From positions 13,037 through 77,036 of the forward strand of contig JAAWCD010000002.1 of the NCBI GenBank assembly GCA_022793095.1: a stretch of 64,000 bases of DNA, in the 5' to 3' direction. Within the stretch, counting starts at the first letter, position 1, and the number at the start of each line of letters is the position of its first letter. Under the pieces are notes generated by a model. It saw only the letters and a list, made by a program, of their open reading frames with translations, was not told the DNA's origin and ran no database searches. Both the position numbers and the translations under genes were made by a program. This DNA comes from Oscillospiraceae bacterium (GTDB lineage Bacteria; Bacillota; Clostridia; Oscillospirales; Oscillospiraceae). Shown here piece by piece: positions 1 through 64,000 of the stretch.

Positions 1-287
1 GAAATCCGGGCGTTGATGATGCCGCCGGCGCACATGGGGCAGGGCTCCAGGGTGACGTAGAGGGATGCCCCGTGAAGCCGCCAGGAACCCACGGTGCGGC
101 AGGCGTCCCGGATGGCTTCCAGCTCCGCGTGTGCGGTGGCGTCGCCGTCCGCCTCCCGCCGGTTCCGGCCCCGTCCAATGATGTTTCCGGACCTGTCCAC
201 GATGACGCAGCCCACCGGCACATCTCCGTCCGCCAGCGCCTCCCGGCCCAGGGCAATGGCAGCCCGCATATATCCTTCGTGGTCCAT
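1..287 (-). CDS. tadA: tRNA-specific adenosine deaminase TadA, first ~95 codons (3' end lies left of the window)
   Basis: Minus-strand ORF open to the window edge, ATG at 287: MDHEGYMRAAIALGREALADGDVPVGCVIV...ATAHAELEAI...LEPCPMCAGG. It has the HAE and PCxxC zinc-ligand motifs of CDA-fold tRNA deaminases. It is not in the ORF track because it has no stop codon in the window. Confidence 0.85.
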   Translation of the reverse strand, partial: MDHEGYMRAAIALGREALADGDVPVGCVIVDRSGNIIGRGRNRREADGDATAHAELEAIRDACRTVGSWRLHGASLYVTLEPCPMCAGGIINARI

Positions 288-327
288 GATAAAAGACTCA
301 CCTTCTCAAGACATCATTCCCAAGCAA

Positions 328-666
328 TTACCGGCGTCTAAACGAATCTTTAAATCGTCGGCTATATTCCCTAACATCAGGGTCATCAAGCAACCATCCG
401 TATTTCTGGAGAAAGAGTAGTTTTTGGGATATGGTTTCAAAGGCCTCCGTTATCTGTACGGTTCCTGGTACTCTTGTATTTTCTCTGTTATCAAAAAATT
501 TGTAACCCTCTCCAATGCGTAAAGTCTGTGGTATTCCATCTCTTATAACTTTACGAAAAATTACTTTAGAATAGTCTCCTGTTACAAAATCGTCTCCTAC
601 AGGACCATCCAATAATCCTCTTTCTAGCTTTTCAAGAACAATTTCTTCCAAATCTTTTTCGTCCAT
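328..666 (-). CDS. hypothetical 112-aa protein (AT-rich orphan gene)
   Basis: Track ORF. AAGGAG lies 9 nt upstream of the ATG at 666. Codons are visibly AT-rich in a GC-rich context. No family recognised by eye. Confidence 0.5.
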   Translation of the reverse strand: MDEKDLEEIVLEKLERGLLDGPVGDDFVTGDYSKVIFRKVIRDGIPQTLRIGEGYKFFDNRENTRVPGTVQITEAFETISQKLLFLQKYGWLLDDPDVREYSRRFKDSFRRR

Positions 667-702
667 ATTAAATTTCTCCTTTATTGATTAATCACCTAAA
701 AC

Positions 703-2976
703 TCACCCGCACTTGGAATATCCACAGTTACGGCAGGTGACACAGCCGCCCTCATGTTCCAGCTTGCTGCCGCACTCAGGGCAGTACTTGGCGTGGAGCA
801 CCTCAGAGGGCGCCATGTCAGGGGCCTTGGACAGCCGTGCCACCTTGGCCACTGCCGCCGCCGGAGACTTTGAAGAGGGCCGTCCGCCGCCGATGACCTT
901 CTCAATGGCCTTAGCGATGGCGTCCGGGCAGGAGGTGACATTCAGCCCCTTCTGACGGATGGTGGAGGGGCAGCGGATACCCTTGAGCTGCTGTACAATC
1001 TCCTTGGGGTCCAGCCCGGAGCGGATGGCCACCGAGACCAGCCGCGCGGTGGCCTCCGACTGGCTGGGGCAGCCGCCGGCCCGGCCTGTGTTGGTAAACA
1101 CCTCACAGATGCCCGTCTCGTCCGAGTTGACCGTAATATACAGGTTGCCGCAGCCGATTTTCACCTTTTCCGTGAAGCCCTGGGTGACTTCCGGCCGGGG
1201 ACGGGGCAGGATGTGGCCGTACTGATCCGCCATGACCTCCTCAGGAGACGGCTGTTTCTTCTTCCCGCCGTTCACCTTGCCGATATTGAGCACCTGCTCG
1301 TTCCGGGATCCGTCCCGGTAGATGGTGGTGCCCTTGCAGCCCAGGCGGTACGCCAGGGTATACACCTCCGCCACCTCGTCCTGTGTGGCGGAATTGGGGA
1401 AGTTCACCGTCTTGGACACCGCGTTGTCCGTGAACTCCTGGAAGGCGGCCTGCATCTTCACATGCCAGACGGGGGAAACGTCGTGGGCGCAGACAAACAC
1501 CCGCCGGATTTCCTCGGGAATCCCCTCAATGTGAGCCAGAGTGCCTTCCTCCGCAATCTGCTTCATCAGCTCATCCGTGCAGATGCCTGCGGCGGTCAGC
1601 TTTTCCTTCAGAATCTGGTTGGTCTCCACCAGATGGGTGTTATCCATCACATTTCGGATGTAAGCGTAGGCGAACACCGGTTCCACACCGGAGGAAACGC
1701 CCGCGATGATGGACAGGGTGCCCGTGGGGGCGATGGTAGTCACCGTGCCGTTCCGAAGGGGTGCGCCGTCCTTGTAAATGCTCTCCTCAAAGAGCGGGAA
1801 GGCTCCCCGGACGCCGGCCAGCTCCTGGCTGGCCTCGTGGCCCACCCGGTTCACCAGCTCCATGATTCTCCGGGCCGTCGCCACGCCCTCTTCGGAGTTG
1901 TAGGGAATCCCCAGATAGAGCAGCATGTCGGCAAAGCCCATGACGCCCAGGCCGATTTTCCGGGTGGATCGGGTCATTCTGTCAATCTCAGGCAGGGGAT
2001 ACTGGTTGACCTCAATCACATTGTCCAGGAAGTGGACCGCAGTGCGGATGGTCCGGCGCAGCTTGTCCTCATCCAGGACAAAGCTGCCATTCTCCTCCTT
2101 CAGATGGGTCACCAGGTTGATGGAGCCCAGATTACACGCCTCGTAGGGCAGCAGGGGCTGTTCGCCGCAGGGATTGGTGGATTCAATGTCCCCCTGGCCG
2201 GGCACAATGTTGTCCCGGTTCAGCCGGTCCAGGAAGATGATGCCCGGCTCACCGGTCTGCCAGGCGGAATTGACGATGGTCTGAAAGACCTCCCGGGCGT
2301 TGAGCCGTCCGGTGACCTCCTGTGTGGCGGGGTCCACCAGCTTGTAGGTTTTGTTGGCCTCCACCGCCTTCATAAACGCCTCGGTGATGCCCACGGAAAT
2401 ATTGAAGTTGGTGACTTCCTTCAAGTCGTTTTTGCAGGTGATGAACTCCATAATGTCCGGATGGTCCACCCGCAGGATGCCCATATTGGCCCCCCGGCGG
2501 GTGCCGCCCTGCTTCACCGCCTCAGTGGCGGCGTTGAAGACCTTCATAAAGGAGATGGGTCCGGAGGCCACGCCGCCTGTGGAATTGACTGTCGCGCCCT
2601 TGGGCCGGAGCCGGGAGAAGGAAAAGCCCGTGCCGCCGCCGCTCTTGTGGATGAGGGCCGCATTCTTAATGGCGTCAAAGATGTCCTCCATAGAATCGCC
2701 CACCGGCAGCACAAAGCAGGCGGACAGCTGGCCCAGAGGCCGGCCCGCGTTCATGAGGGTGGGGGAGTTGGGCAGAAAGTCCAGATTGGTCATCAGCTCA
2801 TAGAATAACGCCTCCGTCTTTTTCACATCGGCCCCAGGGTCAAACCGGGCATCTGCCGACGCAACGGCTCCCGCCACCCGGTGGAACAGGCCGTCCACCG
2901 TTTCCACAGGGTTTCCGCGCTCATCCTTGGCCAGATACCGGCGCTCCAGCACTGCTTTCGCGTTTTCTGTTATCAT
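703..2976 (-). CDS. nrdJ: adenosylcobalamin-dependent (class II) ribonucleotide reductase
   Basis: The 764-aa track ORF has class II RNR sequence character throughout and a C-terminal CPECG...CRNCG zinc ribbon. GGAG lies 8 nt before the second in-frame ATG (2976, MITENAKAV), which favours that start. 2997 is the alternative start. Confidence 0.93.
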   Translation of the reverse strand: MITENAKAVLERRYLAKDERGNPVETVDGLFHRVAGAVASADARFDPGADVKKTEALFYELMTNLDFLPNSPTLMNAGRPLGQLSACFVLPVGDSMEDIFDAIKNAALIHKSGGGTGFSFSRLRPKGATVNSTGGVASGPISFMKVFNAATEAVKQGGTRRGANMGILRVDHPDIMEFITCKNDLKEVTNFNISVGITEAFMKAVEANKTYKLVDPATQEVTGRLNAREVFQTIVNSAWQTGEPGIIFLDRLNRDNIVPGQGDIESTNPCGEQPLLPYEACNLGSINLVTHLKEENGSFVLDEDKLRRTIRTAVHFLDNVIEVNQYPLPEIDRMTRSTRKIGLGVMGFADMLLYLGIPYNSEEGVATARRIMELVNRVGHEASQELAGVRGAFPLFEESIYKDGAPLRNGTVTTIAPTGTLSIIAGVSSGVEPVFAYAYIRNVMDNTHLVETNQILKEKLTAAGICTDELMKQIAEEGTLAHIEGIPEEIRRVFVCAHDVSPVWHVKMQAAFQEFTDNAVSKTVNFPNSATQDEVAEVYTLAYRLGCKGTTIYRDGSRNEQVLNIGKVNGGKKKQPSPEEVMADQYGHILPRPRPEVTQGFTEKVKIGCGNLYITVNSDETGICEVFTNTGRAGGCPSQSEATARLVSVAIRSGLDPKEIVQQLKGIRCPSTIRQKGLNVTSCPDAIAKAIEKVIGGGRPSSKSPAAAVAKVARLSKAPDMAPSEVLHAKYCPECGSKLEHEGGCVTCRNCGYSKCG

Positions 2977-3046
2977 CTGTACATTCTCCTTTTTCATATG
3001 TCCCGAACGGCGGATACCATGGTATTGTGGTTTTTTGTCGTTTCAT

Positions 3047-3091
3047 CTACTATATCTTGTGTATACGTCGATGGCGTATTATCTATTGTAC
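3047..3091 (-). promoter_or_regulatory. candidate NrdR boxes
   Basis: 3047-3062 reads ACACAAGATATAGTAG on the minus strand, 13/16 to the NrdR consensus acaCwAtATaTwGtgt. A weaker palindrome, GTATTATCTATTGTAC, at 3076-3091 overlaps the -10. A half-site CACAATA lies at 3015-3030. Confidence 0.4.
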
Positions 3092-3112
3092 CGTTTTTTC
3101 CACCGTTGTCAA
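3085..3112 (-). promoter_or_regulatory. putative sigma-A promoter of nrdJ
   Basis: Minus strand reads TTGACA (3112-3107), a 16-nt spacer, then TACAAT (3090-3085), about 100 nt upstream of the nrdJ start. Confidence 0.5.
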
Positions 3113-3352
3113 GGGGCGGCCTTTAAAATTGTGCAGTCTGCTTTTATTCAGCGGGCAGAGCTCGGAAACGGCTGTGCCGCAGGCGGTTTGGTCGTTTTAT
3201 ATTTGGGCTGTCAAGGGAAAGTTTGCGAAAAACAATGGTTTTCCGTTCCATAACAGCCCCTGCCGGGAACGGTTCATCTCCACACTTTTTCGGGAAAAAC
3301 CGGCTTTGCCCCCCAGTTTTCAACAGTGGGCGCAAACCTTGAACCAGAGGAG

Positions 3353-3395
3353 TTTTGCACAGTTTCCACAGGGTTTTCCACAGAGGTTTTCCACA
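3353..3395 (+). promoter_or_regulatory. tandem DnaA-box cluster (4 direct boxes)
   Basis: TTTTGCACA (3353), GTTTCCACA (3362), TTTTCCACA (3374) and TTTTCCACA (3387). TTTTCCACA is the same 9-mer variant that is repeated in the dnaA-dnaN spacer. Confidence 0.55.
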
Positions 3396-3678
3396 GCTGC
3401 CGCCATCTTCCGCTCCCCTTCCGATTGACATAATGCGAGGGAGACAATAAAATTTCAGCAACTTGACCAGATACCATACAAAAATCGGCGAGGTACCGTT
3501 TAGGTTAGCTCTCTGCCTCCTTTCCTGAACATTTTTCGCAATTTTGTATTTGCCGCCTCCCCCAGGGTTCCCTGGCGGCAGCCGAATCCTTTGTTATTTT
3601 GTAGCGGGTGTGGACCCAGCCCCTGCGTCCACATTCTAACGGCAGAGGTCCCCGCCCCAAAAAAGTTCCTCGAAAGTC

Positions 3679-3707
3679 TTGACAGATCGCCTCTTTGGTG
3701 ATATAGT
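3679..3707 (+). promoter_or_regulatory. sigma-A promoter of the gntR-ABC operon
   Basis: TTGACA, a 17-nt spacer, then TATAGT, about 50 nt upstream of the ATG at 3759. Confidence 0.6.
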
Positions 3708-3758
3708 TAATTACACAAGTAACGAACCAATGAACACTTGGAGAAAGGAGGGCTGTGC

Positions 3759-4148
3759 ATGAATGGGACCCTGAACGATCAGACCTCCATCTATCTGCAA
3801 ATCGCGCAGAACCTGGAAAACGATTTGCTGCGCGGCATCTACCTGGAGGAGGAGCAGGTGCCCAGCACCAACGAGCTGGCACGAAGGTACAACATCAACC
3901 CAGCCACTGCTGCCAAGGGAATCAATCTTTTGGTGGCCGATGGCATCCTGTACAAGAAGAGAGGGATCGGCATGTTTGTGGCCGCGGGCGCCTGTGAAAA
4001 GGTGCGGGGCAAGCGGAAAACCGCGTTTTTTGACAGCTACGTCAAGGAGATGATCAAAGAGAGCCGCCGGCTGGGTATTTCCCCGGCGGAGCTGATGGGC
4101 ATGGTGGCCAAGGCCGCCGGCGCGGAACAAGAGGAGGAAGAGGAATGA
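3759..4148 (+). CDS. GntR-family transcriptional regulator, YtrA-like short form
   Basis: The winged-HTH signature (IYLQIAQNLENDLLRGIY...VPSTNELARRYNINPATAAKGINLLVADGILYKKRGIGMFV) is followed by a short C-terminal helix. AAAGGAGGG precedes the ATG at 3759. The track start at 3738 is a TTG. Confidence 0.88.
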   Translation: MNGTLNDQTSIYLQIAQNLENDLLRGIYLEEEQVPSTNELARRYNINPATAAKGINLLVADGILYKKRGIGMFVAAGACEKVRGKRKTAFFDSYVKEMIKESRRLGISPAELMGMVAKAAGAEQEEEEE

Positions 4149-5035
4149 ACACACTGACTGCAAAAGACGTCTGCAAATCCTACGGCAGCAAGGAGGTGCT
4201 CAAGCACCTGAACCTGACCCTGGAACCGGGCTGCATTTACGGCCTCATTGGCCGCAACGGCGCGGGAAAGACCACCCTGCTGGGTATCCTGACCGGGCAG
4301 AACCCCATGAACAGCGGCTCCGTCACCTTTGACGGCCAGCCGGTCTGGGAAAACCAGAGCGTGCTGAACCACATCTGCTTTTCCCGGGAGCTGAACTCCA
4401 TGTCCATCCTGGGGCAGAACAACCTGAAGGTAAAGGAGTATCTCCGGGCCGCCTCCATCTACTACCCCTGCTGGGACAAGGAGTACGCCAACCGGCTGAC
4501 AGCGGAATTCGGAGTGGACCAGAAAAAGAAGGTCTGCAAGCTGTCCAAGGGCCAGATGTCCATGGTGACCATTGTAATCGCCCTGGCCTCCCGCGCGCCC
4601 ATCACCATTCTGGACGAGCCGGTGGCGGGTCTGGACGTGGTGGCCCGGGAGCGGTTTTACCAGCTGCTGCTGGAGGATTTTGCCCAGACAAACCGGACCT
4701 TTGTGGTGTCCACCCACATCATCGAGGAGGCTGCGGGTGTCTTTGAGAAGGTCATCATCCTGGACGAGGGGGCCATCCTGGAGGACTGTCCCACTGAGGA
4801 CCTGGTGCGCCAATTCCACTACATCTCCGGCCGGGACGAGGAAGTGGACCGGGCCTGCGCCGGCCTGAATGTGCTGGTCACGGAGACCATGGGACGCCAC
4901 AAGGCGGTCACAGTCCGGTGCGAAGAAGGGGACCTGCGCCGGCTGGAGGGCTTTGACGTGGACGTGGCCCCGCTGAACCTGCAAAAGGTATTTGTGGCCC
5001 TTTGCGGCCATAAGGAGGGGGATCTCCATGAGTAA
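4145..5035 (+). CDS. ABC transporter ATP-binding protein
   Basis: Walker A GRNGAGKTT, signature LSKGQ, Walker B ILDEP. Its start overlaps the gntR stop. Confidence 0.9.
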   Translation: MNTLTAKDVCKSYGSKEVLKHLNLTLEPGCIYGLIGRNGAGKTTLLGILTGQNPMNSGSVTFDGQPVWENQSVLNHICFSRELNSMSILGQNNLKVKEYLRAASIYYPCWDKEYANRLTAEFGVDQKKKVCKLSKGQMSMVTIVIALASRAPITILDEPVAGLDVVARERFYQLLLEDFAQTNRTFVVSTHIIEEAAGVFEKVIILDEGAILEDCPTEDLVRQFHYISGRDEEVDRACAGLNVLVTETMGRHKAVTVRCEEGDLRRLEGFDVDVAPLNLQKVFVALCGHKEGDLHE

Positions 5036-5672
5036 GGCGCTGCGGATATTCTTCTGTCCGGTGGCACAGATTCTGCTGACCCTGCTGGGGTTCGGCGCCA
5101 TCATTCTGGCGGGATTGATTCTGGTTCCCGGCGCGGACAATCTGTTCGCCATGTATTACAAGATGTTTCCGATGCTGGGTGTGGTGATAGCCTCCATGTC
5201 CACGGCCACCCTCCGGCCCTATCTCAACCTGGCGCTGTCCATGAACGGGAAGCGGCCCCATCTGTTCGCGGCCCAGCAGACTTATCTGGCTCTGCTGGCC
5301 CTGTCCGCGCCGGTCTTTACCCAGGCGTTCTGGTGGCTCGGCGGCATGCTGTATGAAAAAATGGCGGTGCCTCTGCCCTTTCTGGCGCTGATGGCGGCTG
5401 GCTCCCTGATGCTGGGCGAGACGATGTCCCTGGTGGTCGGTCTGGAAAGCAAGGCCCGGACGGTGGTCTATGCGGTCTCCATCATTATTATGGTGGTGGT
5501 CTGCGGCGGAATCGGCGCTTACACCGCGATCATGGACCATGAGGCGGCCTCCTGGTTCCCGGCGATTCCCGATGTGTGGCTCATCGGGGCCGCGCTGGCG
5601 CTGTTGGCGCTGGCCGTGGTTTTCGCGGCCATTAACTGGATGAAACTGAGAAAGGCGGCGGTAGAGGTATGA
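5028..5672 (+). CDS. multi-pass membrane protein, putative permease partner of the ABC ATPase
   Basis: Hydrophobic ORF. AAGGAGGGGG precedes the ATG at 5028 (MSKALRIFF). It overlaps the ATPase stop. Confidence 0.65.
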   Translation: MSKALRIFFCPVAQILLTLLGFGAIILAGLILVPGADNLFAMYYKMFPMLGVVIASMSTATLRPYLNLALSMNGKRPHLFAAQQTYLALLALSAPVFTQAFWWLGGMLYEKMAVPLPFLALMAAGSLMLGETMSLVVGLESKARTVVYAVSIIIMVVVCGGIGAYTAIMDHEAASWFPAIPDVWLIGAALALLALAVVFAAINWMKLRKAAVEV

Positions 5673-6379
5673 CGCTGGGCAGATTTTTAAAGGGAAAGCT
5701 CTGGCTGGACCGGGGAGAATTTCTCGAAATCCTGGCCTGCTGGGGGGCCGGTCTCCTATTTTTTGAGGCAGTCGGAAACGCGATCTATTTCTTCCTTCAG
5801 CGCAGAGATGATACCAGCAGCTACTTTCCCCTGGGGCCCACGCTTCTGCTGATATTTGGCGCCTTTTTCATCGTGATCTTTGTGGCGGCCCGGTTTGTTC
5901 TGTACTTCCAGCTGGGGGTTCAGATGAGCGTGACCCGGCGGCGGATGCTGGTGGGGGAGTGGGCCGTCACAGGACTGGGAACGGTGCTGGCACTGGCGCT
6001 GATCTACGGCTCCTTCTGGCTGGACCGGCTACTCATTGCTCCGCTGTGGGGCGGGATTTCCGCTGAGGACGATCTGCTGGTGTTCATGCCCTGGTGGGTA
6101 TGGCCGCTGGTTGGCGCGGCCTCGCTGCTGCTGGGCTTTGTCAGCGGGGCCCTGGTGGCCCGGTTCGGCACGAAGGGCCTCTGGGCGCTCTGGGGCGTTT
6201 TTGTGGGCGGGGGGCTGTTTACCACCCTGCTGGGGGACAATCTGGGTCCCTTTGTGGAGGACTGGCTGATTCCCTTTTTCGAGACGAACTCCCTTCCAGC
6301 CGGTATCGGCAGCGTCCTGCTGGTTGCCGCCGTGATTCTTCTTACCGTCTGGCAGATGCTCCGGTTCCCGGTGAAGTAG
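5669..6379 (+). CDS. multi-pass membrane protein (second putative permease component)
   Basis: Hydrophobic 236-aa ORF whose ATG overlaps the previous stop (ATGA). Confidence 0.65.
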   Translation: MTLGRFLKGKLWLDRGEFLEILACWGAGLLFFEAVGNAIYFFLQRRDDTSSYFPLGPTLLLIFGAFFIVIFVAARFVLYFQLGVQMSVTRRRMLVGEWAVTGLGTVLALALIYGSFWLDRLLIAPLWGGISAEDDLLVFMPWWVWPLVGAASLLLGFVSGALVARFGTKGLWALWGVFVGGGLFTTLLGDNLGPFVEDWLIPFFETNSLPAGIGSVLLVAAVILLTVWQMLRFPVK

Positions 6380-6404
6380 GACAGATTTTTGATGTGATGG
6401 AAAA

Positions 6405-6432
6405 CCCGGCGGACTTCAAACAGTCCGCCGGG
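6405..6432. terminator. bidirectional intrinsic terminator hairpin
   Basis: CCCGGCGGAC-N8-GTCCGCCGGG is flanked by an A-run and TTTCTCTCTTT. It lies between convergent genes. Confidence 0.6.
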
Positions 6433-6441
6433 TTTCTCTCT

Positions 6442-7806
6442 TTATTTGACATAGCCGTTGACCAGGGCGTCCAGCACTTGAGCGGCCACATCCCCTGCCG
6501 CGGCCGCGCCGGAGCCGCCTTCCTCCACCATGACAACAAAGGCGTAAGGCGCGTCCTTGTTCTGGAGGAAGCCCGCAAACCAGGCGGTGGGCGCTTTATC
6601 GCCGCCCACCTGCGCTGTGCCGGACTTGGCGCAAATCTCCATGTTGGGAAAGCGGGCTGTGCCGTAGGTCTCCTGTACCGCCAGGGCCATCATTTCCGCC
6701 ACGGTTTCCGCGGTGCCGGATTCCATCAGCTTTCCCGTCTTCCGTGGAAAATAAAAGGAGGTGGGGAACCCCTGTCCGCTCTCCGTCCGCAGAATCACCT
6801 GGGGGATCGCGGCCCGGCCTCCATTGGCAATGGCCCCCATGTACACCATCAGGGCGCAGGGGTTCACCCGGTCCTTGCCCTGCCCCACAGCGGACCAGCC
6901 AATCTGTATTCCGGAAAAATCCACGGACCCGGCGGCGGTGCGGATACCGTTCACCGAGTAGGAGGCCAGCACCTTTTCCGCATACCGCTCCATGGTTTCC
7001 GCTCCCACCTCCGAGGCCAGCTGGGAGAACACCCCGTTGCAGGACCGGGCCAGCGCCAAGCCCAGGGTCATTTCCCCGTGAGCCTGGGGACAGGTCACCA
7101 CATCGCCCGCCACATTGACGGAGCCGGTACAGGTGAAGGCCCGTTCACTCACGCCGGGAAGCTGTTCCAAAGCGGCGGTCAGCGTCACGGTTTTGAACAC
7201 CGAGCCTGGGGTAAAGGTCCCGGACAAAAACCGGTTCATGTATACGCCCTCATAGGCCGGATTGGTTTCCACATCCGAGGGCGGGTCCAGCGGGTCAAAG
7301 GACGGGGCGGAGAGCATGCACAGCACCTCTCCTGTCTTGTAATTGTAGACGCCCACCGCGCCCTTTTTCCCGCCCAGGGCCTGCCAGGCGATGTAGTTGA
7401 GCCGGGCGTCCAGGGTGAGGTAGAGGTCTCCGCCCTGCCCCAGAGGGGAGTATACCCCAGTGAGCAGGTTGTACCCTGACAGCTTTCCGCCAAAGGCGGA
7501 AAGCGCGCCGGTTCCGATGTTTCCCGCCCGGTCTCCCACCGCGTGAAGGGTGGCCTTCCGCACAATGGCGTTGGCGTAATAGCACCGGTTTCCGTCCTCG
7601 TCGGGCCAGGAGAGCAAATCCCCGTCCCGGTCCAGAATCCGGCCCACAGAGAGCTGGCCTTTGCTGTTGTAAAGGTGCCGGTTGGCGGGGAAGGACACCC
7701 AATCGCCGCCGTCCTTCACGAACCGGAAGGTGAACACGCCCAGCCCCAGCAGCAGGGCCAAGGCCAGCAGCAGACACACCGCGGCCCGTTTTTCAATCTT
7801 TCGCAT
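6442..7806 (-). CDS. class B penicillin-binding protein (transpeptidase, PbpA/FtsI-like)
   Basis: N-terminal TM segment plus the SVFK (SxxK) and KSGTA (KTG-type) motifs of the transpeptidase fold. Confidence 0.9.
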   Translation of the reverse strand: MRKIEKRAAVCLLLALALLLGLGVFTFRFVKDGGDWVSFPANRHLYNSKGQLSVGRILDRDGDLLSWPDEDGNRCYYANAIVRKATLHAVGDRAGNIGTGALSAFGGKLSGYNLLTGVYSPLGQGGDLYLTLDARLNYIAWQALGGKKGAVGVYNYKTGEVLCMLSAPSFDPLDPPSDVETNPAYEGVYMNRFLSGTFTPGSVFKTVTLTAALEQLPGVSERAFTCTGSVNVAGDVVTCPQAHGEMTLGLALARSCNGVFSQLASEVGAETMERYAEKVLASYSVNGIRTAAGSVDFSGIQIGWSAVGQGKDRVNPCALMVYMGAIANGGRAAIPQVILRTESGQGFPTSFYFPRKTGKLMESGTAETVAEMMALAVQETYGTARFPNMEICAKSGTAQVGGDKAPTAWFAGFLQNKDAPYAFVVMVEEGGSGAAAAGDVAAQVLDALVNGYVK

Positions 7807-7912
7807 ATAGGTTTCCTTTCCTATGGGTACAGGAGTCTGCAGCTCGCCGCCCTTGTAATCGCAAGGGCGCTATGATAAACTTATGAAGTGGTAAGAAAGG
7901 CGGGGATTTTCA

Positions 7913-8689
7913 TTGAAAAAGCTTCTTGCGCTGCTCATGGTTTTGGAGCTGCTCCTTTTGACCGGGTGCAGCAGCCGGGACCTGGAGCTGCTTCTTGTCG
8001 AAGCGGCCTACAAGGTTGACGCCATCATAGACCTGGACGAACCTCTTTTCAGCGTGCCCCGGAGGGTCAGAATCGAAGGCGAGGTATACCGGACCGGATT
8101 TTACGGGGATCTGTGGGCGAAAAATCTGACCTTCACCGGGGAGGAGTACGAGGTCCGCGGAACCACCTTCCGCCGTCTGGACTGCGGAACGTTTGACTGT
8201 ATTCAGGCCGGCGTTGGCAGCAAAACCGGCGGGATGCTGTATTGTCTGGACTCCCAATGGGAAGAGGCCAAGGCCTATTACGAAGACCCGGAAAACTACA
8301 CCTATTACTGCGGAATCAACGTAAAGGAGTCCCGGGAAGAGGACAGGCAATACTTTGAAGTCGAAGACATGGACATCGAAAAATACGAGGCGCTGATGGG
8401 GCACGGCGGAGCTTTTGCCTACGACCCCTTCGACCCCGTCAAGAACAGGGCGTCGGAATTCAAAGAAGTCATCATAGATGCCGGCCCCTGGCCTTATATC
8501 AACTTTTTCAAAATAAGCAAGGACGGGATTCTGGAATCCTTTAAGGCATATTACTTTTTCATCCTGGATGGAACCATGTATCAGGCCCGCTATCACAATC
8601 TGAGCGAGGATTCCGTGTCCGCCGTGGAGGTCCCTGAGGAAACCGCCGCCTATTTCATCGAACTGGTGGAACGCCTCCAAACAGAATAA
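7913..8689 (+). CDS. hypothetical lipoprotein
   Basis: MKKLLALLMVLELLLLTGC lipobox signal peptide. TTG start with an upstream AAAGGCGGGG. No family recognised. Confidence 0.7.
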   Translation: MKKLLALLMVLELLLLTGCSSRDLELLLVEAAYKVDAIIDLDEPLFSVPRRVRIEGEVYRTGFYGDLWAKNLTFTGEEYEVRGTTFRRLDCGTFDCIQAGVGSKTGGMLYCLDSQWEEAKAYYEDPENYTYYCGINVKESREEDRQYFEVEDMDIEKYEALMGHGGAFAYDPFDPVKNRASEFKEVIIDAGPWPYINFFKISKDGILESFKAYYFFILDGTMYQARYHNLSEDSVSAVEVPEETAAYFIELVERLQTE

Positions 8690-8694
8690 CGTTT

Positions 8695-8735
8695 GTTCCT
8701 TTTCTTGAACGAAAAGGAACCGAACTTCAATCTGG
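8695..8735 (-). repeat. family A unit A1
   Basis: Plus strand: GTTCCTTTTCTTGAACGAAAAGGAAC (hairpin) + CGAACTTCAATCTGG (tail). Confidence 0.85.
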
Positions 8736-8755
8736 TTCTACCGGAAAATTCTCCA

Positions 8756-8798
8756 CAGCTTAAAGTTCTTTTGCTTCTTTTCTTTCAAGAAAAGGAGC
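8756..8798 (+). repeat. family A unit A2
   Basis: CAGCTTAAAGTTCTTTTG + GCTTCTTTTCTTTCAAGAAAAGGAGC. The stop codon of the FHA-SEDS gene (8785-8787) lies in the loop. Confidence 0.9.
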
Positions 8799-10521
8799 GG
8801 GGTCCAGGGGCGGAGCCCCTGGGCGGCAGGGGGATGGCGAAGCTGGCGTTCTGCCGGGTGTCGGTGGCTTTCAGGAAGGCCAGGAGGCCCCAGGAGGCCA
8901 GCATGGACGATCCGCCATTCGACACAAAGGGGAACGTTACCCCGGTCAGCGGCAGCAAATCCACCGCGCCGAACATGTTCAGGCAGACCTGAAAGACCAG
9001 CAGGGACATGGCCGCACAGGCCGCAATCGTGTAAAAGCTGGACCGGCCCGCCCGGCAGGCCCGGACCGCAAACACCGCCAGCGTCACAATGGACAGCGCC
9101 GCCAGCAGGGCGATCAGCAGCCCCCATTCCTCGCACAGCATGCCGAACACCAGGTCTGTGTCCGCCGCCGCCACCCGGTGGAGCCAGCCCTTTCCCGGCC
9201 CCACCCCAATCAGGCCGCCGGAGGCCGCCGCCGACATGGCTCTGGTCTGCTGATAGCCCCCGTCAGAGGCAAATTCCCACGCCCGGCCCCAGGTGGCAAA
9301 CCGGTTCATAATATACGGCTTAAACCGCAGAATCATGCCCCCGCCAAACACTGCCCCAGCACAGATCAAGGTCAGGGTGGCAAAGTCTCCGGAGCGCAAA
9401 AAAGCAATCACGAGAAAGGTGACAAAGAAAATCGCCGCTGTTCCGAAGTCGCTCATCAGCGCCAGGCAGAGCAGGGACAGCCCCGTCAGCACCATGAACA
9501 GCCCCAGATTCCGCTTCCGAAACAGCCGGTCCAGGGTGGCCGACCCGGCAAAAATGTAGCAGATCTTGGCCAGCTCCGAGGGCTGAAAGGACATTCCTCC
9601 AATGGAAATCCAGTTGGCCGCGCCATACTTGGCCTCCGTCAGCCCCACCGCCGACAGCACCAGCGTCAGTCCCAGCAGGCCCACCGCGCCCGCGGCCATG
9701 AGCCAGCGAATGGCCTGGACCCGCTTTAAGTCCCGCAGGAAAATGCCCAGCACCAAAAAGAGAAGCAATCCCAGCCCCACCGCAATGAGCTGCTTGAGCA
9801 GTGCGCCGGGCGCTGAGGACGCCGTAATCCCCAGGGAGAGGGTGGAGAGGAAGAAGGCCAGGGTCTCCATTTCAAAGCCCACCCGCCGCAGGGCCCGCTG
9901 AATCAGCACGTAGCTCCACATGAGCAAGGTCAGACAGAGAAAGGAAAAGGGAATGGCCGGGGAAAACTCCGGCCCGGCGGCAACCATCAGCTGGGCCGCC
10001 GTGAGCAGCTGGAAGACCGTGAGCAGCACCAGACTGCCCCAGTGGGGCCGGGCAGCCTCCGCGCTCCGGCGGGCGGAGCGGTAGCGCTCCTGTTCCTGTT
10101 CCGGAACCGCCCGTAACACGGTCTGAACGCCCCCCAGCTCAATAACATCCCCAAACCGGACCGGGGCAGAGGTCTCCACCCGCTTTCCGTTGACGGAAGC
10201 GCCGCCCTTGGAGCCCAGGTCGTAGAGGGTCCAGCCCCCATCTTCGGAGCGGATGAGGGCGGCGTGCTGCCGGGATACGGTGGGGTAGTTGAGCACCACG
10301 TCGGAGCGGGAGGAGCGGCCCAGAATGTTTTCCCAATGGCTCAGGGGCTGAAGGGCCCCGTTGGGCAGGGCGAGCTGCGCCCACAGCTCGGGAATGTGGG
10401 GGACCGTGAGCAGGTCCCGTATGACTCCGGCCAGCATGAGCACCGCCAGCACCGGAAAGCAGAACCGGACCACCGTGGTGAACATCGCCCCCGCCTCGGG
10501 CGACGAAAGCAGCCATTCCAA
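8785..10521 (-). CDS. FHA-domain / SEDS (FtsW/RodA/SpoVE family) fusion protein
   Basis: The N-terminal ~140 aa carry an FHA signature (ILGRSSRSDVVLNYPTVSRQHAALIRSEDGGWTLYDLGSKGGASVNGKRV). The rest is a polytopic SEDS-type protein. Start is TTG at 10521 or ATG at 10485. Confidence 0.88.
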   Translation of the reverse strand: MEWLLSSPEAGAMFTTVVRFCFPVLAVLMLAGVIRDLLTVPHIPELWAQLALPNGALQPLSHWENILGRSSRSDVVLNYPTVSRQHAALIRSEDGGWTLYDLGSKGGASVNGKRVETSAPVRFGDVIELGGVQTVLRAVPEQEQERYRSARRSAEAARPHWGSLVLLTVFQLLTAAQLMVAAGPEFSPAIPFSFLCLTLLMWSYVLIQRALRRVGFEMETLAFFLSTLSLGITASSAPGALLKQLIAVGLGLLLFLVLGIFLRDLKRVQAIRWLMAAGAVGLLGLTLVLSAVGLTEAKYGAANWISIGGMSFQPSELAKICYIFAGSATLDRLFRKRNLGLFMVLTGLSLLCLALMSDFGTAAIFFVTFLVIAFLRSGDFATLTLICAGAVFGGGMILRFKPYIMNRFATWGRAWEFASDGGYQQTRAMSAAASGGLIGVGPGKGWLHRVAAADTDLVFGMLCEEWGLLIALLAALSIVTLAVFAVRACRAGRSSFYTIAACAAMSLLVFQVCLNMFGAVDLLPLTGVTFPFVSNGGSSMLASWGLLAFLKATDTRQNASFAIPLPPRGSAPGPRSFS

Positions 10522-10538
10522 GAAAACGCCCCCTTTCT

Positions 10539-10583
10539 GTTCTTTTTCTTGAAAGAAAAAGAACCAAAAAGAACTTCAAATTT
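10539..10583 (-). repeat. family A unit A3
   Basis: GTTCTTTTTCTTGAAAGAAAAAGAAC + CAAAAAGAACTTCAAATTT. Confidence 0.9.
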
Positions 10584-10814
10584 AAATTTCACCGAATTAG
10601 AAACCACATAATGAATAAATTCTTCGATACAAGCAGGCTTACACTCCATACAGTTCAATATCATCAAAAAACCGTTGTTCAGCTTTCGTAGTCCTTCTGT
10701 CGAGGGCCCTCCCGACGTGTTTGATACCTATCGCCAAGCCGCCCATCGCGGGCGAAAAGAGAAGCGGCGGACCTCCGGAGGGCAACCGCCGTCCTGAAAG
10801 CCGCCGCAGTCCGC

Positions 10815-10872
10815 CAGCATAAAGTTCTTTTGCCTACTTTTCTTTCAAGAAAAGTAGGTCAAGAAAAGTAGG
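10815..10872 (+). repeat. family A unit A4 plus a 14-bp tandem copy of its 3' arm
   Basis: CAGCATAAAGTTCTTTTG + CCTACTTTTCTTTCAAGAAAAGTAGG (to 10858). TCAAGAAAAGTAGG is then repeated at 10859-10872. Confidence 0.9.
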
Positions 10873-11854
10873 AAATTTCGCCGGCCAGGTTGGTGGAGAA
10901 GCAGCGGCGAACCTCCTCCAGGCTGCTGGTCTGGCCCAGAATCCACATGAGCTTGGTGACCGCCGCCTCTGTCGTCATATCGCCGGTCTGGATGACCCCC
11001 TGATCCAGCGCCTTTTGGCCCGTCTGGTACAGGGAAAAGTCGCTCCGCTCATAAAGACACTGGGAGCATACCACCACCGCAATCCCCGCCGCCGTCATCT
11101 TATGAAGCTTGGAAATCAGGTCCCGCCGGATGAAGTGAAGCCCGCCCGCGCCAAAGGCCTCAATGACAATGCCCCGGTAGCGCATACGCAGCAGCATGTC
11201 AAAAATCTCCGGGTTCAGTCCGGGCGTCAACTTGATGAGAAACACATCCCGGCACAGCCGGTTCCGCAGAACGCAGGGTTCTCCGTCATGGACGGGCTGA
11301 ATGTGGAGATTCAGCCCGCTGCCGCTGACTGTGGCGGCCAGGGGCGCGTTCACGCTCTCGAAGGCGTCAAAGCCGGTGGTTTTGGTCTTCACCGCCCGGG
11401 TGCCCAGGATGATTTTCCGGTCAAAGGCCACAAAGACGCCGGGCACCCCGGAGGCCGCCATGGCCAGCGCTGCCCGCAGATTCTCCAGGGCGTCCGTCAG
11501 CGGGTGGTCAATGGAGAGCTGTGCCCCGGTCAGCACCACCGGGATGCCGATATGGAGCAGCATGAAGGACAGCACCGAGGCCGTATACGCCATGGTATCC
11601 GTGCCATGCGTGACCACAATGCCGTCAAAACGGTTTCGGGCCTCGTGAACGGCCCTGGCAATAACCTGCCACTCCTCCGGTTGGATGTTGGAGGAGTCCA
11701 GATGCAGAATGTCCCGCACTGTCAGCTCATAGTGATCCGCCATGGGGCCCAGCCGGTGGGCCATGGCGTCCCCGCCAATTCCCGGCGCCAGCCCCTCCAC
11801 AGTGGGAATCGAGGCAATGGTTCCGCCCGTCGTCAGCAAAAGCAGCCGCTTCAC
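10859..11854 (-). CDS. ansA: L-asparaginase (type I family)
   Basis: LLLTTGGTIAS threonine active-site signature near the N-terminus. The GTG at 11854 is preceded by AAAGGAGG. The track start at 11905 is upstream of the RBS. Confidence 0.88.
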   Translation of the reverse strand: MKRLLLLTTGGTIASIPTVEGLAPGIGGDAMAHRLGPMADHYELTVRDILHLDSSNIQPEEWQVIARAVHEARNRFDGIVVTHGTDTMAYTASVLSFMLLHIGIPVVLTGAQLSIDHPLTDALENLRAALAMAASGVPGVFVAFDRKIILGTRAVKTKTTGFDAFESVNAPLAATVSGSGLNLHIQPVHDGEPCVLRNRLCRDVFLIKLTPGLNPEIFDMLLRMRYRGIVIEAFGAGGLHFIRRDLISKLHKMTAAGIAVVVCSQCLYERSDFSLYQTGQKALDQGVIQTGDMTTEAAVTKLMWILGQTSSLEEVRRCFSTNLAGEISYFS

Positions 11855-11875
11855 GCCGCTTACCTCCTTTTTTCT

Positions 11876-11920
11876 GCCTCCTTTTCTTGAAGGAAAAGGA
11901 GGCAAAGAGCTTTAAACTGG
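11876..11920 (-). repeat. family A unit A5
   Basis: GCCTCCTTTTCTTGAAGGAAAAGGAGGC + AAAGAGCTTTAAACTGG. Confidence 0.9.
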
Positions 11921-11947
11921 TTCTATGGAAAGACGCTCTAAAGAGCG

Positions 11948-11992
11948 CGGTTTGAAGTTCTTTTCGGTTCTTTTTCTTCCAAGAAAAAGAAT
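11948..11992 (+). repeat. family A unit A6
   Basis: CGGTTTGAAGTTCTTTTCG + GTTCTTTTTCTTCCAAGAAAAAGAAT. Confidence 0.9.
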
Positions 11993-11998
11993 GGAAAC

Positions 11999-13093
11999 TC
12001 AAGTTGTATAGGGCTTATTACTGCCGTCCAGGGTGGTGATGGTCACATCGTCCAGGGTCAGCTCCCGCTGGTAGGGGTTCAGCCGCTGGTTTACCATGTC
12101 CACCACCTCCTGGGGATACAGCGCCACATACCAGCCGCCGCCGTACTGAGCTGCGTAGTTGCCTGGCAGGGTGCCGCTGCTGATATCACTCATGTCCAGC
12201 CGGGTCAGCACCTGGTTGGCAAAGGCCGTCATGTTCCTGACCGAAAGATCCGTTTCCACATGGTCCATCACAATGCCCACCAGCTCCGGCACCTTCAGCG
12301 GATGGGCCAGCACCTGGGCCAGCACCGCCTTGATGAGCGCTTGCTGCGTCTCCATCCGCTTTTGATCGTTGTAGCCCGCGTTCACAGAGGGGTCGTTGTC
12401 GTGGCGGTAGCGGACCACTTTAATGGCGTCCGCCCCGCTGAGGCGGGTCATGCCCCGGTTAAAGTGAATGTGGAGCTCCTGACCCGGCGTGGGGTCGTCG
12501 TAATTCATATTGACCGGCACCTCAAAGTCCACGCCGCCCAGGGCGTCAATGCCCGCTACAAAGCCATTCAGGTCCACCTTGATATAGTAGTCGATGGGCA
12601 CGCCCAGCAGCTTCCGAAGCTCCGCCTTGAGCTGGTCCACGCCGCCGTTGTTGTAGGAGCTGTTGATTTTCCGGATTTTCCCGCTGCTGTTGAGAATCAT
12701 GGTGTCCCGCGGCACGCTCACCATGTGGACCTCCTGATTCACCGTGTCATACTGGACCACGATGATGGTATCCGTGCCCCCGTTGTTGTGGTCCGTGCCG
12801 CAGAGCAGAACGTTGTATACACCCTCCCTCCGCTGATGAGTCCCGGACGGTGACGGATTGGACGGCGTAAAAACGTCCTCATCTTCTCCGCCGGCATCTG
12901 GCAGCTCCGGCAGGGCGCTGGTCTCCTCCGGGAACAGCGGCAGGTCGGGCAGAACGGTCATATATTGATAAATACAGAATCCCACGACAATAAAGGCCGA
13001 GAGAATCACCAAAAAGCGATAAAACCGGGAAAATCCGCTCCGCTTTGGCTTCTTTTTCATCCGGCGGGGCTGCTGCTTGATACGAGAACCCAC
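11999..13093 (-). CDS. LytR-CpsA-Psr (LCP) family cell-envelope phosphotransferase
   Basis: N-terminal TM segment, then YNVLLCGTDHNNGGTDTIIVVQYD...VSVPRDT, typical of the LCP domain. GTG start with GAGGAGGGG upstream. Confidence 0.88.
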   Translation of the reverse strand: MGSRIKQQPRRMKKKPKRSGFSRFYRFLVILSAFIVVGFCIYQYMTVLPDLPLFPEETSALPELPDAGGEDEDVFTPSNPSPSGTHQRREGVYNVLLCGTDHNNGGTDTIIVVQYDTVNQEVHMVSVPRDTMILNSSGKIRKINSSYNNGGVDQLKAELRKLLGVPIDYYIKVDLNGFVAGIDALGGVDFEVPVNMNYDDPTPGQELHIHFNRGMTRLSGADAIKVVRYRHDNDPSVNAGYNDQKRMETQQALIKAVLAQVLAHPLKVPELVGIVMDHVETDLSVRNMTAFANQVLTRLDMSDISSGTLPGNYAAQYGGGWYVALYPQEVVDMVNQRLNPYQRELTLDDVTITTLDGSNKPYTT

Positions 13094-13290
13094 AAGGTTC
13101 CCCTCCTCTCTTGGGACAGTCTGAACAGGCGTTCACAGCTTGTCTGTAAATCAGCCAATATTCAGTATACCGGAGGAGACGGAATTCCACAAGAAAAAGT
13201 TTGCGCTGACAGAAAATCTTCACATCTCCTTTACATTTTCCAAAGCCCCGCCAGTGGAAGGCATGCCCTTTGCATCCATCCGAAGGGCGT

Positions 13291-13866
13291 CTACAGTTCC
13301 TCTCCCACCGTCAGCCTGTGTTCGGCCAGCGCGGCCTCGTCCATCCCGTGAGTCACCAGCAGCACCGGCAGGCCCAGGCTCCGGACGCCCTCCATCAGCC
13401 GGGCGCGGCGGGCCGGGTCAACCCCGGTGAAGGGCTCATCCAGCAGCAGAAGCTGCCGCCCCTTGGCGTAGGCCAGCGCCCGCGCCAGGGACAGCCGGCG
13501 GCGCATGCCGCCGGACAGAGATTCCGGATAGGCGCCGGCCTCCCCCTCCAGCTCCGCCAGGGCCAGCCATTGAGGGCCTTCCCTGTGCCGCTCCGGCGGC
13601 AGAACATCGGTAATCTGCTGCAAGGCGGTCCGCCAGGGCAGCAGCCGGTTTTCCTGAAACATCAGCGCCGCGCCGCCGGGCCGGACCCCTGTGACCCGGC
13701 CGGAAGCCGGATGCTCCAAGCCTGCCAGCAGGCGGAGTATGGTCGTTTTTCCCATGCCCGAGGGCCCGGTCAGAGCGGTGACGCCCGACTCCGGCACCCG
13801 GAGGGTCAGGCGGTCCAGCACCTGCTTTTCTCCGTAGAAAAAGGAGACGTTCTCCAGGCCAATCAC
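13291..13866 (-). CDS. ABC transporter ATP-binding protein (NitT/TauT-type, short)
   Basis: The C-terminal 191 aa of the 509-aa track ORF carry GPSGMGKTT, LSGGMRRR, LLLLDEP and VTHG. The GTG at 13866 is preceded by AAAGGAGG and overlaps the permease stop (GTGA). Confidence 0.85.
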   Translation of the reverse strand: MIGLENVSFFYGEKQVLDRLTLRVPESGVTALTGPSGMGKTTILRLLAGLEHPASGRVTGVRPGGAALMFQENRLLPWRTALQQITDVLPPERHREGPQWLALAELEGEAGAYPESLSGGMRRRLSLARALAYAKGRQLLLLDEPFTGVDPARRARLMEGVRSLGLPVLLVTHGMDEAALAEHRLTVGEEL

Positions 13867-14666
13867 GAACCCCGCCTCCTTTCCAGCTGCCGCAGTCCAG
13901 CGGACAGCGCCCGTTCCAGTACCAGAGACAGCAGCAGGACCACCAGAGTCCAGCCGAATAGGGCCGGGGTGTCCAGGCTGATTTTGGAGCGGTACAGCTC
14001 CGTGCCCACCGCCCAGCGGGGCTGGCAGAGTACCTCTGCCGCCACGCCGGACTTCCAGGCCAGGCCCAGCCCGTTGAGCACACCGCTGGTGAAGTAGGGC
14101 AGGACGGAGGGGATGTAAATCAGTCTCAGGGTTTTTCCCCGGGAAAAGCCGTAAGCCTGGGCCAGCTCCAGCAGCTCGGGGCTGGTTTCCCCGATGCCCC
14201 GGCGGACAGTCTCCCACACCACCGGAAGCACCATCAGGCCGGAGATGACTCCCGGCACCAGTCCGGTTCGGACCCAAAGGAGGACCAGCACGATAAAGGA
14301 GGCCACCGGCGTGGCCCGCACCACCCGAACAGCAGGGGAGAGGAGGAGGTCCGCCCCCTTGAACGCCCAGGTCAGGGCGGCCAGCAGGGTCCCCAGAGCC
14401 ACGCCAACGGCCAGACCGGTAAAAATCCGGACCAGGCTGAGCAGGGCGCTGCGCCAGAAAAGGGCCGTGCCCGCCAGCTCTGCCAGCCGGCTGATCACCG
14501 CGAAGGGCGCGGGGAGGAGCAGCACATGGCCTTGGGCCAGGGCGGCGGTCCAGGCCAGGGCTTTCCCGGTATTCTGTGCGTTGGCCAGGGCCAGCCCTGT
14601 GGCGGCCAGCTGCCACACCAGCAGCCAGAACAGCAGCGGCAGCAGAATTCTCCTCAGCGGCTTCAT
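13863..14666 (-). CDS. ABC transporter permease (NitT/TauT-type)
   Basis: 267-aa polytopic ORF in an operon with the ATPase and the NMT1-like binding protein. Confidence 0.85.
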   Translation of the reverse strand: MKPLRRILLPLLFWLLVWQLAATGLALANAQNTGKALAWTAALAQGHVLLLPAPFAVISRLAELAGTALFWRSALLSLVRIFTGLAVGVALGTLLAALTWAFKGADLLLSPAVRVVRATPVASFIVLVLLWVRTGLVPGVISGLMVLPVVWETVRRGIGETSPELLELAQAYGFSRGKTLRLIYIPSVLPYFTSGVLNGLGLAWKSGVAAEVLCQPRWAVGTELYRSKISLDTPALFGWTLVVLLLSLVLERALSAGLRQLERRRGS

Positions 14667-14685
14667 AACTCACCTTCTTTTTTCT

Positions 14686-14912
14686 CTTCTTTTCTTGTAA
14701 GAAAAGAAGCCAGCTTGTCGAAAAAGAGGAAATTAAAAATAGAATGACAAAACTGCGAGGGCTTTGAGTGGGGGGATAGTGTGAAAGGGGGGCGAAGCCC
14801 CCGCTTTCGCGTGCAGTCACCCGCCCGCAGGCGACTGATTTCGTCAGAATGACGAAATCAGCTTCAGGCTGTCGACTTTGTCGACAGCCTGAAGCAAAAG
14901 AACTTCAAACTG
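14686..14912 (-). repeat. family A unit A7, split by family B copy B1
   Basis: Hairpin CTTCTTTTCTTGTAAGAAAAGAAG at 14686-14709. The tail AAGCAAAAGAACTTCAAACTG at 14892-14912 is separated from it by the 181-bp insertion. Confidence 0.85.
14711..14891 (-). mobile_element. family B 180-bp MITE-like element, copy B1
   Basis: About 90% or more identical by eye to the copies at 19949 and 38584. Termini are CAGCTTGTCGA...TCGACAGCCTG. Flanked by AAGC at 14707-14710 and 14892-14895. Confidence 0.85.
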
Positions 14913-14939
14913 CCTTCTTTGGTCAATTTCCGTCAGAAT

Positions 14940-14981
14940 CAGTTTGAAGTTCTTTTCGTTTCTTTTCACTCTGAAAAGAGA
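14940..14981 (+). repeat. family A unit A8
   Basis: CAGTTTGAAGTTCTTTTCG + TTTCTTTTCACTCTGAAAAGAGA. It ends 1 nt before the stop codon at 14982. Confidence 0.85.
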
Positions 14982-16061
14982 TCAACCCACGTAATAAAAT
15001 GCGTCGTCGGGAATCGCGCCGCCGATGGATGTGGGATCGGCGGTATAGAGCATGCTCAGGTAGTCCTGAAGGGCGGGCTGAATCTCCGCGCCGGTGACAC
15101 AGACCAGATTACAGTCCGGAATGGCCCGCAGGGCAATCTGCTCGTTGGCAGTGATTTCAAATTGGGCCACCATGGGAGCGGCCTCCTCCGGGTTCTCCTT
15201 CACGTAGTTGACCGACTCCCCGTATTCCTCCAGAAAGGCGGAAACCAGGTCGGGATGCTCCTCCAGGAAGCCCGTCCGGGCCACCACACACCCCATGGTC
15301 AAGACGCTCCCATTGGTGACGGAGCTGTTCCAGACCTCTGTCAGGTCCAGTGCTGCCCGCACGTCCGGATTCTTCATCTGTACCGCCGTGGCCGCGGGCA
15401 CCGGCAGCATGCACACCTCCGCCTCACCGGAAGCCATTAGGGCTGTGATTTCATCCGCGGCCCGCCACTCAATGGTCACATCCTCGCCAGGGGTCAGGCC
15501 GTTCTGCTCCAGCAGGTAGTTCAAAACGTACTCCGGGTTGGCGCCCTGGCCGGTGGCATAGATGGTCTTTCCCGCCAGGCCGTCCATGGACTGGATGCTG
15601 TTTCCGTTTTCCAGCAGGTAAAGCACACCCAGGGTGTTTAGCGCGATGACCTTGATGCCGCCGTTGGTTTTCTGATAGAGGGACGCGGCCAGATTGGTGG
15701 AAATGGCCGCGATGTCCAGCTCGCCGTTGACCAGCTTTGGGACAATCTCATTGGCCGGGTCAGAGGCAAGCGTGACGTTATAGACCAGCGCGTCAGACGA
15801 AAGCTCATTGTCATAGAGCAGCTTAGCCGCGCCCACACCGGTGGGGCCCTTCAGCATGGCCAGATTGACCTTAACCATATCTCCGCCGGGGGTGGGCTCG
15901 GGCGCGTCTGTGGGCTCAGGCGAGGGGGTGGGTTCCACGGAAGCCGTGGGTTCTGTGGTGGGCGGGTTGGTTTCCTCCGCAGGCTTGGGGCCGCAGCCAG
16001 CCAGCAGAGTACAGGAGAGCGCCGCCGCCAGAGCGAGGGCTATGATTCGAGTTCGGTTCAT
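14982..16061 (-). CDS. ABC transporter substrate-binding lipoprotein (NMT1/THI5-like, NitT/TauT family)
   Basis: Lipobox ALSCTLLAGC, a Pro/Thr/Glu-rich linker, then a periplasmic binding-protein-like body. Operon context with the permease and ATPase. Confidence 0.85.
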   Translation of the reverse strand: MNRTRIIALALAAALSCTLLAGCGPKPAEETNPPTTEPTASVEPTPSPEPTDAPEPTPGGDMVKVNLAMLKGPTGVGAAKLLYDNELSSDALVYNVTLASDPANEIVPKLVNGELDIAAISTNLAASLYQKTNGGIKVIALNTLGVLYLLENGNSIQSMDGLAGKTIYATGQGANPEYVLNYLLEQNGLTPGEDVTIEWRAADEITALMASGEAEVCMLPVPAATAVQMKNPDVRAALDLTEVWNSSVTNGSVLTMGCVVARTGFLEEHPDLVSAFLEEYGESVNYVKENPEEAAPMVAQFEITANEQIALRAIPDCNLVCVTGAEIQPALQDYLSMLYTADPTSIGGAIPDDAFYYVG

Positions 16062-16099
16062 AATATGATAACGCTTCCTTTCTGAGATGGATATCTATT

Positions 16100-16306
16100 C
16101 TCTTCTTTTCTTGCAAGAGCCTGTTTAACATCTCCGGGTGCGCCGGATGGGCCGGAATTTTTTCGTCCAGCAAGGAAAAAAGCGCAGGAATCCTGGAGTA
16201 TTCCGAGCATGTTTGACGCCGCAGGACGGAAAAAGGCCGGTTCAGACGGTGCGTCAGGAGATGTTAAACCAGATCATAAGAAAAGAAGCAAAAGAACGTT
16301 AAACTG
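16100..16306 (-). repeat. family A unit A9, hairpin loop interrupted by family C element
   Basis: The left part, CTCTTCTTTTCTTGCAAGAG, is at 16100-16119. The right part, ...ATAAGAAAAGAAG + CAAAAGAACGTTAAACTG, is at 16273-16306. Confidence 0.8.
16120..16272. mobile_element. family C 153-bp TIR element (MITE-like)
   Basis: Terminal inverted repeats: CTGTTTAACATCTCC at 16121-16135 and GGAGATGTTAAACCAG at 16257-16272. No ORF. It sits inside a family A hairpin. Confidence 0.7.
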
Positions 16307-16333
16307 ACGGGACCTTTGCACAAACAGGGGCTG

Positions 16334-16373
16334 GAGGTTCTTTTTGATTCTCTTCCTTAAGGAAAGAAGGAGC
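16334..16373 (+). repeat. family A unit A10 (degenerate)
   Basis: GGAGGTTCTTTTTG + ATTCTCTTCCTTAAGGAAAGAAGGAG. It ends 5 nt before the crp-family stop codon. Confidence 0.45.
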
Positions 16374-16378
16374 AGCCG

Positions 16379-17080
16379 CTATACAAGGGCCAGCCGGTCC
16401 CGGTCCATCACCCGGATGCAGCGGCCGGTACGGGTAAGGATCCCGTCAGCCGTCATGCTGTCCAGAGACCGGTACAGAGAAGCCCGGCCAATGTGAAGCC
16501 GGTCGGCCAGACCGCTCAGAGAGCAGTCCAGACGCACACATTCCCCCTCCAGCCGGGACAGCAGGTATTGGGCCACCTTCCGCCCGGCGCTGCCCGCAAT
16601 AAGCGCGTCAATCTTCCCGCTGAGGAACCGGATACGCCCGCTGAGGTATCGGATATAATTTTCCGCCATTCTGGAGTCCTGAATCAGAAGCGACACCGCC
16701 GCCTGGGGGAAAAAGAGAATTCGTGCCTCCGTTCGGGCTGTGATGGTGGTCACATAGTCCTCGCACTCGTTGAACAGCGCTGCCCCGCCAAAGGCGTCCC
16801 CGGCGCTGAGCACGCTGACAATCATCACATTTCCCGGCTCGTTTTCCTTCGTCACCTCCGCCGCGCCGGACAGCAGAACCCCCATGCTCCGCTCGTACGT
16901 CTGGGGCGTATAAACCGTCTGACCCTTGCCATAGGTCCTCTGATAGCGGGGAACCCGCTCCAGCGCCTGAAGAAGCTCCGCCCGGCTCAGCCCGCGGAAC
17001 AGAAACAGCTTGCCCAGCAGCTCCAATTCTGATGTGCTCCAGTCCAAAACTGCTCGCCTCTTTTGTCTCATTTGGTACAT
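16379..17080 (-). CDS. Crp/Fnr-family transcriptional regulator
   Basis: cNMP-binding-like N-terminal domain (FLFRGLS...) and a C-terminal HTH (LADRLHIGRASLYRSLDSM). Confidence 0.88.
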   Translation of the reverse strand: MYQMRQKRRAVLDWSTSELELLGKLFLFRGLSRAELLQALERVPRYQRTYGKGQTVYTPQTYERSMGVLLSGAAEVTKENEPGNVMIVSVLSAGDAFGGAALFNECEDYVTTITARTEARILFFPQAAVSLLIQDSRMAENYIRYLSGRIRFLSGKIDALIAGSAGRKVAQYLLSRLEGECVRLDCSLSGLADRLHIGRASLYRSLDSMTADGILTRTGRCIRVMDRDRLALV

Positions 17081-17243
17081 TTATCATAAAGGACCCTTGG
17101 CAAAATGTCAAGCATTCTTTTGCGGTATGGCGAAAGTAGATAAAAAATGTGGGGAAAGATTGGAGAAAATTTGCAGGACAGAAGGCCGAATTTCGTGATA
17201 TAGTAGGAAGGATAAAAATTTTGACGAATGAGGAGGCGTTACA

Positions 17244-18485
17244 ATGGCAGAGCAGAAGAAACCGCGGGGCGCGGACGACGATTATGCCCTTGAAGCGGTC
17301 CCAGCCGCAGCGCGAAAGGGCTTCTGGAGCATGTTTGTGGTCATGATGGGCTTCACCTTTTTCTCAGCCAGCATGAGCGTGGGGGCCAAGCTGGGCAACG
17401 GACTGGATTTGAGCGGCTTTGTGTGGGCCGTGGTCACCGGCGGCGTCATCCTGGGCGCGTACACCGGCGGGCTGGCCTACATCGGCTGCGACACCGGCCT
17501 GACCCTGGACCTGCTGGCCCAGCGCTCCTTTGGCGCCGCCGGGTCCAAGCTGGCCTCGGTGCTCATCGCCTTCACGCAGATTGGCTGGTTCGGCGTCGGC
17601 GTGGCCATGTTCGCCATTCCCGCGGCGGAGCTGCTGGGCGTCCGTCCAGTGCTTCTGGTGCTCATTGCCGGACTGTGCATGACGGCCTCAGCTTATTTCG
17701 GCATCAAGGCCCTCACCATTGTCAGCGCCATTTCCGTGCCGCTGATCGCCATTCTGGGTGTGTACTCCATGACCCTCTCCACCATTGAGGGCGGCGGGCT
17801 GGTGGCAATTTTCTCCCAGTCCTCCGGACAGCTGTCCATTCTGGCGGGCGTGGGGCTGGTGATTGGCTCCTTTGTCAGCGGCGGCACAGCTACTCCCAAT
17901 TTCGTCCGGTTCGCGAAAAATAACGCGGTGGCTGTGTCCACCACGGTGATCGCCTTTTTCCTGGGGAATTCCCTGATGTTCGCCTTCGGTGCAGTGGGCG
18001 GCGCGTTCACGGGACAGGACGACATTTTTTATGTGATGATCGCCCAGGGGCTGGCTATTCCCGCTCTGGTGGTGCTGGGGGCCAACATCTGGACCACCAA
18101 TAACAACGCCCTGTACACCGGCGGCCTGGGGCTGACCAATATCACCGGCCTGCGGCAGAAGCCCATGGTGCTGGTGTCCGGCGCGGTGGGCACGGTGGCA
18201 GCGATTTGGCTGTACAACAATTTTGTGGGCTGGCTGAATTTTTTGAATGCCACACTGCCGCCTGTGGGCATTATTGTCATGCTGGACTATTTTATGCACC
18301 GGGACGCCTATCGGGAAGGAGCTGCGCCCGCCCGGCAGGTGAACTGGGGCTCTATCGCGGGCGTGATTTTAGGCGCGCTGGTGGGAAATTTTGTGCCGGT
18401 AGGCATCACTTCCATCAACGCCATGATTGCCGCCGGCATCTGCTATCTTGCTGCGGACAAGCTGGTGTATGGGAAGAAGGGATAA
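17244..18485 (+). CDS. codB: cytosine/purine permease (NCS1 family)
   Basis: 413-aa 12-TM-type ORF with an NCS1-like N-terminus. Located directly upstream of the cytosine deaminase gene. Confidence 0.85.
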   Translation: MAEQKKPRGADDDYALEAVPAAARKGFWSMFVVMMGFTFFSASMSVGAKLGNGLDLSGFVWAVVTGGVILGAYTGGLAYIGCDTGLTLDLLAQRSFGAAGSKLASVLIAFTQIGWFGVGVAMFAIPAAELLGVRPVLLVLIAGLCMTASAYFGIKALTIVSAISVPLIAILGVYSMTLSTIEGGGLVAIFSQSSGQLSILAGVGLVIGSFVSGGTATPNFVRFAKNNAVAVSTTVIAFFLGNSLMFAFGAVGGAFTGQDDIFYVMIAQGLAIPALVVLGANIWTTNNNALYTGGLGLTNITGLRQKPMVLVSGAVGTVAAIWLYNNFVGWLNFLNATLPPVGIIVMLDYFMHRDAYREGAAPARQVNWGSIAGVILGALVGNFVPVGITSINAMIAAGICYLAADKLVYGKKG

Positions 18486-18589
18486 CCGTATCCATTCGGA
18501 ACAACCGCCCTCCCTGCTGGAATCGCTGCAAGTTCCAGCTTGGCGAAACATCTCCTCTATAAAAAACGTTTGAAAGGCGGAATCAATCC

Positions 18590-19825
18590 ATGCTGATTCA
18601 AAATATCTGTATTGAGAACGCGCCCCAGGTCTTGGACATTCGGGTGACTGGCGGCAAATTCGAGGAAATTGCCGCCGGCCTCACCCCACGTCCGGGGGAA
18701 GAGGTCATCGACGGCGCCGGCAGGCTGGCCCTGCCGCCCTTTATCGAGTCCCATGTCCATCTGGACACCTGCCTCACCGCCGGAGAACCGGTGTGGAACC
18801 AGTCCGGCACCCTATTTGAGGGCATCCAGTGCTGGAGCCAGCGCAAGGAGGCCCTCACCAAGCAGGATGTACGGGACCGGGTGCAGCGGGCGGTACGCAT
18901 GCAGGCCCAGAACGGCGTGCAGTACGTCCGCACCCATGTGGACGTGACGGACCCCAAGCTCACCGCCATGGAGGCCCTGCTGGAGCTCCGGGAAGAACTG
19001 CGGGACACCATTGAAATTCAGGTGGTGGCCTTCCCCCAGGAGGGCATTGACTCCTTCCCCAACGGCCGGCAGCTGATGGAAGACGCGGTGAAGATGGGGG
19101 CCGATGTGGTGGGAGCCATTCCCCACTTTGAGTTTACGCGGGAATATGCGGTGGAGTCTCTGAACTTTGCCATGAAGCTGGCGGAGAAGTACGGCAAGCT
19201 GGTGGATGTCCACTGCGACGAGATTGACGACGAACAGAGCCGGGGGCTGGAGGTGCTGGCGGCCCGTGCCTACGAGTCCGGGCTGAAGGATCGGGTGACT
19301 GCCAGCCACACCACGGCCATGCACTCCTATAACAACGCCTATGTGACCAAGCTGATGCGTCTTTTGAAGCTGTCGGAGATCAATTTTGTCTCCAATCCCT
19401 TGGTGAACACCCATTTGCAGGGCCGGATGGACACCTATCCCAAGCGCCGGGGCGTCACGCGGGTGAAGGAGCTGCTGGCGGAGGGCATCAATGTGTCCTT
19501 CGGCCATGACGATATTTTCGACCCCTGGTATCCTCTGGGCACGGGCAATCTGCGGGATGTGGTCTTTTTGGGGCTTCACGTGTGTCAGATGATGGGCTAT
19601 CAGGAGATTATGGACTCCTACAAGCTCATTTCCACCAACGCGGCCAGGACCCTGCATCTGGGAGAGTCCTACGGAATTAAGGCGGGCAATCCGGCCAGCT
19701 TTTTAATTCTGGAGGGGGAGAATTTTTACGACGCTCTCAACCGGAAAGGGGAAGTGCTCTATTCCTTCAAAAACGGACGGCTCATCGCAAGGGCGGAGCC
19801 CGCAGTCCGGGAAGTGCTGTTTTGA
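18590..19825 (+). CDS. codA: cytosine deaminase (amidohydrolase superfamily)
   Basis: PPFIESHVHLDT metal-binding motif, and the length and sequence character of CodA. Confidence 0.87.
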   Translation: MLIQNICIENAPQVLDIRVTGGKFEEIAAGLTPRPGEEVIDGAGRLALPPFIESHVHLDTCLTAGEPVWNQSGTLFEGIQCWSQRKEALTKQDVRDRVQRAVRMQAQNGVQYVRTHVDVTDPKLTAMEALLELREELRDTIEIQVVAFPQEGIDSFPNGRQLMEDAVKMGADVVGAIPHFEFTREYAVESLNFAMKLAEKYGKLVDVHCDEIDDEQSRGLEVLAARAYESGLKDRVTASHTTAMHSYNNAYVTKLMRLLKLSEINFVSNPLVNTHLQGRMDTYPKRRGVTRVKELLAEGINVSFGHDDIFDPWYPLGTGNLRDVVFLGLHVCQMMGYQEIMDSYKLISTNAARTLHLGESYGIKAGNPASFLILEGENFYDALNRKGEVLYSFKNGRLIARAEPAVREVLF

Positions 19826-19913
19826 GTTCTTTTTCTCGAACGATTGAAGGACACTTGATTTTTCGCAGAAAAATCTTAGCGCCTGTTTCAGGAACCAGGA
19901 AAGATGAAATGCA

Positions 19914-19948
19914 AAACTGCCCCTGCCGCATAGCGGCAGAGGCAGCTT
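19914..19948 (+). repeat. left copy of a 35-bp duplicated terminator hairpin flanking B2
   Basis: AAACTGCCCCTGCCGCATAGCGGCAGAGGCAGCTT versus 20129-20163 (33/35 identical, same loop orientation). Confidence 0.85.
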
Positions 19949-20128
19949 CAGGCTGTCGAAAACGCGACAGCCTGAAGCTGATTTCGTCATTCTGACGAAA
20001 TCAGTCGCCTGCGGGCGGGTCACTGCACGCGAAAGCGGGGGCTTCGCCCCCCTTTCACACTTTCCCCCCACGCAAAGTCCTGGCCGTTTTGCCATCCTAT
20101 TTTAACTTTCCTCTTGTTCGACAAGCTG
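19949..20128 (+). mobile_element. family B 180-bp MITE-like element, copy B2
   Basis: CAGGCTGTCGAAAACGCGACAGCCTGAAGCTGATTTCGTCATTCTGACGAAATCAG...GTTCGACAAGCTG. Confidence 0.85.
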
Positions 20129-20163
20129 AAACTGCCCCTGCCGCATAGCGGCAGGGGCAGTTT
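20129..20163 (+). terminator. right copy of the duplicated hairpin, likely the functional bidirectional terminator
   Basis: AAACTGCCCCTGCCGCATAGCGGCAGGGGCAGTTT. Perfect 13-bp stem flanked by A and T runs, 3 nt from the transketolase stop codon. Confidence 0.7.
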
Positions 20164-20166
20164 TCA

Positions 20167-21120
20167 TCATCTTCTTCCCTTTTTCAGGTCCATCGCCTTG
20201 CGGACAGCACTCATAATGCCCTCCGCGTTCAGGTGATAGGCGGCCAGCACCTTGGTGGCCTCGCCGGATCGCCCGAACTGGTCATTGACACCGTGGCGCA
20301 CCACCGGAACCGGGCAGACACTGGAAAGGTATTCACACACCGCGCCGCCCAGCCCGCAAAGCACATTAGCTTCCTCGCTGGTCACAATCGCGCCGGTCTC
20401 CTGTGCCGCCTTCAGCAGCAGATCCTCGTCCAGGGGCTTGATGGTGTGCATGTCAATGACCCGGACAGAAACGCCTTCGGCCTTCAGGGTATCTGCGGCC
20501 TTCACCGCCTCCTGAACCATCATGCCAGTGGCGGCCACTGTCACGTCGCTCCCCTCCCGGAGCACTGCGCCCTTGCCCAGCTCAAAGTGATAGCCCTCCA
20601 CATCGTCGGTGATGGAGTCCACTGCCAGACGGCCCAGCCGCATGTAAACCGGGCCCTTGTGCTCCATCAGCGCCTGAACTGCCAGCCGCATTTCCGGCCC
20701 GTCGCAGGGACACACCACCATCATATGGGGAATGGCACGCATAATGGCAAAGTCCTCAATACACTGATGGGTAGCCCCGTCTTCTCCCACGCTCAGACCG
20801 CCGTGAGATCCCACAATAGTCACATTCATCTGGGGATAGGCCACGGAGTTGCGGACCTGCTCAAAGGCCCGGCCGGTGGCAAACATGGCGAAGGTGTTGG
20901 TGAACACCTTCTTGCCGCAGGCGGCCAGACCGGCGGCTACGCCGGTCATGTTGGCCTCGGCAATGCCCAGATTGAAGAAGCGGTCCGGGAATTTGCCGGC
21001 AAATTTCTTGGACATGGTAGATCCGGACAGGTCTGCGTCCAGTACCACCAGTTCCGGATACCGCTCACCCAGAGCGGCCAGCGCCTCGCCATAGGCAGCG
21101 CGGGTAGCAATGTGTTCCAT
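20167..21120 (-). CDS. transketolase, C-terminal (pyrimidine-binding) subunit
   Basis: MEHIATRAAYGEALAALGERYPELVVLDADLSGST... The ATG at 21120 is preceded by GAGGAGGGGG. The track start at 21195 overlaps the upstream gene. Confidence 0.9.
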   Translation of the reverse strand: MEHIATRAAYGEALAALGERYPELVVLDADLSGSTMSKKFAGKFPDRFFNLGIAEANMTGVAAGLAACGKKVFTNTFAMFATGRAFEQVRNSVAYPQMNVTIVGSHGGLSVGEDGATHQCIEDFAIMRAIPHMMVVCPCDGPEMRLAVQALMEHKGPVYMRLGRLAVDSITDDVEGYHFELGKGAVLREGSDVTVAATGMMVQEAVKAADTLKAEGVSVRVIDMHTIKPLDEDLLLKAAQETGAIVTSEEANVLCGLGGAVCEYLSSVCPVPVVRHGVNDQFGRSGEATKVLAAYHLNAEGIMSAVRKAMDLKKGRR

Positions 21121-21133
21121 GTTCCCCCTCCTC

Positions 21134-21985
21134 TCAGTTCGCGCCGGAAAGCAACGCGTCATACTGCGCCTGAAGCTCTGCCCGGCCCTGTTCATAAAGC
21201 TCGCCGCCGGGGGCCTTGCCGTGCCAGCCAGCCTGGTGCTCCATGTAGGAAACGCCCTTGCCCTTGACGGTCCTGGCCAGGATGACCACCGGACAGCCCT
21301 GGTTCTCTTTGGCGGTCTGGAATGCGGACTCCAGAGCGTTGAAGTCGTGGCCGTCCACCGTCAGCACCCGCCAGCCGAAGGACTCAAACTTTTTGTCCAG
21401 GGGCTCCAAAGGCATCACATCGCTGGTTTTACCGTCGATTTGCAGGCCGTTGACATCTACAATGGCGCAAAGGTTGTCCAGCCCAAACTTGGCCGCAGAC
21501 ATGGCTGCTTCCCAGACTTGGCCCTCGTCCAGCTCGCCGTCTCCCAGCAGAGTGTAGACCCGGTAGCCTTTGCCGTCCATTTTGCCGGCCAGCGCCATGC
21601 CCACAGCGGCGGAGATGCCCTGACCCAGGGATCCGGTGGACATGTCCACGCCGGGCACCTGGTGCATTTCGGCGTGACCGGACATGCAGCCGTCAATGGA
21701 GCGGAACATCTTCAGGTCCTCCTCGGGGAAATAGCCCCGCATGGCCAGGATGGGGTACAGGGCCGGCGTGCAATGGCCTTTGCTGAGGACGAAGCGGTCC
21801 CGGTCAGGGTCTCTGGGTTCGGCGGGGTTGACGCGCATCACGCCATTGTAGAGGAGCGTGACGATCTCCATGGCGGACAGAGAGCCGCCAATATGTCCGG
21901 AGGCGGCGCGATGCACCATCTCCAGGCCCAGCAGCCGGCCCTTGGCGGCCGTCACTGCCAGAGAGTGGATCTGAGACTGTTCCAT
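21134..21985 (-). CDS. transketolase, N-terminal (TPP-binding) subunit
   Basis: GHIGGSLS, GDGELDEGQVWEA (TPP motif). 283 aa. Confidence 0.9.
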   Translation of the reverse strand: MEQSQIHSLAVTAAKGRLLGLEMVHRAASGHIGGSLSAMEIVTLLYNGVMRVNPAEPRDPDRDRFVLSKGHCTPALYPILAMRGYFPEEDLKMFRSIDGCMSGHAEMHQVPGVDMSTGSLGQGISAAVGMALAGKMDGKGYRVYTLLGDGELDEGQVWEAAMSAAKFGLDNLCAIVDVNGLQIDGKTSDVMPLEPLDKKFESFGWRVLTVDGHDFNALESAFQTAKENQGCPVVILARTVKGKGVSYMEHQAGWHGKAPGGELYEQGRAELQAQYDALLSGAN

Positions 21986-22000
21986 GTTTTTCTCCCTTCT

Positions 22001-22045
22001 CTTCTTTTTCTTGAAAGAAAAAGAAGCAAAAAGAACGTTAAACTG
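22001..22045 (-). repeat. family A unit A11
   Basis: CTTCTTTTTCTTGAAAGAAAAAGAAG + CAAAAAGAACGTTAAACTG. The hairpin ends 15 nt upstream of the ATG at 21985. Confidence 0.9.
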
Positions 22046-22157
22046 TTTCCTTGTAAAGTTGAACCTGGTGGATATCGCCGTTTTAGGGAACCGCTGATTA
22101 AACCGGCGTGCGCGGATTGGCGCGCAAATTTTTTGGTGGGGACGCTGAATTGATCTG

Positions 22158-24056
22158 CTACCACATTAAACTTTGCAGCGGAGTTTTCCGTAGATAGTAT
22201 TGAACCCAGTCAAATTTCTGCACCAATTCCTGTTGTTCCTCGGTCAGGTCTCCCCAGAAGGATCCGGATTCCAGATACCGGTCAGAGGAGGTGAACACGG
22301 GAACCGCTTCCTTCACCTCCTGGGAAAATTGAAGGAAGGAGGAGCCTGTCCACCCGCACTGCTCAAAGAGCTCGCTCATGAGGAAGCAGGGGGAGATGGC
22401 CGGCCCCTGGCCAACAAACCGCTCGTGGAGCGCCAGCTTGGCGGCATGGTTGCCCCAGATGAGGTAGGGGGTGGAGTAGTAGTTAAAGAACCCCTCTTCC
22501 GTGCCCAGGTCCAGTTCAATGCCAACCTCTTTATAGACGCTGTTGCCGTCTCCCAGCCATGGCTTATGGTCGCCAAAGACCACCAGCACCACCGGCTCTT
22601 CCAGCCGGTCCAGCTGCCGGACCAGCTCGGACAGGTGTTCCCCTGTCCGGCGGATTCCGTCCAGATAGTTGTTCAGAATGTTCTGTGTCTCCTCAGACCA
22701 TCTGCACTTCCGGGGCATATAGTCTTCCCAGGTCGTGCCTTTCCCGGAATAGGGCCCGTGATTCTGATAAGTCACGTTGAAGGAGAACTGAGGGGCCTCC
22801 TGTACCAGGATGGACATCCGCTCTCCCAGGTGGGGCAGGAAAATGCCGTCGGAATGGTAGGGCGCTACCTGGGGATCAATCAGATCGCTGTAGTAGTTTT
22901 CAGAGAATAAATACTGGAAAAATCCCAGATTTTCATTCACATTGGTCCGGTTGTAAAACCAGCTGTAGCCGGGATGGCCTCCCTCTACCCAGTAGCCCTG
23001 CTGCCGGAAATACCAGGCATAGGACTGGGTGGGCGACCGGAAGGAACCCAAATCCGCGTATCCAGTGAGGAAGCACCGCTCCGTGTCAATGGTGCCCCCG
23101 GCAAAGCAGTTTGTCACCAGCGTGCCCGACCAGCTCCGATTCTGGAGGGCGTGAAACGCCTCATAAGCGGGCTCGGCAAAGGCCAGCTGCTCAAATTCCG
23201 TCAGGTCGCAGTAGGCCTCCAGCATAATGCCCAGCACACTGACCCTTTCCTCCTCCGGAATGTCCTCCCCCTCATACTCCGCCAGAATCTGCCTGGCCTT
23301 TTCCGGGCTGTACCCGGCTGGGGGATCGTCTCGGGCTGCTTTTGCCGAGTAAAGAAAGGGATACAAAAACCCCTTGGATTGATAGACCTGCGTGTCATTC
23401 CAAATGTTAATCAGCGCTTCGTTGGCTGTCTTCCGGTAGACCGCCGCGTTCTGATACACCAGCGGCCACAGGACCAGCGCCGCCAGCAGCAGCCCGGCCG
23501 CTCCCTTGGCCCGCGCCTTCCAATGGCTTTTCCAGTCCGGCAGCTTCCAACCGCCCAGCAGCAGGCTGGCCGCAGCCAGCGCCAGCCAGACCCAGATGGA
23601 GGTCCAGGCCTCGCCCGAAAGCTCAATGGTGTAATGGCCTGCCATGTTTCCCGCCTCGCCGGCCAGGGACAGGTCCTCCCACAGAAATGGGGTGCTCCGC
23701 AGGGCTAGCTTGATTTCGTTGATGATGGTGAGCGTCAGGGTCACGCCGCCGGAGAGGAGCACGCCAACCCAAGCCTGATTTGTGAGCACCCAGCACAGGG
23801 CAGCCAGCCAGAGCACTGGCAGCACGTTGAGCACCACCAGCAGCGGCACTGTAAAATAGCTTTGGAACATCTCCGGGCCAAAGGATCCAGGGGCAATCCA
23901 CAGGGACAAAACGCCCACTGTGATGGCCGAAAGAACCAATAGGCCCGCAGTCAGTGCAGGCTGCAGCGCCTGGCCGGTCCGGGTGTTGGCCGATCTCCGG
24001 CCTGAGGCGCGCAGCCAGAGGTCAAGCGCTTTCCCAAGAGGCTTTTGTTCATTCAA
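22158..24056 (-). CDS. LTA synthase-family (sulfatase-fold) membrane protein
   Basis: N-terminal polytopic region plus a C-terminal alkaline-phosphatase-superfamily domain ([12 protein letters not shown]). The TTG start overlaps the glyQS stop (TTGA). Confidence 0.82.
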
Positions 24057-25483
24057 TACTCTAATTTCCTCCGCAGATAGGCTTCCAGTTCGTCAATGGG
24101 TACCCGCTCCTGCTCCATGCTGTCCCGTTCCCGGACCGTGACGCAGTTGTCAGCAGGGGTGTTCCCGTCGCCGGTGGTCTCAAAGTCCACGGTGACACAG
24201 AAGGGCGTTCCGATCTCGTCCTCCCGGCGGTAGCGCTTGCCGATGGAGCCGGCGTCGTCGTAGTCCACCATGAAATGCTTGGACAGCTGCGTGTAAATTT
24301 CCTGAGCCTTGGGTGCCAGCTTTTTGCTCAGGGGGAGCACGGCGCACTTGAAGGGGGCCAGGGCGGGATGGAGCCGGAGCACCACCCGGATATCGTCCTT
24401 GCCGTTCTTGTCCTGGCCGACCACCTCCTCGTCATAGGCGTCGATGAGGAAGGCCAGCGTGACCCGGTCCGCGCCCAGAGAGGGCTCGATCACGTAGGGA
24501 ATGTAATGCTCGTTTTTCTCCTGGTCAAAGTAGGTCATATCCTTGCCGGAGGTAGTCTGATGGGCGTTCAGGTCAAAGTTGGTCCGGCTGGCCACGCCCC
24601 ACAGCTCGCCCCAGCCGAAGGGGAAGACAAACTCGAAGTCGGTGGTGGCGTTGGAATAGTGGCTCAGCTCCTCGGGGTCGTGGTCCCGAAGACGGAGGTT
24701 TTCCCCCTGGATGCCCAGGCCCAGCAGCCAGTCATGGCAGAACTTCTTCCAGTAGGCAAACCACTCCAGCTCGGTGCCGGGGGTACAGAAGAACTCCAGC
24801 TCCATCTGCTCAAACTCCCGGGTGCGGAAAGTGAAGTTACCGGGGGTGATCTCGTTGCGGAAGGACTTGCCGATCTGGCACACGCCGAAGGGCAGCTTCT
24901 TCCGGGTGGTCCGCTGGACGTTCTGGAAGTTGACGAAGATGCCCTGCGCGGTCTCGGGCCGGAGGTAGACGGTGTTTTTGGCGTCCTCAGTGACGCCCTG
25001 GAAGGTTTTGAACATCAGGTTAAACTGACGGATATCGGTCCAGTTGTGCTTGCCGCAGGTGGGGCAGCAGATGTTGTGCTCCTCCACGAAGTCCTTCATC
25101 TGGGTCTGGGTCATGGCGTCAACGCTGTGGCCCAGGTCGAACTTGTTTTCCTGACACCAGTCCTCAATGACCTTGTCGGCGCGGAAGCGCTCCTTGCACT
25201 CCTTGCAGTCCATCAGGGGGTCGGAGAAGCCGCCCACATGGCCGGAGGCCACCCAGGTCTGGGGATTCATGAGAATGGCGGCGTCCAGGCCCACGTTATA
25301 GGGGTTTTCCTGGACAAATTTTTTCCACCAGGCTTTTTTCACGTTGTTTTTTAGCTCCACGCCCAGGGGACCGTAATCCCAAGTGTTGGCGAGGCCGCCG
25401 TAGATCTCGCTGCCCGCGAAGATAAAGCCGCGGCCTTTGCACAGGGCCACGATTTTTTCCATGGTTTTCTCTTGATTTTTCAT
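24053..25483 (-). CDS. glyQS: glycine--tRNA ligase (alpha2 homodimeric type)
   Basis: [34 protein letters not shown]... is typical of GlyQS. AGGAGAG lies 7 nt before the ATG at 25483. Confidence 0.95.
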
Positions 25484-25540
25484 GCTGCATCTCTCCTGTC
25501 TCCCCCATGGCGTGGGGGCGGTTTTGCCATATACAGTACC

Positions 25541-25568
25541 ATTATATCCTACCTATGCCTGTTGTCAA
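25541..25568 (-). promoter_or_regulatory. sigma-A promoter of glyQS
   Basis: Minus strand: TTGACA, a 16-nt spacer, then TATAAT, about 55 nt upstream of the ATG. Confidence 0.6.
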
Positions 25569-25627
25569 TCCGCAGGGGACCAAAAAACGACCTTTTTTCA
25601 GGGAATTCCATAGCAAAAAAGACGGAA

Positions 25628-25670
25628 CCCGCTTTCTTGAAAGAAAGCGGGGCAAAGAACTTTAAACTGG
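25628..25670 (-). repeat. family A unit A12
   Basis: CCCGCTTTCTTGAAAGAAAGCGGG + GCAAAGAACTTTAAACTGG. Confidence 0.9.
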
Positions 25671-25789
25671 CGGACTGCCATGCCCGTCAGGGGAGCGGTT
25701 TCCCTTGGGAAGGCCGGGCGGCTTCCTCCAAAGTCTGCTATGGGTGCGTTTGGAAGGGGCCAGGAAGCGTGGACTGATGGGTCTGGGAC

Positions 25790-26623
25790 CTACGCACGCT
25801 CCTTCCTCCGAGCATAGAGCACATAATTGAACACCGCCCCTAGAATCAGCACATTCCCGCACAGGTAGAGCCAAATCATGAGGATGATGACAGAAGCCAG
25901 AGACCCGTAAACCAGAGAATAACGGGAGGACTGGCCAATGAACCAGGAAAAGAGAATAGAGGCCGCGGCCAGCAGCAGGGCGGTGAGGGCGGACCCAATC
26001 AGCACCGGCGGATGAGGCTTTTCTCTAGGTGCGGTGGCCCGGTAGAAGAGGGCCAGAAACAGAAACATCACCCCGCACAGCAGCCAGTAGCGCATCCAGG
26101 TCCAGCTTCCGGGAAAGGCGGAGATGTGAAGAAACTCCTTGATGGTGTTGAAGAACCAGCTTCCAGTGAGGATGACCGCAATAGAGGCGTACATGATAAG
26201 GAGAAAGGCAGCGGAAAAGACCACCGAGGCCAGAATGGTCCAAAGGCCCGGAAAGGCGGGCTTCCGGTAGATTTCGGAGGTGATGTTCATCAGCGCCCGA
26301 AAGGCGGCGGAGGAAGAGGTCAGGGTCATGATGAGCCCGCCCCAGAAGAGGGCTCCGGACTGATTGCCGCTGATGTAGGTGACGTAATCGCCCACCACCG
26401 CGGCGGCCTGGACCGGCATGACGCTCTCCAGCACCTGAAGCAGCTTTTCCACATCCAGATGGAGCATGCCCACAATGGCGTTGACCATGATGAGCAGGGG
26501 AAACAGGGACAGCACCAGAAAATAGGCCAGCTCCGCGGCGGACCGGGAGCCCCGGCGGTCCAGGAAAACCTGGGCAATGTCCAGAATGAATTTGACCGGA
26601 CGGCATTGGATCAGCTTTTTCAT
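25790..26623 (-). CDS. YihY/BrkB-family membrane protein
   Basis: MKKLIQCRPVKFILDIAQVFLDRRGSRSAAELAYFLVLSLFPLL... GGAGGGA precedes the ATG at 26623. The longer track ORF overlaps the upstream gene. Confidence 0.85.
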   Translation of the reverse strand: MKKLIQCRPVKFILDIAQVFLDRRGSRSAAELAYFLVLSLFPLLIMVNAIVGMLHLDVEKLLQVLESVMPVQAAAVVGDYVTYISGNQSGALFWGGLIMTLTSSSAAFRALMNITSEIYRKPAFPGLWTILASVVFSAAFLLIMYASIAVILTGSWFFNTIKEFLHISAFPGSWTWMRYWLLCGVMFLFLALFYRATAPREKPHPPVLIGSALTALLLAAASILFSWFIGQSSRYSLVYGSLASVIILMIWLYLCGNVLILGAVFNYVLYARRKERA

Positions 26624-26742
26624 TCCCAACCGGCTCCCTCCATTGTTTTTTGTGTGATCGCTTTTCATTATAGCGTGGGAACAGAGAAAAAACAAGGCGA
26701 ACGGGGGAGCGGACTGCCCCGCAGTCCGTTCCCCCGCAAGCA

Positions 26743-29700
26743 TTATTCCACCGATTTCAACGACTCCACCATGTCGATCTTCCTGAGCTTCCGGTTGGCG
26801 AACAGGTTGACCAGCATGGAGAACAAAACCGTCAGCCCCACTGCATAGACATAGCTGATGGGCCGGGCGGACCGGCCGAACATCACCATGTCCACCTCCA
26901 CCGTGAGCACCAGCCACTGGTGCAGGAATTTGCCTATCACAAGCCCCAGCGCCACGCCGAAGAAGGTGAGCAGCACATTTTCCCGGTACACATAGGCCCC
27001 CATCTCCCGGTCGTTGAAGCCCAGCACCTTCAGTGTGGCCAGCTCCCGCATCCGCTCGGTGATGTTGATGTTCGTCAGGTTGAACAGCACCACAAAGGCC
27101 AGCGCTGCCGCGCACACGATAATCAGCACCACCGCATAATCCACGCTCTCCATGGAGGAGCTGAAGGTCCGCCGGGTGTTCTCCATCCGGGTCACTGACG
27201 TGACTCCGTCCAGAGCGATCAGCCCCGAGGACACCTGAGAGGACAGCTCCTCTGTGTTCTCCGTGTAGGAAATCAGAATCACGTTGTCCTCTGCCGCCTC
27301 GCCGAACAGCTCCTGATAATAGGCGTCGGTGAGATAGGCGTAGTGCATGATGTACTGTTCGGTCAGAGCCCCGATTTCCGCCTCCGCCCGGTGGTCGCCG
27401 TTGACCAGCGTAACCGTGTCGCCAATGCCCACGTCCAGCAGCTCCGCCAGCTTCTCCGTCATGAGCAGGCCCCGGTCCGGCAGGGAAACCGGCGCGTGGT
27501 CCAGCCGGGTCCGCAGCTTCACAAAGCCCTCCAGCTCCGCGCCGCTGCCCACCACAATCAGATTTCCGTCCATGGTGCGGGCAGCGCCCTCAAAGTCCAC
27601 CGCCGTCTGGTTGCAGGCCCGCCAGCGGGCCACCCGCTCGTCCTGGTCCAGCCAGTCCGCCACCTCCGCGAACTCTTCCTCGTCCCATTTGTTGACCAGC
27701 GCGGCCTGGGCGTGGTATTCGTAAAGCTCATCATACTGAATGGCCATGATGTCCAGAATAGAGTCCCGTATACCGAAGCCGGTCACAATCAAGGCCGTGC
27801 AGCCCGCGATGCCGATGACCGTCATCCAGAACCGGCGCTTGTAGCGGAACAGATTCCGCACCGTCACTTTGTGGGAAAAGGACAGCCGCTTCCACACAAA
27901 GCCCACCCGCTCCAGCAGCACCCGTTTGCCCGCTTTGGGTGCCTTGGGCCGCATGAGGGAGGCGGGACCGGCCCGGACCGCGTTCAGAGCCGCCGCCAGC
28001 ACCGCCACTGCGGTACAGCCCACCGCCGCCAGCACCGCCGCCCCGCAGATCCCCGGCTGGAAGGCGAACACCAGGCCGGGAATATTGTACATAATGCGCC
28101 AGGCGCGAATGATAACCCAGGGAATCAGGGTGCAGCCCACCGCCAGGCCCGCGATCCCGCCGGACACAGAGGCCAGCAGTCCGTAGCCCACATATTTCTG
28201 GGCGATGTCCCTCCTGGAGTAGCCCAGGGCCTTCAAGCAGCCGATCTGACTGCGCTGCTCCTCCACCATCCGGGTCATGGTGGTCAGGCACACCAGCGCC
28301 GCCACCAGGAAGAACAGCAGGGGAAACACAGAGGCCAGATTGCCCATCCGCTCCGCGTCCTGCTGGTAGCTGACAAAGCCAATGTTGGCCTTCCGGCCCA
28401 GCAGATACCATTCGCAGTCGTCCAGGCCGTTCACCTTCCGCCGGGCGTCCCGCAGCTCGCTTCGGGCGTCCGCCAGCCCGGTCTGGGCCTCCGCCTTGCC
28501 GTCCTCGTACTCCAAGAGGCCGCCGGCGTACTCCTGTTCGCCGTCCTCCAACTCTACCTTGGCGTCCGCCAGCTCCTTTCGGGCCTTGGCCGTCTCCTCG
28601 GCCAGCTCCCGCCGGCCGTCCGCCAGCTCCACAAGGCCGTCGTTGTACTCCTTCCAGCCGTCGTCCAGTTCCTGCCGGGCGTCCAGGAGCTCCTGTTTGG
28701 CGTCGTCCAGCTCCTTCCGGCCGTCCAAAATCTCCTGTTTGGCGTCATCCAGCTCTTTCCGGCCATCTTCCAGCTCCGCCCAGCCGTCATCCAGCTCTTT
28801 TTTCGCGTCAGTCAGCTCCTGGTCCGCTTCCGCCAGCTCCCTGGCCGCTTCGTCCAGCTCCCGCTTTCCCTCCGCCAGCTCGACTTCTCCGTCCGCCAGC
28901 TCCTGCTTGGCGCTGTCCAGCTCCTGTTTGGCCTCCGTCAGTTCTTCCGCGCCGGCCTCCAGCTCCTCCTTGGCCTCCCGCAGCTGCCGCCGGGCCTCCG
29001 CCAGCTCTTCTTCGCCGGCCTCCAGCTCCTCCTTGGCCTCGTCCAGCTGCTTTTTGGCTTCCGCCAGCTGCCGCCGGCCCGCCTCGTACTCGTCCGCGCC
29101 CGCCTGATATTGGGCGTAACCGGCGCTGTATTCCCGCTCGCCCGCGTCCAGCTGAGCGCGGCCCGCAGCGAGTCCCTGTTCGATTTGTGTGATGCCGCTG
29201 GAAATCTGGTCTACATAGCCCTGAGCCTGGGCCACTCCGGCGCTGGCCTGGTCCACATAGCCCTGGGCCGCGGCCACAGCCCCTACAGCCGCAGCGTAGG
29301 CCGGATCCGACGGGTCCAGACTGTTCAGATAGTCCTGCGCCTGGCTCAGCCCCGCTTCTGCCTGGGCCAGTCCTTCCTGCGCCTGGCTTAACCCGGTCTG
29401 GGCCAGGGGCAGCTGCTCCCGCAGGCTGCTCAGCTGGGCCTCCGCCCCGGCGGTCTGAGCATGATACTCCGCCCAGCCCGCGTCCAGCTGAGCACGGGCG
29501 TCCTGCAGCTGCCGCCAGGCGTCATTCAGCTGGGAATCCGCGCTGGACAACTCCCGTTGTCCCTCCTCGTATTCCTTCCGTCCGTCGTTGTACTCCGCCC
29601 AACCGTCCTCCAGCTTCTTGGCGCCGTTCTCGTAGTCTCTCTGACCGTCATAGTACGCCTTCCAGCCGTCCTGGATCCTCTTGAGGCCGTCCTCATACTC

Positions 29701-30972
29701 CTGTACCCCGTCAGCATACTCCTTCCAGCCCTCCTCCAGGTCCTTCTTTCCCTGCTCGTAGTCCCGAAGGCCCTCGGCGTACTTGACCCGGCCGTCCTCG
29801 TACTCCCTTACGCCCTCCAGGTACTTCTGCTCGCCATCCTTCCACTCCGCCAGGCCCCCGGCGTATTCCGCCTCGCCGTCCTCATATTCCTTGAGGCCAT
29901 CGGCGTACTCTTTTTCGCCGTCCTCGTACTCCAAAAGGCCGTCGGCATATTCCTTCTCGCCGTCCTCCAGCTCCACCTTGGCGTCCGCAAGCTCCTGCTC
30001 TCCGCCGGCCAGCTCCCGTTCCGCGTCCGCTGTTTCCCGCCGCAGGTCAGCCCAGCCCTGGTTGTATTCCTTCCACCCGTCGTCCAGCTCCTGCCGGCCA
30101 TCCGCCAGCTCCTGCGCCGCGTCCGCCAGCTCCTGGTTCACCTCGGCTTCCGCGTCGTCGTATTCCTTTTGGGCGTCCGCAAGCTTTTCCTCTGCCTCCT
30201 CCCGGATATCCTCGGAGCGAAGCCGGGCCCGCCCGTCGCCGAAGGCCTCGTTTTCATCCACCCAGCGGTCCACCAGCGCTTCGTAACCGTCGGAGTAGGC
30301 GTTCCGCTCCTTGGCCCCCTCCAGGGTGGCGTAAGCCTCGGTGTAGGCCTCCATGTCGAAGGCGTCCTTGGGCAGCAGAACAAAGCAGGACACATGCCCC
30401 GTGCCCAAAGAGGAGCTGCCCCGCTGGATGGATAAGTACAGGGGGGATTGACAGGTTCCCACCACCGTGAAGGACTCCCGAGTCAGAGCGTCCTCATAGG
30501 TTCCGGTCCCGGTGTTGATGGTGATGGACACGCCCAGGTCCGCCTCCATGGCCTCCAGCAGGGATTCCTCGGTCAGGCATTCGCCGGGGTTTTCCGGCAG
30601 GCGGCCCCGAATCAGGTTGGGCTGATTGAGGCCCTGTTCGCTGAGGGATACCACCTTGACCGCCAGGTCGTTGTCCCCCACGGGCACCAGTCCGTCGGCG
30701 GTGTAGGCTCCCTCTGCGGCGAGCACGCCGGGCCGGGCGGCCAGGGCGTCAATGTCCTCCTGGGTGATGCCCAGCGTGGCCATAATTTGAATGTCCATCA
30801 TGTTCTGCCGGTCCAGGTAGGCGTCAGCGGTGGCCTCCATGTCCGGGGCGGTGGTCCTCAGTCCGGCCAGAAAGGCCACGGCCAGTGCCACCAGCACAAA
30901 AATGGAAATGAAGCGGCTCCGGGTCTTGCTGATTTCCCGGAACAGATCTTTTTTCAGCGCCTGTTTTGCCAT
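26743..30972 (-). CDS. FtsX/MacB-type ABC transporter permease with a ~600-aa coiled-coil insertion
   Basis: N-terminal TM segment and MacB-like extracytoplasmic domain, a long heptad-repeat segment, then two FtsX-type TM bundles. The ATG at 30972 (MAKQALKK) lies 4 nt after the ATPase stop. The TTG at 30987 is the alternative start. Confidence 0.9.
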   Translation of the reverse strand: MAKQALKKDLFREISKTRSRFISIFVLVALAVAFLAGLRTTAPDMEATADAYLDRQNMMDIQIMATLGITQEDIDALAARPGVLAAEGAYTADGLVPVGDNDLAVKVVSLSEQGLNQPNLIRGRLPENPGECLTEESLLEAMEADLGVSITINTGTGTYEDALTRESFTVVGTCQSPLYLSIQRGSSSLGTGHVSCFVLLPKDAFDMEAYTEAYATLEGAKERNAYSDGYEALVDRWVDENEAFGDGRARLRSEDIREEAEEKLADAQKEYDDAEAEVNQELADAAQELADGRQELDDGWKEYNQGWADLRRETADAERELAGGEQELADAKVELEDGEKEYADGLLEYEDGEKEYADGLKEYEDGEAEYAGGLAEWKDGEQKYLEGVREYEDGRVKYAEGLRDYEQGKKDLEEGWKEYADGVQEYEDGLKRIQDGWKAYYDGQRDYENGAKKLEDGWAEYNDGRKEYEEGQRELSSADSQLNDAWRQLQDARAQLDAGWAEYHAQTAGAEAQLSSLREQLPLAQTGLSQAQEGLAQAEAGLSQAQDYLNSLDPSDPAYAAAVGAVAAAQGYVDQASAGVAQAQGYVDQISSGITQIEQGLAAGRAQLDAGEREYSAGYAQYQAGADEYEAGRRQLAEAKKQLDEAKEELEAGEEELAEARRQLREAKEELEAGAEELTEAKQELDSAKQELADGEVELAEGKRELDEAARELAEADQELTDAKKELDDGWAELEDGRKELDDAKQEILDGRKELDDAKQELLDARQELDDGWKEYNDGLVELADGRRELAEETAKARKELADAKVELEDGEQEYAGGLLEYEDGKAEAQTGLADARSELRDARRKVNGLDDCEWYLLGRKANIGFVSYQQDAERMGNLASVFPLLFFLVAALVCLTTMTRMVEEQRSQIGCLKALGYSRRDIAQKYVGYGLLASVSGGIAGLAVGCTLIPWVIIRAWRIMYNIPGLVFAFQPGICGAAVLAAVGCTAVAVLAAALNAVRAGPASLMRPKAPKAGKRVLLERVGFVWKRLSFSHKVTVRNLFRYKRRFWMTVIGIAGCTALIVTGFGIRDSILDIMAIQYDELYEYHAQAALVNKWDEEEFAEVADWLDQDERVARWRACNQTAVDFEGAARTMDGNLIVVGSGAELEGFVKLRTRLDHAPVSLPDRGLLMTEKLAELLDVGIGDTVTLVNGDHRAEAEIGALTEQYIMHYAYLTDAYYQELFGEAAEDNVILISYTENTEELSSQVSSGLIALDGVTSVTRMENTRRTFSSSMESVDYAVVLIIVCAAALAFVVLFNLTNINITERMRELATLKVLGFNDREMGAYVYRENVLLTFFGVALGLVIGKFLHQWLVLTVEVDMVMFGRSARPISYVYAVGLTVLFSMLVNLFANRKLRKIDMVESLKSVE
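28432..30225 (-). repeat. coding heptad-repeat region (E-Y/L-x-D-G-x-x type)
   Basis: Residues ~255-852 (numbered from the 30987 start) form runs such as EYADGLL EYEDGEK EYADGLK EYEDGEA... and KELDDAK QEILDGR KELDDAK QELLDAR. A non-repeat tip lies around SLDPSDP (~res 555-562). Confidence 0.9.
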
Positions 30973-30976
30973 GCTG

Positions 30977-31678
30977 TCACCACTCAATCTCTTCCACCGG
31001 GGTGGGGTTGCCGTTGAGCTCCATAGCGGCGACCTTGCCGCTATGGATGTGGATGACCCGGTCGGCCATGGGGGTCAGCGCGGTGTTGTGGGTGATGACC
31101 ACCACAGTGACGCCCTTCTGGCGGCAGGTGTCCTGCAAGAGCTTCAAAATGGCCTTGCCGGTCACGTAGTCCAGGGCGCCGGTGGGCTCGTCGCAGAGAA
31201 GGAGCTTGGGGTTTTTGGCCAGGGCCCGGGCGATGGCCACCCGCTGCTGCTCGCCGCCGGAGAGCTGGGCGGGGAAGTTGTTCTTCCGGCCGGCCAGCCC
31301 CACATGGTCCAGCACACCGGCGGCGTCCAGAGGGTCCCGGCAGATCTGGGCGGCCAGCTCCACGTTTTCCAGGGCGGTCAGGTTCTGGACCAGGTTGTAG
31401 AACTGGAAAACGAAGCCGATATCATACCGGCGGTAGTTGGTCAGCTCCTTGGCGTTGTACCGGCTGACCTCCGCGCCGTCCACCAGAATCGCGCCGGAGG
31501 TGGCGGAGTCCATGCCGCCCAGAAGGTTTAGCACAGTGGTCTTGCCCGCGCCGGAGGGGCCGACGATGACCACGAACTCGCCCTTTTCCAGGGAAAAGGA
31601 GATATCCTCCACCGCAGTGATGGTGACCTCTCCCATTTGATATTGTTTTACAACATGTTCCAGTGTAATAAATGACAT
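30977..31678 (-). CDS. ABC transporter ATP-binding protein (MacB/LolD-like)
   Basis: [13 protein letters not shown]..., [29 protein letters not shown]. The ATG at 31678 is preceded by GGGAG. Confidence 0.92.
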
Positions 31679-31704
31679 GTGATTCGCTCCCGTACCGTTT
31701 TTCT

Positions 31705-31749
31705 CCACTTTTTCTTGAAAGAAAAAGTGGCAAAAAGAACTTTAAGCTG
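31705..31749 (-). repeat. family A unit A13
   Basis: CCACTTTTTCTTGAAAGAAAAAGTGG + CAAAAAGAACTTTAAGCTG. Confidence 0.9.
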
Positions 31750-31887
31750 ATTCTTGCAAGAAAAATCAAGGCTTACAGATTTTTTGGGCGGGGGAATAAG
31801 AGCCTATCCCAGAATTCGGCGTGCACAGATTGCGCCGTCAGATTTTTCGTCAAGGGACGCCAAATGTGAACTGTTTTTGAACACCTG

Positions 31888-31916
31888 TTGATTTTTCAAC
31901 TGGAATCTATTATAGT
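31888..31916 (+). promoter_or_regulatory. putative promoter of the tetR-family gene
   Basis: TTGATT, a 17-nt spacer, then TATAGT. Confidence 0.45.
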
Positions 31917-31928
31917 AGAACGACAGAT

Positions 31929-31954
31929 AAATTCAATAGGTAATGTTTGAATTT
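31929..31954. promoter_or_regulatory. inverted repeat, candidate TetR operator
   Basis: AAATTCAA-N10-TTGAATTT lies just downstream of the putative -10. Confidence 0.3.
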
Positions 31955-32035
31955 TTTATGTCTGGCGCCACAGGTGAGATGCGATTTGTCCGATAATGAA
32001 CAGAAGGGAACAATTTGTTGAATGGAGGGTTGTCC

Positions 32036-32605
32036 ATGCCTGGGGAAGGGGAAGACCGCCGGGTCCGAAAAACGAAAGCGTTGCTGCGGGAAAGCCTGCA
32101 AAGGCTGTTGTTGGAAAAGCCGCTGCGGGAGATTACGGTTAAGGAGCTGACGGAGGCGGCGGATGTAAACCGGGGAACGTTTTACAGCCACTACCGGGAT
32201 ATTTATGATTTGCGGGATCAGATTGAGGAGGAGCTTTTCCGGGAATTTGTGTCGATGATGGACAGCTATCCGGCGGACAAGCTGCGGCGGGGCCTGAGAC
32301 CGATTTTGACAGATGTGTTCCGGTTCATCCTGCGAAACGCGGGGACGGGCGCGGTTTTATTTGGACCTGCCGTTTATAGCGGGTTTCTGGACCGGATTAA
32401 GGCGGAGCTGCACCGCCGGGTGGGGGAGGAATGGCAGGGGCTGTATGGGTTTCAGGGCTCCGCCCAGTGGAATTATTATCTGGAATTTGTGGTGGCAGGC
32501 TGCATCGCGCTGCTCCAGACCTGGACAGGGAAGGGAATGAGGGAGACGCCGGAGGAGATGGCCGCCATGGCGGAGCGGTTTATTCTGTTTGGATTGCGGG
32601 AGTAG
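32036..32605 (+). CDS. TetR/AcrR-family transcriptional regulator
   Basis: RKTKALLRESLQRLLLEKPLREITVKELTEAADVNRGTFYSHY HTH signature. GGAGGG precedes the ATG at 32036. Confidence 0.88.
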   Translation: MPGEGEDRRVRKTKALLRESLQRLLLEKPLREITVKELTEAADVNRGTFYSHYRDIYDLRDQIEEELFREFVSMMDSYPADKLRRGLRPILTDVFRFILRNAGTGAVLFGPAVYSGFLDRIKAELHRRVGEEWQGLYGFQGSAQWNYYLEFVVAGCIALLQTWTGKGMRETPEEMAAMAERFILFGLRE

Positions 32606-32689
32606 TGGTTTGGCAGGGTGGTTCCCTGATTCTCTGGTTTACGAATATGGACCGATATGATATGATGGAATTACAAGGAGGCGTGCCCT

Positions 32690-33538
32690 TTGAGCATCCC
32701 GACAATGGAAGAATTAACGGAACTTTCGGAGTCTGTCCCCACCACGGATCAGATTCAGGACTATCTTGGGAATATGCTGAATAACCTGTTTCCCGCCATT
32801 ATCACCCTCGTCTTCTGCGTTTTGGTTTCCAAGGTGATTTTGAGCTTTTCTGACCGGCTGATGCGGCGGATGTCCGCGGAACCGACCCTTGGCAAGTTCA
32901 TTCGCGCCGTACTTCGGGTTATCCTCTGGCTGCTGACAGCCATTATGGTAGCGGACAAGCTGGGGATTCCCACCAGCTCCATGGTGGCCCTGCTCAGCGT
33001 TACCGGCCTGGCTGTGTCCCTGGCCCTCCAGAACACCCTGTCCAATCTGGCGGGCGGCATTCTTCTGCTGGTGACCAAGCCTTTTATGGTGGGAGATTAC
33101 ATCTCTGCCGGTGGGGTGGAAGGTACGGTGCTGGAGGTCGGCCTGGTCTACACCAAGGTCAACACCGTGGACAATAAGCGCATTTCTATCCCTAACAGCG
33201 ACATTTCCGGCGCTAAAATCATCAATTGCTCCACGGAAGGCCGCCGGCGGGTGGACCTGGTGATTTCCGCCTCCTATGACGCGCCGGTGGAGACGGTGAA
33301 AAACGCCCTCCGGGAGATCATTGCCGGTCATCCTCTGGTGCTGCCCGACCCGGAGCCCTTTGTCCGGCTTTCCGCCTATCAGGACAGTTCTATTGCCTAT
33401 ACGGTCCGGGTCTGGACCAATAATTCCGATTATTGGACCGTTTATTTTGACATGCTGGAGCAGGTCAAGACCACCTTTGACAAGTACGGCATTGAGCTGA
33501 CCTATAACCATTTGAATGTGCATCTGATGGACAAGTGA
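32690..33538 (+). CDS. mechanosensitive ion channel (MscS family)
   Basis: Three TM helices, then LSNLAGGILLLVTKPFMVGDYI, typical of MscS. TTG start 8 nt after GGAGG. Confidence 0.88.
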   Translation: MSIPTMEELTELSESVPTTDQIQDYLGNMLNNLFPAIITLVFCVLVSKVILSFSDRLMRRMSAEPTLGKFIRAVLRVILWLLTAIMVADKLGIPTSSMVALLSVTGLAVSLALQNTLSNLAGGILLLVTKPFMVGDYISAGGVEGTVLEVGLVYTKVNTVDNKRISIPNSDISGAKIINCSTEGRRRVDLVISASYDAPVETVKNALREIIAGHPLVLPDPEPFVRLSAYQDSSIAYTVRVWTNNSDYWTVYFDMLEQVKTTFDKYGIELTYNHLNVHLMDK

Positions 33539-33547
33539 GGAACAGCA

Positions 33548-33988
33548 ATGGATTTAAACAGCACGGAGCAGATGACCGGTCAGGAATATAATGAGCTTCG
33601 GGTAAGCGTGGGGTGGAATCCGCTCACCGATGGGCAGGCGGAACGAGGAATCCAACATACCACATTTTTGACGGCGGTCAGAGATAGCGGCAGAATTGTT
33701 GCCATGGGCAGAATACTTTTCGATTTCGGATATACGGCCTACCTGGGAGATGTCCTCGTCCGTCCGGAATATCAGGGGCAGGGCATCGGCAGTCAGGTTG
33801 TGGAGGGTCTGATCGAGAGAACCATGGCCGCGGCCCAGGAGGGAGATCGAATCATATTCATTTTGGGCGCGGCGAAGGAAAAGGAAGCCTTTTACGAAAA
33901 GCTGGGGTTCCGCCGGCGGCCCAATGAATGGTCCGGCGCAGGAATGTCCATGTGGCGCACAAAGCAGCCTTCCGGCCCGAGAGACTGA
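33548..33988 (+). CDS. GNAT-family N-acetyltransferase
   Basis: VRPEYQGQGIGSQVV acetyl-CoA-binding motif. 146 aa. Confidence 0.87.
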   Translation: MDLNSTEQMTGQEYNELRVSVGWNPLTDGQAERGIQHTTFLTAVRDSGRIVAMGRILFDFGYTAYLGDVLVRPEYQGQGIGSQVVEGLIERTMAAAQEGDRIIFILGAAKEKEAFYEKLGFRRRPNEWSGAGMSMWRTKQPSGPRD

Positions 33989-34002
33989 TTGGCACAAAAA
34001 AA

Positions 34003-34031
34003 CTGGCATCCGAACAAAATTCGGATGCCAG
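34003..34031. terminator. bidirectional intrinsic terminator
   Basis: CTGGCATCCGAA-N5-TTCGGATGCCAG is preceded by an A7 run. It lies between convergent genes. Confidence 0.7.
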
Positions 34032-34036
34032 CCTCT

Positions 34037-34513
34037 TTATTTCGGCATGTTCAGCCCGTGGATGAAGCCGTCCAGACGGCTGGACAGCACATCTCCGCCG
34101 ATAATCGTCCCTTGGTGCACTAGAAGCCCGGCCTGCACGCCGGTTTCCCCGCTGGGATAGTTGGTGATTTCGTAGCAGTACCGCTTCACCCGCTTGCCCC
34201 GGTAGCGCTTCAGGTCAAAGCCCTGCTGCTCTTGAAGGGTCAGATATTCCGTGTAGGTTTCATCAAACTCCTTCGGAATCAGCAGCTCCTCAATGGACAC
34301 CGGGTCCGGATTGACCGTCCAGCCGAAGGATTCCAGGTAGGCGATCCGGGCGGCGTCATCCCCGCCGTCAACCTTGGCCTCACCCATCACAGCGGCGGCG
34401 GGCCCCAGGCCCAGACAGCCCGCGCCCAGCAGCAGCGCACAGAGAAGCACCGCCCCGCCGCAGCACCAGCCCAGGATTTTTTTGCGCTGCACCTTCGCGG
34501 TTAAGATAAACAC
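34037..34513 (-). CDS. membrane-anchored protein, DUF4830-like (family recalled, not verified)
   Basis: N-terminal TM segment, then ...IAYLESFGWTVNPDPVSIEELLIPKEFDETYTEYLTLQEQQGFDL... Confidence 0.65.
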   Translation of the reverse strand: MFILTAKVQRKKILGWCCGGAVLLCALLLGAGCLGLGPAAAVMGEAKVDGGDDAARIAYLESFGWTVNPDPVSIEELLIPKEFDETYTEYLTLQEQQGFDLKRYRGKRVKRYCYEITNYPSGETGVQAGLLVHQGTIIGGDVLSSRLDGFIHGLNMPK

Positions 34514-34783
34514 GACGCAGCCCCCCTTTCTTTCTCAACATAATTATGACAGGAGGGGGAAGGATATGCTTGGAATCTGCCTTGGTTTGTGGTAAAATGC
34601 GCTTTGCACGCCAGATTGGAAAAGTCTTTTCCAGCGTGGGAACTTTCTTCCCTCCGATACGTCTAATCCTCTGAACCCAGGCAAGTAAAGCCGCCTGGGC
34701 CGCATGACTTCCAGGGAACCACGGATCGCGAACGTCATCGGAACCAAAAATCCTACCACTACTTACAAAAGGAGCGAACATTT

Positions 34784-35902
34784 ATGACACACCGTAAAAC
34801 CTCACTGGTCCTTGCGGCGCTTTTATCCCTGTCCCTTCTGACCTCCTGCGGCGGGCAGAGCCCCCAGGAGACGGACAATTCCGGCGGCTCTGTCCCCCCG
34901 GCCGCCTCGGTGGAACCCACCCAGCCCCCCGACACCCCCGCGCCGGCCCTGCCGGACACTCCCGCGCCCACAGAGACCCTCCCGCTGGAGACGGATGCAC
35001 CCGCTGAAACGGCGCCTGTGGAGACCGCTCCGGCAGAGGACGGTGAAATTCGCTTGACCCTGAACAAGACGGATGTGACCCTGTACGCGGCCGGGAAAAG
35101 CTTCACCCTCAAGCCCAAGCCGGAAGGCGTGCCGGAGGGCTCTGCACTGGCTTTGAGCTGGTCCTCCAGCGACGAGTCGGTGGCCAAGGTGGAGAGCAGC
35201 GTTGGCGGTCTTTCCGCGGTTGTCACCGCCGTAGGACCGGGCACCGCCACCATCACCGCCAGACCGGTCAATTCCACGGCAGTGGATGATCCGCTTACCG
35301 TGAGCTGCATTGTGCGCTGCCGCTGGACCGAGGAGAGCCCGGAGCCTTCCACGCCCGCTGTGACCCCCACCTCCGCACCGGTGGAAACGCCTCCTGTGGA
35401 GACCGCGCCCCCCACCTCCGCACCGGTGGAAACGCCTCCTGTGGAGACCGCGCCCCCCACCTCCGCGCCGGTGGAAACGACTCCTGTGGAGACCGCGCCG
35501 CCCGCGCCTGCCTCCGCCGATTTGACCAAGTTCTACGAGAATACAATGAGCAAGTATGAGTTTGGCTTCCTGGAGCTGGCGGATGCCGGGCTTGTGGACA
35601 ATTTTTATTCCGGCCTGAGCGGCATCCCTACGGAGCAATGTCTGGTGTACATCTGTATGATGAGCATGAACAACGGTGAATTTGTTCTGGTTCAGGTAAA
35701 GGACAGCGGCGATGTGCCCGCCGTCAAGGATATTTTGCAGGCGCGGGTTGACAGCATGGTGGACGGCGGAGCCTGGTATCCTGCTGCCATAGAGCAGTGG
35801 GAGCTTAATTCCCGCGTGGTTTCCAATGGGAATTACGTCATGATGGTGGTCCACGAGAACGCGGACAGCATCGTTTCCGAGTTCAACACGTTTACCAGCT
35901 GA
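34784..35902 (+). CDS. lipoprotein with Big_2-like Ig domain, Pro/Thr repeat linker and DUF4358-like C-terminal domain
   Basis: Lipobox LSLLTSC. SWSSSDESVAKVE...VTAVGPGTATITA is a Big_2 signature. Three 15-aa repeats follow. The C-terminal domain family is recalled, not verified. Confidence 0.8.
   Translation: MTHRKTSLVLAALLSLSLLTSCGGQSPQETDNSGGSVPPAASVEPTQPPDTPAPALPDTPAPTETLPLETDAPAETAPVETAPAEDGEIRLTLNKTDVTLYAAGKSFTLKPKPEGVPEGSALALSWSSSDESVAKVESSVGGLSAVVTAVGPGTATITARPVNSTAVDDPLTVSCIVRCRWTEESPEPSTPAVTPTSAPVETPPVETAPPTSAPVETPPVETAPPTSAPVETTPVETAPPAPASADLTKFYENTMSKYEFGFLELADAGLVDNFYSGLSGIPTEQCLVYICMMSMNNGEFVLVQVKDSGDVPAVKDILQARVDSMVDGGAWYPAAIEQWELNSRVVSNGNYVMMVVHENADSIVSEFNTFTS
35368..35502 (+). 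repeat. 45-bp x 3 in-frame tandem repeat
   Basis: Units start at 35368, 35413 and 35458 (CACCTCCGCACCGGTGGAAACGCCTCCTGTGGAGACCGCGCCCCC). They encode TSAPVETPPVETAPP. Confidence 0.95.
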
Positions 35903-36009
35903 ATGAAATATGATTCTCTCAGCACCTTCACCGCTGGATTTTCTAAACTTTTCATCCCTGCCTGCCTTCGCACCATCACAAATCCATAAACACAAAAGGG
36001 GGCCCCTCT

Positions 36010-37410
36010 GTGGTCTTTTCCAGCCTTTATTTTCTGTTCCTCTATCTTCCGGCAGTGCTGGCGGCCTACTATCTGGCCCCGCTCCGGTGGCGAAACGCTG
36101 TTTTGCTGGTCCTCAACCTCATCTTCTACGGCTGGGGTGAGCCGGTCTATATCCTCATCATGTTCGCCTCCATCGCGATCGACTACACCCATGGCATGCT
36201 TGTGGCCCGCGCCAAGCAGCACGGCAACGACAAGGCCGCACGGCTGGCCGTGGCCTCCTCTGTCATTTTCAATCTGGGCCTCCTCTTCTTCTTCAAGTAC
36301 TGGGACTTTATCGCTGGAAGCCTGCCGGCCATCGGCCTGGGCTTCATGCCCAAGCTGGGCCTGGAACTGCCCATCGGCATTTCCTTCTACACCTTCCAGA
36401 CCATGAGCTACACCATCGACGTCTACCGGGGCGATGCGCGGGAACAGCGGAACATTGTCACCTTCGGCACCTTTGTCACCCTGTTCCCCCAGCTCATCGC
36501 CGGCCCCATCATCAAATACAAGGACCTGGACGGCCAGCTGGAACAGCGGAACCACACGGTGGAGCGCTTTGCCTCGGGTATTCAGCGTTTTATGGTGGGC
36601 CTGGGCAAAAAGGTCCTGCTGGCCAACCGCCTGGGCGCCCTGTGGGATGTCTATCTGGCCACGCCAGGCGCGGATCTCACCACCCTTGGGGCCTGGCTTG
36701 GCATTTTGGCCTTTACTCTTCAGCTCTACTTCGACTTCTCCGGCTACTCCGACATGGCTATCGGCCTGGGCCGGATGCTGGGCTTTGAGTTTCTTGAAAA
36801 CTTCAACTACCCCTACCTTGCCAAGTCGGCCACCGAATTCTGGCGGCGCTGGCACATTTCTCTGGGGACCTGGTTCCGGGAATACCTCTACATCCCCTTG
36901 GGCGGAAACCGGGTGGGAAAGGCCCGGCTGGTGTTCAACCTGATGCTGGTCTGGGCGGCAACCGGAATCTGGCATGGGGCCAGCTGGAATTTCTTGATTT
37001 GGGGCCTCTTTTACGGCGTCATCATTTTAATCGAAAAGCTGTTCCTGCTCAGGCAGCTGGACAAACTCCCCGGCTGGGCGGGCCATGTGTACGGTCTGTT
37101 TGTGGTCATGGTGGGCTGGGCCATTTTCGCTGTGGAGGACTTCACCGCCCTGGGCCTCTACTTGAAGGCCATGTTCGGCTTCGGGGCGGGGCTGATGGAC
37201 AACACATGCCTGTACTATTTCCGGGATTATCTGCCCACCCTGGTTTTGGCGGCAGTGGGTTCCACGCCTGTGGTGGCCGCATTGTGGCGGAAGCTGCCGG
37301 AACGGGCTTGGAAGGCCGCTCTGCCTGTGCTGATTCTGGCGGGTCTTATCTGGTCCACCGCCTATCTGGTGGATGGGAGTTACAATCCCTTCCTCTATTT
37401 CCGTTTCTAA
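36010..37410 (+). CDS. MBOAT-family membrane O-acyltransferase (AlgI/DltB-like)
   Basis: (M)VFSSLYFLFLYLP..., FWRRWHISL histidine motif. GTG start. Confidence 0.92.
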   Translation: MVFSSLYFLFLYLPAVLAAYYLAPLRWRNAVLLVLNLIFYGWGEPVYILIMFASIAIDYTHGMLVARAKQHGNDKAARLAVASSVIFNLGLLFFFKYWDFIAGSLPAIGLGFMPKLGLELPIGISFYTFQTMSYTIDVYRGDAREQRNIVTFGTFVTLFPQLIAGPIIKYKDLDGQLEQRNHTVERFASGIQRFMVGLGKKVLLANRLGALWDVYLATPGADLTTLGAWLGILAFTLQLYFDFSGYSDMAIGLGRMLGFEFLENFNYPYLAKSATEFWRRWHISLGTWFREYLYIPLGGNRVGKARLVFNLMLVWAATGIWHGASWNFLIWGLFYGVIILIEKLFLLRQLDKLPGWAGHVYGLFVVMVGWAIFAVEDFTALGLYLKAMFGFGAGLMDNTCLYYFRDYLPTLVLAAVGSTPVVAALWRKLPERAWKAALPVLILAGLIWSTAYLVDGSYNPFLYFRF

Positions 37411-37423
37411 AGGAGGCGCGCCC

Positions 37424-38551
37424 ATGTCCAAACGGTATTCCATCTTTTTAACTGCCCTGTTCTGCCTGTTTCTCTTCGGTTTCGGTGCGCTCCATCTCGC
37501 CCTGCCGGACCGGACCTTCTCCGAGCAGGAAAACCGCAACCTCGCCCAGTTTAAGGCCCCTACGGCGAAAACTCTGCAATCCGGCAAGTTTATGGAGGAT
37601 TTTCAGGACTATGTCACCGACCAGTTCCCTCTGCGGGACAGCTTTGTGGCCCTGAAGGCCCTCACAGAACGGGGGCTTGGCAAGCGGGAGAACAACGGGG
37701 TCTATCTGAGCCGGGACGGGCAGACCTTATTCGCCCAATTTACCGCGCCCTCCAAGGATGATTTGGCACAGCGGGTCGGTTATGTCAACAAGCTGGCGGA
37801 TAATCTCTCTGTTCCCGTCTATTTTTCCCTGATTCCGGACAAAAGCCGGTTGTGGGCGGACCGCCTGCCGGCCAACGCGCCTCGGGTGGACGACGGCTCC
37901 ACCATCGCCGCAGCGGAACCCCTTTGCTCGGATCAGGTTTGTTGGATTGACCTGAGCGGCGCCCTGCATGGGGATGACATTTTCTACCGCACAGACCACC
38001 ATTGGACCACAATGGGCGCTTACCAGGGCTATCTGGGGCTTTCCTCCGGCATGGGGGGATCGGGGGCGGTATTTGATTATCCCTATGTTCTGCGGTCTGA
38101 CTCCTTTTACGGAACCACCTGGTCTTCCTCCGGCGCATCCTGGGTGAAGCCAGATGAACTGTACTCTGTGATTCCCGAGGGCGGGGAGTACGGCAGAATC
38201 ACCGTTACTTCTTACCGGGACGGCGCGCCGGAGGCGGGAAGCCTCTATGATGAAAGCTTCTTGGAGAAAAAGGACAAGTACTCCTTCTTTCTGGGGGGCA
38301 ATCAGCCCCTGTGCGTCATCTCCAATCCGGACGCCAAGGGCGGGAAGCTACTGGTGGTGCGGGACTCCTATTCCGACGCTCTGGCGCCCTTCCTGGCACT
38401 GGAATTTCAGGAGGTTCACCTTTTTGACCTGCGGTACAACCGGACTTCCCTCAAGCAGTATGTGGAGGAAAACGGCATCGGCCAAGTGCTGGTCCTCTAC
38501 TCCCTCGCCAATTTTACAACCGACGGAAACCTGTTCCTTCTGGGACGGTGA
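37424..38551 (+). CDS. DHHW-family protein (AlgJ/AlgX-like partner of MBOAT)
   Basis: N-terminal TM segment. YRTDHHWTTMGAY motif. GGAGG precedes the ATG at 37424. Confidence 0.85.
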   Translation: MSKRYSIFLTALFCLFLFGFGALHLALPDRTFSEQENRNLAQFKAPTAKTLQSGKFMEDFQDYVTDQFPLRDSFVALKALTERGLGKRENNGVYLSRDGQTLFAQFTAPSKDDLAQRVGYVNKLADNLSVPVYFSLIPDKSRLWADRLPANAPRVDDGSTIAAAEPLCSDQVCWIDLSGALHGDDIFYRTDHHWTTMGAYQGYLGLSSGMGGSGAVFDYPYVLRSDSFYGTTWSSSGASWVKPDELYSVIPEGGEYGRITVTSYRDGAPEAGSLYDESFLEKKDKYSFFLGGNQPLCVISNPDAKGGKLLVVRDSYSDALAPFLALEFQEVHLFDLRYNRTSLKQYVEENGIGQVLVLYSLANFTTDGNLFLLGR

Positions 38552-38554
38552 CAA

Positions 38555-38583
38555 AAGCCCGGCAGCCAATTGACTGCCGGGCT
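38555..38583 (+). repeat. left copy of a 29-bp duplicated terminator hairpin flanking B3
   Basis: AAGCCCGGCAGCCAATTGACTGCCGGGCT versus 38764-38792 (28/29). Confidence 0.85.
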
Positions 38584-38763
38584 CAGGCTGTCGAGTTTCT
38601 CGACAGCCTGAAGCTGATTTCGTCATTCTGACGAAATCAGTCGCCTGCGGGCGGGTGACTGCACGCGAAAGCGGGGGCTCTGCCCCCCTTTCACACTATC
38701 CCCCCACTCAAAGCCCTCGCAGTTTTGTCATCCTATTTTTAATTTCCTCTTTTTTGACAAGCT
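38584..38763 (+). mobile_element. family B 180-bp MITE-like element, copy B3
   Basis: CAGGCTGTCGAGTTTCTCGACAGCCTGAAGCTGATTTCGTCATTCTGACGAAATCAG...TTTTGACAAGCT. Confidence 0.85.
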
Positions 38764-38792
38764 AAGCCCGGCAGTCAATTGACTGCCGGGCT
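38764..38792 (+). terminator. right copy of the duplicated hairpin (followed by TTTTT)
   Basis: AAGCCCGGCAGTCAATTGACTGCCGGGCT + TTTTC. Confidence 0.7.
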
Positions 38793-38876
38793 TTTTCACA
38801 TGTGACGCGATTCTAGGTCCGCTTACCAGACTGGGGAAAAGGCCCTTCTCCCAAAGGGCGCCGCACTTACACCCGA

Positions 38877-38916
38877 TTAAAGTTCTTTTGCCTACTTTTC
38901 TTTCAAGAAAAGTAGG
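38877..38916 (+). repeat. family A unit A14
   Basis: TTAAAGTTCTTTTG + CCTACTTTTCTTTCAAGAAAAGTAGG. 39 nt are identical to A4. It ends 1 nt before the ricT stop. Confidence 0.9.
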
Positions 38917-38917
38917 A

Positions 38918-40111
38918 TTAAACCGTGCCTGGCTTGCCGCCGCCCTCCGGGCGGGGCTTACGGTGGCGGGGACGGTGGCGGCGGTGATGATCGTCGCTCC
39001 GGCTTTCTTCCCGGTTCTGGCGGAGAGCTTCCTCCGCCGCCTTGGGCTGACGGTTCCGGGCGGGCTGTTGGCTGGCGGCCTCCGGGTGGGCGGTCTCCTC
39101 CTGTTTGGACCGGCCGCCGGTTGGCCGCTGCTGGGGGCGGCGCTGCTGCTGTTGACGGTTCCGGCGGCGCTCCTCGTTCGCCTGAGCGCCTTCCTCCTGG
39201 GAAGCCGCCGGTGGCGCAGAGGCCCCAACTGTGGGCCGCAGGCGGGGCGCAGGCCGCTCGCTGGGCTCCGGAAGCTCGTAGCCCTCCGGCCGTTTGCCCT
39301 TGCCCGACCGGACCACGCAGATCTGGTCACAGCCGAAGCATCGGGGCTGCTCCGGTTCCTGGTCCAGGCGGACCTTCACCGTCTCCCGCAGCAGGTTGAC
39401 CTGGCTGACCGTGCCCACGCCTTCTGGCGTCTCCACCAGAGAATCCATTTTTGGCACCCGCTTTACCGCGTCCTCATAGGCGTCCTGCTCATATTTCAGA
39501 CAGCACATCAGACGGCCGCAGGTGCCGGAGATCTTGGAGGGATTGAGCGAAAGGTTTTGCGTTTTGGCCATTTTGATGGACACCGGCTGAAAGTCCTCCA
39601 GGAAGGAGGAGCAGCAGAAGGGACGGCCGCAAATGCCAATACCCCCCAGCATTTTCGCCTCGTCCCGGACGCCGATTTGACGCAGCTCAATGCGGGTCCG
39701 GAACACTGAGGCCAGGTCCTTGACCAGCTCCCGGAAGTCTACCCGGCCCTCGGCGGTGAAGAAGAAGAGAATTTTATTGCCCTCAAAATTGTATTCTACG
39801 TCCACCAGCTTCATTTCCAGCTGGTGCTCCAGGATTTTCTGCTGGCAGATGACCCCTGCTTTTTCCTCTTTTTTGTGGTTTTCCTCCACCTTCTTTTCGT
39901 CCTCCGGCGTGGCAATCCGGAGCACCGGGCGCAGGGGTGCGAGAAGGGCCATTTCGTCCACCATGGTGTTGCCCTCCGTACACTCGCCGAACTCCACACC
40001 TCGGGCGGTCTCAATGATGACCTTTTCTCCCGGCTCCACCTTCAGGCCGTTGGGATTGAAATAGTATGCCTTTCCGCCTTCCTTGAACCGGACGGAAATG
40101 ATTTCTACCAT
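38918..40111 (-). CDS. ricT: PSP1-domain protein RicT/YaaT with an Arg/Gln/Pro-rich C-terminal extension
   Basis: MVEIISVRFKEGGKAYYFNP..., the cysteine cluster GICGRPFCCSSF...GTCGRLMCCLKYE, and synteny with holB. Confidence 0.9.
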   Translation of the reverse strand: MVEIISVRFKEGGKAYYFNPNGLKVEPGEKVIIETARGVEFGECTEGNTMVDEMALLAPLRPVLRIATPEDEKKVEENHKKEEKAGVICQQKILEHQLEMKLVDVEYNFEGNKILFFFTAEGRVDFRELVKDLASVFRTRIELRQIGVRDEAKMLGGIGICGRPFCCSSFLEDFQPVSIKMAKTQNLSLNPSKISGTCGRLMCCLKYEQDAYEDAVKRVPKMDSLVETPEGVGTVSQVNLLRETVKVRLDQEPEQPRCFGCDQICVVRSGKGKRPEGYELPEPSERPAPRLRPTVGASAPPAASQEEGAQANEERRRNRQQQQRRPQQRPTGGRSKQEETAHPEAASQQPARNRQPKAAEEALRQNREESRSDDHHRRHRPRHRKPRPEGGGKPGTV

Positions 40112-40140
40112 AATCGCGTTCCTCGTTTTCTTCCGTTTTT

Positions 40141-40186
40141 CTTCTTTTTCTTGAAAGAAAAAGAAGTAAAAAGAGCTTTATACTGG
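40141..40186 (-). repeat. family A unit A15
   Basis: CTTCTTTTTCTTGAAAGAAAAAGAAG + TAAAAAGAGCTTTATACTGG. Confidence 0.9.
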
Positions 40187-40189
40187 TTT

Positions 40190-41167
40190 CTACTGAATGA
40201 TTTCCGCACATTCGGCGCACAGCTGTCCCATCAGGTGCCCCCCGCCCACATGAAACGCGCAGGCAGGTCCCACCTGGTCCATCACTTCCTTCAGCCGCAG
40301 GAGCTGGCTTTTGGTCAGGCTGGCGGCCAGGCTTTCAGCGATTCTTTTCCGGTCCGGGTCAAGCTCGCCGCCGCCCACCAGGGCGTCCCGGAGCAGGAGG
40401 CCGCAGGATTCTGCGAAGGTCTCCAGCTCTTCCCGGCTGCATTTCTCCATGCCCACGGCACATTCCACGAGGGGCAGCTCCTTCCGGCCCGCCAAATGGC
40501 CGCAGAAGGCCAGCGCCAATTCCCGGCCCCGGCTGTCCTCGCTACCGGCCCCGCTCAGCTCCTCCACCGCCGCACCTAAAATGCCCTCACACCGGACGGC
40601 AGCAGCTGCCAGCGCCTCCTCCGGCTGGTCCGGAAACCGGCGGCGCAGCTCGTCCAGGGTCTCGCCGTAGGTAAGAGGGGAAAGGGTCAGCTCCACACAA
40701 CGGGACCGGACCGTCTCCAGCAGAGTCTCCGAAGGCCCGGTAATCATCAGAAAGGCCGCGTAAGCCGGCCCATCCTCCAGCAGCTTGAGCAGGGCATTCT
40801 GGGCGCTGGAGTTCATGCTTCCGGCGTTTTCCACCAGGTAGACCTTCCGGTCCCCCTCGTTGGGCCGGATGTAGGCATCCGACCGCAGGGACCGGACCGC
40901 GTCCACCTTCACGTCCTTGCCGTCGCCGCCCACCCGAATCAGGTCGGGATGGATGCCCGCCGCGGCCTTCCGGCAGTGGACGCAGGTTCCGCAGGGACGC
41001 GCTCCAGACCCGGAGCATAACAGCGCCTGGGCCAGGCAGAGGGCCAGGGTCCGCCGGCCTGAACCGGCAGGCCCGCTGATGATGTAAGCATGGGACAGAT
41101 CCCGCCCGCCGGCAGCGCCCAGCAGCTTTTTTAAAGATGCGTTGCCCGCCAATGTGTCTAAATTCAT
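40190..41167 (-). CDS. holB: DNA polymerase III subunit delta-prime
   Basis: SHAYIISGPAGSGRRTLALCLAQALLC...CGTCVHCRK zinc module. Synteny with ricT and darA. ATG at 41167 (MNLDTL). Confidence 0.87.
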   Translation of the reverse strand: MNLDTLAGNASLKKLLGAAGGRDLSHAYIISGPAGSGRRTLALCLAQALLCSGSGARPCGTCVHCRKAAAGIHPDLIRVGGDGKDVKVDAVRSLRSDAYIRPNEGDRKVYLVENAGSMNSSAQNALLKLLEDGPAYAAFLMITGPSETLLETVRSRCVELTLSPLTYGETLDELRRRFPDQPEEALAAAAVRCEGILGAAVEELSGAGSEDSRGRELALAFCGHLAGRKELPLVECAVGMEKCSREELETFAESCGLLLRDALVGGGELDPDRKRIAESLAASLTKSQLLRLKEVMDQVGPACAFHVGGGHLMGQLCAECAEIIQ

Positions 41168-41207
41168 TGAAGTTTCCTTCTCCATTTTCGTTTGGACGTT
41201 GTTTATC

Positions 41208-41246
41208 GTTCTTTTTTGGTTCTTTTTCCTTCAAGAAAAAAGAACC
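41208..41246 (+). repeat. family A unit A16a (tail truncated)
   Basis: GTTCTTTTTTG + GTTCTTTTTCCTTCAAGAAAAAAGAACC. Confidence 0.75.
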
Positions 41247-41254
41247 GGCAGTTT

Positions 41255-41290
41255 CTCTTCTTTTCTTGAAGGAAAAGAACTTCAAACTGG
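41255..41290 (-). repeat. family A unit A16b (internal deletion)
   Basis: CTCTTCTTTTCTTGAAGGAAAAGAACTTCAAACTGG. Confidence 0.75.
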
Positions 41291-41304
41291 TTCGGAACTC
41301 CGGC

Positions 41305-41628
41305 CTAAACCCGTTCAAACCGCTCAATATCCACCACGAATATGGTGGCGCCCCCAACCACAACCTCCACAGGCATGCTGGGATAGTACCCATAATTCAT
41401 TTCCGTGGTGGCGGGAATCATCTGCTTCCGGCTGTGGGAGTGCTCTTTCACAATGTCGATGACCGTCTGTACCTTCTCCTCGTCCACGCCCACCAGAATG
41501 GTCACATTCCCGGCCAGCAGAAAACCGCCGGTAGTGGCCAGCTTGGTGGAGGAAAACCCCTGCTTGGTTAGGGACTGGGTGACTGCATTGGCGTCATCAT
41601 GGTTTACAATCGCAAGAATCAGCTTCAT
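41305..41628 (-). CDS. darA: PII-like cyclic-di-AMP receptor (DarA/PstA/YaaQ family)
   Basis: MKLILAIVNHDDANAVTQSLTKQGFSSTKLATTGGFLLAGNVTILVGV... AAGGAGG precedes the ATG at 41628. Confidence 0.87.
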   Translation of the reverse strand: MKLILAIVNHDDANAVTQSLTKQGFSSTKLATTGGFLLAGNVTILVGVDEEKVQTVIDIVKEHSHSRKQMIPATTEMNYGYYPSMPVEVVVGGATIFVVDIERFERV

Positions 41629-41688
41629 AAAACAAACCTCCTTCTCAGAAGCGGCCAAACCGCCCACAACACAACAGCGGTTTGCCTT

Positions 41689-42999
41689 TTACTGAATGAC
41701 CTCGGTTTCACTTTCGATATTATACCCTATTTTATTCAAATAGGCCAGATATTTTTTCTGGATAAGCTCACCCGGCGCCAACACCGGAATTCCAGGCGGG
41801 TAAGGCGCAATCTGACTCGCCGCAATCCGGCCCGCCGCCGCCGAAAGAGCCATTGTCTCCCGTGAAGCAAACAGGGCCTCCCGCGGGGTAAGCCGGGCCT
41901 CCGGAATTTCAGGCGGATCCGGCAGAGTTTCCACAATATCAGCGGATTTTGTGGAAAACTTGCTCATTCCCTCCTCCAGCCGCTCCACCTCTGCCGGGCC
42001 GTCCTGCCCGGTCAAAATCATCACCACATGGCCGGTGTCGCTCATCTCCGGGTAAATGCCCTCCTGTTCCAGCGCCCGCTGGGCCTCCGGCCCATTGCCC
42101 ACCCGCCAGACAAAGCGGGCCGGGTCCAGCGCTGCCCCTTTCGGCTGGAGGGAGGGCCAGCGCCGCCGCAGGCCCTCTGTCAGCCGGGCGGTCCGCCTGT
42201 ACCGCTCCGCGCCCCCTTCCTCCATCCAGGCCCGAACCCAATCCAGCGCCGCCATCATGGGGTAAGAGGGGGAGGAGGATCCATAAATAGAACCGGCCCG
42301 GCGGAGCTCCCGATGAGCAAAACCCTGTGCAAACAGCAGAGCAGCCTGACCCGGCGCAGGCAGGGTTTTATGGGCCGACACCACCAGCAAATCCACCCCC
42401 TCAAAGGGGTTTTCCAACAGCCAGGGCAGATGCGCTCCATGGGCTCCGTCCACGACCAATCTGCCCCCACGGGCGTGGACAATCGCAGAAATTCGCTTCA
42501 AATCTGACAACACACCGTAATAAGTTGGAGAAGTAATACAAACAGTTCTGATTTCCGGGTGCTTCTCCAGCTGCCGGGCCACCAAATCAGGGTCAATGGG
42601 TCCGGTCACTCCATCCAGCCAGGGGCGGGAAAGGTAGACGGGCCGCAGGTCCAGAAGCGCCATGGCATGGTAGACGGACCGGTGGCTGCCCCGGTCCACC
42701 AGAAGGGTATCACCGGGAGAACAGGCCAAAGTCAGTGCAGTGTGAATTCCCTGAGTGGAGCCGCCGGTAAGGAACAGGCACTGGTCCATACCAAACCGCT
42801 CCGCCCAAAGGCTCTGCGCCTCCATAACCGGGCCCTCGCCGCCGAACAGGTCGCCAGTGGGGGGGAGCTCGGTGAAGTCCAGCCGGGCAGCGGCGGACCA
42901 CTCCGGCAGAGGCATGGTTCCATGGTGGCCCGGCATGTGGAGACGGAGCGGACGGGTATCCGCAAAGGCCCGGAGCGCAGAAAGCAGGGGGGTAGCCAT
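41689..42999 (-). CDS. PLP-dependent Orn/Lys/Arg decarboxylase-family protein (YaaO-like)
   Basis: 436 aa with LHMPGHHG, VSAHKTLPA (PLP lysine). Synteny with darA and holB. Confidence 0.83.
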   Translation of the reverse strand: MATPLLSALRAFADTRPLRLHMPGHHGTMPLPEWSAAARLDFTELPPTGDLFGGEGPVMEAQSLWAERFGMDQCLFLTGGSTQGIHTALTLACSPGDTLLVDRGSHRSVYHAMALLDLRPVYLSRPWLDGVTGPIDPDLVARQLEKHPEIRTVCITSPTYYGVLSDLKRISAIVHARGGRLVVDGAHGAHLPWLLENPFEGVDLLVVSAHKTLPAPGQAALLFAQGFAHRELRRAGSIYGSSSPSYPMMAALDWVRAWMEEGGAERYRRTARLTEGLRRRWPSLQPKGAALDPARFVWRVGNGPEAQRALEQEGIYPEMSDTGHVVMILTGQDGPAEVERLEEGMSKFSTKSADIVETLPDPPEIPEARLTPREALFASRETMALSAAAGRIAASQIAPYPPGIPVLAPGELIQKKYLAYLNKIGYNIESETEVIQ

Positions 43000-43151
43000 T
43001 AAAATTCCTCCTTATTGTTCATCTATGCAAGCTTGAAGCACGGCGGGGGCGAAGCCACGCCGGATCTGCGGGCTGGAATGGCAACGAAAGCGGGGCTTCA
43101 TCGTTTTGGTTCTCTTGCCGTTCCTGTCATGGCAAAGTACAAGGCGCCCTG

Positions 43152-43183
43152 TTTTCCACAATTATGCCTTGTTTTGTGGAAAA
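43152..43183. promoter_or_regulatory. inverted pair of DnaA boxes
   Basis: TTTTCCACA (43152-43160), a 14-nt spacer, then TGTGGAAAA (43175-43183). Confidence 0.45.
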
Positions 43184-43215
43184 TTTAAAGTTCTTTTCCT
43201 TGAAAGAAAAAGAAG
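43183..43215 (+). repeat. family A unit A17 (compact)
   Basis: ATTTAAAGTTCTTTTCCTTGAAAGAAAAAGAAG. Confidence 0.75.
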
Positions 43216-43225
43216 CGATAGAAAA

Positions 43226-43249
43226 ACGGACCGGCTTTCGCCGGTCCGT
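43226..43249 (-). terminator. intrinsic terminator after jag
   Basis: Minus strand: ACGGACCGGC-GAAA-GCCGGTCCGT followed by TTTTTC. Confidence 0.75.
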
Positions 43250-43261
43250 CCGTCATTCTGT

Positions 43262-44077
43262 TTACTCGTCCCGGCTATATGCCACCACAATGTGGCGGTT
43301 AGGCTCCGAGCCGGTAGAATAGGTTGTCACATGCCGGTACTCCTGGAGGGCTGTATGAATCACATGCCGCTCGTAGGCGTTCATGGGCTCCAGCATCACA
43401 TTCTTGCGGTATTTGACCACTTTACCCGCCATCTTGAAGGCCAGCCGCTGGAGGGATTCCTCCCGCTTAGCCCGGTAGTTTTCCGCGTCAATGTGAATTC
43501 TCACCCGCTTTGACTGACCGTGGTTCACCGCGTAATTCGTCAGCTGCTGGATGGCGTCCAAAGTCTCGCCGCGGCGGCCAATCAGAGAGCCCAGATTTTC
43601 ACCCACCAAATCCACATCCAGATTGCCTTCCGGCGTCTCTGTAATCTTGGGCGTGGCCTTCATGTCCATATGGGCCAGCAGGCCTACCAAAAACGCTTCC
43701 GTTTTCTCCGCCCGGCTCCCAGAAGCGGCAGGCTCCGCTGGAGCAGCGGGAGACTCCGCCTTCTTCTCCTGCCTGACTTCCTTCCCTGGCGGCACGGGCG
43801 CGACGGGCTGGACCGCAGGTTTGGGCTCCTCCCGCACCGGCTGCGGGGCCGGGGCAGACACCGGTTTTACCTCCGGCCCGGCAGAGACGGGCTCCTCATC
43901 CTCAGCCTCATAGCTCACTTTAACCTTGGCCGGTACGCTGCCGATGCCAAGAAAACCCTTCTTGGCCCGGCCCAGCACCTCCACCGATACATCGTCCCGG
44001 TCCATGCCCAGCTGTGCGAGAGCCTTTGCTACGGCATCCTCCTCGCTGCTGCCGGTCATCTCAATATACTTGATCAT
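43262..44077 (-). CDS. jag: Jag/KhpB RNA-binding protein (Jag_N, KH, R3H)
   Basis: MIKYIEMTGSSEEDAVAKALAQLG..., a Pro-rich linker, then a C-terminal KH and R3H (ERHVIHTAL). Synteny with yidC. Confidence 0.9.
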   Translation of the reverse strand: MIKYIEMTGSSEEDAVAKALAQLGMDRDDVSVEVLGRAKKGFLGIGSVPAKVKVSYEAEDEEPVSAGPEVKPVSAPAPQPVREEPKPAVQPVAPVPPGKEVRQEKKAESPAAPAEPAASGSRAEKTEAFLVGLLAHMDMKATPKITETPEGNLDVDLVGENLGSLIGRRGETLDAIQQLTNYAVNHGQSKRVRIHIDAENYRAKREESLQRLAFKMAGKVVKYRKNVMLEPMNAYERHVIHTALQEYRHVTTYSTGSEPNRHIVVAYSRDE

Positions 44078-44093
44078 CAGAGCGTCGCTCCTC

Positions 44094-45434
44094 TCATTCT
44101 TCTATGTCTTCATCCTCAGACTCGTCTTCTTCCAAGTCCTCAGCTTCCTCCAGCGCTTCGGATTCTTCCATACCGTCAGACTCCTCCGAACCAGCAGATT
44201 CCTCCGGGACCTCCAGAAGATCTTCATCCTCCATGGCCTGCGCCTCCTCAGCCTTCGCGGCCTTGGCCTTCAGCGCGGCCTCCATGGCCTCCTCATCCAC
44301 CGGGTGATCCGGGTCCTGGTAAGGGGTCACGCCGCCGAACCGGTCCGGGTCATAGGACCGGCCCCGGGCGTAGGCCCGAAGTCCAATCCGGCCCGCCTCG
44401 TTGGTGGGGCCCTTCTTCTTTTCGAGCTTGACAGGCTTTTTCTTTCCCTTGCTCTTTTTGAGCTCCTCTGCCTCCTGGAGCCGCTTCAGCCGCCGCTCCT
44501 CCTTCAGCCGCTTTTCCTCTTCCTTTTCCAGGCGCTCCTGCTCCTCCCGCTTGGCCGCCATCTCGGCGTACTCCTTCCGGAGAATCCGGGCGCAAAGCAA
44601 ATCCTGAAGCATCATGAAAACAGCGTTGGCCGCCATATAAATACACATGCCGCCAGGCATGATGTAGCCGAACCACAGGTAGGTCAGCGGCATGATGATC
44701 ATCATCTGCTTGGAGGTGGCGTCAGCGGCGGGGTTGCTCTCGTTCTTGTTAAAGCTGTTGGTCTTCATGCTGACCCGGGAAGAGAGCACGTTGAGCAGCG
44801 TAACGAAAACCGGAATCAAAAAGAGGCCGATCGTGGGCCAGTCAAAGGGCCCCTCCCAGATTTTCCAATTGGGCACACCGGCCAGGTTGATGCCGAGGAA
44901 ATGGAAGTCCATGGTGAACAGCTTGCTCCCAGCCTCGCCCAGCGCAGTCCGGGCCGCGTCCATATACTGGGGCTGGTTGAGAAGGTCGGCCACGAAAATT
45001 TCCTCGTAGCCGGAATTTCCCTTAAAGACAGCGCCGGCGCCTTCCACCGCTTTGATGACGGTATTCACCTGATCGACGGTCAGTCCGGCCAGATAATAGA
45101 GGGGCTGTCGAATGATGCCGTACAGTCCAATGAGGATAGGGAAGGGGATCAGGGACCACAGACAGCCGCCCATGGGGTTGACCTTTTCCTTTTCGTAGAG
45201 CTTTTGCAGCTCCTCCTGATAGCGCTGTTTATCTTTGCCGTACTGTTTTTCCAGCTGCTTCATTTTGCCCTGGAGGGAGGTTGTTTTCATCATGCTCCGC
45301 TTGCCCTTGATGGACAGTGGGAACAGGACCACCTTAATGACCAGGGTAAAGAGCACCAGAGCCAAGGCGTAGCTGTGAGTCAGATTGTAAAAGGCCAGCA
45401 GCAGCCACGCAAAGGGTTTTAAAATAATGTCCAT
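44094..45434 (-). CDS. yidC: YidC/Oxa1-family membrane insertase with a ~160-aa charged C-terminal tail
   Basis: MDIILKPFAWLLLAFYNLT..., conserved YidC core. GGAGG precedes the ATG at 45434. Confidence 0.92.
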   Translation of the reverse strand: MDIILKPFAWLLLAFYNLTHSYALALVLFTLVIKVVLFPLSIKGKRSMMKTTSLQGKMKQLEKQYGKDKQRYQEELQKLYEKEKVNPMGGCLWSLIPFPILIGLYGIIRQPLYYLAGLTVDQVNTVIKAVEGAGAVFKGNSGYEEIFVADLLNQPQYMDAARTALGEAGSKLFTMDFHFLGINLAGVPNWKIWEGPFDWPTIGLFLIPVFVTLLNVLSSRVSMKTNSFNKNESNPAADATSKQMMIIMPLTYLWFGYIMPGGMCIYMAANAVFMMLQDLLCARILRKEYAEMAAKREEQERLEKEEEKRLKEERRLKRLQEAEELKKSKGKKKPVKLEKKKGPTNEAGRIGLRAYARGRSYDPDRFGGVTPYQDPDHPVDEEAMEAALKAKAAKAEEAQAMEDEDLLEVPEESAGSEESDGMEESEALEEAEDLEEDESEDEDIEE

Positions 45435-45458
45435 GTAATAGCCTCCAAAGTTTCTTCC

Positions 45459-45501
45459 CTTCTTTTCTGGAATGAAAAGAAGCAAAAGAACTTCAAACTG
45501 G
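45459..45501 (-). repeat. family A unit A18
   Basis: CTTCTTTTCTGGAATGAAAAGAAG + CAAAAGAACTTCAAACTGG. Confidence 0.9.
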
Positions 45502-45595
45502 CGTACCGCGGCAGTTTTCAAGGAGCGCTTTGCCCTCAGGACGGCCCGGCGGGGTCATTGGGCTCTACAGAGCTGCGCTGACTGACAGATAACCG

Positions 45596-45639
45596 CAGTT
45601 TAAAGTTCTTTTTGGTTCTTTTTCTTTCAAGAAAAAGAC
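45596..45639 (+). repeat. family A unit A19
   Basis: CAGTTTAAAGTTCTTTTTG + GTTCTTTTTCTTTCAAGAAAAAGAC. Its last base is part of the yidD stop codon. Confidence 0.9.
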
Positions 45640-45857
45640 TAGGGAACAGGGTCGTACTCGATGGTCTTTTGCCGGTGAAAGGGGTGGCATTTGCTCAGCC
45701 GGCGCACCGCCAGCCAGCCGCCTTTCCAGAAGCCGTACTTTTCAATGGCTTCCAGAGCGTAGGCCGAACAAGTGGGAATAAACCGGCAACAGGGCGGACG
45801 GCTGGGGGACACGTTGGTCCGATACCAGCGAATCAGCCAAAGAATCAGCCGCTTCAC
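45639..45857 (-). CDS. yidD: membrane protein insertion efficiency factor YidD
   Basis: (V)KRLILWLIRWYRTNVSPSRPPCCRFIPTCSAYALEAIEKYG. The GTG at 45857 overlaps the rnpA stop (GTGA). Confidence 0.88.
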   Translation of the reverse strand: MKRLILWLIRWYRTNVSPSRPPCCRFIPTCSAYALEAIEKYGFWKGGWLAVRRLSKCHPFHRQKTIEYDPVP

Positions 45858-46249
45858 GGCAGGTCCTTCTGCCGCAGGCCCAGCTTGTCCGCCATTTGCA
45901 GGAACGCACGCTCCAACTCCCAATAGGAAACATGAGCCGCCCGGACCCGAGCCACGATCACCAGGTCATACCCGGTTTTCAGCTCTCCGGCGTGGAGACG
46001 GTATATCTCCCGCAGACGGCGGCGGACCCGATTGCGGCATACCGCCTTTCCAACCTTGGTTCCCACGGTCAGGCCCAGCCGGTTATAGGACCGGCCGTTT
46101 CCCTTGCAGTATATTGCCAGCGTGGGTGTAACCCCATGCTTTCCCTTGTTGTAGAGCCTGCGAAACACATGATTTTGTTTCAGCGAAACAAAACACTTCA
46201 CGAAATTGGAAACCCCTTTCACACCCTCGGCCGGGTTCAGAAAAACCAC
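45854..46249 (-). CDS. rnpA: ribonuclease P protein component
   Basis: LKQNHVFRRLYNKGKH...VGKAVCRNRVRRRLRE (RNR motif). Synteny with rpmH. The start codon is uncertain (GTG options). Confidence 0.87.
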   Translation of the reverse strand: MVFLNPAEGVKGVSNFVKCFVSLKQNHVFRRLYNKGKHGVTPTLAIYCKGNGRSYNRLGLTVGTKVGKAVCRNRVRRRLREIYRLHAGELKTGYDLVIVARVRAAHVSYWELERAFLQMADKLGLRQKDLP

Positions 46250-46324
46250 TAGATGCTTTGCAGGGGCGGTAGGAATACTCCTCCGCCCCTCAAGTGCAGC
46301 ACTATTTTTCTGTCCAAACGATCA

Positions 46325-46459
46325 TCAATAGGTCAGACGGGCACGACCCTTGGCACGGCGGCGGGCCAGGACCTTGCGGCCATTCCGGGTAGACATTCTC
46401 TTACGGAAGCCATGCTCCTTGGAGCGCTGACGCTTTTTGGGCTGATAGGTACGCAGCAT
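46325..46459 (-). CDS. rpmH: 50S ribosomal protein L34
   Basis: My own translation: [44 protein letters not shown]. It is below the ORF-track size cutoff. Confidence 0.94.
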
Positions 46460-46559
46460 TTCGGTTACACCTCCTGAACTGATTCATACTCAACAAGCCG
46501 GCGGACCAAAGACCTCCGACCGTAGTTGTCATGATACTGTCTCACAATATACGTCGGTC

Positions 46560-46589
46560 ATTATACTCTACCCTTTACCTGTCTGTCAA
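46560..46589 (-). promoter_or_regulatory. sigma-A promoter of the rpmH operon
   Basis: Minus strand: TTGACA, an 18-nt spacer, then TATAAT. Confidence 0.6.
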
Positions 46590-46607
46590 GCGAAAATAAC
46601 TTTTTTC

Positions 46608-46645
46608 TCTCCTTTTTCTCGAAATAGAGGAGTACAAAGGTTCGT
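46608..46645 (-). repeat. family A-like degenerate unit A21
   Basis: CTCTCCTTTTTCTCGAAATAGAGGAG + TACAAAGGTTCG. Weak resemblance only. Confidence 0.35.
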
Positions 46646-46671
46646 TCATCAGACAGGCTTTCCGGTAAACT

Positions 46672-46714
46672 CAGTTTAAAGTTCTCTTGCTTTTTTTCTT
46701 GAAAGAAAAGAAGC
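46672..46714 (+). repeat. family A unit A20
   Basis: CAGTTTAAAGTTCTCTTG + CTTTTTTTCTTGAAAGAAAAGAAGC, about 155 nt upstream of dnaA. Confidence 0.85.
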
Positions 46715-46748
46715 AGCGAATTTTTTATTTTTCTCTGGCGAATTTTTG

Positions 46749-46777
46749 TTGTACTGAGGTCTTTTTTCTGGTATAAT
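46749..46777 (+). promoter_or_regulatory. putative dnaA promoter (extended -10)
   Basis: TTGTAC, a 17-nt spacer whose 3' end is TGG, then TATAAT. Confidence 0.45.
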
Positions 46778-46872
46778 TAGTTGGATATCTATTTTTATAA
46801 AGTATAGCCCACGGAGACGCCGCCCGCACAGCAAATCACGGTCCCGGCGACACGGGCGCAGGGAGGTTATGT

Positions 46873-48186
46873 ATGAATTCGGCCGCTGACATTTGGACCC
46901 GCATCCTGAGCATGCTGGAACAGGAGCTCACGCCTACCGCTGTCTCCACCTGGTTCGACGACGCTCAAGCTGTGGAGCTGGATAACTCCCGCTTTGTCAT
47001 CTATACGCCAACCAGTTTCAAGAAAGACATCATTCAAAGCAAGTATATCAAACCGATTCAAAACGCCCTCTACCAGATCTTTGCTGAGGAAATGGAGATT
47101 GCCGTCCTCACAGAAGGGGAACTGGAGGCCCGTCAGGAAAACCGGGAAAACAAAAACATCCTGCTGGGCAGCGAGGACTACACCTTCGAGCGCTTTGTCG
47201 TCGGCTCCTCCAACCGCTTCGCCTATAACGCCGCCTTAGCCGTGGCCGAGGCCCCTGCCGAACGATACAACCCCTTGTTTCTTTACGGAGAATCCGGTTT
47301 GGGCAAAACCCACCTTATTTACGCCATTTCCCATCGGGTCCGGTACAACCATCCGGAATTTCGAGTGGTCTACGTGAAAGGCGACGACTTCACCAACGAA
47401 TTGATTCAGGCCCTCCGCAGCGGCAAACAACCGGAATTCCGAGCTAAATACCGGGAAGCCGACCTTCTGCTGATGGATGATATCCAGTTCATCGCTGGCA
47501 AAGACTCCACTCAGGAAGAATTTTTCCACACCTTTAACACCCTTTACGAGGCAAAAAAACAAATCGTACTCACTGCCGACCGGCCTCCAAACGAAATGAT
47601 GCGGCTGGAAGACCGGCTGAGAACCCGGTTTGAACAAGGCTTGATTGCTGACGTTCAGCCACCAGACTACGAAACCCGCATGGCTATCATCAAAAACAAA
47701 GCCCTCCTGTTAGGGCTTGAGCTGCCTAACTCCGTTTTGGAGTACATCGCGGAAAATATCACTTCCAACGTCCGGCAGCTGGAAGGCACCATCAAAAAAA
47801 TTCTGGCTTACCGGGAACTGATGGGCGCTACTGTCGATACAGATACCGTAATCCGAGCGGTTCGGGATCTTCTGAAAGAAAAAGACTCCTTTATGCCCTC
47901 TCCTCAGGAGATCATTGAGGAGACAGCAAAGTTCTACGGCTTGGAGCCTGACGCTATCCGCAGTCAAAGCCGGACAAAGGACATCACCACTGCCCGGCAA
48001 ATCTCCATGTACCTAATCCGAAACATCACCAACATTCCTCTGGCCGATATTGGTAAAGAGTACGGCCGGGACCACTCCACTGTCATTCACTCTCTGGATA
48101 AAGTAGAAAAGCTGGTAAAAGAAGACCGGGAAACAGCTGAAGTCATCAAAGATATCAAATCCAACATCAACGCACGTTTCTCCTAA
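46873..48186 (+). CDS. dnaA: chromosomal replication initiator protein DnaA
   Basis: Full-length DnaA: AAA+ GESGLGKTHL, sensor motifs, and the C-terminal DNA-binding domain ...ADIGKEYGRDHSTVIHS. Confidence 0.97.
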   Translation: MNSAADIWTRILSMLEQELTPTAVSTWFDDAQAVELDNSRFVIYTPTSFKKDIIQSKYIKPIQNALYQIFAEEMEIAVLTEGELEARQENRENKNILLGSEDYTFERFVVGSSNRFAYNAALAVAEAPAERYNPLFLYGESGLGKTHLIYAISHRVRYNHPEFRVVYVKGDDFTNELIQALRSGKQPEFRAKYREADLLLMDDIQFIAGKDSTQEEFFHTFNTLYEAKKQIVLTADRPPNEMMRLEDRLRTRFEQGLIADVQPPDYETRMAIIKNKALLLGLELPNSVLEYIAENITSNVRQLEGTIKKILAYRELMGATVDTDTVIRAVRDLLKEKDSFMPSPQEIIEETAKFYGLEPDAIRSQSRTKDITTARQISMYLIRNITNIPLADIGKEYGRDHSTVIHSLDKVEKLVKEDRETAEVIKDIKSNINARFS

Positions 48187-48376
48187 TCCACCAGTTTTCC
48201 ACTTTTCCACAGAATTACACACAATTTTAATCCACATCCAGTAAAACTTTTCGGCACTGTGAAAAGTTATTCTATTTTTCCACAAAGATTTCAACATCTA
48301 TTTTTCCTAGCGCTTCAACTGTTTCCCGCTCTTTTCCACAAAAAATTCCCCTACTACTGCTATTACTAAAAATACT
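48184..48376 (+). other. oriC segment: DnaA boxes, DnaA-trio-like repeat and AT-rich stretch
   Basis: Boxes: TAATCCACC 48184, TTTTCCACT 48195, TTTTCCACA 48203, TAATCCACA 48228, TTTTCCACA 48276 and TTTTCCACA 48332. CTA CTA CTG CTA TTA CTA follows at 48351-48368, then AAAAATAC. Confidence 0.75.
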
Positions 48377-48462
48377 CTCTTTTCTTAGCCTCTTTCGCCT
48401 GAACTCCCACTGTTTCTCCCAACCTGCCTACAAAAGGTCTTTATGAAATGGAGGACCCATTC

Positions 48463-49578
48463 ATGAAATTTTCCTGTGAAAAAGCACTGCTACAATCCGC
48501 AATCAGCATTACATCCAGAGCCGTATCCCCAAAAAGCTCCATTCCCGCCCTGGAAGGTATCTTTTTAGAGGCGGGAAACGAACTCCGCCTCACCGGCTAC
48601 AACCTGGAAACCGGAATCCGAACCACAATTCCCGCCGAAATTACAGAGGAAGGCGCTCTGGTGCTCTCCGCCAGACTGTTCGGCGATATCATCCGTAAGC
48701 TGCCTGACGATATCGTCGTCCTTTCCTCTCAAAATTATACAGTCAATATCAAATGCGGCATGTCTGAATTCAATATTCTGGCTACCGATGCCGAGGAATT
48801 TCCAGAACTGCCTTCCGTCGACTACCAAAATACCCTGGAACTGCCTCAATCCACCCTAAAATCAATGATTAGCCAAACTCTGTTTGCCGTCAGCGACAAC
48901 GAAAGCCGTCCCATTCACACCGGATCACTCTTCGAGTTAAACGAGGAAACCCAACTTACGATTGTCTCTGTCGACGGCTACCGGCTGGCCCTCCGGCGGG
49001 AGCACGTCTCTAAAAAAACCGGATCAGAGGAATTTTCCTTTGTCGTACCTGGAGCCGCCCTGTCTGAAGTAGAAAAAATCTGTTCGGACACAGAAGATCC
49101 CGCTCTTATTATTCAGGGTGCGCGCCATATTATGTTCCAAATTGACAGTACCATCCTCATTTCCCGCCGGCTAGAGGGCGAATTCTTAGCTTACCGGCAG
49201 GCCATTCCCAGAAACAACCCAATTACCATCATAGGCGAGAAAAAAAAGCTCCTCTCCTCCATTGACCGGGTTTCTCTCATCATCACCGAAAAGCAAAAAA
49301 GCCCTCTTCATTGTACCTTCACTGACGGTCTTCTCAAAATCAAAACCAATACGGCCATTGGTAATGCCTACGATGAATGCGACATTGCCGGAGACGGTAA
49401 GGATCTGGAAATCGGATTCAACAACAAATATCTGATGGACGCCCTGAAAAACGCTCCCTCAGATCAAATCAAACTGGAACTGAATACCCCCATCTCCCCC
49501 TGTGTCCTCGTTCCCGCAGAAGGGGAAGAGATCTTCATTTATATGGTTCTGCCCGTCCGGCTGAAAGCCGGAGAATAA
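48463..49578 (+). CDS. dnaN: DNA polymerase III beta sliding clamp
   Basis: [37 protein letters not shown]... GGAGGA precedes the ATG at 48463. Confidence 0.96.
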
Positions 49579-49598
49579 ATCACGTTGGAGGCATCTCC

Positions 49599-49811
49599 AT
49601 GCAGAAACAGACCATTTCCATCAAAACTGAATTTATCAAACTGGAAGCCCTTCTGAAATTTGCCGGAATCTCCATGACCGGAGGGGAAGCAAAACTCCTC
49701 ATTCAAGAAGGCGGCGTACGAGTCAACGGCTCTCCCTGCACTATGCGGGGAAAAAAGATTCGGGCCGGAGATACCGTGTCCCTGGAAGGCATGGAGTTGA
49801 CTATCCAATGA
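49599..49811 (+). CDS. yaaA: S4-domain RNA-binding protein YaaA
   Basis: 70 aa with [32 protein letters not shown]. Conserved position between dnaN and recF. Confidence 0.85.
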
Positions 49812-50911
49812 TCGTTCGTTCCATGGAACTGACAGGTTTCCGAAATTATACTTCACTGAAGACCGGATTTGCTTCAGGCACCAATGTCATCTACGGGGAG
49901 AACGCCCAGGGAAAAACCAATCTTCTGGAAGCCATTGGATATCTATCCTCCGCTCACTCTCACCGGGCCAGGTATGACAGAGAATTGATTCAATTCAATC
50001 AGGACTCCGCCTTACTCAAGGCGGAGCTCTTTTCCCGGAACCGGACCTTTCTTCTGGAGGCAAAGCTGATCCGGGGCGGGCGGCGGCAGCTGTTCTCTAA
50101 CGGGGTGCGGCTGAAAACCACTGCTGAACTGTCCGGAGTTCTTAACACGGTCCTTTTCTGTCCTGAGGATCTTTACCTCATTCGGGAGGGAGCCGCTGCC
50201 CGGCGGCGATTTCTGGACGACTGCATCAGTCAGCTCCGGCCCCGCTACGCTGCCGCCCTCGGAGAATATAAGCGGCTTTATGAGCACAAAACCCGGATTC
50301 TGCGGGATTGGGAAGAAAAAAAATCCCTGCTGGACACCTTGGATGAATTCAATTTCCGTATGGCCCAGACAGGGGCCCTCCTCATTCACTACCGGGCCCA
50401 CTTTATCCGCCGCTTACGGGAGACAGCGCCGCCGGTCCACTGGGATTTCTCCGGGGGAAGAGAGCATTTAGAGTTAAGCTACCAAACAGTAAGCACAATT
50501 CCTCACCCAGAAGCTCAGCCGAAAGAACTGCTTCCCCTGCTGCTGGAACATCAGGCTTCCCACCGGCGGGCAGAGCTGGAAAGCCGGTCCTGCCTGTCTG
50601 GCCCACATAAGGACGATTTAGCTGTTTCCCTCAACGGGATTTCCGCTAAAACCTACGGTTCCCAGGGACAAACCAGAACTGCCGCCCTGTCTCTTAAGCT
50701 GGCCAGCCGGGAAATTTTCTATCAGGATACCGGGGAATATCCGGTGCTGCTGCTGGACGACGTGCTCAGCGAGCTGGATGCCCGGCGTCAAGCCTTTGTG
50801 CTCAACCGCATTTCCGGCGGTCAAGTGTTTATCACCTGCTGCGAGGAAGAACGGCTGGAGCAGCTCACCGGAGGAAAAACCTTTCACATTCAGAACGGAG
50901 CCCTTATATAA
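49808..50911 (+). CDS. recF: DNA replication/repair protein RecF
   Basis: Walker [14 protein letters not shown], signature [16 protein letters not shown], Walker [12 protein letters not shown]. Confidence 0.95.
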
Positions 50912-50932
50912 ATCAGAGAAAAGAGGTTATTC

Positions 50933-51256
50933 ATGGCTATGATTCTTGTCTTGCAGCTGGCAGGGATAGCTGCTGTTTCCGTGGCAGTCCTGCTTTGGCT
51001 GATATCCATTCCTCTTTGTGCCGGCATGCTGTTGCAGCTCATTTTTACCCTTGCCGGCCGGAATTCCTGGACCCTGTATCTGCCCGCAATTCTGGGCGGC
51101 TGTGGAGCTGTTTTATCTATTTTCTTTCTGCGGGAAACAATCCCAATGCTCTATCTTGGACTTTACTGGCTGATTTACTATTTTTGCCTGTGGCTGGTTT
51201 GGCTTGTTGTTACGCAGATTCAAAAAGCAATTGCCCGCTGGCGGGCCAGCCGGTAA
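50933..51256 (+). CDS. small hypothetical membrane protein
   Basis: 107 aa with three hydrophobic helices. AAGAGG RBS. Confidence 0.55.
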   Translation: MAMILVLQLAGIAAVSVAVLLWLISIPLCAGMLLQLIFTLAGRNSWTLYLPAILGGCGAVLSIFFLRETIPMLYLGLYWLIYYFCLWLVWLVVTQIQKAIARWRASR

Positions 51257-51272
51257 ATCGGAGGACAATTTC

Positions 51273-51608
51273 ATGTATCTTCACTTAGGTCAAACGACCG
51301 TGGTTCCCTTTCATGACGTAATCGGCGTCTTTGATTTGGATATCACCTCTCAGTCCCACATCACACGAGCTTTTCTGAGCCAAGCGGAGCAAAACAAAAA
51401 TGTGGTCAACGTCTCGGAAGAGCTTCCGAAAGCCTTTGTCCTCTGCCATTCCCCAGTAGGCGCGCGAGGACACGCACCAGGAGCGGCCGCCGGTATTCCA
51501 GAGCCCCATGCTCACCGGAGAAAAGAAAAACCGATCCACCGGATTTACATTTCTCAGCTTTCCTCCGCCACCCTGCTCAAGCGGGCGGAAAACGACAGCT
51601 TTGAATGA
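51273..51608 (+). CDS. remB: DUF370/RemB-like protein with an internal insertion
   Basis: MYLHLGQTTVVPFHDVIGVFDL...IYISQLSSATLLKR. Conserved position between recF and gyrB. GGAGGA RBS. Confidence 0.75.
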   Translation: MYLHLGQTTVVPFHDVIGVFDLDITSQSHITRAFLSQAEQNKNVVNVSEELPKAFVLCHSPVGARGHAPGAAAGIPEPHAHRRKEKPIHRIYISQLSSATLLKRAENDSFE

Positions 51609-51611
51609 TAG

Positions 51612-53600
<1,989 letters not shown>

Positions 53601-53613
53601 GGAGGGATTGGAA

Positions 53614-56130
53614 ATGGCAAAACAGGACGATTACCAGAGTAAGGATGTTTCCTTTCCCAATCAGAAGATTGTAGAAATCAACCTGGAAAAAGAGATGCAG
53701 AGCGCGTATATCGAATACGCCATGTCGGTCATCATCGGCCGGGCCCTGCCCGATGTGCGGGACGGCTTGAAGCCGGTTCACCGCCGTATTCTCTACACCA
53801 TGTATGAAAGCGGGCTGAGCAGCGACAAGCCCTTCAAAAAGTCAGCCACCTGTGTGGGCGACGTGCTGGGTAAATACCACCCGCACGGAGACGCTTCCGT
53901 TTATGACGCGATGGTCCGGCTGGCTCAGGATTTTTCCATGCGTTACCCCCTGGTGGACGGCCACGGAAACTTCGGCTCCGTGGACGGAGACCCCCCGGCC
54001 GCCTACCGTTACACCGAGGCCAGAATGGCCAAGATCTGCAACGAAATGCTGCGGGACATCGACAAGGACACCGTCGATTGGGACCCAAACTTTGACGAGT
54101 CCCTGAAAGAGCCTCGGATGCTGCCCTCCCGGTTCCCGAACCTGTTGGTCAACGGCTCTTCCGGTATTGCTGTGGGCATGACCACCAATATTCCCCCTCA
54201 CAACCTGCGGGAGGTCATCAATGCGGCTATCTGCGTGCTGGAGAATCCCAACGCGGAGTTGGACGATTTGATGGAACACGTCAAGGGTCCGGATTTTCCC
54301 ACCCGTGGCATTATCATGGGACGGTCCGGCATCCGGGCCGCCTATGGCACCGGCAAGGGCCACATCCGGGTCCGGGCCAGAACGGAGATGGAGGAGTTCG
54401 GCCAGAACCGGGTCAGAATCATTGTCACTGAGCTGCCCTATCAGGTCAACAAATCCCGGCTGGTGGAGAACATTGCCGAGCAGGTGAAGGACAAACGGCT
54501 GGAAGGCATCTCCGGCCTGCGGGATGAGTCCGACGGCAAAAAGGGTATGCGGGTGGTCATTGAGCTGAAAAAGGACGCCAATCCTCAGGTGGTGCTCAAC
54601 CGGCTCTTCGCCCAGACCCAGATGCAGACCACCTTCGGCGTTGTTTTGCTGGCCCTGGTCAACAACCAGAAACAGCCGAAAATTCTCACCCTCCGTCAGA
54701 TTCTGGATGAGTATATCGCCTTTCAGGAAGAGGTCATCACCCGGCGAACCATCTTTGACAAGCGGAAGGCGGAGGAGCGGGCCCATCTGTTGGAAGGTCT
54801 GCTTTTGGCCCAGGATCACATTGACGAGGTCATCAAAATCATCCGTGAAAGCTACAACGAGGCCAAGGAGCGGCTGATGGAACGGTTTGGCTTTGACGAT
54901 GTGCAGGCGCAGGCCATCTGTGACATGCGCCTCATCTCCCTTCAGGGCATGAACCGGGAAAAGCTTCAGGCGGAGTATGACGATCTGGAACAGAAGATTA
55001 AGTATTACAACGAGCTGCTGGCCGACCGGGAGATGCTTCGGGGCGTGCTCAAGGAGGAGATCATTGAGATCCGGGACAAGTATGGCGACGACCGGAAGAC
55101 AGAAATCGGCTTTGCTGAGGATGATTTGGACGTGGAGGACCTGATTGAGGAGGAGGAGTGTGTCTTCACCCTCACCCACGCGGGCTATATCAAGCGGCAG
55201 CCCGCCTCTGCCTATCGCGCTCAGCGCCGGGGCGGAAAGGGGATCACTGCTCAGTCCCTGAAAGAGGAGGACTATGTGGAGACCCTGTTTACCTGCTCCA
55301 CGCACGATTATATCCTCTTTTTCACCAACCGGGGCCGGGTCCATCGGAAAAAGGGCTATCAAATCCCGGAGGCCGGCCGGACCGCCAAAGGCACAAACAT
55401 TGTCAACGTGCTGCCTTTGGAAGGGGAGGAGCGGGTTACCGCCATGCTTCACGTTCGGGAGTTCACTGAGCACGAGTTCCTGCTGATGAGCACCAGAGCG
55501 GGCACGGTGAAGCGGATTACCCTGAATTCCATCAACACAGCCCGAAAGGCGGGCATCCGCTGTGTCACCCTGGAGGAGGGAGACGAGCTGATTTCGGTGC
55601 GGAAGACCGGCGGAAATCAGAACGTGCTTCTGTGTACCCGAAACGGTATGGCTATCTGCTTTGCGGAGGAAAATGTCCGCTGCATGGGACGGGACGCTGT
55701 GGGCGTTCGGGGTATCCGGCTCAGGGATGACGACTATCTGGTGGGCGCTGAGGTCTGCTCAGAGGGGGACTGCCTGCTCACCGTGACAGAGAACGGCTAT
55801 GGCAAGCGGACCCTGGTGGAAGACTACCTGAGAGGCGAGGGTGGACCCCAGAACCGGGGCGGCATGGGCCTGAAAAACTACAATATCACGGAAAAGACCG
55901 GGCCGGTTGCTGCGGTGAAGATGGTCACCAACGACGATGACATCATGATTATTTCCGATGACGGCACCATTCTGCGCACAGGCGCGGATGGGGTGAACAT
56001 CTACTCCCGTGTGACGCAGGGCGTCCGCATCATGAACGTGGCGGAGGGCGTTAAGGTCATTTCCCTGGCCAAGACCGAGAAAGAAGAGGAAGAGACTTCA
56101 GAAGAGGCGCCCGCGGCGGAAGAGGAATAA
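53614..56130 (+). CDS. gyrA: DNA gyrase subunit A
   Basis: Full-length GyrA ([10 protein letters not shown] active-site Tyr region, C-terminal beta-pinwheel). The ATG at 53614 lies 7 nt after GGAGGG. The track start at 53608 is a TTG. Confidence 0.98.
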
Positions 56131-56136
56131 GGGGCA

Positions 56137-56403
56137 ATGGCGGGTTCTATTATTTCAACGATCACCATGTTCACTTCCGAATGGGTGACGCTGCTGGCTC
56201 TTTTTCTCTGCGCGGTGGTGTTTGTGCTCAGTCAGAAGGAGTTGCGGGAGCGGATTTGGAAAAAGATTTGTTTTTGGGACGGGCCAAAAAAGATGAGAAC
56301 CTCTTCTGACCCGAAATTGAAGCAGCTGATGGAGCTGAAGCGGGCGGGCCTGCTCAGCGATGAAGAGTATGAGGAAAAGCGGCAGGAGCTGCAAAGGAGG
56401 TGA
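56137..56403 (+). CDS. small membrane protein with C-terminal SHOCT-like motif
   Basis: N-terminal TM helix. [29 protein letters not shown]. Confidence 0.65.
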
Positions 56404-56854
56404 AAAAAAGCTGGAACGAAAGACAGTTACAATGTATACGGACGGGGCCTGCTCGGGCAATCCGGGCCCGGGGGGCTGGGGCTGCATTTTGATGTACGGC
56501 GCGCACAAAAAAGAGCTGTCCGGCGGAGAAGCTCAGACCACCAACAACCGGATGGAGCTGACGGGCGTGATTTCCGGCCTGCGGGCGCTGAAGGAACCCT
56601 GTACTGTGGACCTCTATTCAGATTCCAAGTATGTGATTGACGCGCTGGAAAAGGGTTGGGCCAAGGGCTGGCGCGCCCGCGGCTGGGTGAAAAGCGACAA
56701 AAAGCCGGCCCTGAATCCAGATCTGTGGTCGGCGTTGCTGGAGCTTTGCGAGTACCATACAGTGAGGCTTCACTGGGTGAAGGGCCATGCGGAAAATCCC
56801 TATAACAACCGTTGCGACGAGCTGGCCGTGATGGAGAGCCGTAAGTTTAAATAG
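56360..56854 (+). CDS. rnhA: ribonuclease HI
   Basis: [16 protein letters not shown]...TNNRMEL...SDSKYVI...[18 protein letters not shown]. The start is ambiguous: 56360 overlaps the previous gene, and 56432 gives MYTDGAC. Confidence 0.87.
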
Positions 56855-57105
56855 TCTTTTATGCATGCCCGTTTTGCTTTCGTGTTCTGGACCTCTTATA
56901 GTCCTGTTTCCTAAAAGTGTACCCATTCTTTAAAATGATATAAAAATATGCAGTATTTTGTCACGTTCTCCTTTACAGGTGATATGGAAAGCAGCGATGT
57001 GATAAGTTATAAATATTTCACACTTTGCGATTGACAAAGCGCATGGAAAGTGATATCTTTATAACATCCATGAAGTTAAAAATATATCACTTGGAGGAAT
57101 GGAGC

Positions 57106-57510
57106 ATGAAGTCGAAAGTCACCTTAAAGGAAGTTGTAGGAACAAAAATTATTTATGCGGTACTTCTTGTCTGCTATTACTGGATGTGGGCAAGAAGGGA
57201 TTGGCATAGTTATTATGAAACCATCCAGAATACAGTTGTTATATTTACCATTATATTTTTTGCGTTGCAGGCAATCCGCATTTATAAGTACAGCAAGGAA
57301 GAAAAAGACGAGCTGGCAATTCAAAATTTACGCAGAACAGATGCAATCGGATTGAAAGTTATGATAGCCGCTGATAGTATCATTGCCTTTGCCTGTGCTG
57401 TCAAATGTATTGATGAAGCAATGGCAGGCTACGCGCTTGTTGGAATGATATTAGTATTAGCTGTTGTACGATTTATCATATTTTGTGTGATGGACAGCAA
57501 GGGAGTCTGA
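57106..57510 (+). CDS. small 4-TM membrane protein (partner of the short XRE regulator)
   Basis: 134 aa, AT-rich. GGAGGAATGGAGC precedes the ATG at 57106. Confidence 0.6.
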   Translation: MKSKVTLKEVVGTKIIYAVLLVCYYWMWARRDWHSYYETIQNTVVIFTIIFFALQAIRIYKYSKEEKDELAIQNLRRTDAIGLKVMIAADSIIAFACAVKCIDEAMAGYALVGMILVLAVVRFIIFCVMDSKGV

Positions 57511-57571
57511 TGTCCTCGGGCTGTCATACGATTTGTCATATTCTGCGTGCCGGACAGTAAGGGAGTCTGAT
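57461..57571 (+). repeat. imperfect tandem duplication (51 nt x 2, period 60)
   Basis: 57461-57511 versus 57521-57571: 42/51 identical. Both copies end in AAGGGAGTCTGAT. Confidence 0.85.
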
Positions 57572-57775
57572 ATGGCCCTTAAAACGAAGGTCAAGGAATA
57601 TCGGGAAAAAGCAGGATTAAAACAGAGCGAATTGGCAGAATTGGTACATGCGAGGCGTGAGACGATTGTGCATCTGGAAAACGGGAGGTATAATCCATCC
57701 CTGAAGCTGGCGATGGATATAGCAAACGTTTTTCATGCGACGGTGGAGGAGCTGTTTGAATTTACAGATAACTGA
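57572..57775 (+). CDS. short XRE-family HTH regulator
   Basis: MALKTKVKEYREKAGLKQSELAELVHARRETIVHLENGRYNPSLKLAMDIANVF. Confidence 0.88.
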   Translation: MALKTKVKEYREKAGLKQSELAELVHARRETIVHLENGRYNPSLKLAMDIANVFHATVEELFEFTDN

Positions 57776-57844
57776 TTCTGGAAGCCATACAGGGAGCGAT
57801 TGATTTCCATCAAGATTTTTTGGGGCGAATGAGTAAAGCAAAAA

Positions 57845-57874
57845 GGAACCGCATGAGACAGCTCATGCGGTTCC
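57845..57874. terminator. bidirectional intrinsic terminator
   Basis: AAAA-GGAACCGCATGAG-N4-CTCATGCGGTTCC-TTTTT. Confidence 0.8.
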
Positions 57875-58039
57875 TTTTTCATTAGAGCAGGACACGAAAA
57901 TAATGAAAAAAAGGAAGCGAGGACAAAGGAGGCAAAACAAGGCAGACGGCGCAGGCGAGCTGACGCCCGTCAAGGAGGACAACGATGTTATGCCTCTTTT
58001 GGACCGCTGAACGTTTCTCATTATTTTTGGGTGCTGCTT

Positions 58040-59599
58040 TTAGGTTCCAAGATAAGAGAAGTGCATGTAATCCCGGTTATACTCACCCCAGGCGTCACCG
58101 CCCCAGGTGAAGCCGTACTTTTTGAAGATGCGGACCACAGAGCAGTCCTCGGAGAAAGAATAAGGGTTGATACCTGGCTCCCAGGCATTGCCGACTTTAA
58201 CTTCAAAGTTAATGACCTGGGGATTGGCGCTGACATTGATATCCAAAGCCAGGCCCCACTTGTGCTCGGAGCTGCTGCTGTCTCCACGCCAGGAATAACC
58301 GCCTATGTCAGAGATGGGGAACTGTTCCGGGTCGTTGAAGATCTCGTTGAACACGGACCAAATGATATGTTCCAGCTTCTCGTGGACCGTAACCGTCATG
58401 TTGCCGGCGGTCTTGGTTCCGTCGCCGTTCAGCTTCCATACCGGAACCTTGACTGACACCATATGAGGCTGAGTTTCCGCCTGTGTAGCGTACCGGGGGC
58501 CGCCGTCAAAGATATAATCCTCTGGGTCGGTCCAGTCGCCGCCATAATCATACCAGCCATATTCGTCTACGGCGGGCACCAGACCGGAGGAGTTGAAGTA
58601 GAAGTTCATATCGGTAATGATGGGGTAGGGAATGGGCAAATCAGGGGATTTCAGCTCGTTGTTGAGCACCCGGTAAGCCAACACAATGGCCTGAGCCCGG
58701 CTGCTGGGGCTGAGGGGGTCAATGAGGCCGTTGCTGCCGTTGACCACACCGTAATAGAGAAGGGTGCTTGTGGAAGGCTTGGCCCAGTCAGCCACCTGTG
58801 TGCCGTCCACATAGTAATTCAAAAAGGCCATGGCGGTGAAGAGGGAGAGACTGTTGGTCCAGCGGGTGCTGTCCATCAGCTCTGCCATCATCTTAAACAT
58901 CTCCTGCCGGGTGATCTGCTTGTCAGGCTGGAAGGTGCCGTCCTCGTAGCCGTTCACAAAGCCCAGCTCATGGGCCCGGTCAATGACCGGATCATTTACA
59001 TCGGAGAAATATTCGGAAGGCTTGTTCCCCTCATCCTCGTCTTCCCAACTGTCTTGATCGTCCCAATCATTCCAGTCGTCATTTTGATTGCTGTCGCCGT
59101 TTTCGTTGATGTCAGGACGGTCCGGCTTTTCCCGATCTTCTTCATCTAAAGGGTCCATCCACCAATAGTCATCCGGATCGTATACGGATGTAGAGCCGTC
59201 AGCATAGATAAAGTGCAAATCTCCGTATCCATCATACCAATAATCTACGATATTATCATCATAATAGTAGATGTCGGGGAGTTGGCCATCAATGGACTTG
59301 GCCGTCTGGGGTGCGCTGTACCAGATCCAGGGATAGAAAAAATAATCATCATCGTAATAAGAGCCTGAGGAGCTGCTCCGGTTATCGTAGGCGGAGACAA
59401 TCACATGGCAGAACTCCCGCCGGGTGATGTTCTGGCTCAGGTCGGCGTTTTCCAGCAGCTCAGGAATGATTCCGGCGGCGTCAGCAGATTGGATTTCCTG
59501 GGTAAAGTAGTCAGGAACACCGGTATAGGCGGCCGCTGAGCCGATTAGAGAGCAGCAGAGCGCGGCCGCAAGCAGTGCGGCCAGGATACGGTTCTTCAT
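58040..59599 (-). CDS. secreted SLH-repeat protein with C-terminal M15 (VanY-like) peptidase domain
   Basis: Signal peptide MKNRILAALLAAALCCSLIGSAAA. SLH-like segments (ELGFVNGYEDGTFQPDKQITRQEM; VADWAKP...). The C-terminus carries SEHKWGLALDIN and DYMHFSY metal-ligand motifs. GGAGGG RBS. Confidence 0.8.
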   Translation of the reverse strand: MKNRILAALLAAALCCSLIGSAAAYTGVPDYFTQEIQSADAAGIIPELLENADLSQNITRREFCHVIVSAYDNRSSSSGSYYDDDYFFYPWIWYSAPQTAKSIDGQLPDIYYYDDNIVDYWYDGYGDLHFIYADGSTSVYDPDDYWWMDPLDEEDREKPDRPDINENGDSNQNDDWNDWDDQDSWEDEDEGNKPSEYFSDVNDPVIDRAHELGFVNGYEDGTFQPDKQITRQEMFKMMAELMDSTRWTNSLSLFTAMAFLNYYVDGTQVADWAKPSTSTLLYYGVVNGSNGLIDPLSPSSRAQAIVLAYRVLNNELKSPDLPIPYPIITDMNFYFNSSGLVPAVDEYGWYDYGGDWTDPEDYIFDGGPRYATQAETQPHMVSVKVPVWKLNGDGTKTAGNMTVTVHEKLEHIIWSVFNEIFNDPEQFPISDIGGYSWRGDSSSSEHKWGLALDINVSANPQVINFEVKVGNAWEPGINPYSFSEDCSVVRIFKKYGFTWGGDAWGEYNRDYMHFSYLGT

Positions 59600-59622
59600 A
59601 GAATCCCTCCACTTCATGTTAT

Positions 59623-59662
59623 CTTCTTTTCTTGAAAGAAAAGAAGCAAAAGAACTTTTTGC
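59623..59662 (-). repeat. family A unit A22 (tail truncated)
   Basis: CTTCTTTTCTTGAAAGAAAAGAAG + CAAAAGAACTTTTTGC. Confidence 0.85.
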
Positions 59663-59962
59663 AAAACGTTGTTTTGCTTTAACAACACATGTGTTCATTA
59701 TATACCTGCATTCGACAAATTTCAAGGAGGACAAGGAGAAATAAAAATCAGAGTTCCATTTTCCCATATATTTTTTGGATGTGAGCCTGCTATGAGGAAA
59801 GCCCATATCCATTGAAAGAAAGTTGCTTTTCAACGGGTGTTCCTTTATAATAATTTCGCCGGTAAATCCAGATTTATCGAAAGGATGCTGTAATGTTAAT
59901 TTGCGTTGCTTGCCGCAACGGGTTATTCTCCGTATAATAGCAGTGAAAGGAGGCCGTCCCTG

Positions 59963-60472
59963 ATGCTGAATGAAAACATTAAAACGATCAGAAAATCCAA
60001 AGGACTTTCGCAAGAGGAACTTGCAGTCAAGTTGAATGTGGTGAGGCAGACAATCTCGAAATGGGAACAAGGGCTGTCGGTTCCAGATGCTGATATGCTG
60101 ATTTCCATATCAGAGGTATTTGAAACACCTGTGAGCACACTGCTTGGAGAAACCGTTGCCGAGACGAAGGCTGATGACTTAAGAGCAATTTCCGAGAAGC
60201 TTGAGGTCATAAACCTACAGCTAGCGCATAGAAAAATGACGAGACAAAAAGCGGTTCATTGGTTTTTTATCTTATTGTGTATGGGTATAGCAGCTATTTT
60301 TGCAGCCCTGATAGAGTTAAATAGTCCTTATGTGGGTTGGGATTATGAGCAACCTGAAACCGCAGTAATCGGAGTAGTGTTTCACGCATGTGAGTGGTTG
60401 TTCGTTAGAATAGCGCCGCTTGTCTTGATTGGATCAATCGTTGGGGCTTGTTTGACACGAAAGAAAGTGTAA
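59963..60472 (+). CDS. XRE-family HTH protein with C-terminal transmembrane domain
   Basis: MLNENIKTIRKSKGLSQEELAVKLNVVRQTISKWEQG..., then two hydrophobic helices. GGAGG RBS. Confidence 0.8.
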   Translation: MLNENIKTIRKSKGLSQEELAVKLNVVRQTISKWEQGLSVPDADMLISISEVFETPVSTLLGETVAETKADDLRAISEKLEVINLQLAHRKMTRQKAVHWFFILLCMGIAAIFAALIELNSPYVGWDYEQPETAVIGVVFHACEWLFVRIAPLVLIGSIVGACLTRKKV

Positions 60473-60498
60473 AATCCTCTGAGATATGCAGCATAAAA

Positions 60499-60533
60499 AG
60501 GACAAGGCAGACCGCTCTGGTCTGCCTTGTCCT
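60499..60533. terminator. bidirectional intrinsic terminator
   Basis: AGGACAAGGCAGACC-N5-GGTCTGCCTTGTCCT is preceded by AAAA and followed by TTTC. Confidence 0.8.
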
Positions 60534-60535
60534 TT

Positions 60536-60573
60536 CAAGTTCTTTTTGCTTCTTTTTCTTGCAAGAAAAAGAA
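60536..60573 (+). repeat. family A unit A23
   Basis: CAAGTTCTTTTTG + CTTCTTTTTCTTGCAAGAAAAAGAA. It ends at the base before the aspS stop codon. Confidence 0.85.
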
Positions 60574-62355
60574 TTAAGCGTCCTCTTCTGTCTTAGTACA
60601 GGCGATGTTCAGCTCGTCCAGCTGCTTCTGCTCCACCGTACCCGGTGCGCCCATCATCAGGTCCTGGGCGTTCTTGTTCATGGGGAAGGGGATGATCTCC
60701 CGGATGGAGTCCTCGCCAGCCAGCAGCATCACCATCCGGTCCACACCAGGAGCGATGCCCGCGTGAGGCGGCGCGCCGTAGCAGAATGCGTTATACATGG
60801 CGGGGAACTTGGCCTTTACATCGTCCTCACCCAGACGGACCAGCTGGAAAGCCTCAATCATGATTTCAGGGTCGTGGTTCCGCACCGCGCCAGAGCTCAG
60901 CTCCACCCCGTTGCACACCAGATCGTACTGGAACGCCGTGATGGTCAGGGGGTCCACCTCACCGGCAGCCGCCTTCTTCAAAATCTCCAGCCCCCCATTG
61001 GGCATCGAGAAAGGATTGTGACAGAATTCCAGCTCGCCGGATTCCTCTCCAATCTCATACATGGGGAAGTCCACAATCCAGCAGAATTCATACCGCTCTT
61101 TGTCCATATGCTGGGGGCAGAACTGGCCCAGCTTGGTCCGGAGCACGCCGGCGGTCTTCTGAGCCGTCAGCTTCTTGCCGGCAGTCAGACCCACAAAGCA
61201 GCCTTTCTCCAGACCGAGGGTTTCCACTACCTGGTCCTTGATGGGCTGGACAAACTTGGCGATGCCGCCCACGATTTCGCCGTTTTCATCATACCGGAAC
61301 CAGTAGGCTTTCTCTCCGGACTGAACCTCAACATCAGCGCACAGCTTGTCAATCTGCTTCCGGGTGCCCTCGAAGCCGGTGACAACAACCGCTTCCACTG
61401 TGTTTCCCTCAAAGGGCCCAAAGCCGCAGCCCCCCAGCAGAGCGGTGGCGTCCTGCAAGGTCAGGTCAATCCGCAGGTCCGGCTTGTCCGATCCGTAGGT
61501 CTCCATGGCGCCGGTGAAGGAAATGCGGCGGAAGGGTGCGTCAGACGCGACATTATACGTGCCATATTTGGCGAAGATGGGGGGGAGCACATCCTCCAGC
61601 ACGGAGAACACATCATCCTGATTTGCGAAAGCCATCTCCATATCCAACTGGTAGAACTCGCCGGGGGAGCGGTCGCCTCTGGCATCCTCATCCCGGAAAC
61701 AGGGGGCAATCTGGAAATAGCGGTCAAAGCCAGAGGTCATCAGCAGCTGTTTGAACTGCTGGGGCGCCTGGGGAAGGGCGTAGAACTTGCCGGGATGCTT
61801 CCGGCTGGGCACCAGGTAGTCGCGGGCGCCCTCGGGGGAGGAGGCGGTCAGAATGGGGGTGGTGATTTCCAGGAAGCCATGGCCGGTCATAGCGGACCGG
61901 AGAGCGGATACCACATTGCATCGGAGCACAATATTTTTCTTTACTTCCGGATTCCGGAGGTCCAGGTAGCGGTACTTCAAGCGCTGGGTTTCGTCCGCCT
62001 CCCGGCTGCGGTTGATAGGGAAGGGGAGCTCGTTGTAGCGGCAGCGGCCCAGCACCTCAATCTTGGCGGGTACCACTTCAATGTCGCCGGTGGGAAGCTT
62101 GCTGTTTTTGCTGTCCCGTTCCCGGACCACGCCCTCCACCGAGATGGTGGATTCCTTGTTCAGTTCCTTGATAACGTGCATCATGTCTTCGGTTTCAATG
62201 ACAATCTGAGTCGTGCCATAGAAGTCCCGGAGAATCACAAAGGCGAGGTTCTGGCCCACTTCACGGACATTTTCCATCCAGCCAACCAGCTTGACCGTTT
62301 GGCCTGCGTGCTCCATCCGGAGGTCATTACAGGTGTGCGTACGGGATTTCATCAT
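60574..62355 (-). CDS. aspS: aspartate--tRNA ligase
   Basis: 593 aa with class IIb motifs (FRDEDARGDRSPEF-like FRDEDARGDRSPGEFYQLD, GGLEIL, APPHAGIAPGVDR). Confidence 0.96.
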   Translation of the reverse strand: MMKSRTHTCNDLRMEHAGQTVKLVGWMENVREVGQNLAFVILRDFYGTTQIVIETEDMMHVIKELNKESTISVEGVVRERDSKNSKLPTGDIEVVPAKIEVLGRCRYNELPFPINRSREADETQRLKYRYLDLRNPEVKKNIVLRCNVVSALRSAMTGHGFLEITTPILTASSPEGARDYLVPSRKHPGKFYALPQAPQQFKQLLMTSGFDRYFQIAPCFRDEDARGDRSPGEFYQLDMEMAFANQDDVFSVLEDVLPPIFAKYGTYNVASDAPFRRISFTGAMETYGSDKPDLRIDLTLQDATALLGGCGFGPFEGNTVEAVVVTGFEGTRKQIDKLCADVEVQSGEKAYWFRYDENGEIVGGIAKFVQPIKDQVVETLGLEKGCFVGLTAGKKLTAQKTAGVLRTKLGQFCPQHMDKERYEFCWIVDFPMYEIGEESGELEFCHNPFSMPNGGLEILKKAAAGEVDPLTITAFQYDLVCNGVELSSGAVRNHDPEIMIEAFQLVRLGEDDVKAKFPAMYNAFCYGAPPHAGIAPGVDRMVMLLAGEDSIREIIPFPMNKNAQDLMMGAPGTVEQKQLDELNIACTKTEEDA

Positions 62356-62431
62356 AAAAAATCAACTCCAATTTGTATTTTAGATTATTAGAATTACTAT
62401 TTGTTTTTAAATTAACCAGAAAAGAGATACC

Positions 62432-63901
62432 TTACGGCTTTGTTCTGCCCTCGGGAAGGTCCAGGTGATACTTCTGAACGAGATACCCTCGGTCCATGAT
62501 GGGAGCTGCCGGGCCGTATTCTTCCTCCAGCCGCTTGCGGAGATAGGCTATGCCCTCTTCCACCGGAAGCGTGATTTGCTTGAAATGGCCCGCTTCCTCC
62601 ATCTGCTTCACCTCTTCCGGTGTGAATTCGTTGTCATCCGCACGCTTCATGTCCTTCACCGTGGCCGAACCGTGTTTCACCTCGTCTTCTCCCAGGAACA
62701 CCACAAAGGGAATCCCAAGCTTATCCGCATAGCTGATTTTTGCCTTGAATTTCTTCTGCTCTGTATAGAGCTGAGTGCGGATGCCCTCCTTTCGGAGGCG
62801 GGTGGCGAAGTCAATGGCAGGGGAGAGGTCATCTGTCATGGGCAGGACCAGCACGTCCGCTGGAGCGGTAGACATTTGGGAATTGAGATACTCCTGTTCC
62901 TGTAAAACATAGAACAGGCGGGTCAGTCCAATGGAAATTCCGACTCCAGGAAGTTGTTTATTGGTGTAATATTCCGCTAAGTTATCATATCTGCCGCCGG
63001 AACAGATGGAACCGATCTCCGGATGGTCCAGCATAGTGGTCTCATAGACCGTACCAGTGTAGTAGTCTAATCCGCGTGCGATGGTCAGGTCCACAGCGAA
63101 ATGGTCCTCGGGAACCCCGAAAGCGGTCAGGTATCGGGTTACAGTAGACAGTTCTGTGAGGCCGGCATCGAACAACTCATTCTTTCCCCGGTAGCCTTCC
63201 AGAGCGGACAGCACTTCTGTATGATTGCCCTGAATGGCGATGAATTTCAGAATCTCATCCGCTTTAGCCTCTTCCACGCCGGATTCCACCAGCAGCTCCC
63301 GCACCTTGTCCCCGCCGATTTTGTCCAGCTTGTCCACGGTTCGCATGATCTCTGGAGCCTGCTCCGGCAAGTTCAGCATGGCGTAAAAGCCGTTGAGAAT
63401 CTTCCGGTTATTTACCCGAATCTGGAACCGGTGGAGGCCCAGGGTGGTAAAGGTGTTGTAGATGATGGCGGGAATTTCCGCCTCGTTGGTAATGTCCAGC
63501 TGACCGTCTCCGATGATGTCGATGTCCGCCTGATAGAACTCCCGGAACCGGCCCCGCTGGGCCCGTTCTCCCCGGTACACCTTGCCAATCTGGTAGCGGC
63601 GGAAGGGAAAGGTCAGTTCTCCATAGTGCAGGGCCACATACTTGGCCAGTGGAACCGTCAGGTCGAAGCGGAGGGACAGGTCGGTATCTCCCTTGGTAAA
63701 GCGGTAGATCTGCTTTTCCGTCTCGCCGCCGCCTTTGGCCAGCAGGACCTCGCTGGCCTCGATGAGGGGCGTGTCCAGCGGGGTGAAGCCATAACGGGAA
63801 TAGGTGGAACGGAGCAGTTCCATCATGCGCTCCATCTGCATCTGAGGCGCGGGCAGCAGCTCCATGAAGCCGGAAAGGGTATGGGGTTTCAGTTTTGCCA
63901 T
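62432..63901 (-). CDS. hisS: histidine--tRNA ligase
   Basis: LSGFMELLP..., RYGFTPLDTPLIE, LRFDLTVPLAKYV, YRGERAQRGRFREFYQ are class IIa HisRS motifs. 489 aa, with a C-terminal extension. Confidence 0.95.
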   Translation of the reverse strand: MAKLKPHTLSGFMELLPAPQMQMERMMELLRSTYSRYGFTPLDTPLIEASEVLLAKGGGETEKQIYRFTKGDTDLSLRFDLTVPLAKYVALHYGELTFPFRRYQIGKVYRGERAQRGRFREFYQADIDIIGDGQLDITNEAEIPAIIYNTFTTLGLHRFQIRVNNRKILNGFYAMLNLPEQAPEIMRTVDKLDKIGGDKVRELLVESGVEEAKADEILKFIAIQGNHTEVLSALEGYRGKNELFDAGLTELSTVTRYLTAFGVPEDHFAVDLTIARGLDYYTGTVYETTMLDHPEIGSICSGGRYDNLAEYYTNKQLPGVGISIGLTRLFYVLQEQEYLNSQMSTAPADVLVLPMTDDLSPAIDFATRLRKEGIRTQLYTEQKKFKAKISYADKLGIPFVVFLGEDEVKHGSATVKDMKRADDNEFTPEEVKQMEEAGHFKQITLPVEEGIAYLRKRLEEEYGPAAPIMDRGYLVQKYHLDLPEGRTKP

Positions 63902-63946
63902 GGTTTCATATCTCCTTTCATCTGATTAAAAATTGATTGTATTTGG

Positions 63947-63998
63947 AAAACAGCAAGATGCTCCCTTCCTGCACAAAAGCGTGCGGGACGAGAGCATC
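63947..63998 (-). promoter_or_regulatory. leader terminator hairpin upstream of hisS, possibly the 3' part of a T-box riboswitch (truncated by the window end)
   Basis: Minus strand: GATGCTCTCGTCCCGCACGCTTTTGTGCAGGAAGGGAGCATC followed by TTGCTGTTTT, about 45 nt before the RBS. The TCGTCCC segment is typical of the region just 3' of T-box cores. Confidence 0.45.
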
Positions 63999-64000
63999 AT

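Follow-up and report, generated by a model that had tools for sequence, protein, structure and literature searches.

A tail-and-hairpin repeat, which we call family A, recurs between the genes of the window (the whole stretch of DNA analysed, 64,000 nucleotides from a gut Clostridia genome), and we consider it, with a probability of roughly 0.6, to be a dispersed, non-autonomous palindromic DNA element of the REP/BIME/MITE kind. The observation itself is confirmed: the core CTTTTTCTTTCAAGAAAAAG, searched on both strands with up to 3 mismatches, gave 21 strand-matches in the window versus 0.00 in 100 dinucleotide shuffles of it. Units were listed by means of the tail anchor and a covariance model with its filters off, which yielded 18 full-length units (E<=4e-5) and about 5 further ones that are degenerate (41256-41285 on the minus strand, 43185-43215 and 16332-16370 on the plus strand) or split (14686-14912 and 16102-16306). 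The total of 23 in 64 kb, spanning 8.7-60.6 kb with 0 expected by chance, agrees with the 23-24 copies counted in an earlier, sequence-only reading of this DNA. That reading also placed all copies between genes or over last codons in a GC-rich setting, and gene calls and base composition support it: all units are intergenic or overlap only the last codons of called genes, and their 40-45 AT-rich bases have a GC content of 0.24-0.44 versus 0.55-0.66 in the surrounding DNA. The dnaA-to-rnhA block (46.9-56.9 kb), described there as free of copies, is indeed empty in the covariance-model scan, the gap extending over 46.9-59.6 kb. The basic module has three parts, namely a tail, a perfect hairpin and an asymmetric loop. 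The tail is a conserved flank of single-stranded type (..CAGTTTAAAGTTC-Tn-G), the hairpin combines a variable outer stem of 3-5 bp with a conserved inner stem C-Tn-C / G-An-G, and the loop reads TTTCAA in 159 of 166 units. In 162 of the 166, the T-run of the tail equals in length those of the two stem arms, which a simple selfish-repeat model would not lead one to expect.

From left to right, the first unit (8695..8730, minus strand; degenerate tail TTGAAGTTCGGT, hairpin GTTCCTTTTC-GTTCAA-GAAAAGGAAC; 41.6 bits, E 4.9e-8) forms the left half of a tail-to-tail doublet, its hairpin abutting the 3' end of the plus-strand gene 7913-8689; the loop of the right half (8760..8798, +; 55.6 bits, one T·G pair) contains the TCA that is the opposite-strand TGA stop of the FtsW/FHA gene 8785-10521. 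The hairpin of 10539..10579 (-; GGTTC class, n=5; 53.4 bits) stands 17 nt upstream of the start of the same gene. Half the loop and the right arm are tandemly duplicated (TCAAGAAAAGTAGG twice) in 10819..10869 (+; CCTAC class, n=4; 67.2 bits; covariance-model span 10819-10858), and the duplicate encodes the last codons, ..SYFS*, of an asparaginase gene. Directly upstream of that gene's ribosome-binding site and GTG lies the hairpin of 11877..11915 (-; GCCTCC class; 49.2 bits), left half of a doublet whose right half, 11952..11992 (+; GGTTC class, loop TTCCAA; 42.8 bits), abuts a LytR-family gene stop with its hairpin. Family A is itself the target of two other small repeats, families B and C. 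A family-B element splits the unit 14686..14912 (-; tail 14894-14912, insert ~14710-14893, hairpin 14686-14709; 26.9 bits for the hairpin, 20.1 bits for tail and foreign hairpin), which sits upstream of an ABC ATPase gene and tail-to-tail with 14944..14982 (+; 32 bits), a unit with a divergent hairpin and the loop TTCACT that abuts an NMT1-like gene stop. The unit 16102..16306 (-; 12.7 bits for the tail half) is interrupted in its loop by a MITE-like family-C insert of ~160 nt (16118-16277, terminal repeats TGTTTAACATCTCC), with the tail at 16289-16306, the left arm at 16278-16288, and half the loop and the right arm at 16102-16117; tail-to-tail with it, the degenerate 16332..16370 (+; 12.5 bits, E 0.48) abuts a Crp-family gene stop.

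Single minus-strand units follow at 22001..22041 (GCTTC class, n=5; 48.8 bits), its hairpin 15 nt upstream of a transketolase-N ATG, at 25627..25665 (CCCGC class, n=3; 40.3 bits), upstream of the perfect sigma-70-type promoter (25568-25541) of a class II tRNA-synthetase gene, and at 31705..31745 (CCAC class, n=5; 53.6 bits), upstream of the ABC ATPase gene 30977-31708. The hairpin of 38877..38916 (+; CCTAC class, n=4; 68.2 bits) lies 2 nt past the TAA stop of a PSP1/YaaT gene, and 40141..40181 (-; variant tail ATAAAGCTC; 44.2 bits) fills the 78-nt holB-PSP1 spacer, where another strain has a family-B-like insert after the tail and a 22-nt tail duplication. The CdAMP_rec-holB spacer holds 41203..41245 (+; 29.5 bits), half of the sole hairpin-to-hairpin doublet. 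In the short unit 41256..41285 (-; 26 bits), which carries a deletion between the T-runs of tail and left arm, the tail doubles as left arm; the same is seen in 43185..43215 (+; reversed loop TTGAAA; 15.3-20.7 bits), downstream of the canonical terminator of jag. Upstream of yidC, the tail of 45458..45496 (-; loop ATTCCA; 43.1 bits) faces across ~100 nt that of 45600..45640 (+; 47.2 bits), an exact consensus match abutting the yidD stop. The rpmH-dnaA intergenic region contains 46676..46714 (+; reversed loop TTGAAA; 35 bits), ~160 nt upstream of dnaA. Finally, 59622..59660 (-; 54.6 bits) is preceded by a small hairpin, GCAAAACAACGTTTTGC, and lies 23 nt upstream of the ATG of an SLH/peptidase M15 gene, and 60534..60574 (+; palindromic loop TTGCAA; 38.4 bits) abuts the stop of aspS (60574-62355).

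The usual arrangement is an inverted tail-to-tail doublet with its hairpins outward against gene ends and a variable spacer inside, and every taxon examined shows it, the window as well as Acetobacteraceae, Rikenellaceae, Bacteroidales and AT-rich Clostridia; tandem arrays are occasional (L140, L066). Doublets measure 100-300 nt with inverted ends of roughly 45-60 nt and fold with z-scores of -3.4 to -5.8; as a single strand, a doublet is predicted to form a three- or four-way junction. The halves of window doublets differ from each other in outer stem and T-run; in Acetobacteraceae, too, the two halves are unlike each other, and the whole doublet is conserved.

The outer stems vary between units yet stay complementary, as had been claimed from the sequence, and all of the pairs quoted there (GCCTCC/GGAGGC, CCTAC/GTAGG twice, CCAC/GTGG, CCCGC/GCGGG, GTTC/GAAC and GTTCC/GGAAC) were found in place. 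At the stem pairs 7-10 from the loop, 74 of 84 in the window units are Watson-Crick, far above chance: with right arms permuted among window units, the mean was 38.8 (sd 5.3), and none of 5000 permutations reached 74/84. In a set of 120 distinct units drawn from 100 sources, 97.7% of the cells in the stem are paired, both-sided changes occur at 7 of 10 stem pairs, and the covariation score is 0.536, versus 0.152 shuffled and 0.06-0.13 slid. G·U pairs occupy only about 15 of 1152 cells (~1%) in this sample, a scarcity that fits a palindrome obliged to pair on both DNA strands. Relative to local transcription, 11-12 window units are forward and 11 reverse; in the full set of loci, 60 hairpins are directed toward a gene start and 95 toward a gene end. 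Considering that both orientations are equal and G·T pairs rare, we favor a DNA-level element over a cis-regulatory RNA, which is further disfavored by the absence of an Rfam match. Of the initial suggestion of a REP/REPIN element or a structured RNA, the first part stands as a likeness (dispersed extragenic palindromes, inverted doublets, gain and loss), and the second is disfavored.

Searches for known families gave 0 Rfam matches in the window at gathering score and only tRNAs at 18 other loci; by E-value, the window and these 18 loci returned only miRNA-precursor noise. The 14-mer core does not occur in the searched literature either, in line with the impression that this is not a described repeat, and in its behavior family A resembles a hitherto undescribed relative of selfish palindromic repeats of the REP/MITE type. 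No mobilising gene was found in the window, which has housekeeping genes only, and no protein family recurs beside the units in ~0.9 Mb of unit-bearing DNA. The scanned neighbors include no transposase, HUH enzyme or integrase, and no RAYT (Y1 HUH) gene was found among the sequences scanned within these 64 kb and the 8-kb samples from other genomes. The ORFs between units at most 2.6 kb apart encode portal, protease, shikimate-pathway, Dus, cupin and similar proteins. No target-site duplication was recognisable at the window doublets or in an Acetobacteraceae alignment, and no parent insertion sequence with family A ends was found. With no GTAG/CGTC tag, AT-rich stems and no RAYT found, membership in REP/RAYT proper is not established.

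Family A is far broader than one lineage: it spans several phyla and also turns up in phage contigs. In an exact pattern scan, 23 viral contigs carried it, as did at least 117 genome stretches, so copies are not confined to the window. Its hosts span GC 0.31-0.74 and include Oscillospiraceae, other Clostridia, cultured Pseudoflavonifractor, Acetobacteraceae, Rikenellaceae and a deltaproteobacterial MAG; since copies outside the Clostridia adjoin housekeeping genes typical of Gram-negatives (LpxK, OEP, MotA/ExbB, DUF1329), mis-binning does not account for these copies. A 22-nt core is near-identical across phyla, which is unusual for REP/RAYT systems and counts against the REP/BIME/MITE reading. 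Short-read contigs in four other assemblies end at or near units.

Units are very dense locally in some lineages and absent from close syntenic relatives. One such relative (L154, PSP1 identity 77%) is free of units over 21 kb, and its orthologous spacers measure 69, 87 and 52 nt plus one gene overlap, versus 205, 262, 78 and 119 nt in the window; three others (L152, L153, L155) likewise lack any unit. In Pseudoflavonifractor a unit separates dnaN from yaaA, two genes that are 20 nt apart in the window, and the genomes L063 and L123 differ in unit content at two junctions. Copies are therefore gained and lost at operon junctions, as the absence from 21 kb of the syntenic relative indicates and as the comparison of orthologous intergenic regions bears out. 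At shorter distances, a strain 99.3% identical overall carries the units of 40-58 kb unchanged, and the near-identical strains compared captured no unambiguous, polarised new insertion. Unit 38877-38916 is unchanged in relatives with coding-DNA identities of 96% and 87%, and units are 100% conserved in a relative with 86.6%-identical coding DNA. That they are better conserved than the flanking coding DNA could point to a host-level function rather than selfish spread. One arm of a unit shows patch conversion between 94%-identical phage contigs.

Taken as a dispersed DNA element, family A would spread by copy-and-paste through a hairpin-forming DNA intermediate, single-stranded or cruciform, recognised by a structure- and flank-specific enzyme acting in trans, much as REPs are acted on by RAYT and IS200/IS605 ends by TnpA. 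Propagation would then depend on an intact hairpin, which on this proposal would give rise to the compensated stems, and patches may be exchanged among units by gene conversion. The hairpins probably also have a secondary, host-level effect on mRNA ends, because they stand flush against stop codons and ribosome-binding sites.

The placement of the units bears on an unlikely alternative, namely that the module punctuates operons by acting in RNA: hairpins at the stop and upstream of the ribosome-binding site would protect the 3' and 5' ends of cistrons, and the AU-rich tails would be cut by an RNase of the Y or E type, or the doublet by RNase III. The hairpin indeed faces the gene and the tail points away in 22 of 23 window units, and over 166 units the median distance to the gene end is 5-14 nt on the hairpin side versus 101-141 nt on the tail side. 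Forward units precede start codons by 15-30 nt, reverse units follow stop codons by 0-10 nt or provide the stop themselves, units between phage structural genes are placed in the same way, and the full conservation of units in the relative with 86.6%-identical coding DNA agrees with such a role. However, a doublet with outward hairpins that inserts into short operon spacers produces this placement trivially, and a signal read in RNA would not require the same 22-nt core in phyla whose RNases differ. G·U pairs are nearly absent, the unit at 25665 is upstream of a promoter and hence outside the transcript, and syntenic relatives presumably express the same operon without family A. A function in punctuation does not exclude a mobile origin.

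We find it very improbable that the units are double-stranded binding sites for a recombinase, nucleoid protein or global regulator, with the palindrome as two half-sites around the 2-bp asymmetric center TC, the tail as a third (GTTC-Tn), and the doublet as a three-site, res-like locus. Such an array would accommodate the three C-Tn-S copies of equal n in each unit (162/166), the preserved asymmetric center (TTTCAA, 159/166), and the hybrid units and duplications, which break at the loop. Half-sites need no mutual complementarity, though, and yet outer stem positions 1-3 are 81-91% Watson-Crick over 119 distinct variants; moreover, no cognate gene was found among the scanned neighbors, and sites at nearly every housekeeping operon junction are unlike a regulon. 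Still less credible to us is that the outer stem is copied from the flanking target upon insertion or excision via a hairpin intermediate, making the compensation mechanical. The arms are perfect rather than wobble-paired, and at one junction between L063 and L123 the genome without the unit reads CCTAC at the very point where the unit's gene-side arm starts; but the L123 site retains a GTTCAA relic and may be a decayed unit, and unrelated loci and unrelated genomes share identical arms (GTTC in all ~20 Acetobacteraceae copies, CCTAC at >15 loci, GATAC in one MAG). Ordinary transcription signals, finally, can practically be dismissed despite the location at gene ends and starts: the AT-rich stem (DNA folding energy -9 kcal/mol) is followed by a T-run on neither strand, GC-rich terminators of the canonical kind, with T-runs, occur elsewhere in the window, including beside unit 43185, a scan of 8-27 kb found no terminator-like site at a unit, no hexamer pair of fixed spacing is readable across units, and 0 of 10 promoter-like sites in a consensus scan of 8-27 kb fall across a unit's conserved tail and loop.

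Among known systems, the dispersed-element reading places family A closest to several palindromic families without establishing it as a member of any. Like REPs, BIMEs and REPINs, it is a short extragenic palindrome with a one-sided conserved flank, compensated stems and high copy number (REPs are 20-40-nt extragenic imperfect palindromes in many copies; here there are 23 in 64 kb), often in inverted doublets and occasionally in tandem arrays, located just past stop codons, targeted by other insertion elements and causing assembly breaks. Unlike REPs, it lacks a GTAG or CGTC tag, the flank being AAAGTTC-Tn-G and GTAGG appearing only as one among many outer-stem variants; its stem is AT-rich within a GC-rich genome, its conserved flank measures 12-20 nt, and no RAYT was found in the scanned DNA. 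The partners of window doublets differ in outer stem and T-run and so are probably not a co-replicating REPIN, and the core is common to several phyla, whereas REPIN-RAYT systems are reported to be lineage-specific and are described as mostly vertically inherited (10.1101/2022.05.22.493013). Doublets resemble MITEs (Correia/NEMIS, ERIC/IRU, RUP) as 100-300-nt composites with long imperfect terminal inverted repeats, within the 50-500 nt of a non-coding element so bounded; both are AT-rich, intergenic, near gene ends, patchily distributed and predicted to form long hairpins when transcribed. Family A differs in lacking a detected target-site duplication or parent IS with matching ends, in that each terminus is itself a perfect hairpin, and in its variable extreme termini (the outer stems) and conserved inner parts, the opposite of transposase-bound terminal repeats. 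Integron attC sites are likewise folded single-strand recombination sites at gene-cassette boundaries that conserve structure over sequence, but they conserve the outer R''/R' boxes (RYYYAAC/GTTRRRY) and vary in the center, while family A does the reverse, its stem base being variable and GTTCTTT not fitting GTTRRRY; the flanking genes here are core housekeeping genes in conserved synteny, with no integrase among the scanned neighbors. As for IS200/IS605 elements and their PATEs, the end hairpins are on the same strand and imperfect, whereas those of family A are inverted and perfect, with no TnpA or TnpB nearby; nevertheless, a subterminal hairpin with a short conserved flank is the natural type of substrate for a Y1 HUH transposase, whose chemistry would explain selection for a foldable stem irrespective of its sequence.

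The window comes from around the replication origin of an uncultured Clostridia MAG of Oscillospiraceae type: rpmH, rnpA, yidD, yidC and jag lie to one side, and dnaA, dnaN, recF, gyrB and gyrA to the other. An identical dnaA product is encoded in GCA_949507905.1 as well as in assemblies from ENA and Logan. GC content is 0.55-0.66 over most of its length. Family A, an AT-rich repeat consisting of a tail and a hairpin, is a real repeat here: its 20-nt core, at up to 3 mismatches, gave 21 strand-matches in the window and 0 in 100 shuffles. By combining tail anchoring with a covariance model run with filters off, we identified 18 full-length units (E ≤ 4e-5) and about 5 further units that are degenerate or interrupted, for a total of 23 spanning 8695-60574; the same approach found no units in 1-8.6 kb or in 46.9-59.6 kb. 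The seed alignment of the model included some idealised sequences padded to equal length, and the reported matches are all real sequence. These numbers agree with the sequence-only reading, which had counted 23-24 copies, all between genes or over last codons only, and had noted an empty stretch at 46.9-56.9 kb; indeed, each of the 23 units is intergenic or overlaps the last codons of a gene. Low-GC stretches (0.36-0.50) occur at 288-702 and at 56.9-60.5 kb; the latter, possibly of foreign origin, contains an SLH/peptidase M15 gene besides small HTH-type genes. Several DnaA boxes of the TTTTCCACA type lie in the AT-rich dnaA-dnaN spacer (48187-48447; GC 0.38), which probably forms part of oriC, and one family A unit (46676) sits in the rpmH-dnaA spacer.

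Each unit begins with a tail (roughly ..GNAGAACCAGTTTAAAGTTC-Tn-G), followed by a variable outer stem of 3-5 bp, an inner C-Tn-C, the loop TTTCAA, G-An-G and the complement of the outer stem. The stem and loop core of the consensus first drawn by eye is present, and the tail reaches further than was drawn. The folding energy of a single unit as ssDNA is close to -9 kcal/mol (z between -2.9 and -4.8). The outer stems are compensated: all examples first picked out by eye were found in the window, and of the stem pairs at positions 7-10, counted from the loop, 74 of 84 are Watson-Crick, against 38.8 ± 5.3 when right arms are permuted (0 of 5,000 permutations as high). The repeat thus withstands the shuffled control named beforehand as a possible refutation. 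A covariance-model search of 100 sources yielded 129 units, 120 of them distinct, and in the resulting alignment, which was fitted to the structure, 97.7% of cells are paired and 7 of 10 pairs changed on both sides (256 cells), with a covariation score of 0.536 versus 0.152 after shuffling (reached in 0 of 500) and 0.06-0.13 with the partner slid. A model-free count of outer positions 1-3 gave 81-91% Watson-Crick pairs over 119 distinct variants. G·U-type pairs make up only about 1% of cells, a scarcity that is atypical of RNA helices and is expected of a palindrome pairing on both DNA strands, or of one corrected by templating; the asymmetry between G·T and A·C was uninformative as to the folding strand, owing to the small number of non-Watson-Crick pairs.

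Unit anatomy also follows a rule of length. The loop is asymmetric, and its orientation with respect to the tail is nearly constant: 159 of 166 units read TTTCAA. Among these 166 units, from more than 100 loci, the T-run is equally long in tail and left arm in 162 (n of 3, 4 and 5 in 92, 39 and 31 units, respectively), and in 163 the right-arm A-run has the length of the left-arm T-run. Within a unit, the tail TTC-Tn repeats the left-arm C-Tn directly and also mirrors Tn-CTT. There are four candidate explanations: the tail might pair alternatively with the right arm, a triplex might form, the unit might hold three protein half-sites, or sub-families might have descended under strong constraint. 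To our knowledge, no known repeat family has been described with such a structural rule, and the three-fold matched T-run is both concrete and testable. Presumed resemblances to a hix half-site, to the pC194/phiX174 nick site CTTG^A and to the IS91 targets GTTC/CTTG are taken by us as leads only.

Family A is not confined to the window: a scan with the exact pattern AGTTCTTT-N(2-10)-TTTCTTTCAAGAAA matched 23 viral contigs and at least 117 genome stretches. Among the genome matches listed, about 83 are from Clostridia (Oscillospiraceae, Acutalibacteraceae, Ruminococcaceae, Christensenellaceae and Anaerotignum, with Pseudoflavonifractor phocaeensis and P. capillosus as cultured carriers), about 22 are from Acetobacteraceae and other Rhodospirillales (including the cultured Endosaccharibacter trunci), 5 are from Rikenella MAGs, 1 is from a Bacteroidales MAG and 5 are from one deltaproteobacterial MAG. 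The GC content of carrier hosts ranges from 0.31 to 0.74. Since the non-Clostridial units are flanked by Gram-negative housekeeping genes (LpxK, OEP, MotA/ExbB, DUF1329), we regard the spread across phyla as real; one Planctomycetota-labelled and two Janthinobacterium-labelled contigs look mis-binned. Doublets, in which two inverted units lie tail to tail with their hairpins outward, were found in every one of these groups; the spacer measures 35-190 nt and is itself often a palindrome. On the phage contig L011, units lie between the terminase, portal and protease genes. BLAST of the unit consensus against annotated collections returned one unannotated match, on a Pseudoroseomonas plasmid, and no phage match; low-complexity masking may hide others.

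Even among relatives, the distribution is patchy, with gain and loss of units and conversion between them. No unit occurs in 21 kb of L154, from a syntenic relative whose PSP1 is 77% identical and whose genes from dnaN to PSP1 stand in the same order, and its orthologous spacers measure 69, 87 and 52 nt, plus one gene overlap, versus 205, 262, 78 and 119 nt in the unit-filled spacers of the window; units were also looked for in L152, L153 and L155, and none were found. Relatives with 96% and 87% PSP1 protein identity retain both PSP1-flanking units, whose hairpins are 100% identical where the coding DNA is 86.6% identical, and in a strain 99.3% identical to the window, units are identical throughout 40-58 kb. 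The dnaN-yaaA spacer, 20 nt long in the window, holds a unit in Pseudoflavonifractor. No target-site duplication or polarised new insertion of family A was seen in the compared loci. The genomes of L063 and L123 (~88% identical) differ at two operon junctions; at one of these the unit-less genome retains CCTAC and a GTTCAA relic, which would fit either direction of change. One junction of this pair also suggests that outer arms might derive from the target, a reading that is outweighed by the recurrence of arms across loci. Between two 94%-identical phage contigs, an orthologous unit (L018 ~1695, plus strand; L017 5474) has only its 6-nt left outer arm swapped (CTCCGC versus TCAAAC), leaving a hybrid, non-complementary stem; this swap is evidence of patch gene conversion from another unit. 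Unrelated to family A is a ~355-nt GC-rich insert with hairpins and three tandem copies of CCCATCCCGCG, present in the Oscillibacter-like genome of L063 (7151-7526) and missing at 477-498 of its 88%-identical relative L123.

Family A units are themselves targeted by other repeats. Family B, an element of ~185 nt with three or four hairpins whose stems vary among copies yet stay complementary, lies either at the junction between tail and hairpin of a family A unit or directly after a terminator hairpin, with long flanking duplications (the 22-nt tail or a 29-nt hairpin). The first kind of site is seen at 14710-14893 (minus strand) and the second at 38584-38763 (plus strand), where the 29-nt terminator hairpin is duplicated at ~38555-38583 and 38764-38793; further copies are present in L001 (1-83), L148 (1-100) and L151 (1-140). 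Family B carries an outward sigma-70-like promoter (TCGAAA-16-TAGAAT, 14718-14745), matches nothing in Rfam, and may be either a small RNA gene or an independent mobile element. In strain ERZ14651004, as well as in the 87% relative, a related element follows the tail of unit 40181, with 22 nt of the locus-specific tail duplicated around it; the window strain does not carry it, and on the simplest reading it would have been lost there by deletion between the duplicated tails. Family C, a ~160-nt MITE-like insert (16118-16277) with terminal inverted repeats TGTTTAACATCTCC(N)G, lies inside the hairpin loop of unit 16102-16306, possibly flanked by a CTT duplication. In addition, half of the loop and the right arm (TCAAG-An-G-outer) are tandemly duplicated from the same start, T|TCAAG, at four independent loci (window 10856-10869, L011, L046 and L054), in two cases encoding the last residues of the upstream gene (..YFS*, ..TFS*). 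Given the family C insert and these four duplications, the loop appears to be a favoured break point.

Placement relative to genes is regular. In the window, 22 of 23 units have the hairpin toward the nearest gene and the tail away from it, and the majority are paired as tail-to-tail doublets (8695-8798, 10539-10858, 11877-11992, 14686-14982, 16102-16370 and 45458-45640), with a single hairpin-to-hairpin pair (41203-41285). Forward units stop 15-30 nt short of start codons, flush with the ribosome-binding site, and reverse units start 0-10 nt past stop codons or provide the stop themselves: an FtsW-like gene is terminated by the loop TGA of a unit, and the end of an asparaginase gene (..SYFS*) is encoded by a duplicated arm. 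Over all 166 units, the median distance to the gene boundary is 5-14 nt on the hairpin side and 101-141 nt on the tail side. Orientation to local transcription is neutral (11-12 forward and 11 reverse in the window), and a check for replichore bias found a roughly even strand split among units left of the origin. When folded, doublets give three hairpins, and the Acetobacteraceae version gives a four-way junction (z between -3.4 and -5.8). Head-to-tail arrays resembling BIME-2-type arrays are present on two rabbit-gut Clostridia contigs (L140 ~1250-1560, 4 copies with a 100-nt period; L066 ~700-850, 3 copies with a 50-nt period). Placement beside stop codons might suggest an intrinsic terminator, which we reject given the AT-rich stem, the lack of a T-run after it and the canonical terminators nearby. 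A promoter is rejected because the loop-to-tail spacing is variable and the one perfect promoter found lies outside the unit, downstream of unit 25665; that promoter (TTGACA-16-TATAAT, 25541-25568, minus strand) precedes a class II tRNA-synthetase gene, ~60 nt downstream of the unit at 25627-25665. A set of regulon operators is excluded by the complementarity of the variable positions within each unit, and integron attC by the absence of attC-type core sites.

In line with the sequence-only reading, which had recognised no described family, Rfam searches of the window, the split unit and 18 loci from other taxa with gathering and E-value thresholds returned only tRNAs and miRNA-hairpin noise. 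The core 14-mers had no match in a literature full-text search (10-mer matches were all eukaryotic primers), and the REP, RAYT and MITE literature, including a MITE review, contained no such element for these taxa. A search of ~0.9 Mb of DNA carrying units turned up no mobilising gene: all-against-all clustering of 2855 ORFs from 140 loci, Pfam analysis of 30 window proteins, and examination of 60 neighbours of non-Clostridial units and of the ORFs between two nearby units returned housekeeping, phage structural or unassigned proteins only.

The best-supported reading is that family A is a REP/BIME- or MITE-like non-autonomous DNA element. A structure-specific enzyme encoded in trans would act on the hairpin and its conserved flank. 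On this reading, family A has spread into the operon spacers of some lineages and has crossed between phyla; we infer a single-stranded or cruciform intermediate, such an enzyme, and copy-and-paste spread. From flush placement and conservation, a secondary host-level role in mRNA-end protection or processing is plausible. Family A also probably shapes the expression of many housekeeping operons, as it directly abuts stop codons and ribosome-binding sites in core genes, besides supplying stops and C-terminal residues. With a probability that we would put at roughly one in five, a single module may have spread over at least three phyla and their phages, propagated and kept perfectly foldable by a putative structure-specific DNA enzyme that reads the three-fold T-run as a "ruler" (through tail/right-arm alternative pairing or a Py·Pu·Py triplex), with dense carriers having co-opted the module as standard cistron punctuation.

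If family A is mobile, Clostridia, Acetobacteraceae and Bacteroidota would harbour a REP-like system with a putative mobilising enzyme and an unusually wide host range; the 22-nt conserved core of family A makes it easy to trace. It also has a practical cost: it breaks short-read gut Oscillospiraceae assemblies into gene-sized contigs, and so degrades MAG quality. In four other assemblies, the contigs with the PSP1 gene run to just 1.3-1.6 kb and break off at or close to the repeats on either side. ERZ14499323 NODE_11598 (L150 ~1-40) starts with an Illumina adapter fragment, ACACGACGCTCTTCCGATCT, fused within a unit, which is an assembly artefact at the repeat.

The sequence-only reading had compared the unit with REP/REPIN elements or structured RNA motifs. 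Family A fails the REP tag test, carrying neither GTAG nor CGTC, its stems are AT-rich, it has no demonstrated RAYT and it is common to several phyla, and for these reasons we do not place it in the REP/RAYT family. Family A works in the same way as REP, BIME and REPIN elements, and as hairpin-forming MITEs.

Follow-up and report, generated by a model that had tools for sequence, protein, structure and literature searches.

The inverted pair of repeats at positions 11876-11993 is one copy of a discrete composite inverted-repeat element, 115-128 nt long (roughly 120), which has been copied as one piece and is present in more than 100 copies in its genome. Each half is a unit of a short repeat, here called family A, which is a RAYT-less variant of the REP/REPIN-type repeats and is newly described here, since no description of it was found in the searchable literature. 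The window, that is, the whole 64-kb stretch of DNA that was analysed, belongs to a 3.16-Mb draft genome of 130 contigs (59% GC, 96.7% complete), from an uncultured Oscillospiraceae bacterium of the gut. Family A is probably a non-autonomous repeat of the REP/REPIN type whose doublet is copied as a unit, with no target duplication, by a mover other than a detectable RAYT, its palindrome being kept at the DNA level.

The A5/A6 doublet lies between two genes of the minus strand, a LytR_cpsA_psr (LCP) family gene upstream (PF03816, 11999-13093) and an L-asparaginase gene downstream (10859-11854, GTG start at 11854). It takes up 118 of the 144 nt between them, in line with an earlier note on this DNA, which had described such doublets as filling intergenic spacers. 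The right half, A6 (11947-11993, minus strand, nhmmer E 1.3e-12), consists of the inverted tail GTTTGAAGTTCTTTTCG and the hairpin GTTCTTTTTCTTCCAAGAAAAAGAA, and starts 5 nt past the TGA stop of the LCP gene (11999). The left half, A5 (11876-11921, plus strand, nhmmer E 7e-13), carries the 11-bp hairpin GCCTCCTTTTC TTGAAG GAAAAGGAGGC and the tail AAAGAGCTTTAAACTG; on the mRNA, which corresponds to the minus strand, this is the distal half, and its end is 21 nt away from the asparaginase GTG and immediately upstream of the Shine-Dalgarno sequence. The central spacer (11922-11946) measures about 25-30 nt, with an nhmmer gap of 25, and includes the small local hairpin CGCTCT-AA-AGAGCG at 11934-11947, at a position that reads GTTCTACCG...CGGTAGAAC in most other doublets. 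The predicted fold, a hairpin, a tail/tail duplex and a second hairpin, is the same for DNA (-32.6 kcal/mol, z -6.3) and for sense RNA (-41.5 kcal/mol, z -4.3), and 0 of 200 shuffles folded as well.

The other five pairs that the earlier note had listed were likewise found by nhmmer where it had placed them and with nearly the same gaps. The A1/A2 doublet (8694-8736, plus strand, and 8754-8799, minus strand; gap 17) lies between convergent genes and has an MFE of -36.5 (z -4.6); the FHA-FtsW/RodA ORF (8785-10521, minus strand) takes as its stop the TGA inside the A2 hairpin loop. A3/A4 (10537-10580, plus, and 10814-10858, minus) is a split or wide tail-to-tail pair, with a gap of 233 nt occupied by other sequence. 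A7/A8 (14686-14981) lies inside an ABC importer operon, flanked by the genes for the binding protein and the permease. There, A7 is split at the hairpin/tail junction (hairpin 14686-14711, tail 14891-14915) by the 181-nt B1 repeat (14712-14892), so the gap to A8 is 21 nt once B1 is subtracted; the nhmmer match of A8 covers 14937-14967 on the minus strand, and its degenerate hairpin reaches about 14981. B1 and family C are other MITE-like repeats of the same window. A18/A19 (45456-45502, plus, and 45593-45641, minus; gap 90) is a wide doublet between yidD and yidC, downstream of rnpA, and both this operon context and that of A7/A8 had been correctly recognised. A16a/A16b (41207-41240, minus, and 41257-41291, plus; gap 16) has the opposite geometry, also as described before, with the two hairpins facing each other.

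A family A profile was built from 12 units of the window and run with nhmmer over the whole draft genome. At the counting cut-off of E<=1e-3, 742 non-overlapping units were found (892 at E<=1), with a footprint of 32.6 kb or 1.03% of the genome. The module is 45-48 nt long and consists of an A/T-rich 11-bp hairpin (stem arms CTTCTTTTTCT/AGAAAAAGAAG) with a TGAA loop, followed by the 19-nt tail (G/C)CAAAA(A)GAACTTTAAACTG, which partly repeats the stem arm of its own unit. The length of the A-run varies among units. Stem positions 2-10 are 93-99% Watson-Crick paired and position 11 is so in 65%; positions 7, 8, 10 and 11 covary, and wobble pairs account for at most 3% of the hairpin stem pairs. 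The outer stem separates discrete subfamilies (CTTCTTTTTC, GTTCTTTTTC, GCTTTC, CTTCTTTTC, CCTACTTTTC and others). If up to 3 mismatches are allowed, a 37-nt core of family A occurs 272 times in the genome, with at least 97 exact matches among them, and it has no occurrence in 40 relatives, none of them congeneric with the source. So many near-identical copies, together with this absence, indicate a recent amplification. A search of the 64-kb window against Rfam at the gathering threshold gave no matches.

The arrangement of these units is far from random. Among adjacent units separated by up to 50 nt, 121 pairs are tail-to-tail, 9 head-to-head and 16 in tandem (chi-square against a 1:1:2 orientation expectation, p about 2e-57), and the tail-to-tail gaps peak sharply at 21-28 nt (111 doublets, 249 units). 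When the 742 units were placed at random into intergenic space 500 times, such pairs averaged 2.8 per run and numbered 8 at most. Folding of the 111 doublets gives -40 kcal/mol as the median MFE and -5.6 as the median z, and all except three beat their shuffles at z < -2. The earlier note had held that the two tails are reverse complements over about 17-19 nt and could fold into a long stem; it had named as evidence against its proposal doublet frequencies expected from independent insertion and a lack of pairing between the tails in most doublets. The median tail/tail pairing is 17 bp, with 12 bp or more in 104 of the 111 doublets, and the predicted folds agree with the long stem. Given this fixed geometry and these paired tails, both points are answered in the doublet's favour.

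The doublet also has the properties of a single element. The oriented consensus reads tttntct-nctTTTCTTGAAAGAAAagnag-caAAAGAACTTtAAACTG-gTTCTACCGgaannnTgnCnnnAgaaCgCAG-tTTaAAGTTCTTTTTG-gTTCTTTTTCTTTCAAGAAAAAGAAc, and its two ends differ systematically, with the orientation set by MAFFT on a near-palindromic sequence. The spacer is homologous among copies and semi-conserved (median pairwise identity 66%), and it is itself palindromic and continuous with the tails. The polarity built into the consensus and this similarity of spacers speak for a single origin. Doublets from different contigs share 35-nt centres that are 91-97% identical. Furthermore, the pairing of hairpins within doublets is non-random and mostly heterotypic: GCTTTC is combined with GTTCTTTTTC 20 times (7.4 expected), and homotypic GTTCTTTTTC doublets number 0 where about 5 are expected. 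Doublets also stand next to each other in tandem at six places, including a triple on one contig (C21).

Other repeats are nested within this arrangement. In 20 wide doublets with gaps of 74-92 nt, A18/A19 among them, a second repeat occupies the centre, the GC-rich palindrome CTGTAGGGCCCGATGAGGTCATCGGGCCCTACAG, here named family G, of which 67 copies were found; 40 of these have an A unit no more than 100 nt away. A degenerate family G copy lies at about 45541-45570, in the centre of A18/A19. These centres, together with B1 inside A7, show that the doublet centre tolerates insertions, and by analogy the A-G-B1 system has a BIME-like mosaic look.

The site of A5/A6 could be followed in other genomes. 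Nine contigs from other samples that encode an identical LCP protein carry an identical A5/A6, and no precise empty/filled polymorphism was seen among them. More distant relatives differ at this locus. One of them (L208) keeps it with a distal hairpin CTGC/GCAG in place of the CTCC/GGAG of the window, and another (L210) combines the canonical spacer ATTCTACCGGATGATTGGCGGTAGAAT with a central stem AAGC/GCTT that pairs perfectly and a hairpin CCTAC/GCAGG that has one mismatch. Two further lineages with 85% LCP identity (L016 and L017) show the central stem AGGC/GCCT and the hairpin CCCC/GGGG, and both 10-nt tail repeats are missing. Thus, compensating stem substitutions occur at one shared site across four related lineages. 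Another relative (L015, 91% LCP identity) retains the distal half only, the other half and the spacer being replaced by about 150 nt with a GC-rich hairpin, which means that singlets can arise by the loss of one half. L016 also has a doublet at a second shared site, between binding-protein and permease genes. On this comparison, detailed for one locus and in outline for the second, doublets apparently persist at shared sites and the spacer appears to vary freely. The compensating changes, which simple selfish decay would not predict, would call for conversion (arm-to-arm or copy-to-copy), for replacement in situ or for selection by the host.

Host selection leads to the alternative that fares best, namely an intercistronic RNA module maintained by the host, in which the read-through transcript would fold, the duplex would be cut (e.g. 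by RNase III) and the outer hairpins, lying flush with the ORFs, would protect the upstream product at its 3' end and the downstream product at its 5' end. The predicted 17-bp RNA duplex would be a plausible RNase III substrate. The genomic location of the units is consistent with such a module. According to a crude home-made gene caller (2442 genes, 82% coverage), on which gene positions and especially starts depend, 647 of the 742 units are intergenic, and their density per kb is 1.5 where the flanking genes are co-directional, 1.63 where they converge and 0.35 where they diverge, so that the units occupy transcribed spacers and are 4-5-fold scarcer between divergent genes. Most doublets begin 0-12 nt past the upstream stop codon. 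In singlets, the hairpin end lies close to a gene, the median distance being 4.5 nt when it follows a stop and 15.5 nt when it precedes a start, with the tail end 78-100 nt from the next gene, and this abutment of hairpin ends on genes is unexplained by random insertion. Moreover, the polarity of doublets follows that of the flanking co-directional genes (54:25, p 0.0015) and shows no relation to GC skew in a test for replication-strand bias (19/19/17/15). The compensating stem changes at one orthologous site, where the spacer varies, also argue for a selected structure. Under this alternative, a hairpin up to 15 nt past a stop could also lower the translation of the upstream gene, by analogy with E. 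coli, where REPs less than 16 nt from a stop codon are reported to lower translation (summarised in PMC12306157).

On the other hand, the stems do not bear the mark that such a function at the RNA level should leave. In the 79 doublets between co-directional genes, 164 mismatches are of the G.U type on the sense strand versus 182 of the A.C type, which would be G.U on the antisense strand. Since G.U does not exceed A.C and wobble pairs are rare, nothing in the stems points to selection at the level of the transcript. One third of the doublets are oppositely oriented, the near-identical copies point to a recent burst in a single lineage, and other genera manage with singlets. Added to the lack of Rfam matches, promoter and terminator consensus sequences at the units were not above shuffles in simple scans. 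A host-maintained RNA module is therefore an unlikely main explanation. Family A inside operons could nonetheless alter mRNA fate, and it has practical consequences, for these repeats break short-read assemblies and provide the stop codons of 64 called ORFs that terminate within a unit, in 37 cases near the hairpin-loop TGA.

The earlier note had also connected the doublets with RAYT transposases, and this link was not supported. A cognate RAYT is a single-copy Y1/HUH gene (PF01797), usually flanked by REPs. In the source genome the sole match to PF01797 is an N-terminal fragment covering the first 38 positions at the end of one contig (C69). This protein was considered as a RAYT and rejected, because its sequence (MNTDIRSLSHSKWRCKYHIVFAPKYRRQ...) and the hairpins upstream of it match an ordinary IS200; family A bears no relation to the left-end hairpin of this IS200, CCCCCAGTTATACTGGGGG. 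None of five other unit-rich genomes, also draft assemblies, has a PF01797 match. Across 150 genomes of the bacterial family, a Y1 match is present in 7 of 22 unit-positive and in 42 of 128 unit-negative genomes, an odds ratio of 0.96 that assumes that the search for units and the search for Y1 drew the same sample of 150. Regarding other enzymes, TnpB (PF07282) was not found in the source genome, and IS110 (PF01548) is there in one copy with no family A units nearby. A partner gene bracketed by units was not found either: the ten most densely flanked genes are ordinary housekeeping genes, as are all the window genes with tails facing them.

These results bear on a second alternative, a classical REPIN/RAYT system whose RAYT is missing from the drafts or too diverged for PF01797. 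According to REPIN theory, singlets are decayed remnants. In family A, singlets are conserved as well as doublet units (median 42.8 versus 44.1 bits, p 0.22; pairwise identity 0.727 versus 0.752). In addition, a young subfamily of 91 copies with up to 2 changes is half solo, and from both observations singlets seem able to spread alone. A hidden RAYT would agree with the architecture, the doublet excess, the extragenic sites, the clusters and the missing target-site duplication, features that match REPINs (PMC3116915), as well as with the GTAG found in each spacer half; in a draft of 130 contigs that is 96.7% complete, a single-copy partner gene could be missing. Nevertheless, Y1 would have to be missing from all five other unit-rich genomes too, the odds ratio over 150 genomes indicates no association, the only local match is a typical IS200 TnpA, the singlets are not more decayed than the doublets, and the GTAG is set 19-22 nt away from the hairpin instead of standing at its foot. 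We consider this alternative quite improbable.

The distribution of units beyond the source genome was explored with a covariance model (R1). Units were found in 22 of 150 other genomes of the bacterial family, spanning about 21 genera, and an exact 29-mer was matched by 2 IMG/VR contigs and by at least 120 metagenome contigs, several of which carry a human gut label. A scan of contigs with a 20-mer gave true units at 2 of 24 loci, the remainder being mostly chance matches. Tight doublets were absent from 20 loci of four other genera and from 82 metagenome or viral loci (128 units), where the units are single or form head-to-tail arrays. Besides the source genome and its close relatives, doublets, tight or wide, were seen only in two metagenome-assembled genomes, those of an uncultured Oscillospiraceae (iMGMC-155) and of an Oscillibacter sp. 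The tight doublet thus seems to be limited to this lineage and those closely related to it. With singlets elsewhere and doublets here, the singlet is the old, widespread module and the doublet a composite expanded in this lineage, in keeping with the good conservation of the singlets.

The same distribution, with only singlets in other genera, could be expected if doublets were built repeatedly, each time by a singlet inserting a set distance away from the tail of one already in place. The conservation of singlets at the level of doublet units and the half-solo young subfamily of 91 copies are also compatible with repeated assembly. Against it, the spacer is homologous among doublets, particular spacer variants recur on different contigs in company with particular hairpin pairs, homotypic doublets hardly occur, and the gap is fixed at 21-28 nt with a spacer palindrome that is continuous with the tails. 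Repeated assembly is consequently as doubtful as the missing RAYT.

The direct repeats flanking the elements have the same lengths as in a shuffled-pairing control, and this lack of target-site duplication argues against a DDE-type MITE and fits hairpin-based single-strand mechanisms. An ordinary MITE derived from an IS with a DDE transposase is highly improbable: family A is short and non-coding, has terminal inverted repeats and shares the window with the MITE-like B1 and family C, but it leaves no target-site duplication beyond chance, and a non-exhaustive search revealed neither a longer element with the same ends nor a parent-like bracketed gene.

The preferred reading, a REP/REPIN-type repeat copied by a mover other than a detectable RAYT, can be laid out as a series of steps. 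Two unlike units would have fused tail-to-tail around a palindromic spacer of 21-28 nt in this lineage, and the resulting composite palindrome of 115-128 nt would then have been copied and dispersed in one piece. Both its architecture and the population behaviour of its copies are REPIN-like. The spread may have used a hairpin intermediate of single-stranded or cruciform DNA. The agent could be a trans-acting enzyme that Pfam does not detect as Y1/HUH, or template switching linked to replication. Arm-to-arm or copy-to-copy conversion would keep the palindrome intact at the DNA level, and any effect on mRNA, whether from the 17-bp intercistronic duplex or from hairpins 0-12 nt past stops, would be a by-product. 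More tentatively, and with less than an even chance in our judgement, the doublet could be a RAYT-independent REPIN-like replicator near its birth, in which a family-wide singlet was fused into a heterotypic doublet and amplified more than 100-fold by an agent other than a Y1/HUH transposase, either a still undescribed enzyme working on single-stranded hairpins or template switching at replication, with arms converted at the DNA level. Some observations weigh against the preferred reading. The stem compensation in place is not predicted by simple selfish decay, the polarity of doublets follows transcription (54:25), the hairpins abut genes in a way that random insertion leaves unexplained, and neither a gene for the mover nor an empty site was caught.

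Regarding known systems, the IS200/IS605-derived PATEs have hairpins at both ends, make no target-site duplication and are presumed to use single-strand intermediates. Family A shares with them the hairpins at both ends and the lack of target-site duplication. An origin as a PATE was rejected because the resident IS200 end hairpin is unrelated and the orientation has no GC-skew bias (19/19/17/15), where a PATE should favour the lagging-strand template; furthermore, TnpA is absent in the other unit-rich genomes. Correia elements of Neisseria and the ERIC/IRU sequences of enterobacteria are imperfect palindromes of 100-150 nt that are co-transcribed with neighbouring genes, and RNase III or RNase E is reported to act on the long hairpins of their RNA. 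This cleavage is a precedent for the proposal of the earlier note that doublets between cistrons are processing sites. However, Correia elements duplicate a TA target and probably descend from a DDE-type IS, whereas family A has no target duplication. The REP/BIME sequences of E. coli resemble family A in their mosaic combinations of hairpins (here with the spacer and family G), in their location at 3' ends or between cistrons and in their closeness to stops, although the two sequence families are unrelated.

A classical REP is an imperfect extragenic palindrome of 20-40 bp with a G+C-rich stem and with GTAG or CGTC at one end. Family A agrees in being a high-copy palindrome, a hairpin of 26-28 nt in 742 copies that are 87% intergenic by the home-made gene calls. 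It differs from these tagged REPs in that its stem is not GC-rich and no GTAG or CGTC stands at the foot of the palindrome, the only GTAG being that within the spacer halves, in CGGTAGAAC, 19-22 nt from the hairpin. The relevant passages of the survey by Di Nocera et al. (2013, PMC3733652) describe GTAG and CGTC REPs as singletons, dimers (head-head or tail-tail) with spacers of 20-100 bp and clusters, including homo- and heterodimers, with dimer spacers that may have complementary ends or small stem-loops. Singletons, dimers, clusters, heterodimers and palindromic spacers all recur in family A. The same passages state that CGTC REPs seem to have no transposase dedicated to them, and they contain no mention of Firmicutes or Clostridia.

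The closest likeness is to the REPINs of Pseudomonas fluorescens SBW25, inverted pairs of REPs with a short spacer that form one long hairpin and are accompanied by a RAYT transposase (Bertels & Rainey 2011, PMC3116915). Family A shares with them doublets far above random expectation, the extragenic location, tandem clusters of near-identical copies and the lack of target-site duplication (PMC3116915). It differs in having no RAYT or Y1 detectable here or in unit-rich relatives and in singlets that are conserved as well as doublets, and also in its A/T-rich stems within a genome of 59% GC, its stem-repeating tail of 19 nt and its Gram-positive anaerobic host. The resemblance to REPINs suggested by the earlier note hence stands for the architecture, the doublet excess and the copying as a unit, and fails for the RAYT link and for decayed singlets. 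To our knowledge, the understanding of REPs and REPINs comes almost entirely from Proteobacteria, where the RAYT gene explains the spread. Here, about 1% of the genome of a Gram-positive gut anaerobe consists of a repeat with REPIN architecture and no detectable RAYT. With singlets that look as active as doublets and are widespread in the bacterial family, a doublet that seems restricted to this lineage and its near relatives, and compensating stems at one site, family A offers a natural system for asking about the transition from REP to REPIN, alternative movers and the maintenance of palindromes at the DNA level.

The family A units, REP-like repeats of 45-48 nt formed by an 11-bp hairpin with a TGAA loop and a 19-nt tail, contain the 3' ends of 64 ORFs called in the bacterium's own draft genome with a crude, home-made gene caller, and 37 of these 64 ends lie close to the TGA that the hairpin loop contains (CTTGAAAG). 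In the window, the ORF encoding FHA-FtsW/RodA ends inside unit A2 (8785-8799). Therefore, some genes, such as this one, take their final codons and their stop codon from the repeat.

No repeat is present in the spacer on the 5' side of the LCP gene (window ~13094-13290, minus strand). This spacer is well conserved in relatives with 85-91% identity (L016:1480-1690 and L015:470-650, respectively), including a promoter-like TTGTGG-N17-TATACT.

Other elements were also found. The B1 repeat is present in three copies in the window (14712-14892, 19960-20128, and 38583-38763) of 170-181 nt and 92-95% identity, one of which has inserted precisely between the hairpin and the tail of the family A unit A7. 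Regarding transposases, the sole Y1 match of the own-genome assembly is a classical IS200 TnpA (MNTDIRSLSHSKWRCKYHIVFAPKYRRQ...), of which only an N-terminal fragment is present because the contig end (C69:1-330) truncates it; it is accompanied by the usual upstream hairpins. Moreover, an exact 27-nt family A core is present in each of two contigs of the viral catalogue IMG/VR (L076:4071-4097 and L077:1068-1094).

In the own genome, two or three near-identical family A doublets (two units tail-to-tail, with a gap of 21-28 nt) are repeated in tandem every 107-117 nt (C21:6674-7015, C53:98880-99106, C114:100989-101214, C102:8873-9090, and C44:4681-4901). These arrays resemble the ordered clusters that REPINs form in P. 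fluorescens. In another genus (G123, loci L068 and L073), the units are arranged in head-to-tail arrays with a period of ~110 nt instead of inverted doublets.

A second repeat, family G, is a GC-rich palindrome (CTGTAGGGCCCGATGAGGTCATCGGGCCCTACAG) with 67 sites in the own genome versus one for the reversed control. A family A unit lies within 100 nt of 40 of these 67 copies, and the centre of "wide" doublets (gap of 74-92 nt) is a frequent position. The window carries a degenerate copy (~45541-45570), and another copy is located in a relative (L015:1800-1860). The GTAG/CTAC pair at the foot of this palindrome is a likeness to the classical GTAG REPs.

Follow-up and report, generated by a model that had tools for sequence, protein, structure and literature searches.

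A previously undescribed IS1182-family MITE flanked by duplicated terminator hairpins in an Oscillospiraceae bacterium

Insertion sequences (ISs) of the IS1182 family are listed in the ISfinder family table with direct repeats of 0-60 bp. IS1272, the best-studied member of the family, is found in staphylococci and targets stem-loops without sequence specificity, and these stem-loops are often confirmed terminators (PMC4923244, PMC5678879). Insertion of IS1272 deletes or replaces the stem-loop and leaves no target duplication (PMC5678879, PMC4923244). The model put forward for this element also has a pathway in which the stem-loop would be duplicated in full, when the 3' ends of the element are joined to the cruciform at its 5' feet (PMC5678879, Fig. 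13 pathway b). Targeting of palindromes by IS1182-family members is, in the accounts given by PMC4923244 and PMC5678879, attributed to Siguier 2015. A further member, ISPse1, which was captured in a trap plasmid, has 4-bp direct repeats (PMC3281130, Table 2).

Here we describe a short repeat, family B, from an Oscillospiraceae MAG. "The window" denotes the whole stretch of DNA that was analysed, 64,000 nucleotides in length. Family B is a previously undescribed IS1182-family MITE. It shares with classical MITEs (Correia, RUP, MITEAba12) a small size, the lack of coding capacity, terminal inverted repeats, target duplications, multiple intergenic copies and, presumably, mobilisation in trans. 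Classical MITEs, however, make a fixed short duplication of 2-9 bp, whereas the length of the family B duplication follows the target palindrome (4, 28-29 or 35 bp). Family B also resembles IS1272 and TnSha1 in its choice of a stem-loop target, often an intrinsic terminator. IS1272 replaces or partly deletes the stem-loop, but family B and its relatives in the Bacillales duplicate it.

Family B copies and their flanks

Three copies of family B are present in the window. Copy B2 (19949-20128, plus strand) is 180 bp long and lies between the convergent genes for a cytosine deaminase (18590-19825, plus strand) and a transketolase C subunit (20167-21120, minus strand). Copy B3 (38584-38763, plus strand) is found directly 3' of a gene of the DHHW family (37373-38551). 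Copy B1 (14711-14891, minus strand) is 181 bp long and is located in an ABC transporter operon, where it separates the gene for the substrate-binding protein from that for the permease and lies within a unit of a second repeat, family A. A preliminary description of this DNA had listed three near-identical copies of about 180 bp. That count holds: a 51-nt core of family B occurs exactly three times in the window compared to zero occurrences expected by chance, blastn with relaxed settings found no further copy in the window, full or partial, and pairwise identity among B1, B2 and B3 was 89-95%. Most of the differences map to two places, the first hairpin's loop and the final third of the element, and the central 70 nt are nearly invariant between copies.

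The termini of family B are CAGGCTGTCGA ... TCGACAAGCTG; B3 reads TTGACAAGCT. In B2, the left inverted repeat (IRL, CAGGCTGTCGA) opens a terminal hairpin (19949-19974, plus strand) in which a variable loop is followed by an internal inverted copy of the IRL; this module is common to ISs of the IS1182 family. The right inverted repeat (IRR, TCGACAAGCTG) occupies 20118-20128 on the plus strand. A second hairpin has the sequence CTGATTTCGTCATTCTGACGAAATCAG. Family B is thus short and non-coding, with terminal inverted repeats, target duplications and several dispersed copies, as expected of a MITE. We file it as a MITE and not as an IS because its 180 bp are non-coding and the window holds no match to a transposase.

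Direct comparison of the flanks showed that B2 is bracketed by 35-bp direct copies of one sequence. The left copy (19914-19948) is a complete bidirectional terminator hairpin with a T-run on the minus strand, and the right copy (20129-20163) has a perfect stem followed by a T-run on the plus strand. There are two differences between them, both substitutions in the left copy. Read on the minus strand, the right copy begins one base past the stop codon of the transketolase gene. The target duplication at B3 measures 28-29 bp. Its left copy (38555-38583) is a terminator hairpin with one substitution and its right copy (38764-38792) is a perfect palindrome followed by a T-run; compared as 29-bp direct copies, they differ only at that position in the left copy. 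The duplicates at B2 and B3 are 94-97% identical and are locus-specific. At B1, the sole flanking repeat is GCTT on the minus strand, a 4-bp target duplication with one copy on the IRL side (14892-14895) and one on the IRR side (14707-14710). The B1 site lies between the long and the short hairpin of the family A unit. Duplication lengths within family B are therefore 35 bp (B2), 28-29 bp (B3) and 4 bp (B1), a sample of two hairpin duplications and one 4-bp case. These comparisons agree with the hairpin-length direct duplications first reported at B2 (35 bp) and B3 (29 bp) and with the flank of only 4 bp reported for B1 inside the family A unit. An asymmetry remarked on at the same time is correct: the mismatches are in the left copies and the T-runs described are in the right copies. 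On the minus strand, however, a T-run is retained by the left copies.

The duplicated sequences had been taken to derive from the target, and a comparison with empty sites had been called for. For B3 this comparison was made on a relative, not a same-species strain: a Logan contig that encodes a DHHW protein 91% identical to that of the window. The orthologous site in this contig contains one hairpin (aaaaacccggcagtcatggactgccgggtttttt) right after the stop codon, with no element and no second hairpin. Since a single hairpin is present where the element is absent, the second hairpin came with the insertion, and the origin of the duplication in the target is borne out. No empty site was found for B1 or for B2; in the case of B2, close homologues of the cytosine deaminase (88-90% identical) and of the transketolase C subunit (85-87%) have other neighbours.

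The B2 locus is present also in assembly GCA_949507905.1. All ten contigs that encode an identical transketolase carry the element at the 3' end of the gene, and eight of the ten (among L016-L024, from Logan and ENA) break off inside the MITE, 45-130 nt past the gene. Such breaks show that these genomes hold the element in multiple copies and that it disrupts short-read assembly.

When a bidirectional terminator is the target, the left copy retains the A-run after insertion and the right copy the T-run. The left hairpin copy of B2 scores as a minus-strand terminator, and in every case the element is followed by a terminator on the minus strand. Because the left copy keeps the minus-strand T-run and the right copy the plus-strand T-run, transcription from either flank is expected to cross the MITE before it stops. 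The duplicated terminators alter the 3' ends of the adjoining genes. Both stem substitutions in the left copies (19914-19948 and 38555-38583) create A·C mismatches on the plus strand and G·U wobbles on the minus strand. This pattern fits retained minus-strand termination, at n = 2 and with a chance of 1 in 4, which is not significant.

Relationship to IS1182-family insertion sequences

The key search was made with the terminal hairpin alone, as the pattern CAGGCTGTCG-N7-CGACAGCCTG, against metagenome contigs, plasmids and viral contigs. A Brevibacillus borstelensis plasmid (L057) also contains the 27-bp left module of family B, and about 115 bp downstream of the module is a gene annotated "IS1182 family transposase". 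The transposase of this IS, the one scanned for domains, is encoded by two frameshifted ORFs with DUF772, DDE_Tnp_1_6 and DDE_Tnp_1 domains, and the right end of the IS (TCGACAGCCTG) is a perfect inverted repeat of its left end. Six more plasmid copies are related to the Brevibacillus IS, from B. pumilus, B. subtilis, Alkalihalophilus pseudofirmus (two copies), B. wiedmannii and B. anthracis pXO1. Three of the six are annotated as IS1182; for the remaining three, the plasmid gene table, which is incomplete, lists no gene at the position of the match.

The ends of these ISs closely resemble those of family B. Each of the six related copies begins with CAGGCTGTCGA or with a variant in which one or two bases are changed, followed by the internal inverted copy, and the family B IRL is identical at 11 of 11 positions to those of the annotated IS1182-family ISs of B. 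borstelensis, B. pumilus and B. subtilis (L057, L059 and L060, respectively). The IRRs of the six are CTACAAGCTG (B. pumilus and B. subtilis), TCAACAATCTG or CCAACACTCTG. The family B IRR (TCGACAAGCTG) is very similar to CTACAAGCTG and may be compared also to TCGACAGCCTG. Family B and the ISs of B. subtilis and B. pumilus have the same difference between their two ends, with GC at positions 4-5 of the IRL and CT in the IRR. Over 16 MITE and IS left ends, the terminal hairpin shows covariation in its stem, with compensatory change at three pairs; the observed covariation score was reached in 0 of 500 shuffles, and controls in which the register was slid collapsed.

Family B therefore has the terminal inverted repeats of the IS1182 family (IRL, internal inverted copy and IRR) and the stem-loop targeting of that family, and its direct repeats vary in length up to tens of bp (35, 28-29 and 4 bp). 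The 4-bp repeats of ISPse1 match the length of GCTT at B1. What family B lacks is the DDE transposase of the family, with DUF772 and DDE_Tnp_1_6. A tblastn search of the 64-kb window with three intact IS1182 transposases as queries found no IS1182-family transposase, and no further inverted-repeat matches were present in the window outside the three family B copies. Beyond the termini, no similarity was detected between the 180 bp and the Bacillales ISs. A search for an autonomous partner with the same termini had been suggested; a family with these termini next to an IS1182-family transposase gene does exist, but no such partner was found in the window or genome, and the ISs found with the same ends are distant ones of the Bacillales.

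A complete terminator-like hairpin is directly duplicated around six of the seven plasmid ISs inspected, over 17-32 bp. The duplicated sequence is AGGGCGCTCTGCGCCCC (17 bp) in B. borstelensis (L057), AAGGTCCTAAGTATTTCTTTAGGACCTT (28 bp) in B. pumilus (L059), ACAGCAATTAAATTGCTGT (19 bp) in B. subtilis (L060), ACCACATCTATTGATGTGGT (20 bp) in A. pseudofirmus (L061), TAAAGACTATCGTCTTTT (18 bp) in B. wiedmannii (L062) and ATAAAAACGACATATTTATATGTCGTTTTTAT (32 bp) in B. anthracis pXO1 (L064). As at B2 and B3, the A-run in all six lies beyond the left copy and the T-run beyond the right one. The seventh IS (L063, A. pseudofirmus plasmid NZ_CP117836) has two different hairpins at its ends and no duplication, which may reflect recombination between copies or a replacement-type event. 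The premise that classical IS or MITE transposition gives no variable duplications of stem-loops is contradicted by six of these seven full-length ISs. The hairpin-length duplications at B2 and B3 represent this behaviour in a passenger element. This removes an apparent anomaly, as variable target duplications of hairpin length are a signature of IS1182-family transposition and not of a new insertion mechanism.

Taken as a group, the IS1182-family ISs of Bacillota (ISBspe1-like and IS660-like; Brevibacillus, Bacillus and Alkalihalophilus plasmids, pXO1) are like family B in the IRL, in the internal inverted copy and in a similar IRR. They likewise insert into terminator-like palindromes and duplicate the entire hairpin (17-32 bp, compared to 28-35 bp in family B). 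In contrast to these ISs, family B is 180 bp long and non-coding, has an unrelated interior made of further hairpins and resides in an Oscillospiraceae MAG.

Two additional contigs carry the module in other settings. A plasmid of Paenibacillus rhizovicinus (L058, 3001-3200) has a truncated IS1182-like left end, in which the module and about 140 bp are homologous to the Brevibacillus IS. This left end is fused to unrelated sequence. It is preceded by a hairpin, CTGACGTCGG...CCGGCGTCAG, with CTT in between, an arrangement also seen in B1 and B2. In a distant, high-GC contig (L032), the module lies about 200 bp from an ORF weakly similar to the IS1182-family transposases.

Mechanism of insertion and alternative explanations

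Very probably, family B is a non-autonomous derivative (MITE) of an IS1182-family IS that has both family ends and is moved in trans, by the transposase of a full-length relative, into hairpins that can be extruded. A DDE transposase of the DUF772 and DDE_Tnp_1_6 type, encoded by such a relative elsewhere in the genome, would supply the activity. The enzyme would prefer palindromes that extrude as cruciforms, in practice intrinsic terminators, and the two 3'-OH ends of the element would be joined to both strands at the 5' feet of the stem-loops. Repair of the gaps would then copy the whole palindrome to both sides, so that the target duplication would have the length of the hairpin (35 and 28-29 bp). 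At a site that does not extrude, a basal stagger of about 4 bp would be seen alone, as at B1. We know of no biochemical demonstration of cruciform attack by an IS1182-family transposase. The collected cases are natural examples of whole-stem-loop duplication, one branch of the IS1272 model, and could guide the biochemistry of cruciform-directed DDE transposition. Of two mechanisms suggested in the preliminary description, structure-directed insertion by staggered cuts at the bases of a hairpin is supported and matches the model published for the IS family (PMC5678879); nothing supports the other, a template switch during replication.

A more specific proposal is made tentatively and may well prove wrong. 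One clade of IS1182-family DDE transposases might attack the four-way junction of the cruciform with a constant stagger of about 4 bp, in which case the length of the duplication would equal that of the extruded palindrome and B1 would be a product of the same reaction without extrusion. The duplicated terminators would split their function, one direction each, and both flanking genes would gain the MITE as a 3'-UTR. If this is true, the natural insertions would be the first systematic evidence for junction attack by that clade.

The element might instead be primarily a functional structured RNA or a 3'-UTR module, for instance an sRNA gene that relies on the adjacent terminator, and owe its spread and its paired hairpins to selection or recombination and not to transposition. 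Strong structure on both strands (z about -12), the minus-strand terminator that always follows the element and the near-invariance of the central 70 nt would all suit such a role. However, no Rfam family was found at the gathering threshold, and at E<=10 there were only spurious matches to miRNA-like hairpins. No sigma-70-like promoter was predicted in B2 or B3, and those near B1 are weak. The duplicated flanks and the terminal hairpin contribute much of the folding energy, covariation support is restricted to the terminal hairpin, and the inverted termini and target duplications are signatures of transposition. We consider a primary RNA function unlikely, although family B may have a secondary, co-opted RNA role. 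Less probable again is insertion by some other structure-specific enzyme, either a Cas1-like integrase or casposase or a tyrosine or HUH enzyme that acts on hairpins, with an incidental likeness to IS1182 ends. Cas1-Cas2 duplicates a palindrome of about 30 bp, the CRISPR repeat, which the duplications around family B resemble, and tblastn found no transposase in the local window. The staggered attack at both borders of a ~30-bp, often palindromic unit in Cas1-Cas2 repeat duplication or casposon integration is an analogy only; those enzymes belong to another family, and the family B termini match a DDE transposon. An incidental likeness is also difficult to reconcile with an IRL that is identical at all 11 positions in three annotated IS1182-family ISs beside transposase genes and one or two bases off in the rest, or with an internal inverted copy and IRR signature common to ISs of this family that show the same duplications. 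To our knowledge, IS200/IS605 and IS110 elements make no hairpin-length duplications.

It is extremely improbable that two tandem hairpins pre-existed at each site and that the element landed between them, a formal possibility raised in the preliminary description for which no evidence was found. For B3, the single hairpin at the orthologous site contradicts it. The duplicates are 94-97% identical and locus-specific, and the same pattern recurs at the unrelated hairpins of six ISs and of another MITE (L026, below).

Several other mobile elements were tried and rejected. Stem-loop replacement of the IS1272 type was rejected because B2 and B3 each have the hairpin at either end. Class C group II introns, IS110/IS1111 and IS1397 (REP or terminator targets) also prefer sites at or beside intergenic stem-loops. 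Their insertion duplicates little or no target and is not known to duplicate a whole hairpin, and their ends and enzymes are unlike those of family B. A class C group II intron or its remnant was rejected because the Rfam search found no group II RNA and the ends match IS1182; a hairpin-associated element of the IS200/IS605 or IS110/IS1111 type, which would have family-specific ends, an HUH or DEDD enzyme and no target duplication, was rejected because of the long target duplications and ends that match a DDE IS family. Four further candidates were dropped once the IS1182 ends had been found: one-ended transposition like that of IS91 or Helitrons, integron attC or Xer/dif-type recombination, retro-insertion by target-primed reverse transcription, and Cas1-like integration.

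Distribution, related small elements and other repeats

The whole 191-bp element had no blastn match in plasmids and phages. A core of 27-28 nt had one match in 185,579 species representatives, in an Oscillibacter MAG (L001), and none in JGI metagenomes or in viral contigs; the element itself is rare in these collections. The Oscillibacter copy is cut at a contig end, and its left end again abuts a terminator hairpin. The terminal-hairpin pattern likewise had no matches in viral contigs.

In metagenome contigs, the exact left module CAGGCTGTCGA-loop-TCGACAGCCTG also occurs in at least three further families of small non-coding elements, whose interiors are unrelated and composed of chains of hairpins (L026; L029, L034, L040, L042 and L054; L031, L035, L038, L043 and L046; L041). 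These elements occur in GC-rich and in AT-rich contigs, mostly at contig ends, and in most of them the module directly adjoins a hairpin that is specific to the locus and lies right after a gene. The conserved 27-bp terminal module (CAGGCTGTCGA, loop, TCGACAGCCTG) provides a search handle for IS1182-derived MITEs that annotation pipelines have missed. In L026 (8346-8735), a complete MITE of 317 bp is flanked by a duplicated hairpin of 32 bp; with nine adjacent bases, the duplication (8346-8386 and 8690-8735) is 41 bp. The nine extra bases are TTTTGACAA, lie upstream of the hairpin and resemble the conserved right-end motif of that element family, TTTTTTGACAA.... There is no homology further upstream of TTTTGACAA, and the nine bases may be either target or remnant.

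Family A, the repeat into which B1 is inserted, is an abundant short interspersed repeat with at least 17 sites in the window. It consists of CAGTTTAAAGTTCTTTTGC followed by an AT-rich hairpin, TTCTTTTCTTGAAAGAAAAGAA, and a ribosome-binding site and start codon usually follow it closely. Examples are found at 8760-8798, 10820-10858, 11864-11902, 14672-14710, 21996-22051, 31699-31755 and 38878-38916, and further examples at 40135-40191, 41213-41279, 45442-45503, 46673-46724, 59606-59667 and 60536-60574. The units at 10820-10858 and 38878-38916 are identical. Family A may represent a module of 5'-UTRs or promoters, or else a further mobile repeat.

Two repeats of a different kind lie in coding regions of the window. 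Dozens of diverged repeats with a periodicity of 21 nt (7 codons) extend over 28423-30193, in an ORF of 1414 aa (26743-30987, minus strand), which suggests that the product is a heptad-repeat or coiled-coil surface protein. Three near-perfect tandem repeats of 45 bp (CCCCCACCTCCGCACCGGTGGAAACGCCTCCTGTGGAGACCGCGC...) are present at 35364-35503.

Follow-up and report, generated by a model that had tools for sequence, protein, structure and literature searches.

The 64-kb stretch analyzed here (the window) is 57% GC and spans the replication origin region, with rpmH-rnpA-yidD-yidC on the - strand and dnaA-dnaN-recF-gyrB-gyrA on the + strand. Its spacers carry approximately 23 units of a repeat, called family A here, that nhmmer detects at a density of about 1 per 2.8 kb, split 12 to 11 between the two orientations. 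Each unit consists of an AT-rich, perfect hairpin of 24 to 28 nt plus the tail CAAAAGAACTTTAAACTG. In orientation P, the hairpin consensus is N3-5 CTTTT(T)CTTGAAAG(A)AAAAG N'3-5, and the tail consensus is CAAAA(A)GAACTTTAAACTGG. The hairpin core TTTTCTTGAAAGAAAA occurs at 21 distinct sites in the window with up to 2 mismatches, where chance predicts 0.02, and the tail AAAAGAACTTTAAACTG occurs at 19 sites with up to 3 mismatches, where chance predicts 0.10. Element length runs from about 46 nt, for a hairpin with its 20-nt tail, up to about 110 to 190 nt for the longer forms, which comprise inverted pairs, long-tail elements, and mosaics. The units of the window lie as follows.

8695 to 8735, + strand: hairpin 8695 to 8720, 5 nt past the TAA (8687 to 8689) of a + strand gene; left half of a 107-nt inverted pair.
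8756 to 8798, - strand: hairpin 8773 to 8798; the FHA-SEDS TGA (8785 to 8787) lies inside the loop.
10539 to 10583, + strand: hairpin 10539 to 10564, 17 nt upstream of the FHA-SEDS TTG start at 10521.
10814 to 10872, - strand: hairpin 10833 to 10858 with a duplicated half-arm at 10859 to 10872; the tail is that of the approximately 95-nt long-tail subfamily.
11876 to 11920, + strand: hairpin 11876 to 11903, 21 nt upstream of the asparaginase (ansA) GTG at 11854; half of a 117-nt inverted pair.
11948 to 11991, - strand: hairpin 11968 to 11991, 7 nt past the TGA (11999 to 12001) of a LytR-family gene.
14686 to 14709, + strand: hairpin, 19 nt upstream of the ABC permease ATG at 14666; its tail was moved to 14896 to 14912 by a nested 185-nt repeat (14711 to 14895).
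14940 to 14979, - strand: hairpin 14961 to 14979, 2 nt past the stop of a binding protein gene (14982 to 14984).
16103 to 16306, + strand, split in the loop: right hairpin half 16103 to 16118, approximately 38 to 41 nt upstream of the binding protein ATG at 16061; left arm and tail 16278 to 16306; between the halves, an insert of approximately 170 nt (16119 to 16277) with terminal inverted repeats.
16337 to 16368, - strand, degenerate: approximately 6 to 12 nt past the stop of a Crp-family gene at 16379.
19817 to 19853, - strand, degenerate: the tail overlaps the stop of a + strand gene (19823 to 19825), an exception to the flush rule.
22001 to 22045, + strand: hairpin 22001 to 22026 (CTTCTTTTTCTTGAAAGAAAAAGAAG) and tail to 22045; the tkt-N ATG at 21985 (- strand) lies 15 nt downstream of the hairpin.
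25628 to 25670, + strand: GC-richer hairpin 25628 to 25651, 59 nt upstream of the glyQS -35 hexamer; flush with no ORF.
31705 to 31749, + strand: hairpin 31705 to 31730, 26 nt upstream of the ABC ATPase ATG at 31678 and downstream of a promoter-like site at 31936 to 31909.
38872 to 38916, - strand: hairpin 38891 to 38916, 1 nt past the ricT stop (38918 to 38920) and upstream of a terminator-like hairpin.
40141 to 40186, + strand: hairpin 40141 to 40166, 29 nt upstream of the ricT ATG at 40111; the unit fills a 78-nt spacer, its tail ending 3 nt from the upstream gene's stop at 40190.
41208 to 41290, strand unassigned: two units back to back, hairpins 41219 to 41244 and 41257 to 41278, tails toward the genes, the opposite of the usual arrangement.
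43181 to 43214, - strand, short variant: 47 nt past the stop at 43262, beyond an intrinsic terminator.
45459 to 45501, + strand: hairpin 45459 to 45482, 24 nt upstream of the yidC ATG at 45434; long-tail subfamily.
45596 to 45638, - strand: hairpin 45617 to 45638, 0 nt past the yidD stop (45639 to 45641).
46672 to 46713, - strand: in the rpmH-dnaA (oriC) spacer, upstream of the rpmH promoter; flush with no ORF.
59623 to 59661, + strand: hairpin 59623 to 59646, 23 nt upstream of the M15 peptidase ATG at 59599 and downstream of a TTGAAA...TATAAT promoter-like site.
60533 to 60573, - strand: hairpin 60550 to 60573, 0 nt past a TAA (60574 to 60576); the tail adjoins a canonical intrinsic terminator.

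The sequence-only reading had placed these hairpins flush against ORF boundaries, and the distances were largely recovered when rederived. Pfam agrees with the gene names it used, and in the segment from 21986 to 22045, AGAAGGGAGAAAAAC precedes the tkt-N ATG at 21985 as described. Hairpins lie 15 to 29 nt from eight start codons (tkt-N, 15; FHA-SEDS, 17, with the TTG at 10521; ABC permease, 19; ansA, 21; M15 peptidase, 23; yidC, 24; ABC ATPase, 26; ricT, 29). The 38 nt given for the binding protein became approximately 38 to 41 nt and is measured from half of a split unit. On the stop side, eight stop codons and a ninth in the loop (8785 to 8787) adjoin hairpins, but the gaps, claimed to be 0 to 6 nt, are 0, 0, 0, 1, 2, 5, 7, and approximately 6 to 12 nt. 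The geometry is not random: 16 of the 23 window units are flush, compared to 3.7 ± 1.7 (maximum, 12) in 20,000 trials in which position and orientation were randomized within the same spacers. Exceptions to the flush arrangement lie at 25628, at 41219 and 41257 (reversed), at 43191 (after a terminator), at 46688 (oriC spacer), and at the degenerate 19817. The first of these had already been offered as a counterexample, and it does lie 59 nt upstream of the glyQS -35, flush with no ORF. Finally, AGAA was said to follow the hairpin nearly always; it does so in about six of nine start-side units, and universality was overstated. From what is established about initiation sites, AGAA would be the 5' part of an extended Shine-Dalgarno (SD) sequence, AGAAAGGAGG, complementary to the 3' end of 16S rRNA.

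The flush pattern extends beyond the window. A search of genome contigs for an exact 26-nt pattern, by which the loci were ascertained, returned more than 113 stretches from dozens of species-level genomes, nearly all of them Oscillospiraceae (Oscillibacter, Flavonifractor, Pseudoflavonifractor capillosus, Intestinimonas, and Pelethomonas). The flush pattern is also seen in 147 units from these other genomes, where genes were taken from a simple in-house caller and start codons are approximate. Full units there are intergenic in 146 of 147 cases, and overall no more than 1 unit in 165 is intragenic. In 113 other-genome loci, the hairpin side is the side nearer to a gene in 91 of 109 units (p = 6e-13), with 66 units stop-side and 43 start-side. 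Stop codons cluster at the loop TGA (9 cases) and 0 to 2 nt before the stem (approximately 22 cases), and start-side hairpins end 0 to 10 nt ahead of the SD. The asymmetry is strongest in spacers of at least 150 nt, where 53 of 106 units have the hairpin edge no more than 30 nt from a gene and only 1 of 106 has the end of its 20-nt tail so close. About half of these large-spacer units (53 of 106) are not flush.

The units resemble neither terminators nor promoters. An intrinsic terminator has a GC-rich stem and a U-tract, and the stems of family A are AT-rich and are followed by CAAAAG or AGAA. The sole unit with a GC-richer stem followed by a T-run is that at 25628, which has a terminator-like arrangement on the - strand, and a separate terminator-like site within 80 nt accompanies only 7 of 61 stop-side units. 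We also considered the loop TTGAAA as a -35 element and the tail TTTAAA as a -10 element, but the spacer would run from 18 to 21 nt across the 4T and 5T length variants, and the candidate -10 has neither A2 nor T6; that reading was rejected. A promoter consensus scan found one site overlapping a unit, a weak 9/12 match (TTTAAA-17-CATAAT, 43189 to 43161) on the short variant at 43181 to 43214.

Stem pairs were counted outward from the loop center in 137 distinct hairpins, a count that replaced a MAFFT alignment of 138 units in which matched T/A-run indels misregistered the stem. Positions 2 to 8 are nearly invariant. Positions 9 to 12 each use three or four Watson-Crick pair types and are paired in 93 to 99% of hairpins, compared to 41 to 49% with shuffled partners, and position 13 uses four pair types and is paired in only 73%, compared to 26%. 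G-T pairs are nearly absent. As RNA, the hairpins have predicted energies of -10 to -18 kcal/mol.

Family A behaves like a mobile repeat of the REP/BIME or MITE kind rather than like an ancient regulatory motif. Its distribution is patchy: essentially no units were found in 745 kb around relatives of the asparaginase (identity of 73% or less), and 27 kb from a relative whose AnsA is 88% and whose RicT is 81% identical are free of them. The 26-nt sequence is matched exactly in dozens of other species, and one species, with a RicT 91% identical, has retained the two ricT units at their positions. In a relative that is 85% identical, the unit in the glyQS spacer sits elsewhere and points the other way, and in another genome (L110), the rpmH-dnaA spacer also has a unit of opposite orientation. 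Both are independent insertions into a spacer that also has a unit in the window. Moreover, the units form 21 tail-inward inverted pairs, 3 of them in the window as recognizable composites of 107 to 117 nt with arms of approximately 45 nt, as well as 16 tandem neighbors, including arrays with periods of approximately 50 and 100 nt. Other repeats are nested within units, namely, the 185-nt repeat (14711 to 14895) between a hairpin and its tail and the element of approximately 170 nt (16119 to 16277) in a loop.

The machinery of such movement was sought in the loci examined. No recurrent transposase-like protein appeared among 657 flanking proteins in loci of up to 8 kb, where the only large cluster was ABC ATPases. 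Neither eight aligned copies nor the window copies showed a target-site duplication at their ends, and no parent insertion sequence was found in the loci examined. Because none of the three was found, mobility is something that we infer. Carriage by phage was rejected, as IMG/VR contained only 8 matches. No empty site of sufficient identity was found, and same-species contigs, at 99.9% identity, have the same units. The L073 orthologue was discarded as an empty site for its different C terminus and terminator.

The hairpin is not the center of the repeat but its end. Conservation falls to zero at the outermost base pair of the stem, and on the tail side it continues for approximately 22 nt in all copies. 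Tail-side homology reaches approximately 95 nt in three window copies, approximately 110 to 165 nt past the hairpin between the tkt and ABC ATPase leaders, and approximately 125 nt in eight copies that another genome carries. In these eight, the far end (AGTATCA) repeats the hairpin's outer arm in inverted form, and the element of approximately 125 nt runs from (TG)ATACT... to ...AGTATCA. These alignments mark the hairpin as the terminal module of a longer element. Since the hairpin is an element end, the rule that the tail faces away follows, as does much of the 53-to-1 asymmetry.

The spacers that carry the element also consist largely of repeat sequence. In 6 of 16 unit-bearing spacers, the nonrepeat DNA amounts to only 2, 3, 4, 13, 49, and 74 nt, and with repeats subtracted, the median residual length is 86 nt in unit-bearing spacers and 105 nt in unit-free ones. 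The yidD-yidC junction is 10 nt in L110, where it is unit free, and 205 nt in the window. Similar inferences for ansA and ricT were dropped, as the upstream genes in relatives are nonorthologous; only the yidD-yidC junction stands. In unit-free relatives, a terminator begins 2 to 12 nt after the asparaginase stop, and the median stop-to-terminator spacing is 21 nt. Because the gaps are so short, an insertion that survives must adjoin an ORF end or an SD.

Some insertions appear to have gone further and clipped the ORF itself. The asparaginase ORF beside the unit at 10814 to 10872 ends ...GEIS-YFS*, with YFS* encoded by the repeat arm, and relatives of this GEIS-YFS* AnsA end in GEVSLPQ*, GEITLK*, and the like. 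Eleven ORFs use the loop TGA as their stop, all in the same frame, and other stops straddle the unit junction in varying registers, with all three stop codons used. Units that clip ORFs thus donate the stop, and stop codons pile up at distance zero without any targeting.

We therefore consider it somewhat more likely than not, at roughly 0.55, that the geometry arises largely from mobile-element insertion and purifying selection in a compact genome. Family A would be the terminal hairpin module of a small, noncoding, mobile-type intergenic repeat that has spread in some Oscillospiraceae lineages. Its insertions would be tolerated only where a few nucleotides are neutral, either from a stop to the following signal or from a 5' signal to the extended SD. 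The inserted element would then make up almost the entire spacer, such that the hairpin comes to lie against the ORF boundary with the recognizable tail inward. Insertions that clip the last codons may survive if a stop forms at the junction or the loop TGA serves, and stop codons would accumulate at 0 nt or inside the loop. The sequence-only reading had held that the geometry is not expected of random MITE insertion. That contention is undercut by a hairpin that is a terminal module, by spacers that are nearly all repeat DNA, and by the tight junctions of unit-free relatives. Moreover, both orientations are common and half of the large-spacer units are not flush, as would be expected if an element with a hairpin at one end inserted in random orientation. 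Noncomposite units of the window are hairpin flush in approximately 10 cases and tail flush in 3 or 4, and a residual orientation bias is possible.

A bias of another sort, likewise raised from the sequence, is that ORF ends, such as stop codons or the SD region, are recognized by the insertion machinery, which also fixes the orientation. The sharp peak of stop codons 0 to 2 nt before the stem, in several registers, and the presence of insertions in very tight junctions are what such targeting would produce. The flanks of start-side and stop-side hairpins share no motif, however, and recognition would have to work on mirror-image targets at the start and the stop of a gene. All three stops are used, overlapping the stem in varying registers, stop donation by the units accounts for the pile-up, and approximately half of the large-spacer units are not flush. 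Targeting is thus unsupported by the flanks, and we regard it as improbable.

Whether the units act in mRNA is a separate matter. Their placement between promoter-like sites and the SD, or between a stop and a terminator, suggests that they are probably transcribed, and a role at the mRNA level, as had been proposed, is possible; it is not needed for the geometry. In its strongest form, the repeat may have been domesticated as a general cistron-boundary module, in which a hairpin at the edge of the SD or at the stop blocks exonucleases and may tune initiation or termination, and the outward AU-rich tail is a processing site. Selection would keep the hairpin as an exonuclease barrier beside the coding sequence and the tail as an entry for RNase Y or RNase III, cistrons would be processed and stabilized at both ends, and wrong orientations would be purged. 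The mirror symmetry, hairpin toward the coding sequence and tail outward, is as the model requires. The units at 31705 and 59623 have promoter-like sites upstream, those at 38891 and 60550 have terminators downstream, the hairpins are predicted to be stable (-10 to -18 kcal/mol), the stems are 93 to 99% Watson-Crick with three or four pair types at the outer positions, and the tails of inverted pairs are predicted to be able to base pair with each other.

The two ricT units and their flanks are identical at 150 of 160 nt (94%) in a species with 72% identity at fourfold sites, and 49 nt of the unit at 38872 to 38916 are identical there. Conservation of the ricT units above the synonymous rate points to constraint beyond passive survival. 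Nonetheless, flushness is already explained by insertion and survival in compact spacers, close relatives manage without units, the units at 25628, 46688, and 43191 lie outside transcripts, and the pair at 41219 and 41257 is reversed. An AU-rich cleavage site, moreover, needs no conserved tail sequence. Almost no G-U pairs occur in the stems, and the wobble pairs that do occur have no strand bias. A test of G-U against A-C wobbles for the transcribed strand was uninformative, as stems are almost all Watson-Crick and the apparent bias came mostly from overextended stems. A domesticated role at mRNA ends is more interesting than passive insertion and filtering but less likely, and we think it unlikely as a general account.

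The units might instead act on translation. The pyrimidine-rich tail and left arm could occlude the SD, and hairpins less than approximately 15 nt from a stop could slow terminating ribosomes, as reported for E. coli REPs; Liang, Rudd, and Deutscher reportedly found in 2015 that REPs no more than 15 nt from the stop codon lower expression. In most cases, no more than 8 nt separate the stop from a stop-side hairpin of family A. Genes with a start-side unit have a lower predicted probability of an unpaired SD (median, 0.26 versus 0.38; p = 0.003), and in the tkt and ansA leaders, the stem is predicted to extend via G-U pairs into the SD. The effect is modest and is one of prediction, however, any purine-rich SD pairs with a nearby U-rich tract, and the affected genes are unrelated housekeeping genes. 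Translational control as the reason for the geometry is more doubtful still than targeting of ORF ends.

Alternatively, the units could be sites in DNA, either phased A-tracts or cruciforms to which a nucleoid protein or a topoisomerase binds, an idea put forward for BIMEs. The palindromes are perfect and free of wobble pairs on both strands, A5 tracts in the tail are approximately 10 nt apart, and the oriC spacer carries a unit in two species. Such sites have no reason to adjoin ORFs, however, close relatives do without units, and we know of no binding protein. We give this explanation very little credence.

If family A is a mobile repeat, its nearest analogs are among the REP, BIME, and REPIN elements of Proteobacteria. 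These are likewise short, palindromic, extragenic, and of high copy number, and they occur as singletons, inverted dimers, and clusters; family A, with hairpins of 24 to 28 nt and approximately 23 units in 64 kb, forms inverted dimers and clusters as well. Both lie mostly between codirectional or convergent genes. In both, many copies lie under 20 bp from the 3' end of an ORF, and some supply its stop, TAG included in the case of REPs (PMC3733652). Family A differs in that its stem is AT-rich and perfectly paired where that of REPs is GC-rich and imperfect, in its conserved one-sided 20-nt tail, and in that nearly half of its copies lie just upstream of an SD in sense orientation. Its hosts are Clostridia (Oscillospiraceae), and no RAYT transposase is linked to it in loci of up to 8 kb. 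The GTAG/CGTC tag of REPs is lacking, in that GTAG is found only in a CCTAC...GTAGG subfamily, where it is base paired in the stem, and other subfamilies end in GAAC, GAAG, GTGG, or GTAT.

A second likeness is to MITEs, such as Correia of Neisseria, RUP and BOX of Streptococcus pneumoniae, and ERIC/IRU of enterobacteria. These too are noncoding intergenic elements of approximately 50 to 190 nt with inverted termini that amplify in lineage-specific bursts, lie in 5' and 3' untranslated regions (UTRs), and fold into hairpins. Co-transcribed MITEs are reported to affect mRNA processing and stability. Terminal inverted repeats are present in the 107- to 117-nt inverted pairs and in the element of approximately 125 nt of the other genome. 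Unlike MITEs, family A has shown no target-site duplication or parent insertion sequence, and its basic unit is one hairpin plus a tail, strongly modular, and not two terminal repeats around a core. A third likeness is to stabilizer stem-loops, those of the B. subtilis cggR-gapA processing site and aprE leader and the E. coli malE-malF REP, in which a hairpin lies beside the coding sequence with an AU-rich single-stranded stretch on its far side. Family A has the same layout, but the stabilizers are single-locus structures with measured effects and family A is known from sequence alone. No Rfam family matched the window at gathering score (only chance-level matches, with E values of approximately 0.9 to 3.3), and a full-text literature search returned no paper with the family A sequence and none on repeats in Oscillibacter or Flavonifractor. 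Thus, family A is apparently an undescribed family of the REP/BIME-MITE kind.

The family is extremely dense and is present in many uncultured gut Oscillospiraceae, where it inflates intergenic spacers, rewrites protein C termini, and equips housekeeping genes with stable hairpins in their 5' and 3' UTRs. If part of it affects mRNA stability or translation, it would constitute a genome-wide regulatory layer in abundant gut commensals, and if it is a domesticated module, hundreds of gut-bacterial genes would share one portable system of mRNA-end control. If it has no effect on mRNA, it would be a clean example of purifying selection in a compact genome making a mobile repeat look purpose-built. 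The repeat also breaks short-read assemblies exactly at gene starts. Six independent short-read contigs begin inside the hairpin core, 39 to 40 nt upstream of the tkt ATG, and breaks at such a place are the signature of a high-copy-number repeat.

Besides the Family A units, the window holds further repeated or inserted segments, as follows.

14711-14895, second repeat family, copy nested in a Family A unit
19965-20127, second repeat family, copy
38601-38763, second repeat family, copy
22098-22150, third module, tkt leader
31815-31880, third module, ABC-ATPase leader
16119-16277, segment of ~170 nt with inverted termini TGGTTTAACATCTCC ... GGAGATGTTAAACAGG, within the loop of a Family A hairpin, which it splits

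The third module reads GCGTCCC..AC.AAAAA..GC.CAATC.G.GCACGCCG, and in each of the two leaders its distance from the hairpin is ~110-165 nt. Because the tkt and ABC-ATPase leaders have this module in common, we conclude that both units are parts of a longer mosaic element. A full Family A element of ~125 nt was found in MAG Lapin-001 bin13, in an alignment (A5) that took in loci L014, L021, L030, L039, L048, L068 and L071. There, CAAAAAGAACTTTAA follows the hairpin; next come another hairpin (ATCGCTCT-CAAAGCG.TGCGAT) and a conserved block, CACGGTAACG. At the far end of the element, ...GGAGAATAGTATCA mirrors (TG)ATACT, with which the first hairpin starts.

Some Family A units are themselves interrupted. 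The second repeat family (~163-185 nt) is 90-93% identical among its three window copies and contains palindromes such as CAGGCTGTCGACAAAGTCGACAGCCTG. The nested copy separates the hairpin from its tail and apparently is flanked on both sides by GCTTC, and in a related species another copy (L205, 1-120) sits upstream of the ricT unit. The ~170-nt segment has CTT on both sides and looks like another small mobile element inserted into a Family A hairpin loop. Finally, one rabbit-gut MAG has Family A units arrayed in direct tandem, at periods of ~100 and ~50 nt (L054, 1218-1654; L029, 702-935). These arrays are placed between convergent or codirectional genes, and a diverged hairpin in inverted orientation (CTTCCCTTTTTTCCAAAAAGGGAAG) closes each of them.

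Across the whole window, hairpin-side genes show a bias toward the - strand (~18 of 19), and just one unit occurs across the + strand blocks (1-8689, 17244-19825, 32036-38551 and 46873-56854). Left of oriC, the biased genes are leading-strand genes. The history of the region, expression level or recent acquisition of DNA might account for the bias. The rpmH-dnaA (oriC) spacer carries a unit in two species, in opposite orientations (window 46672-46713; L110, 5088-5127).

Metagenome assemblies are systematically fragmented at gene boundaries by the Family A repeat. Six independent short-read Logan contigs (L004 and L006-L010) begin 39-40 nt before the tkt ATG, at a point inside the hairpin core. 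L204 begins in a unit that is joined to Illumina adapter sequence. One exact match (L064, 1676-1709) lies on a 956-kb contig labeled Candidatus Nanoarchaeia archaeon, far outside Oscillospiraceae, and may reflect a mis-binned contig or else a chance or transferred copy.

Repeats also occur within coding regions of the window. A 1409-aa ORF (26743-30972, - strand) contains, at 28400-30200, a very long stretch of repeats with a 21-nt period, encoding 7-residue repeats, and the gene at 34784-35902 (+ strand) contains three near-identical 45-nt tandem repeats at 35364-35503.
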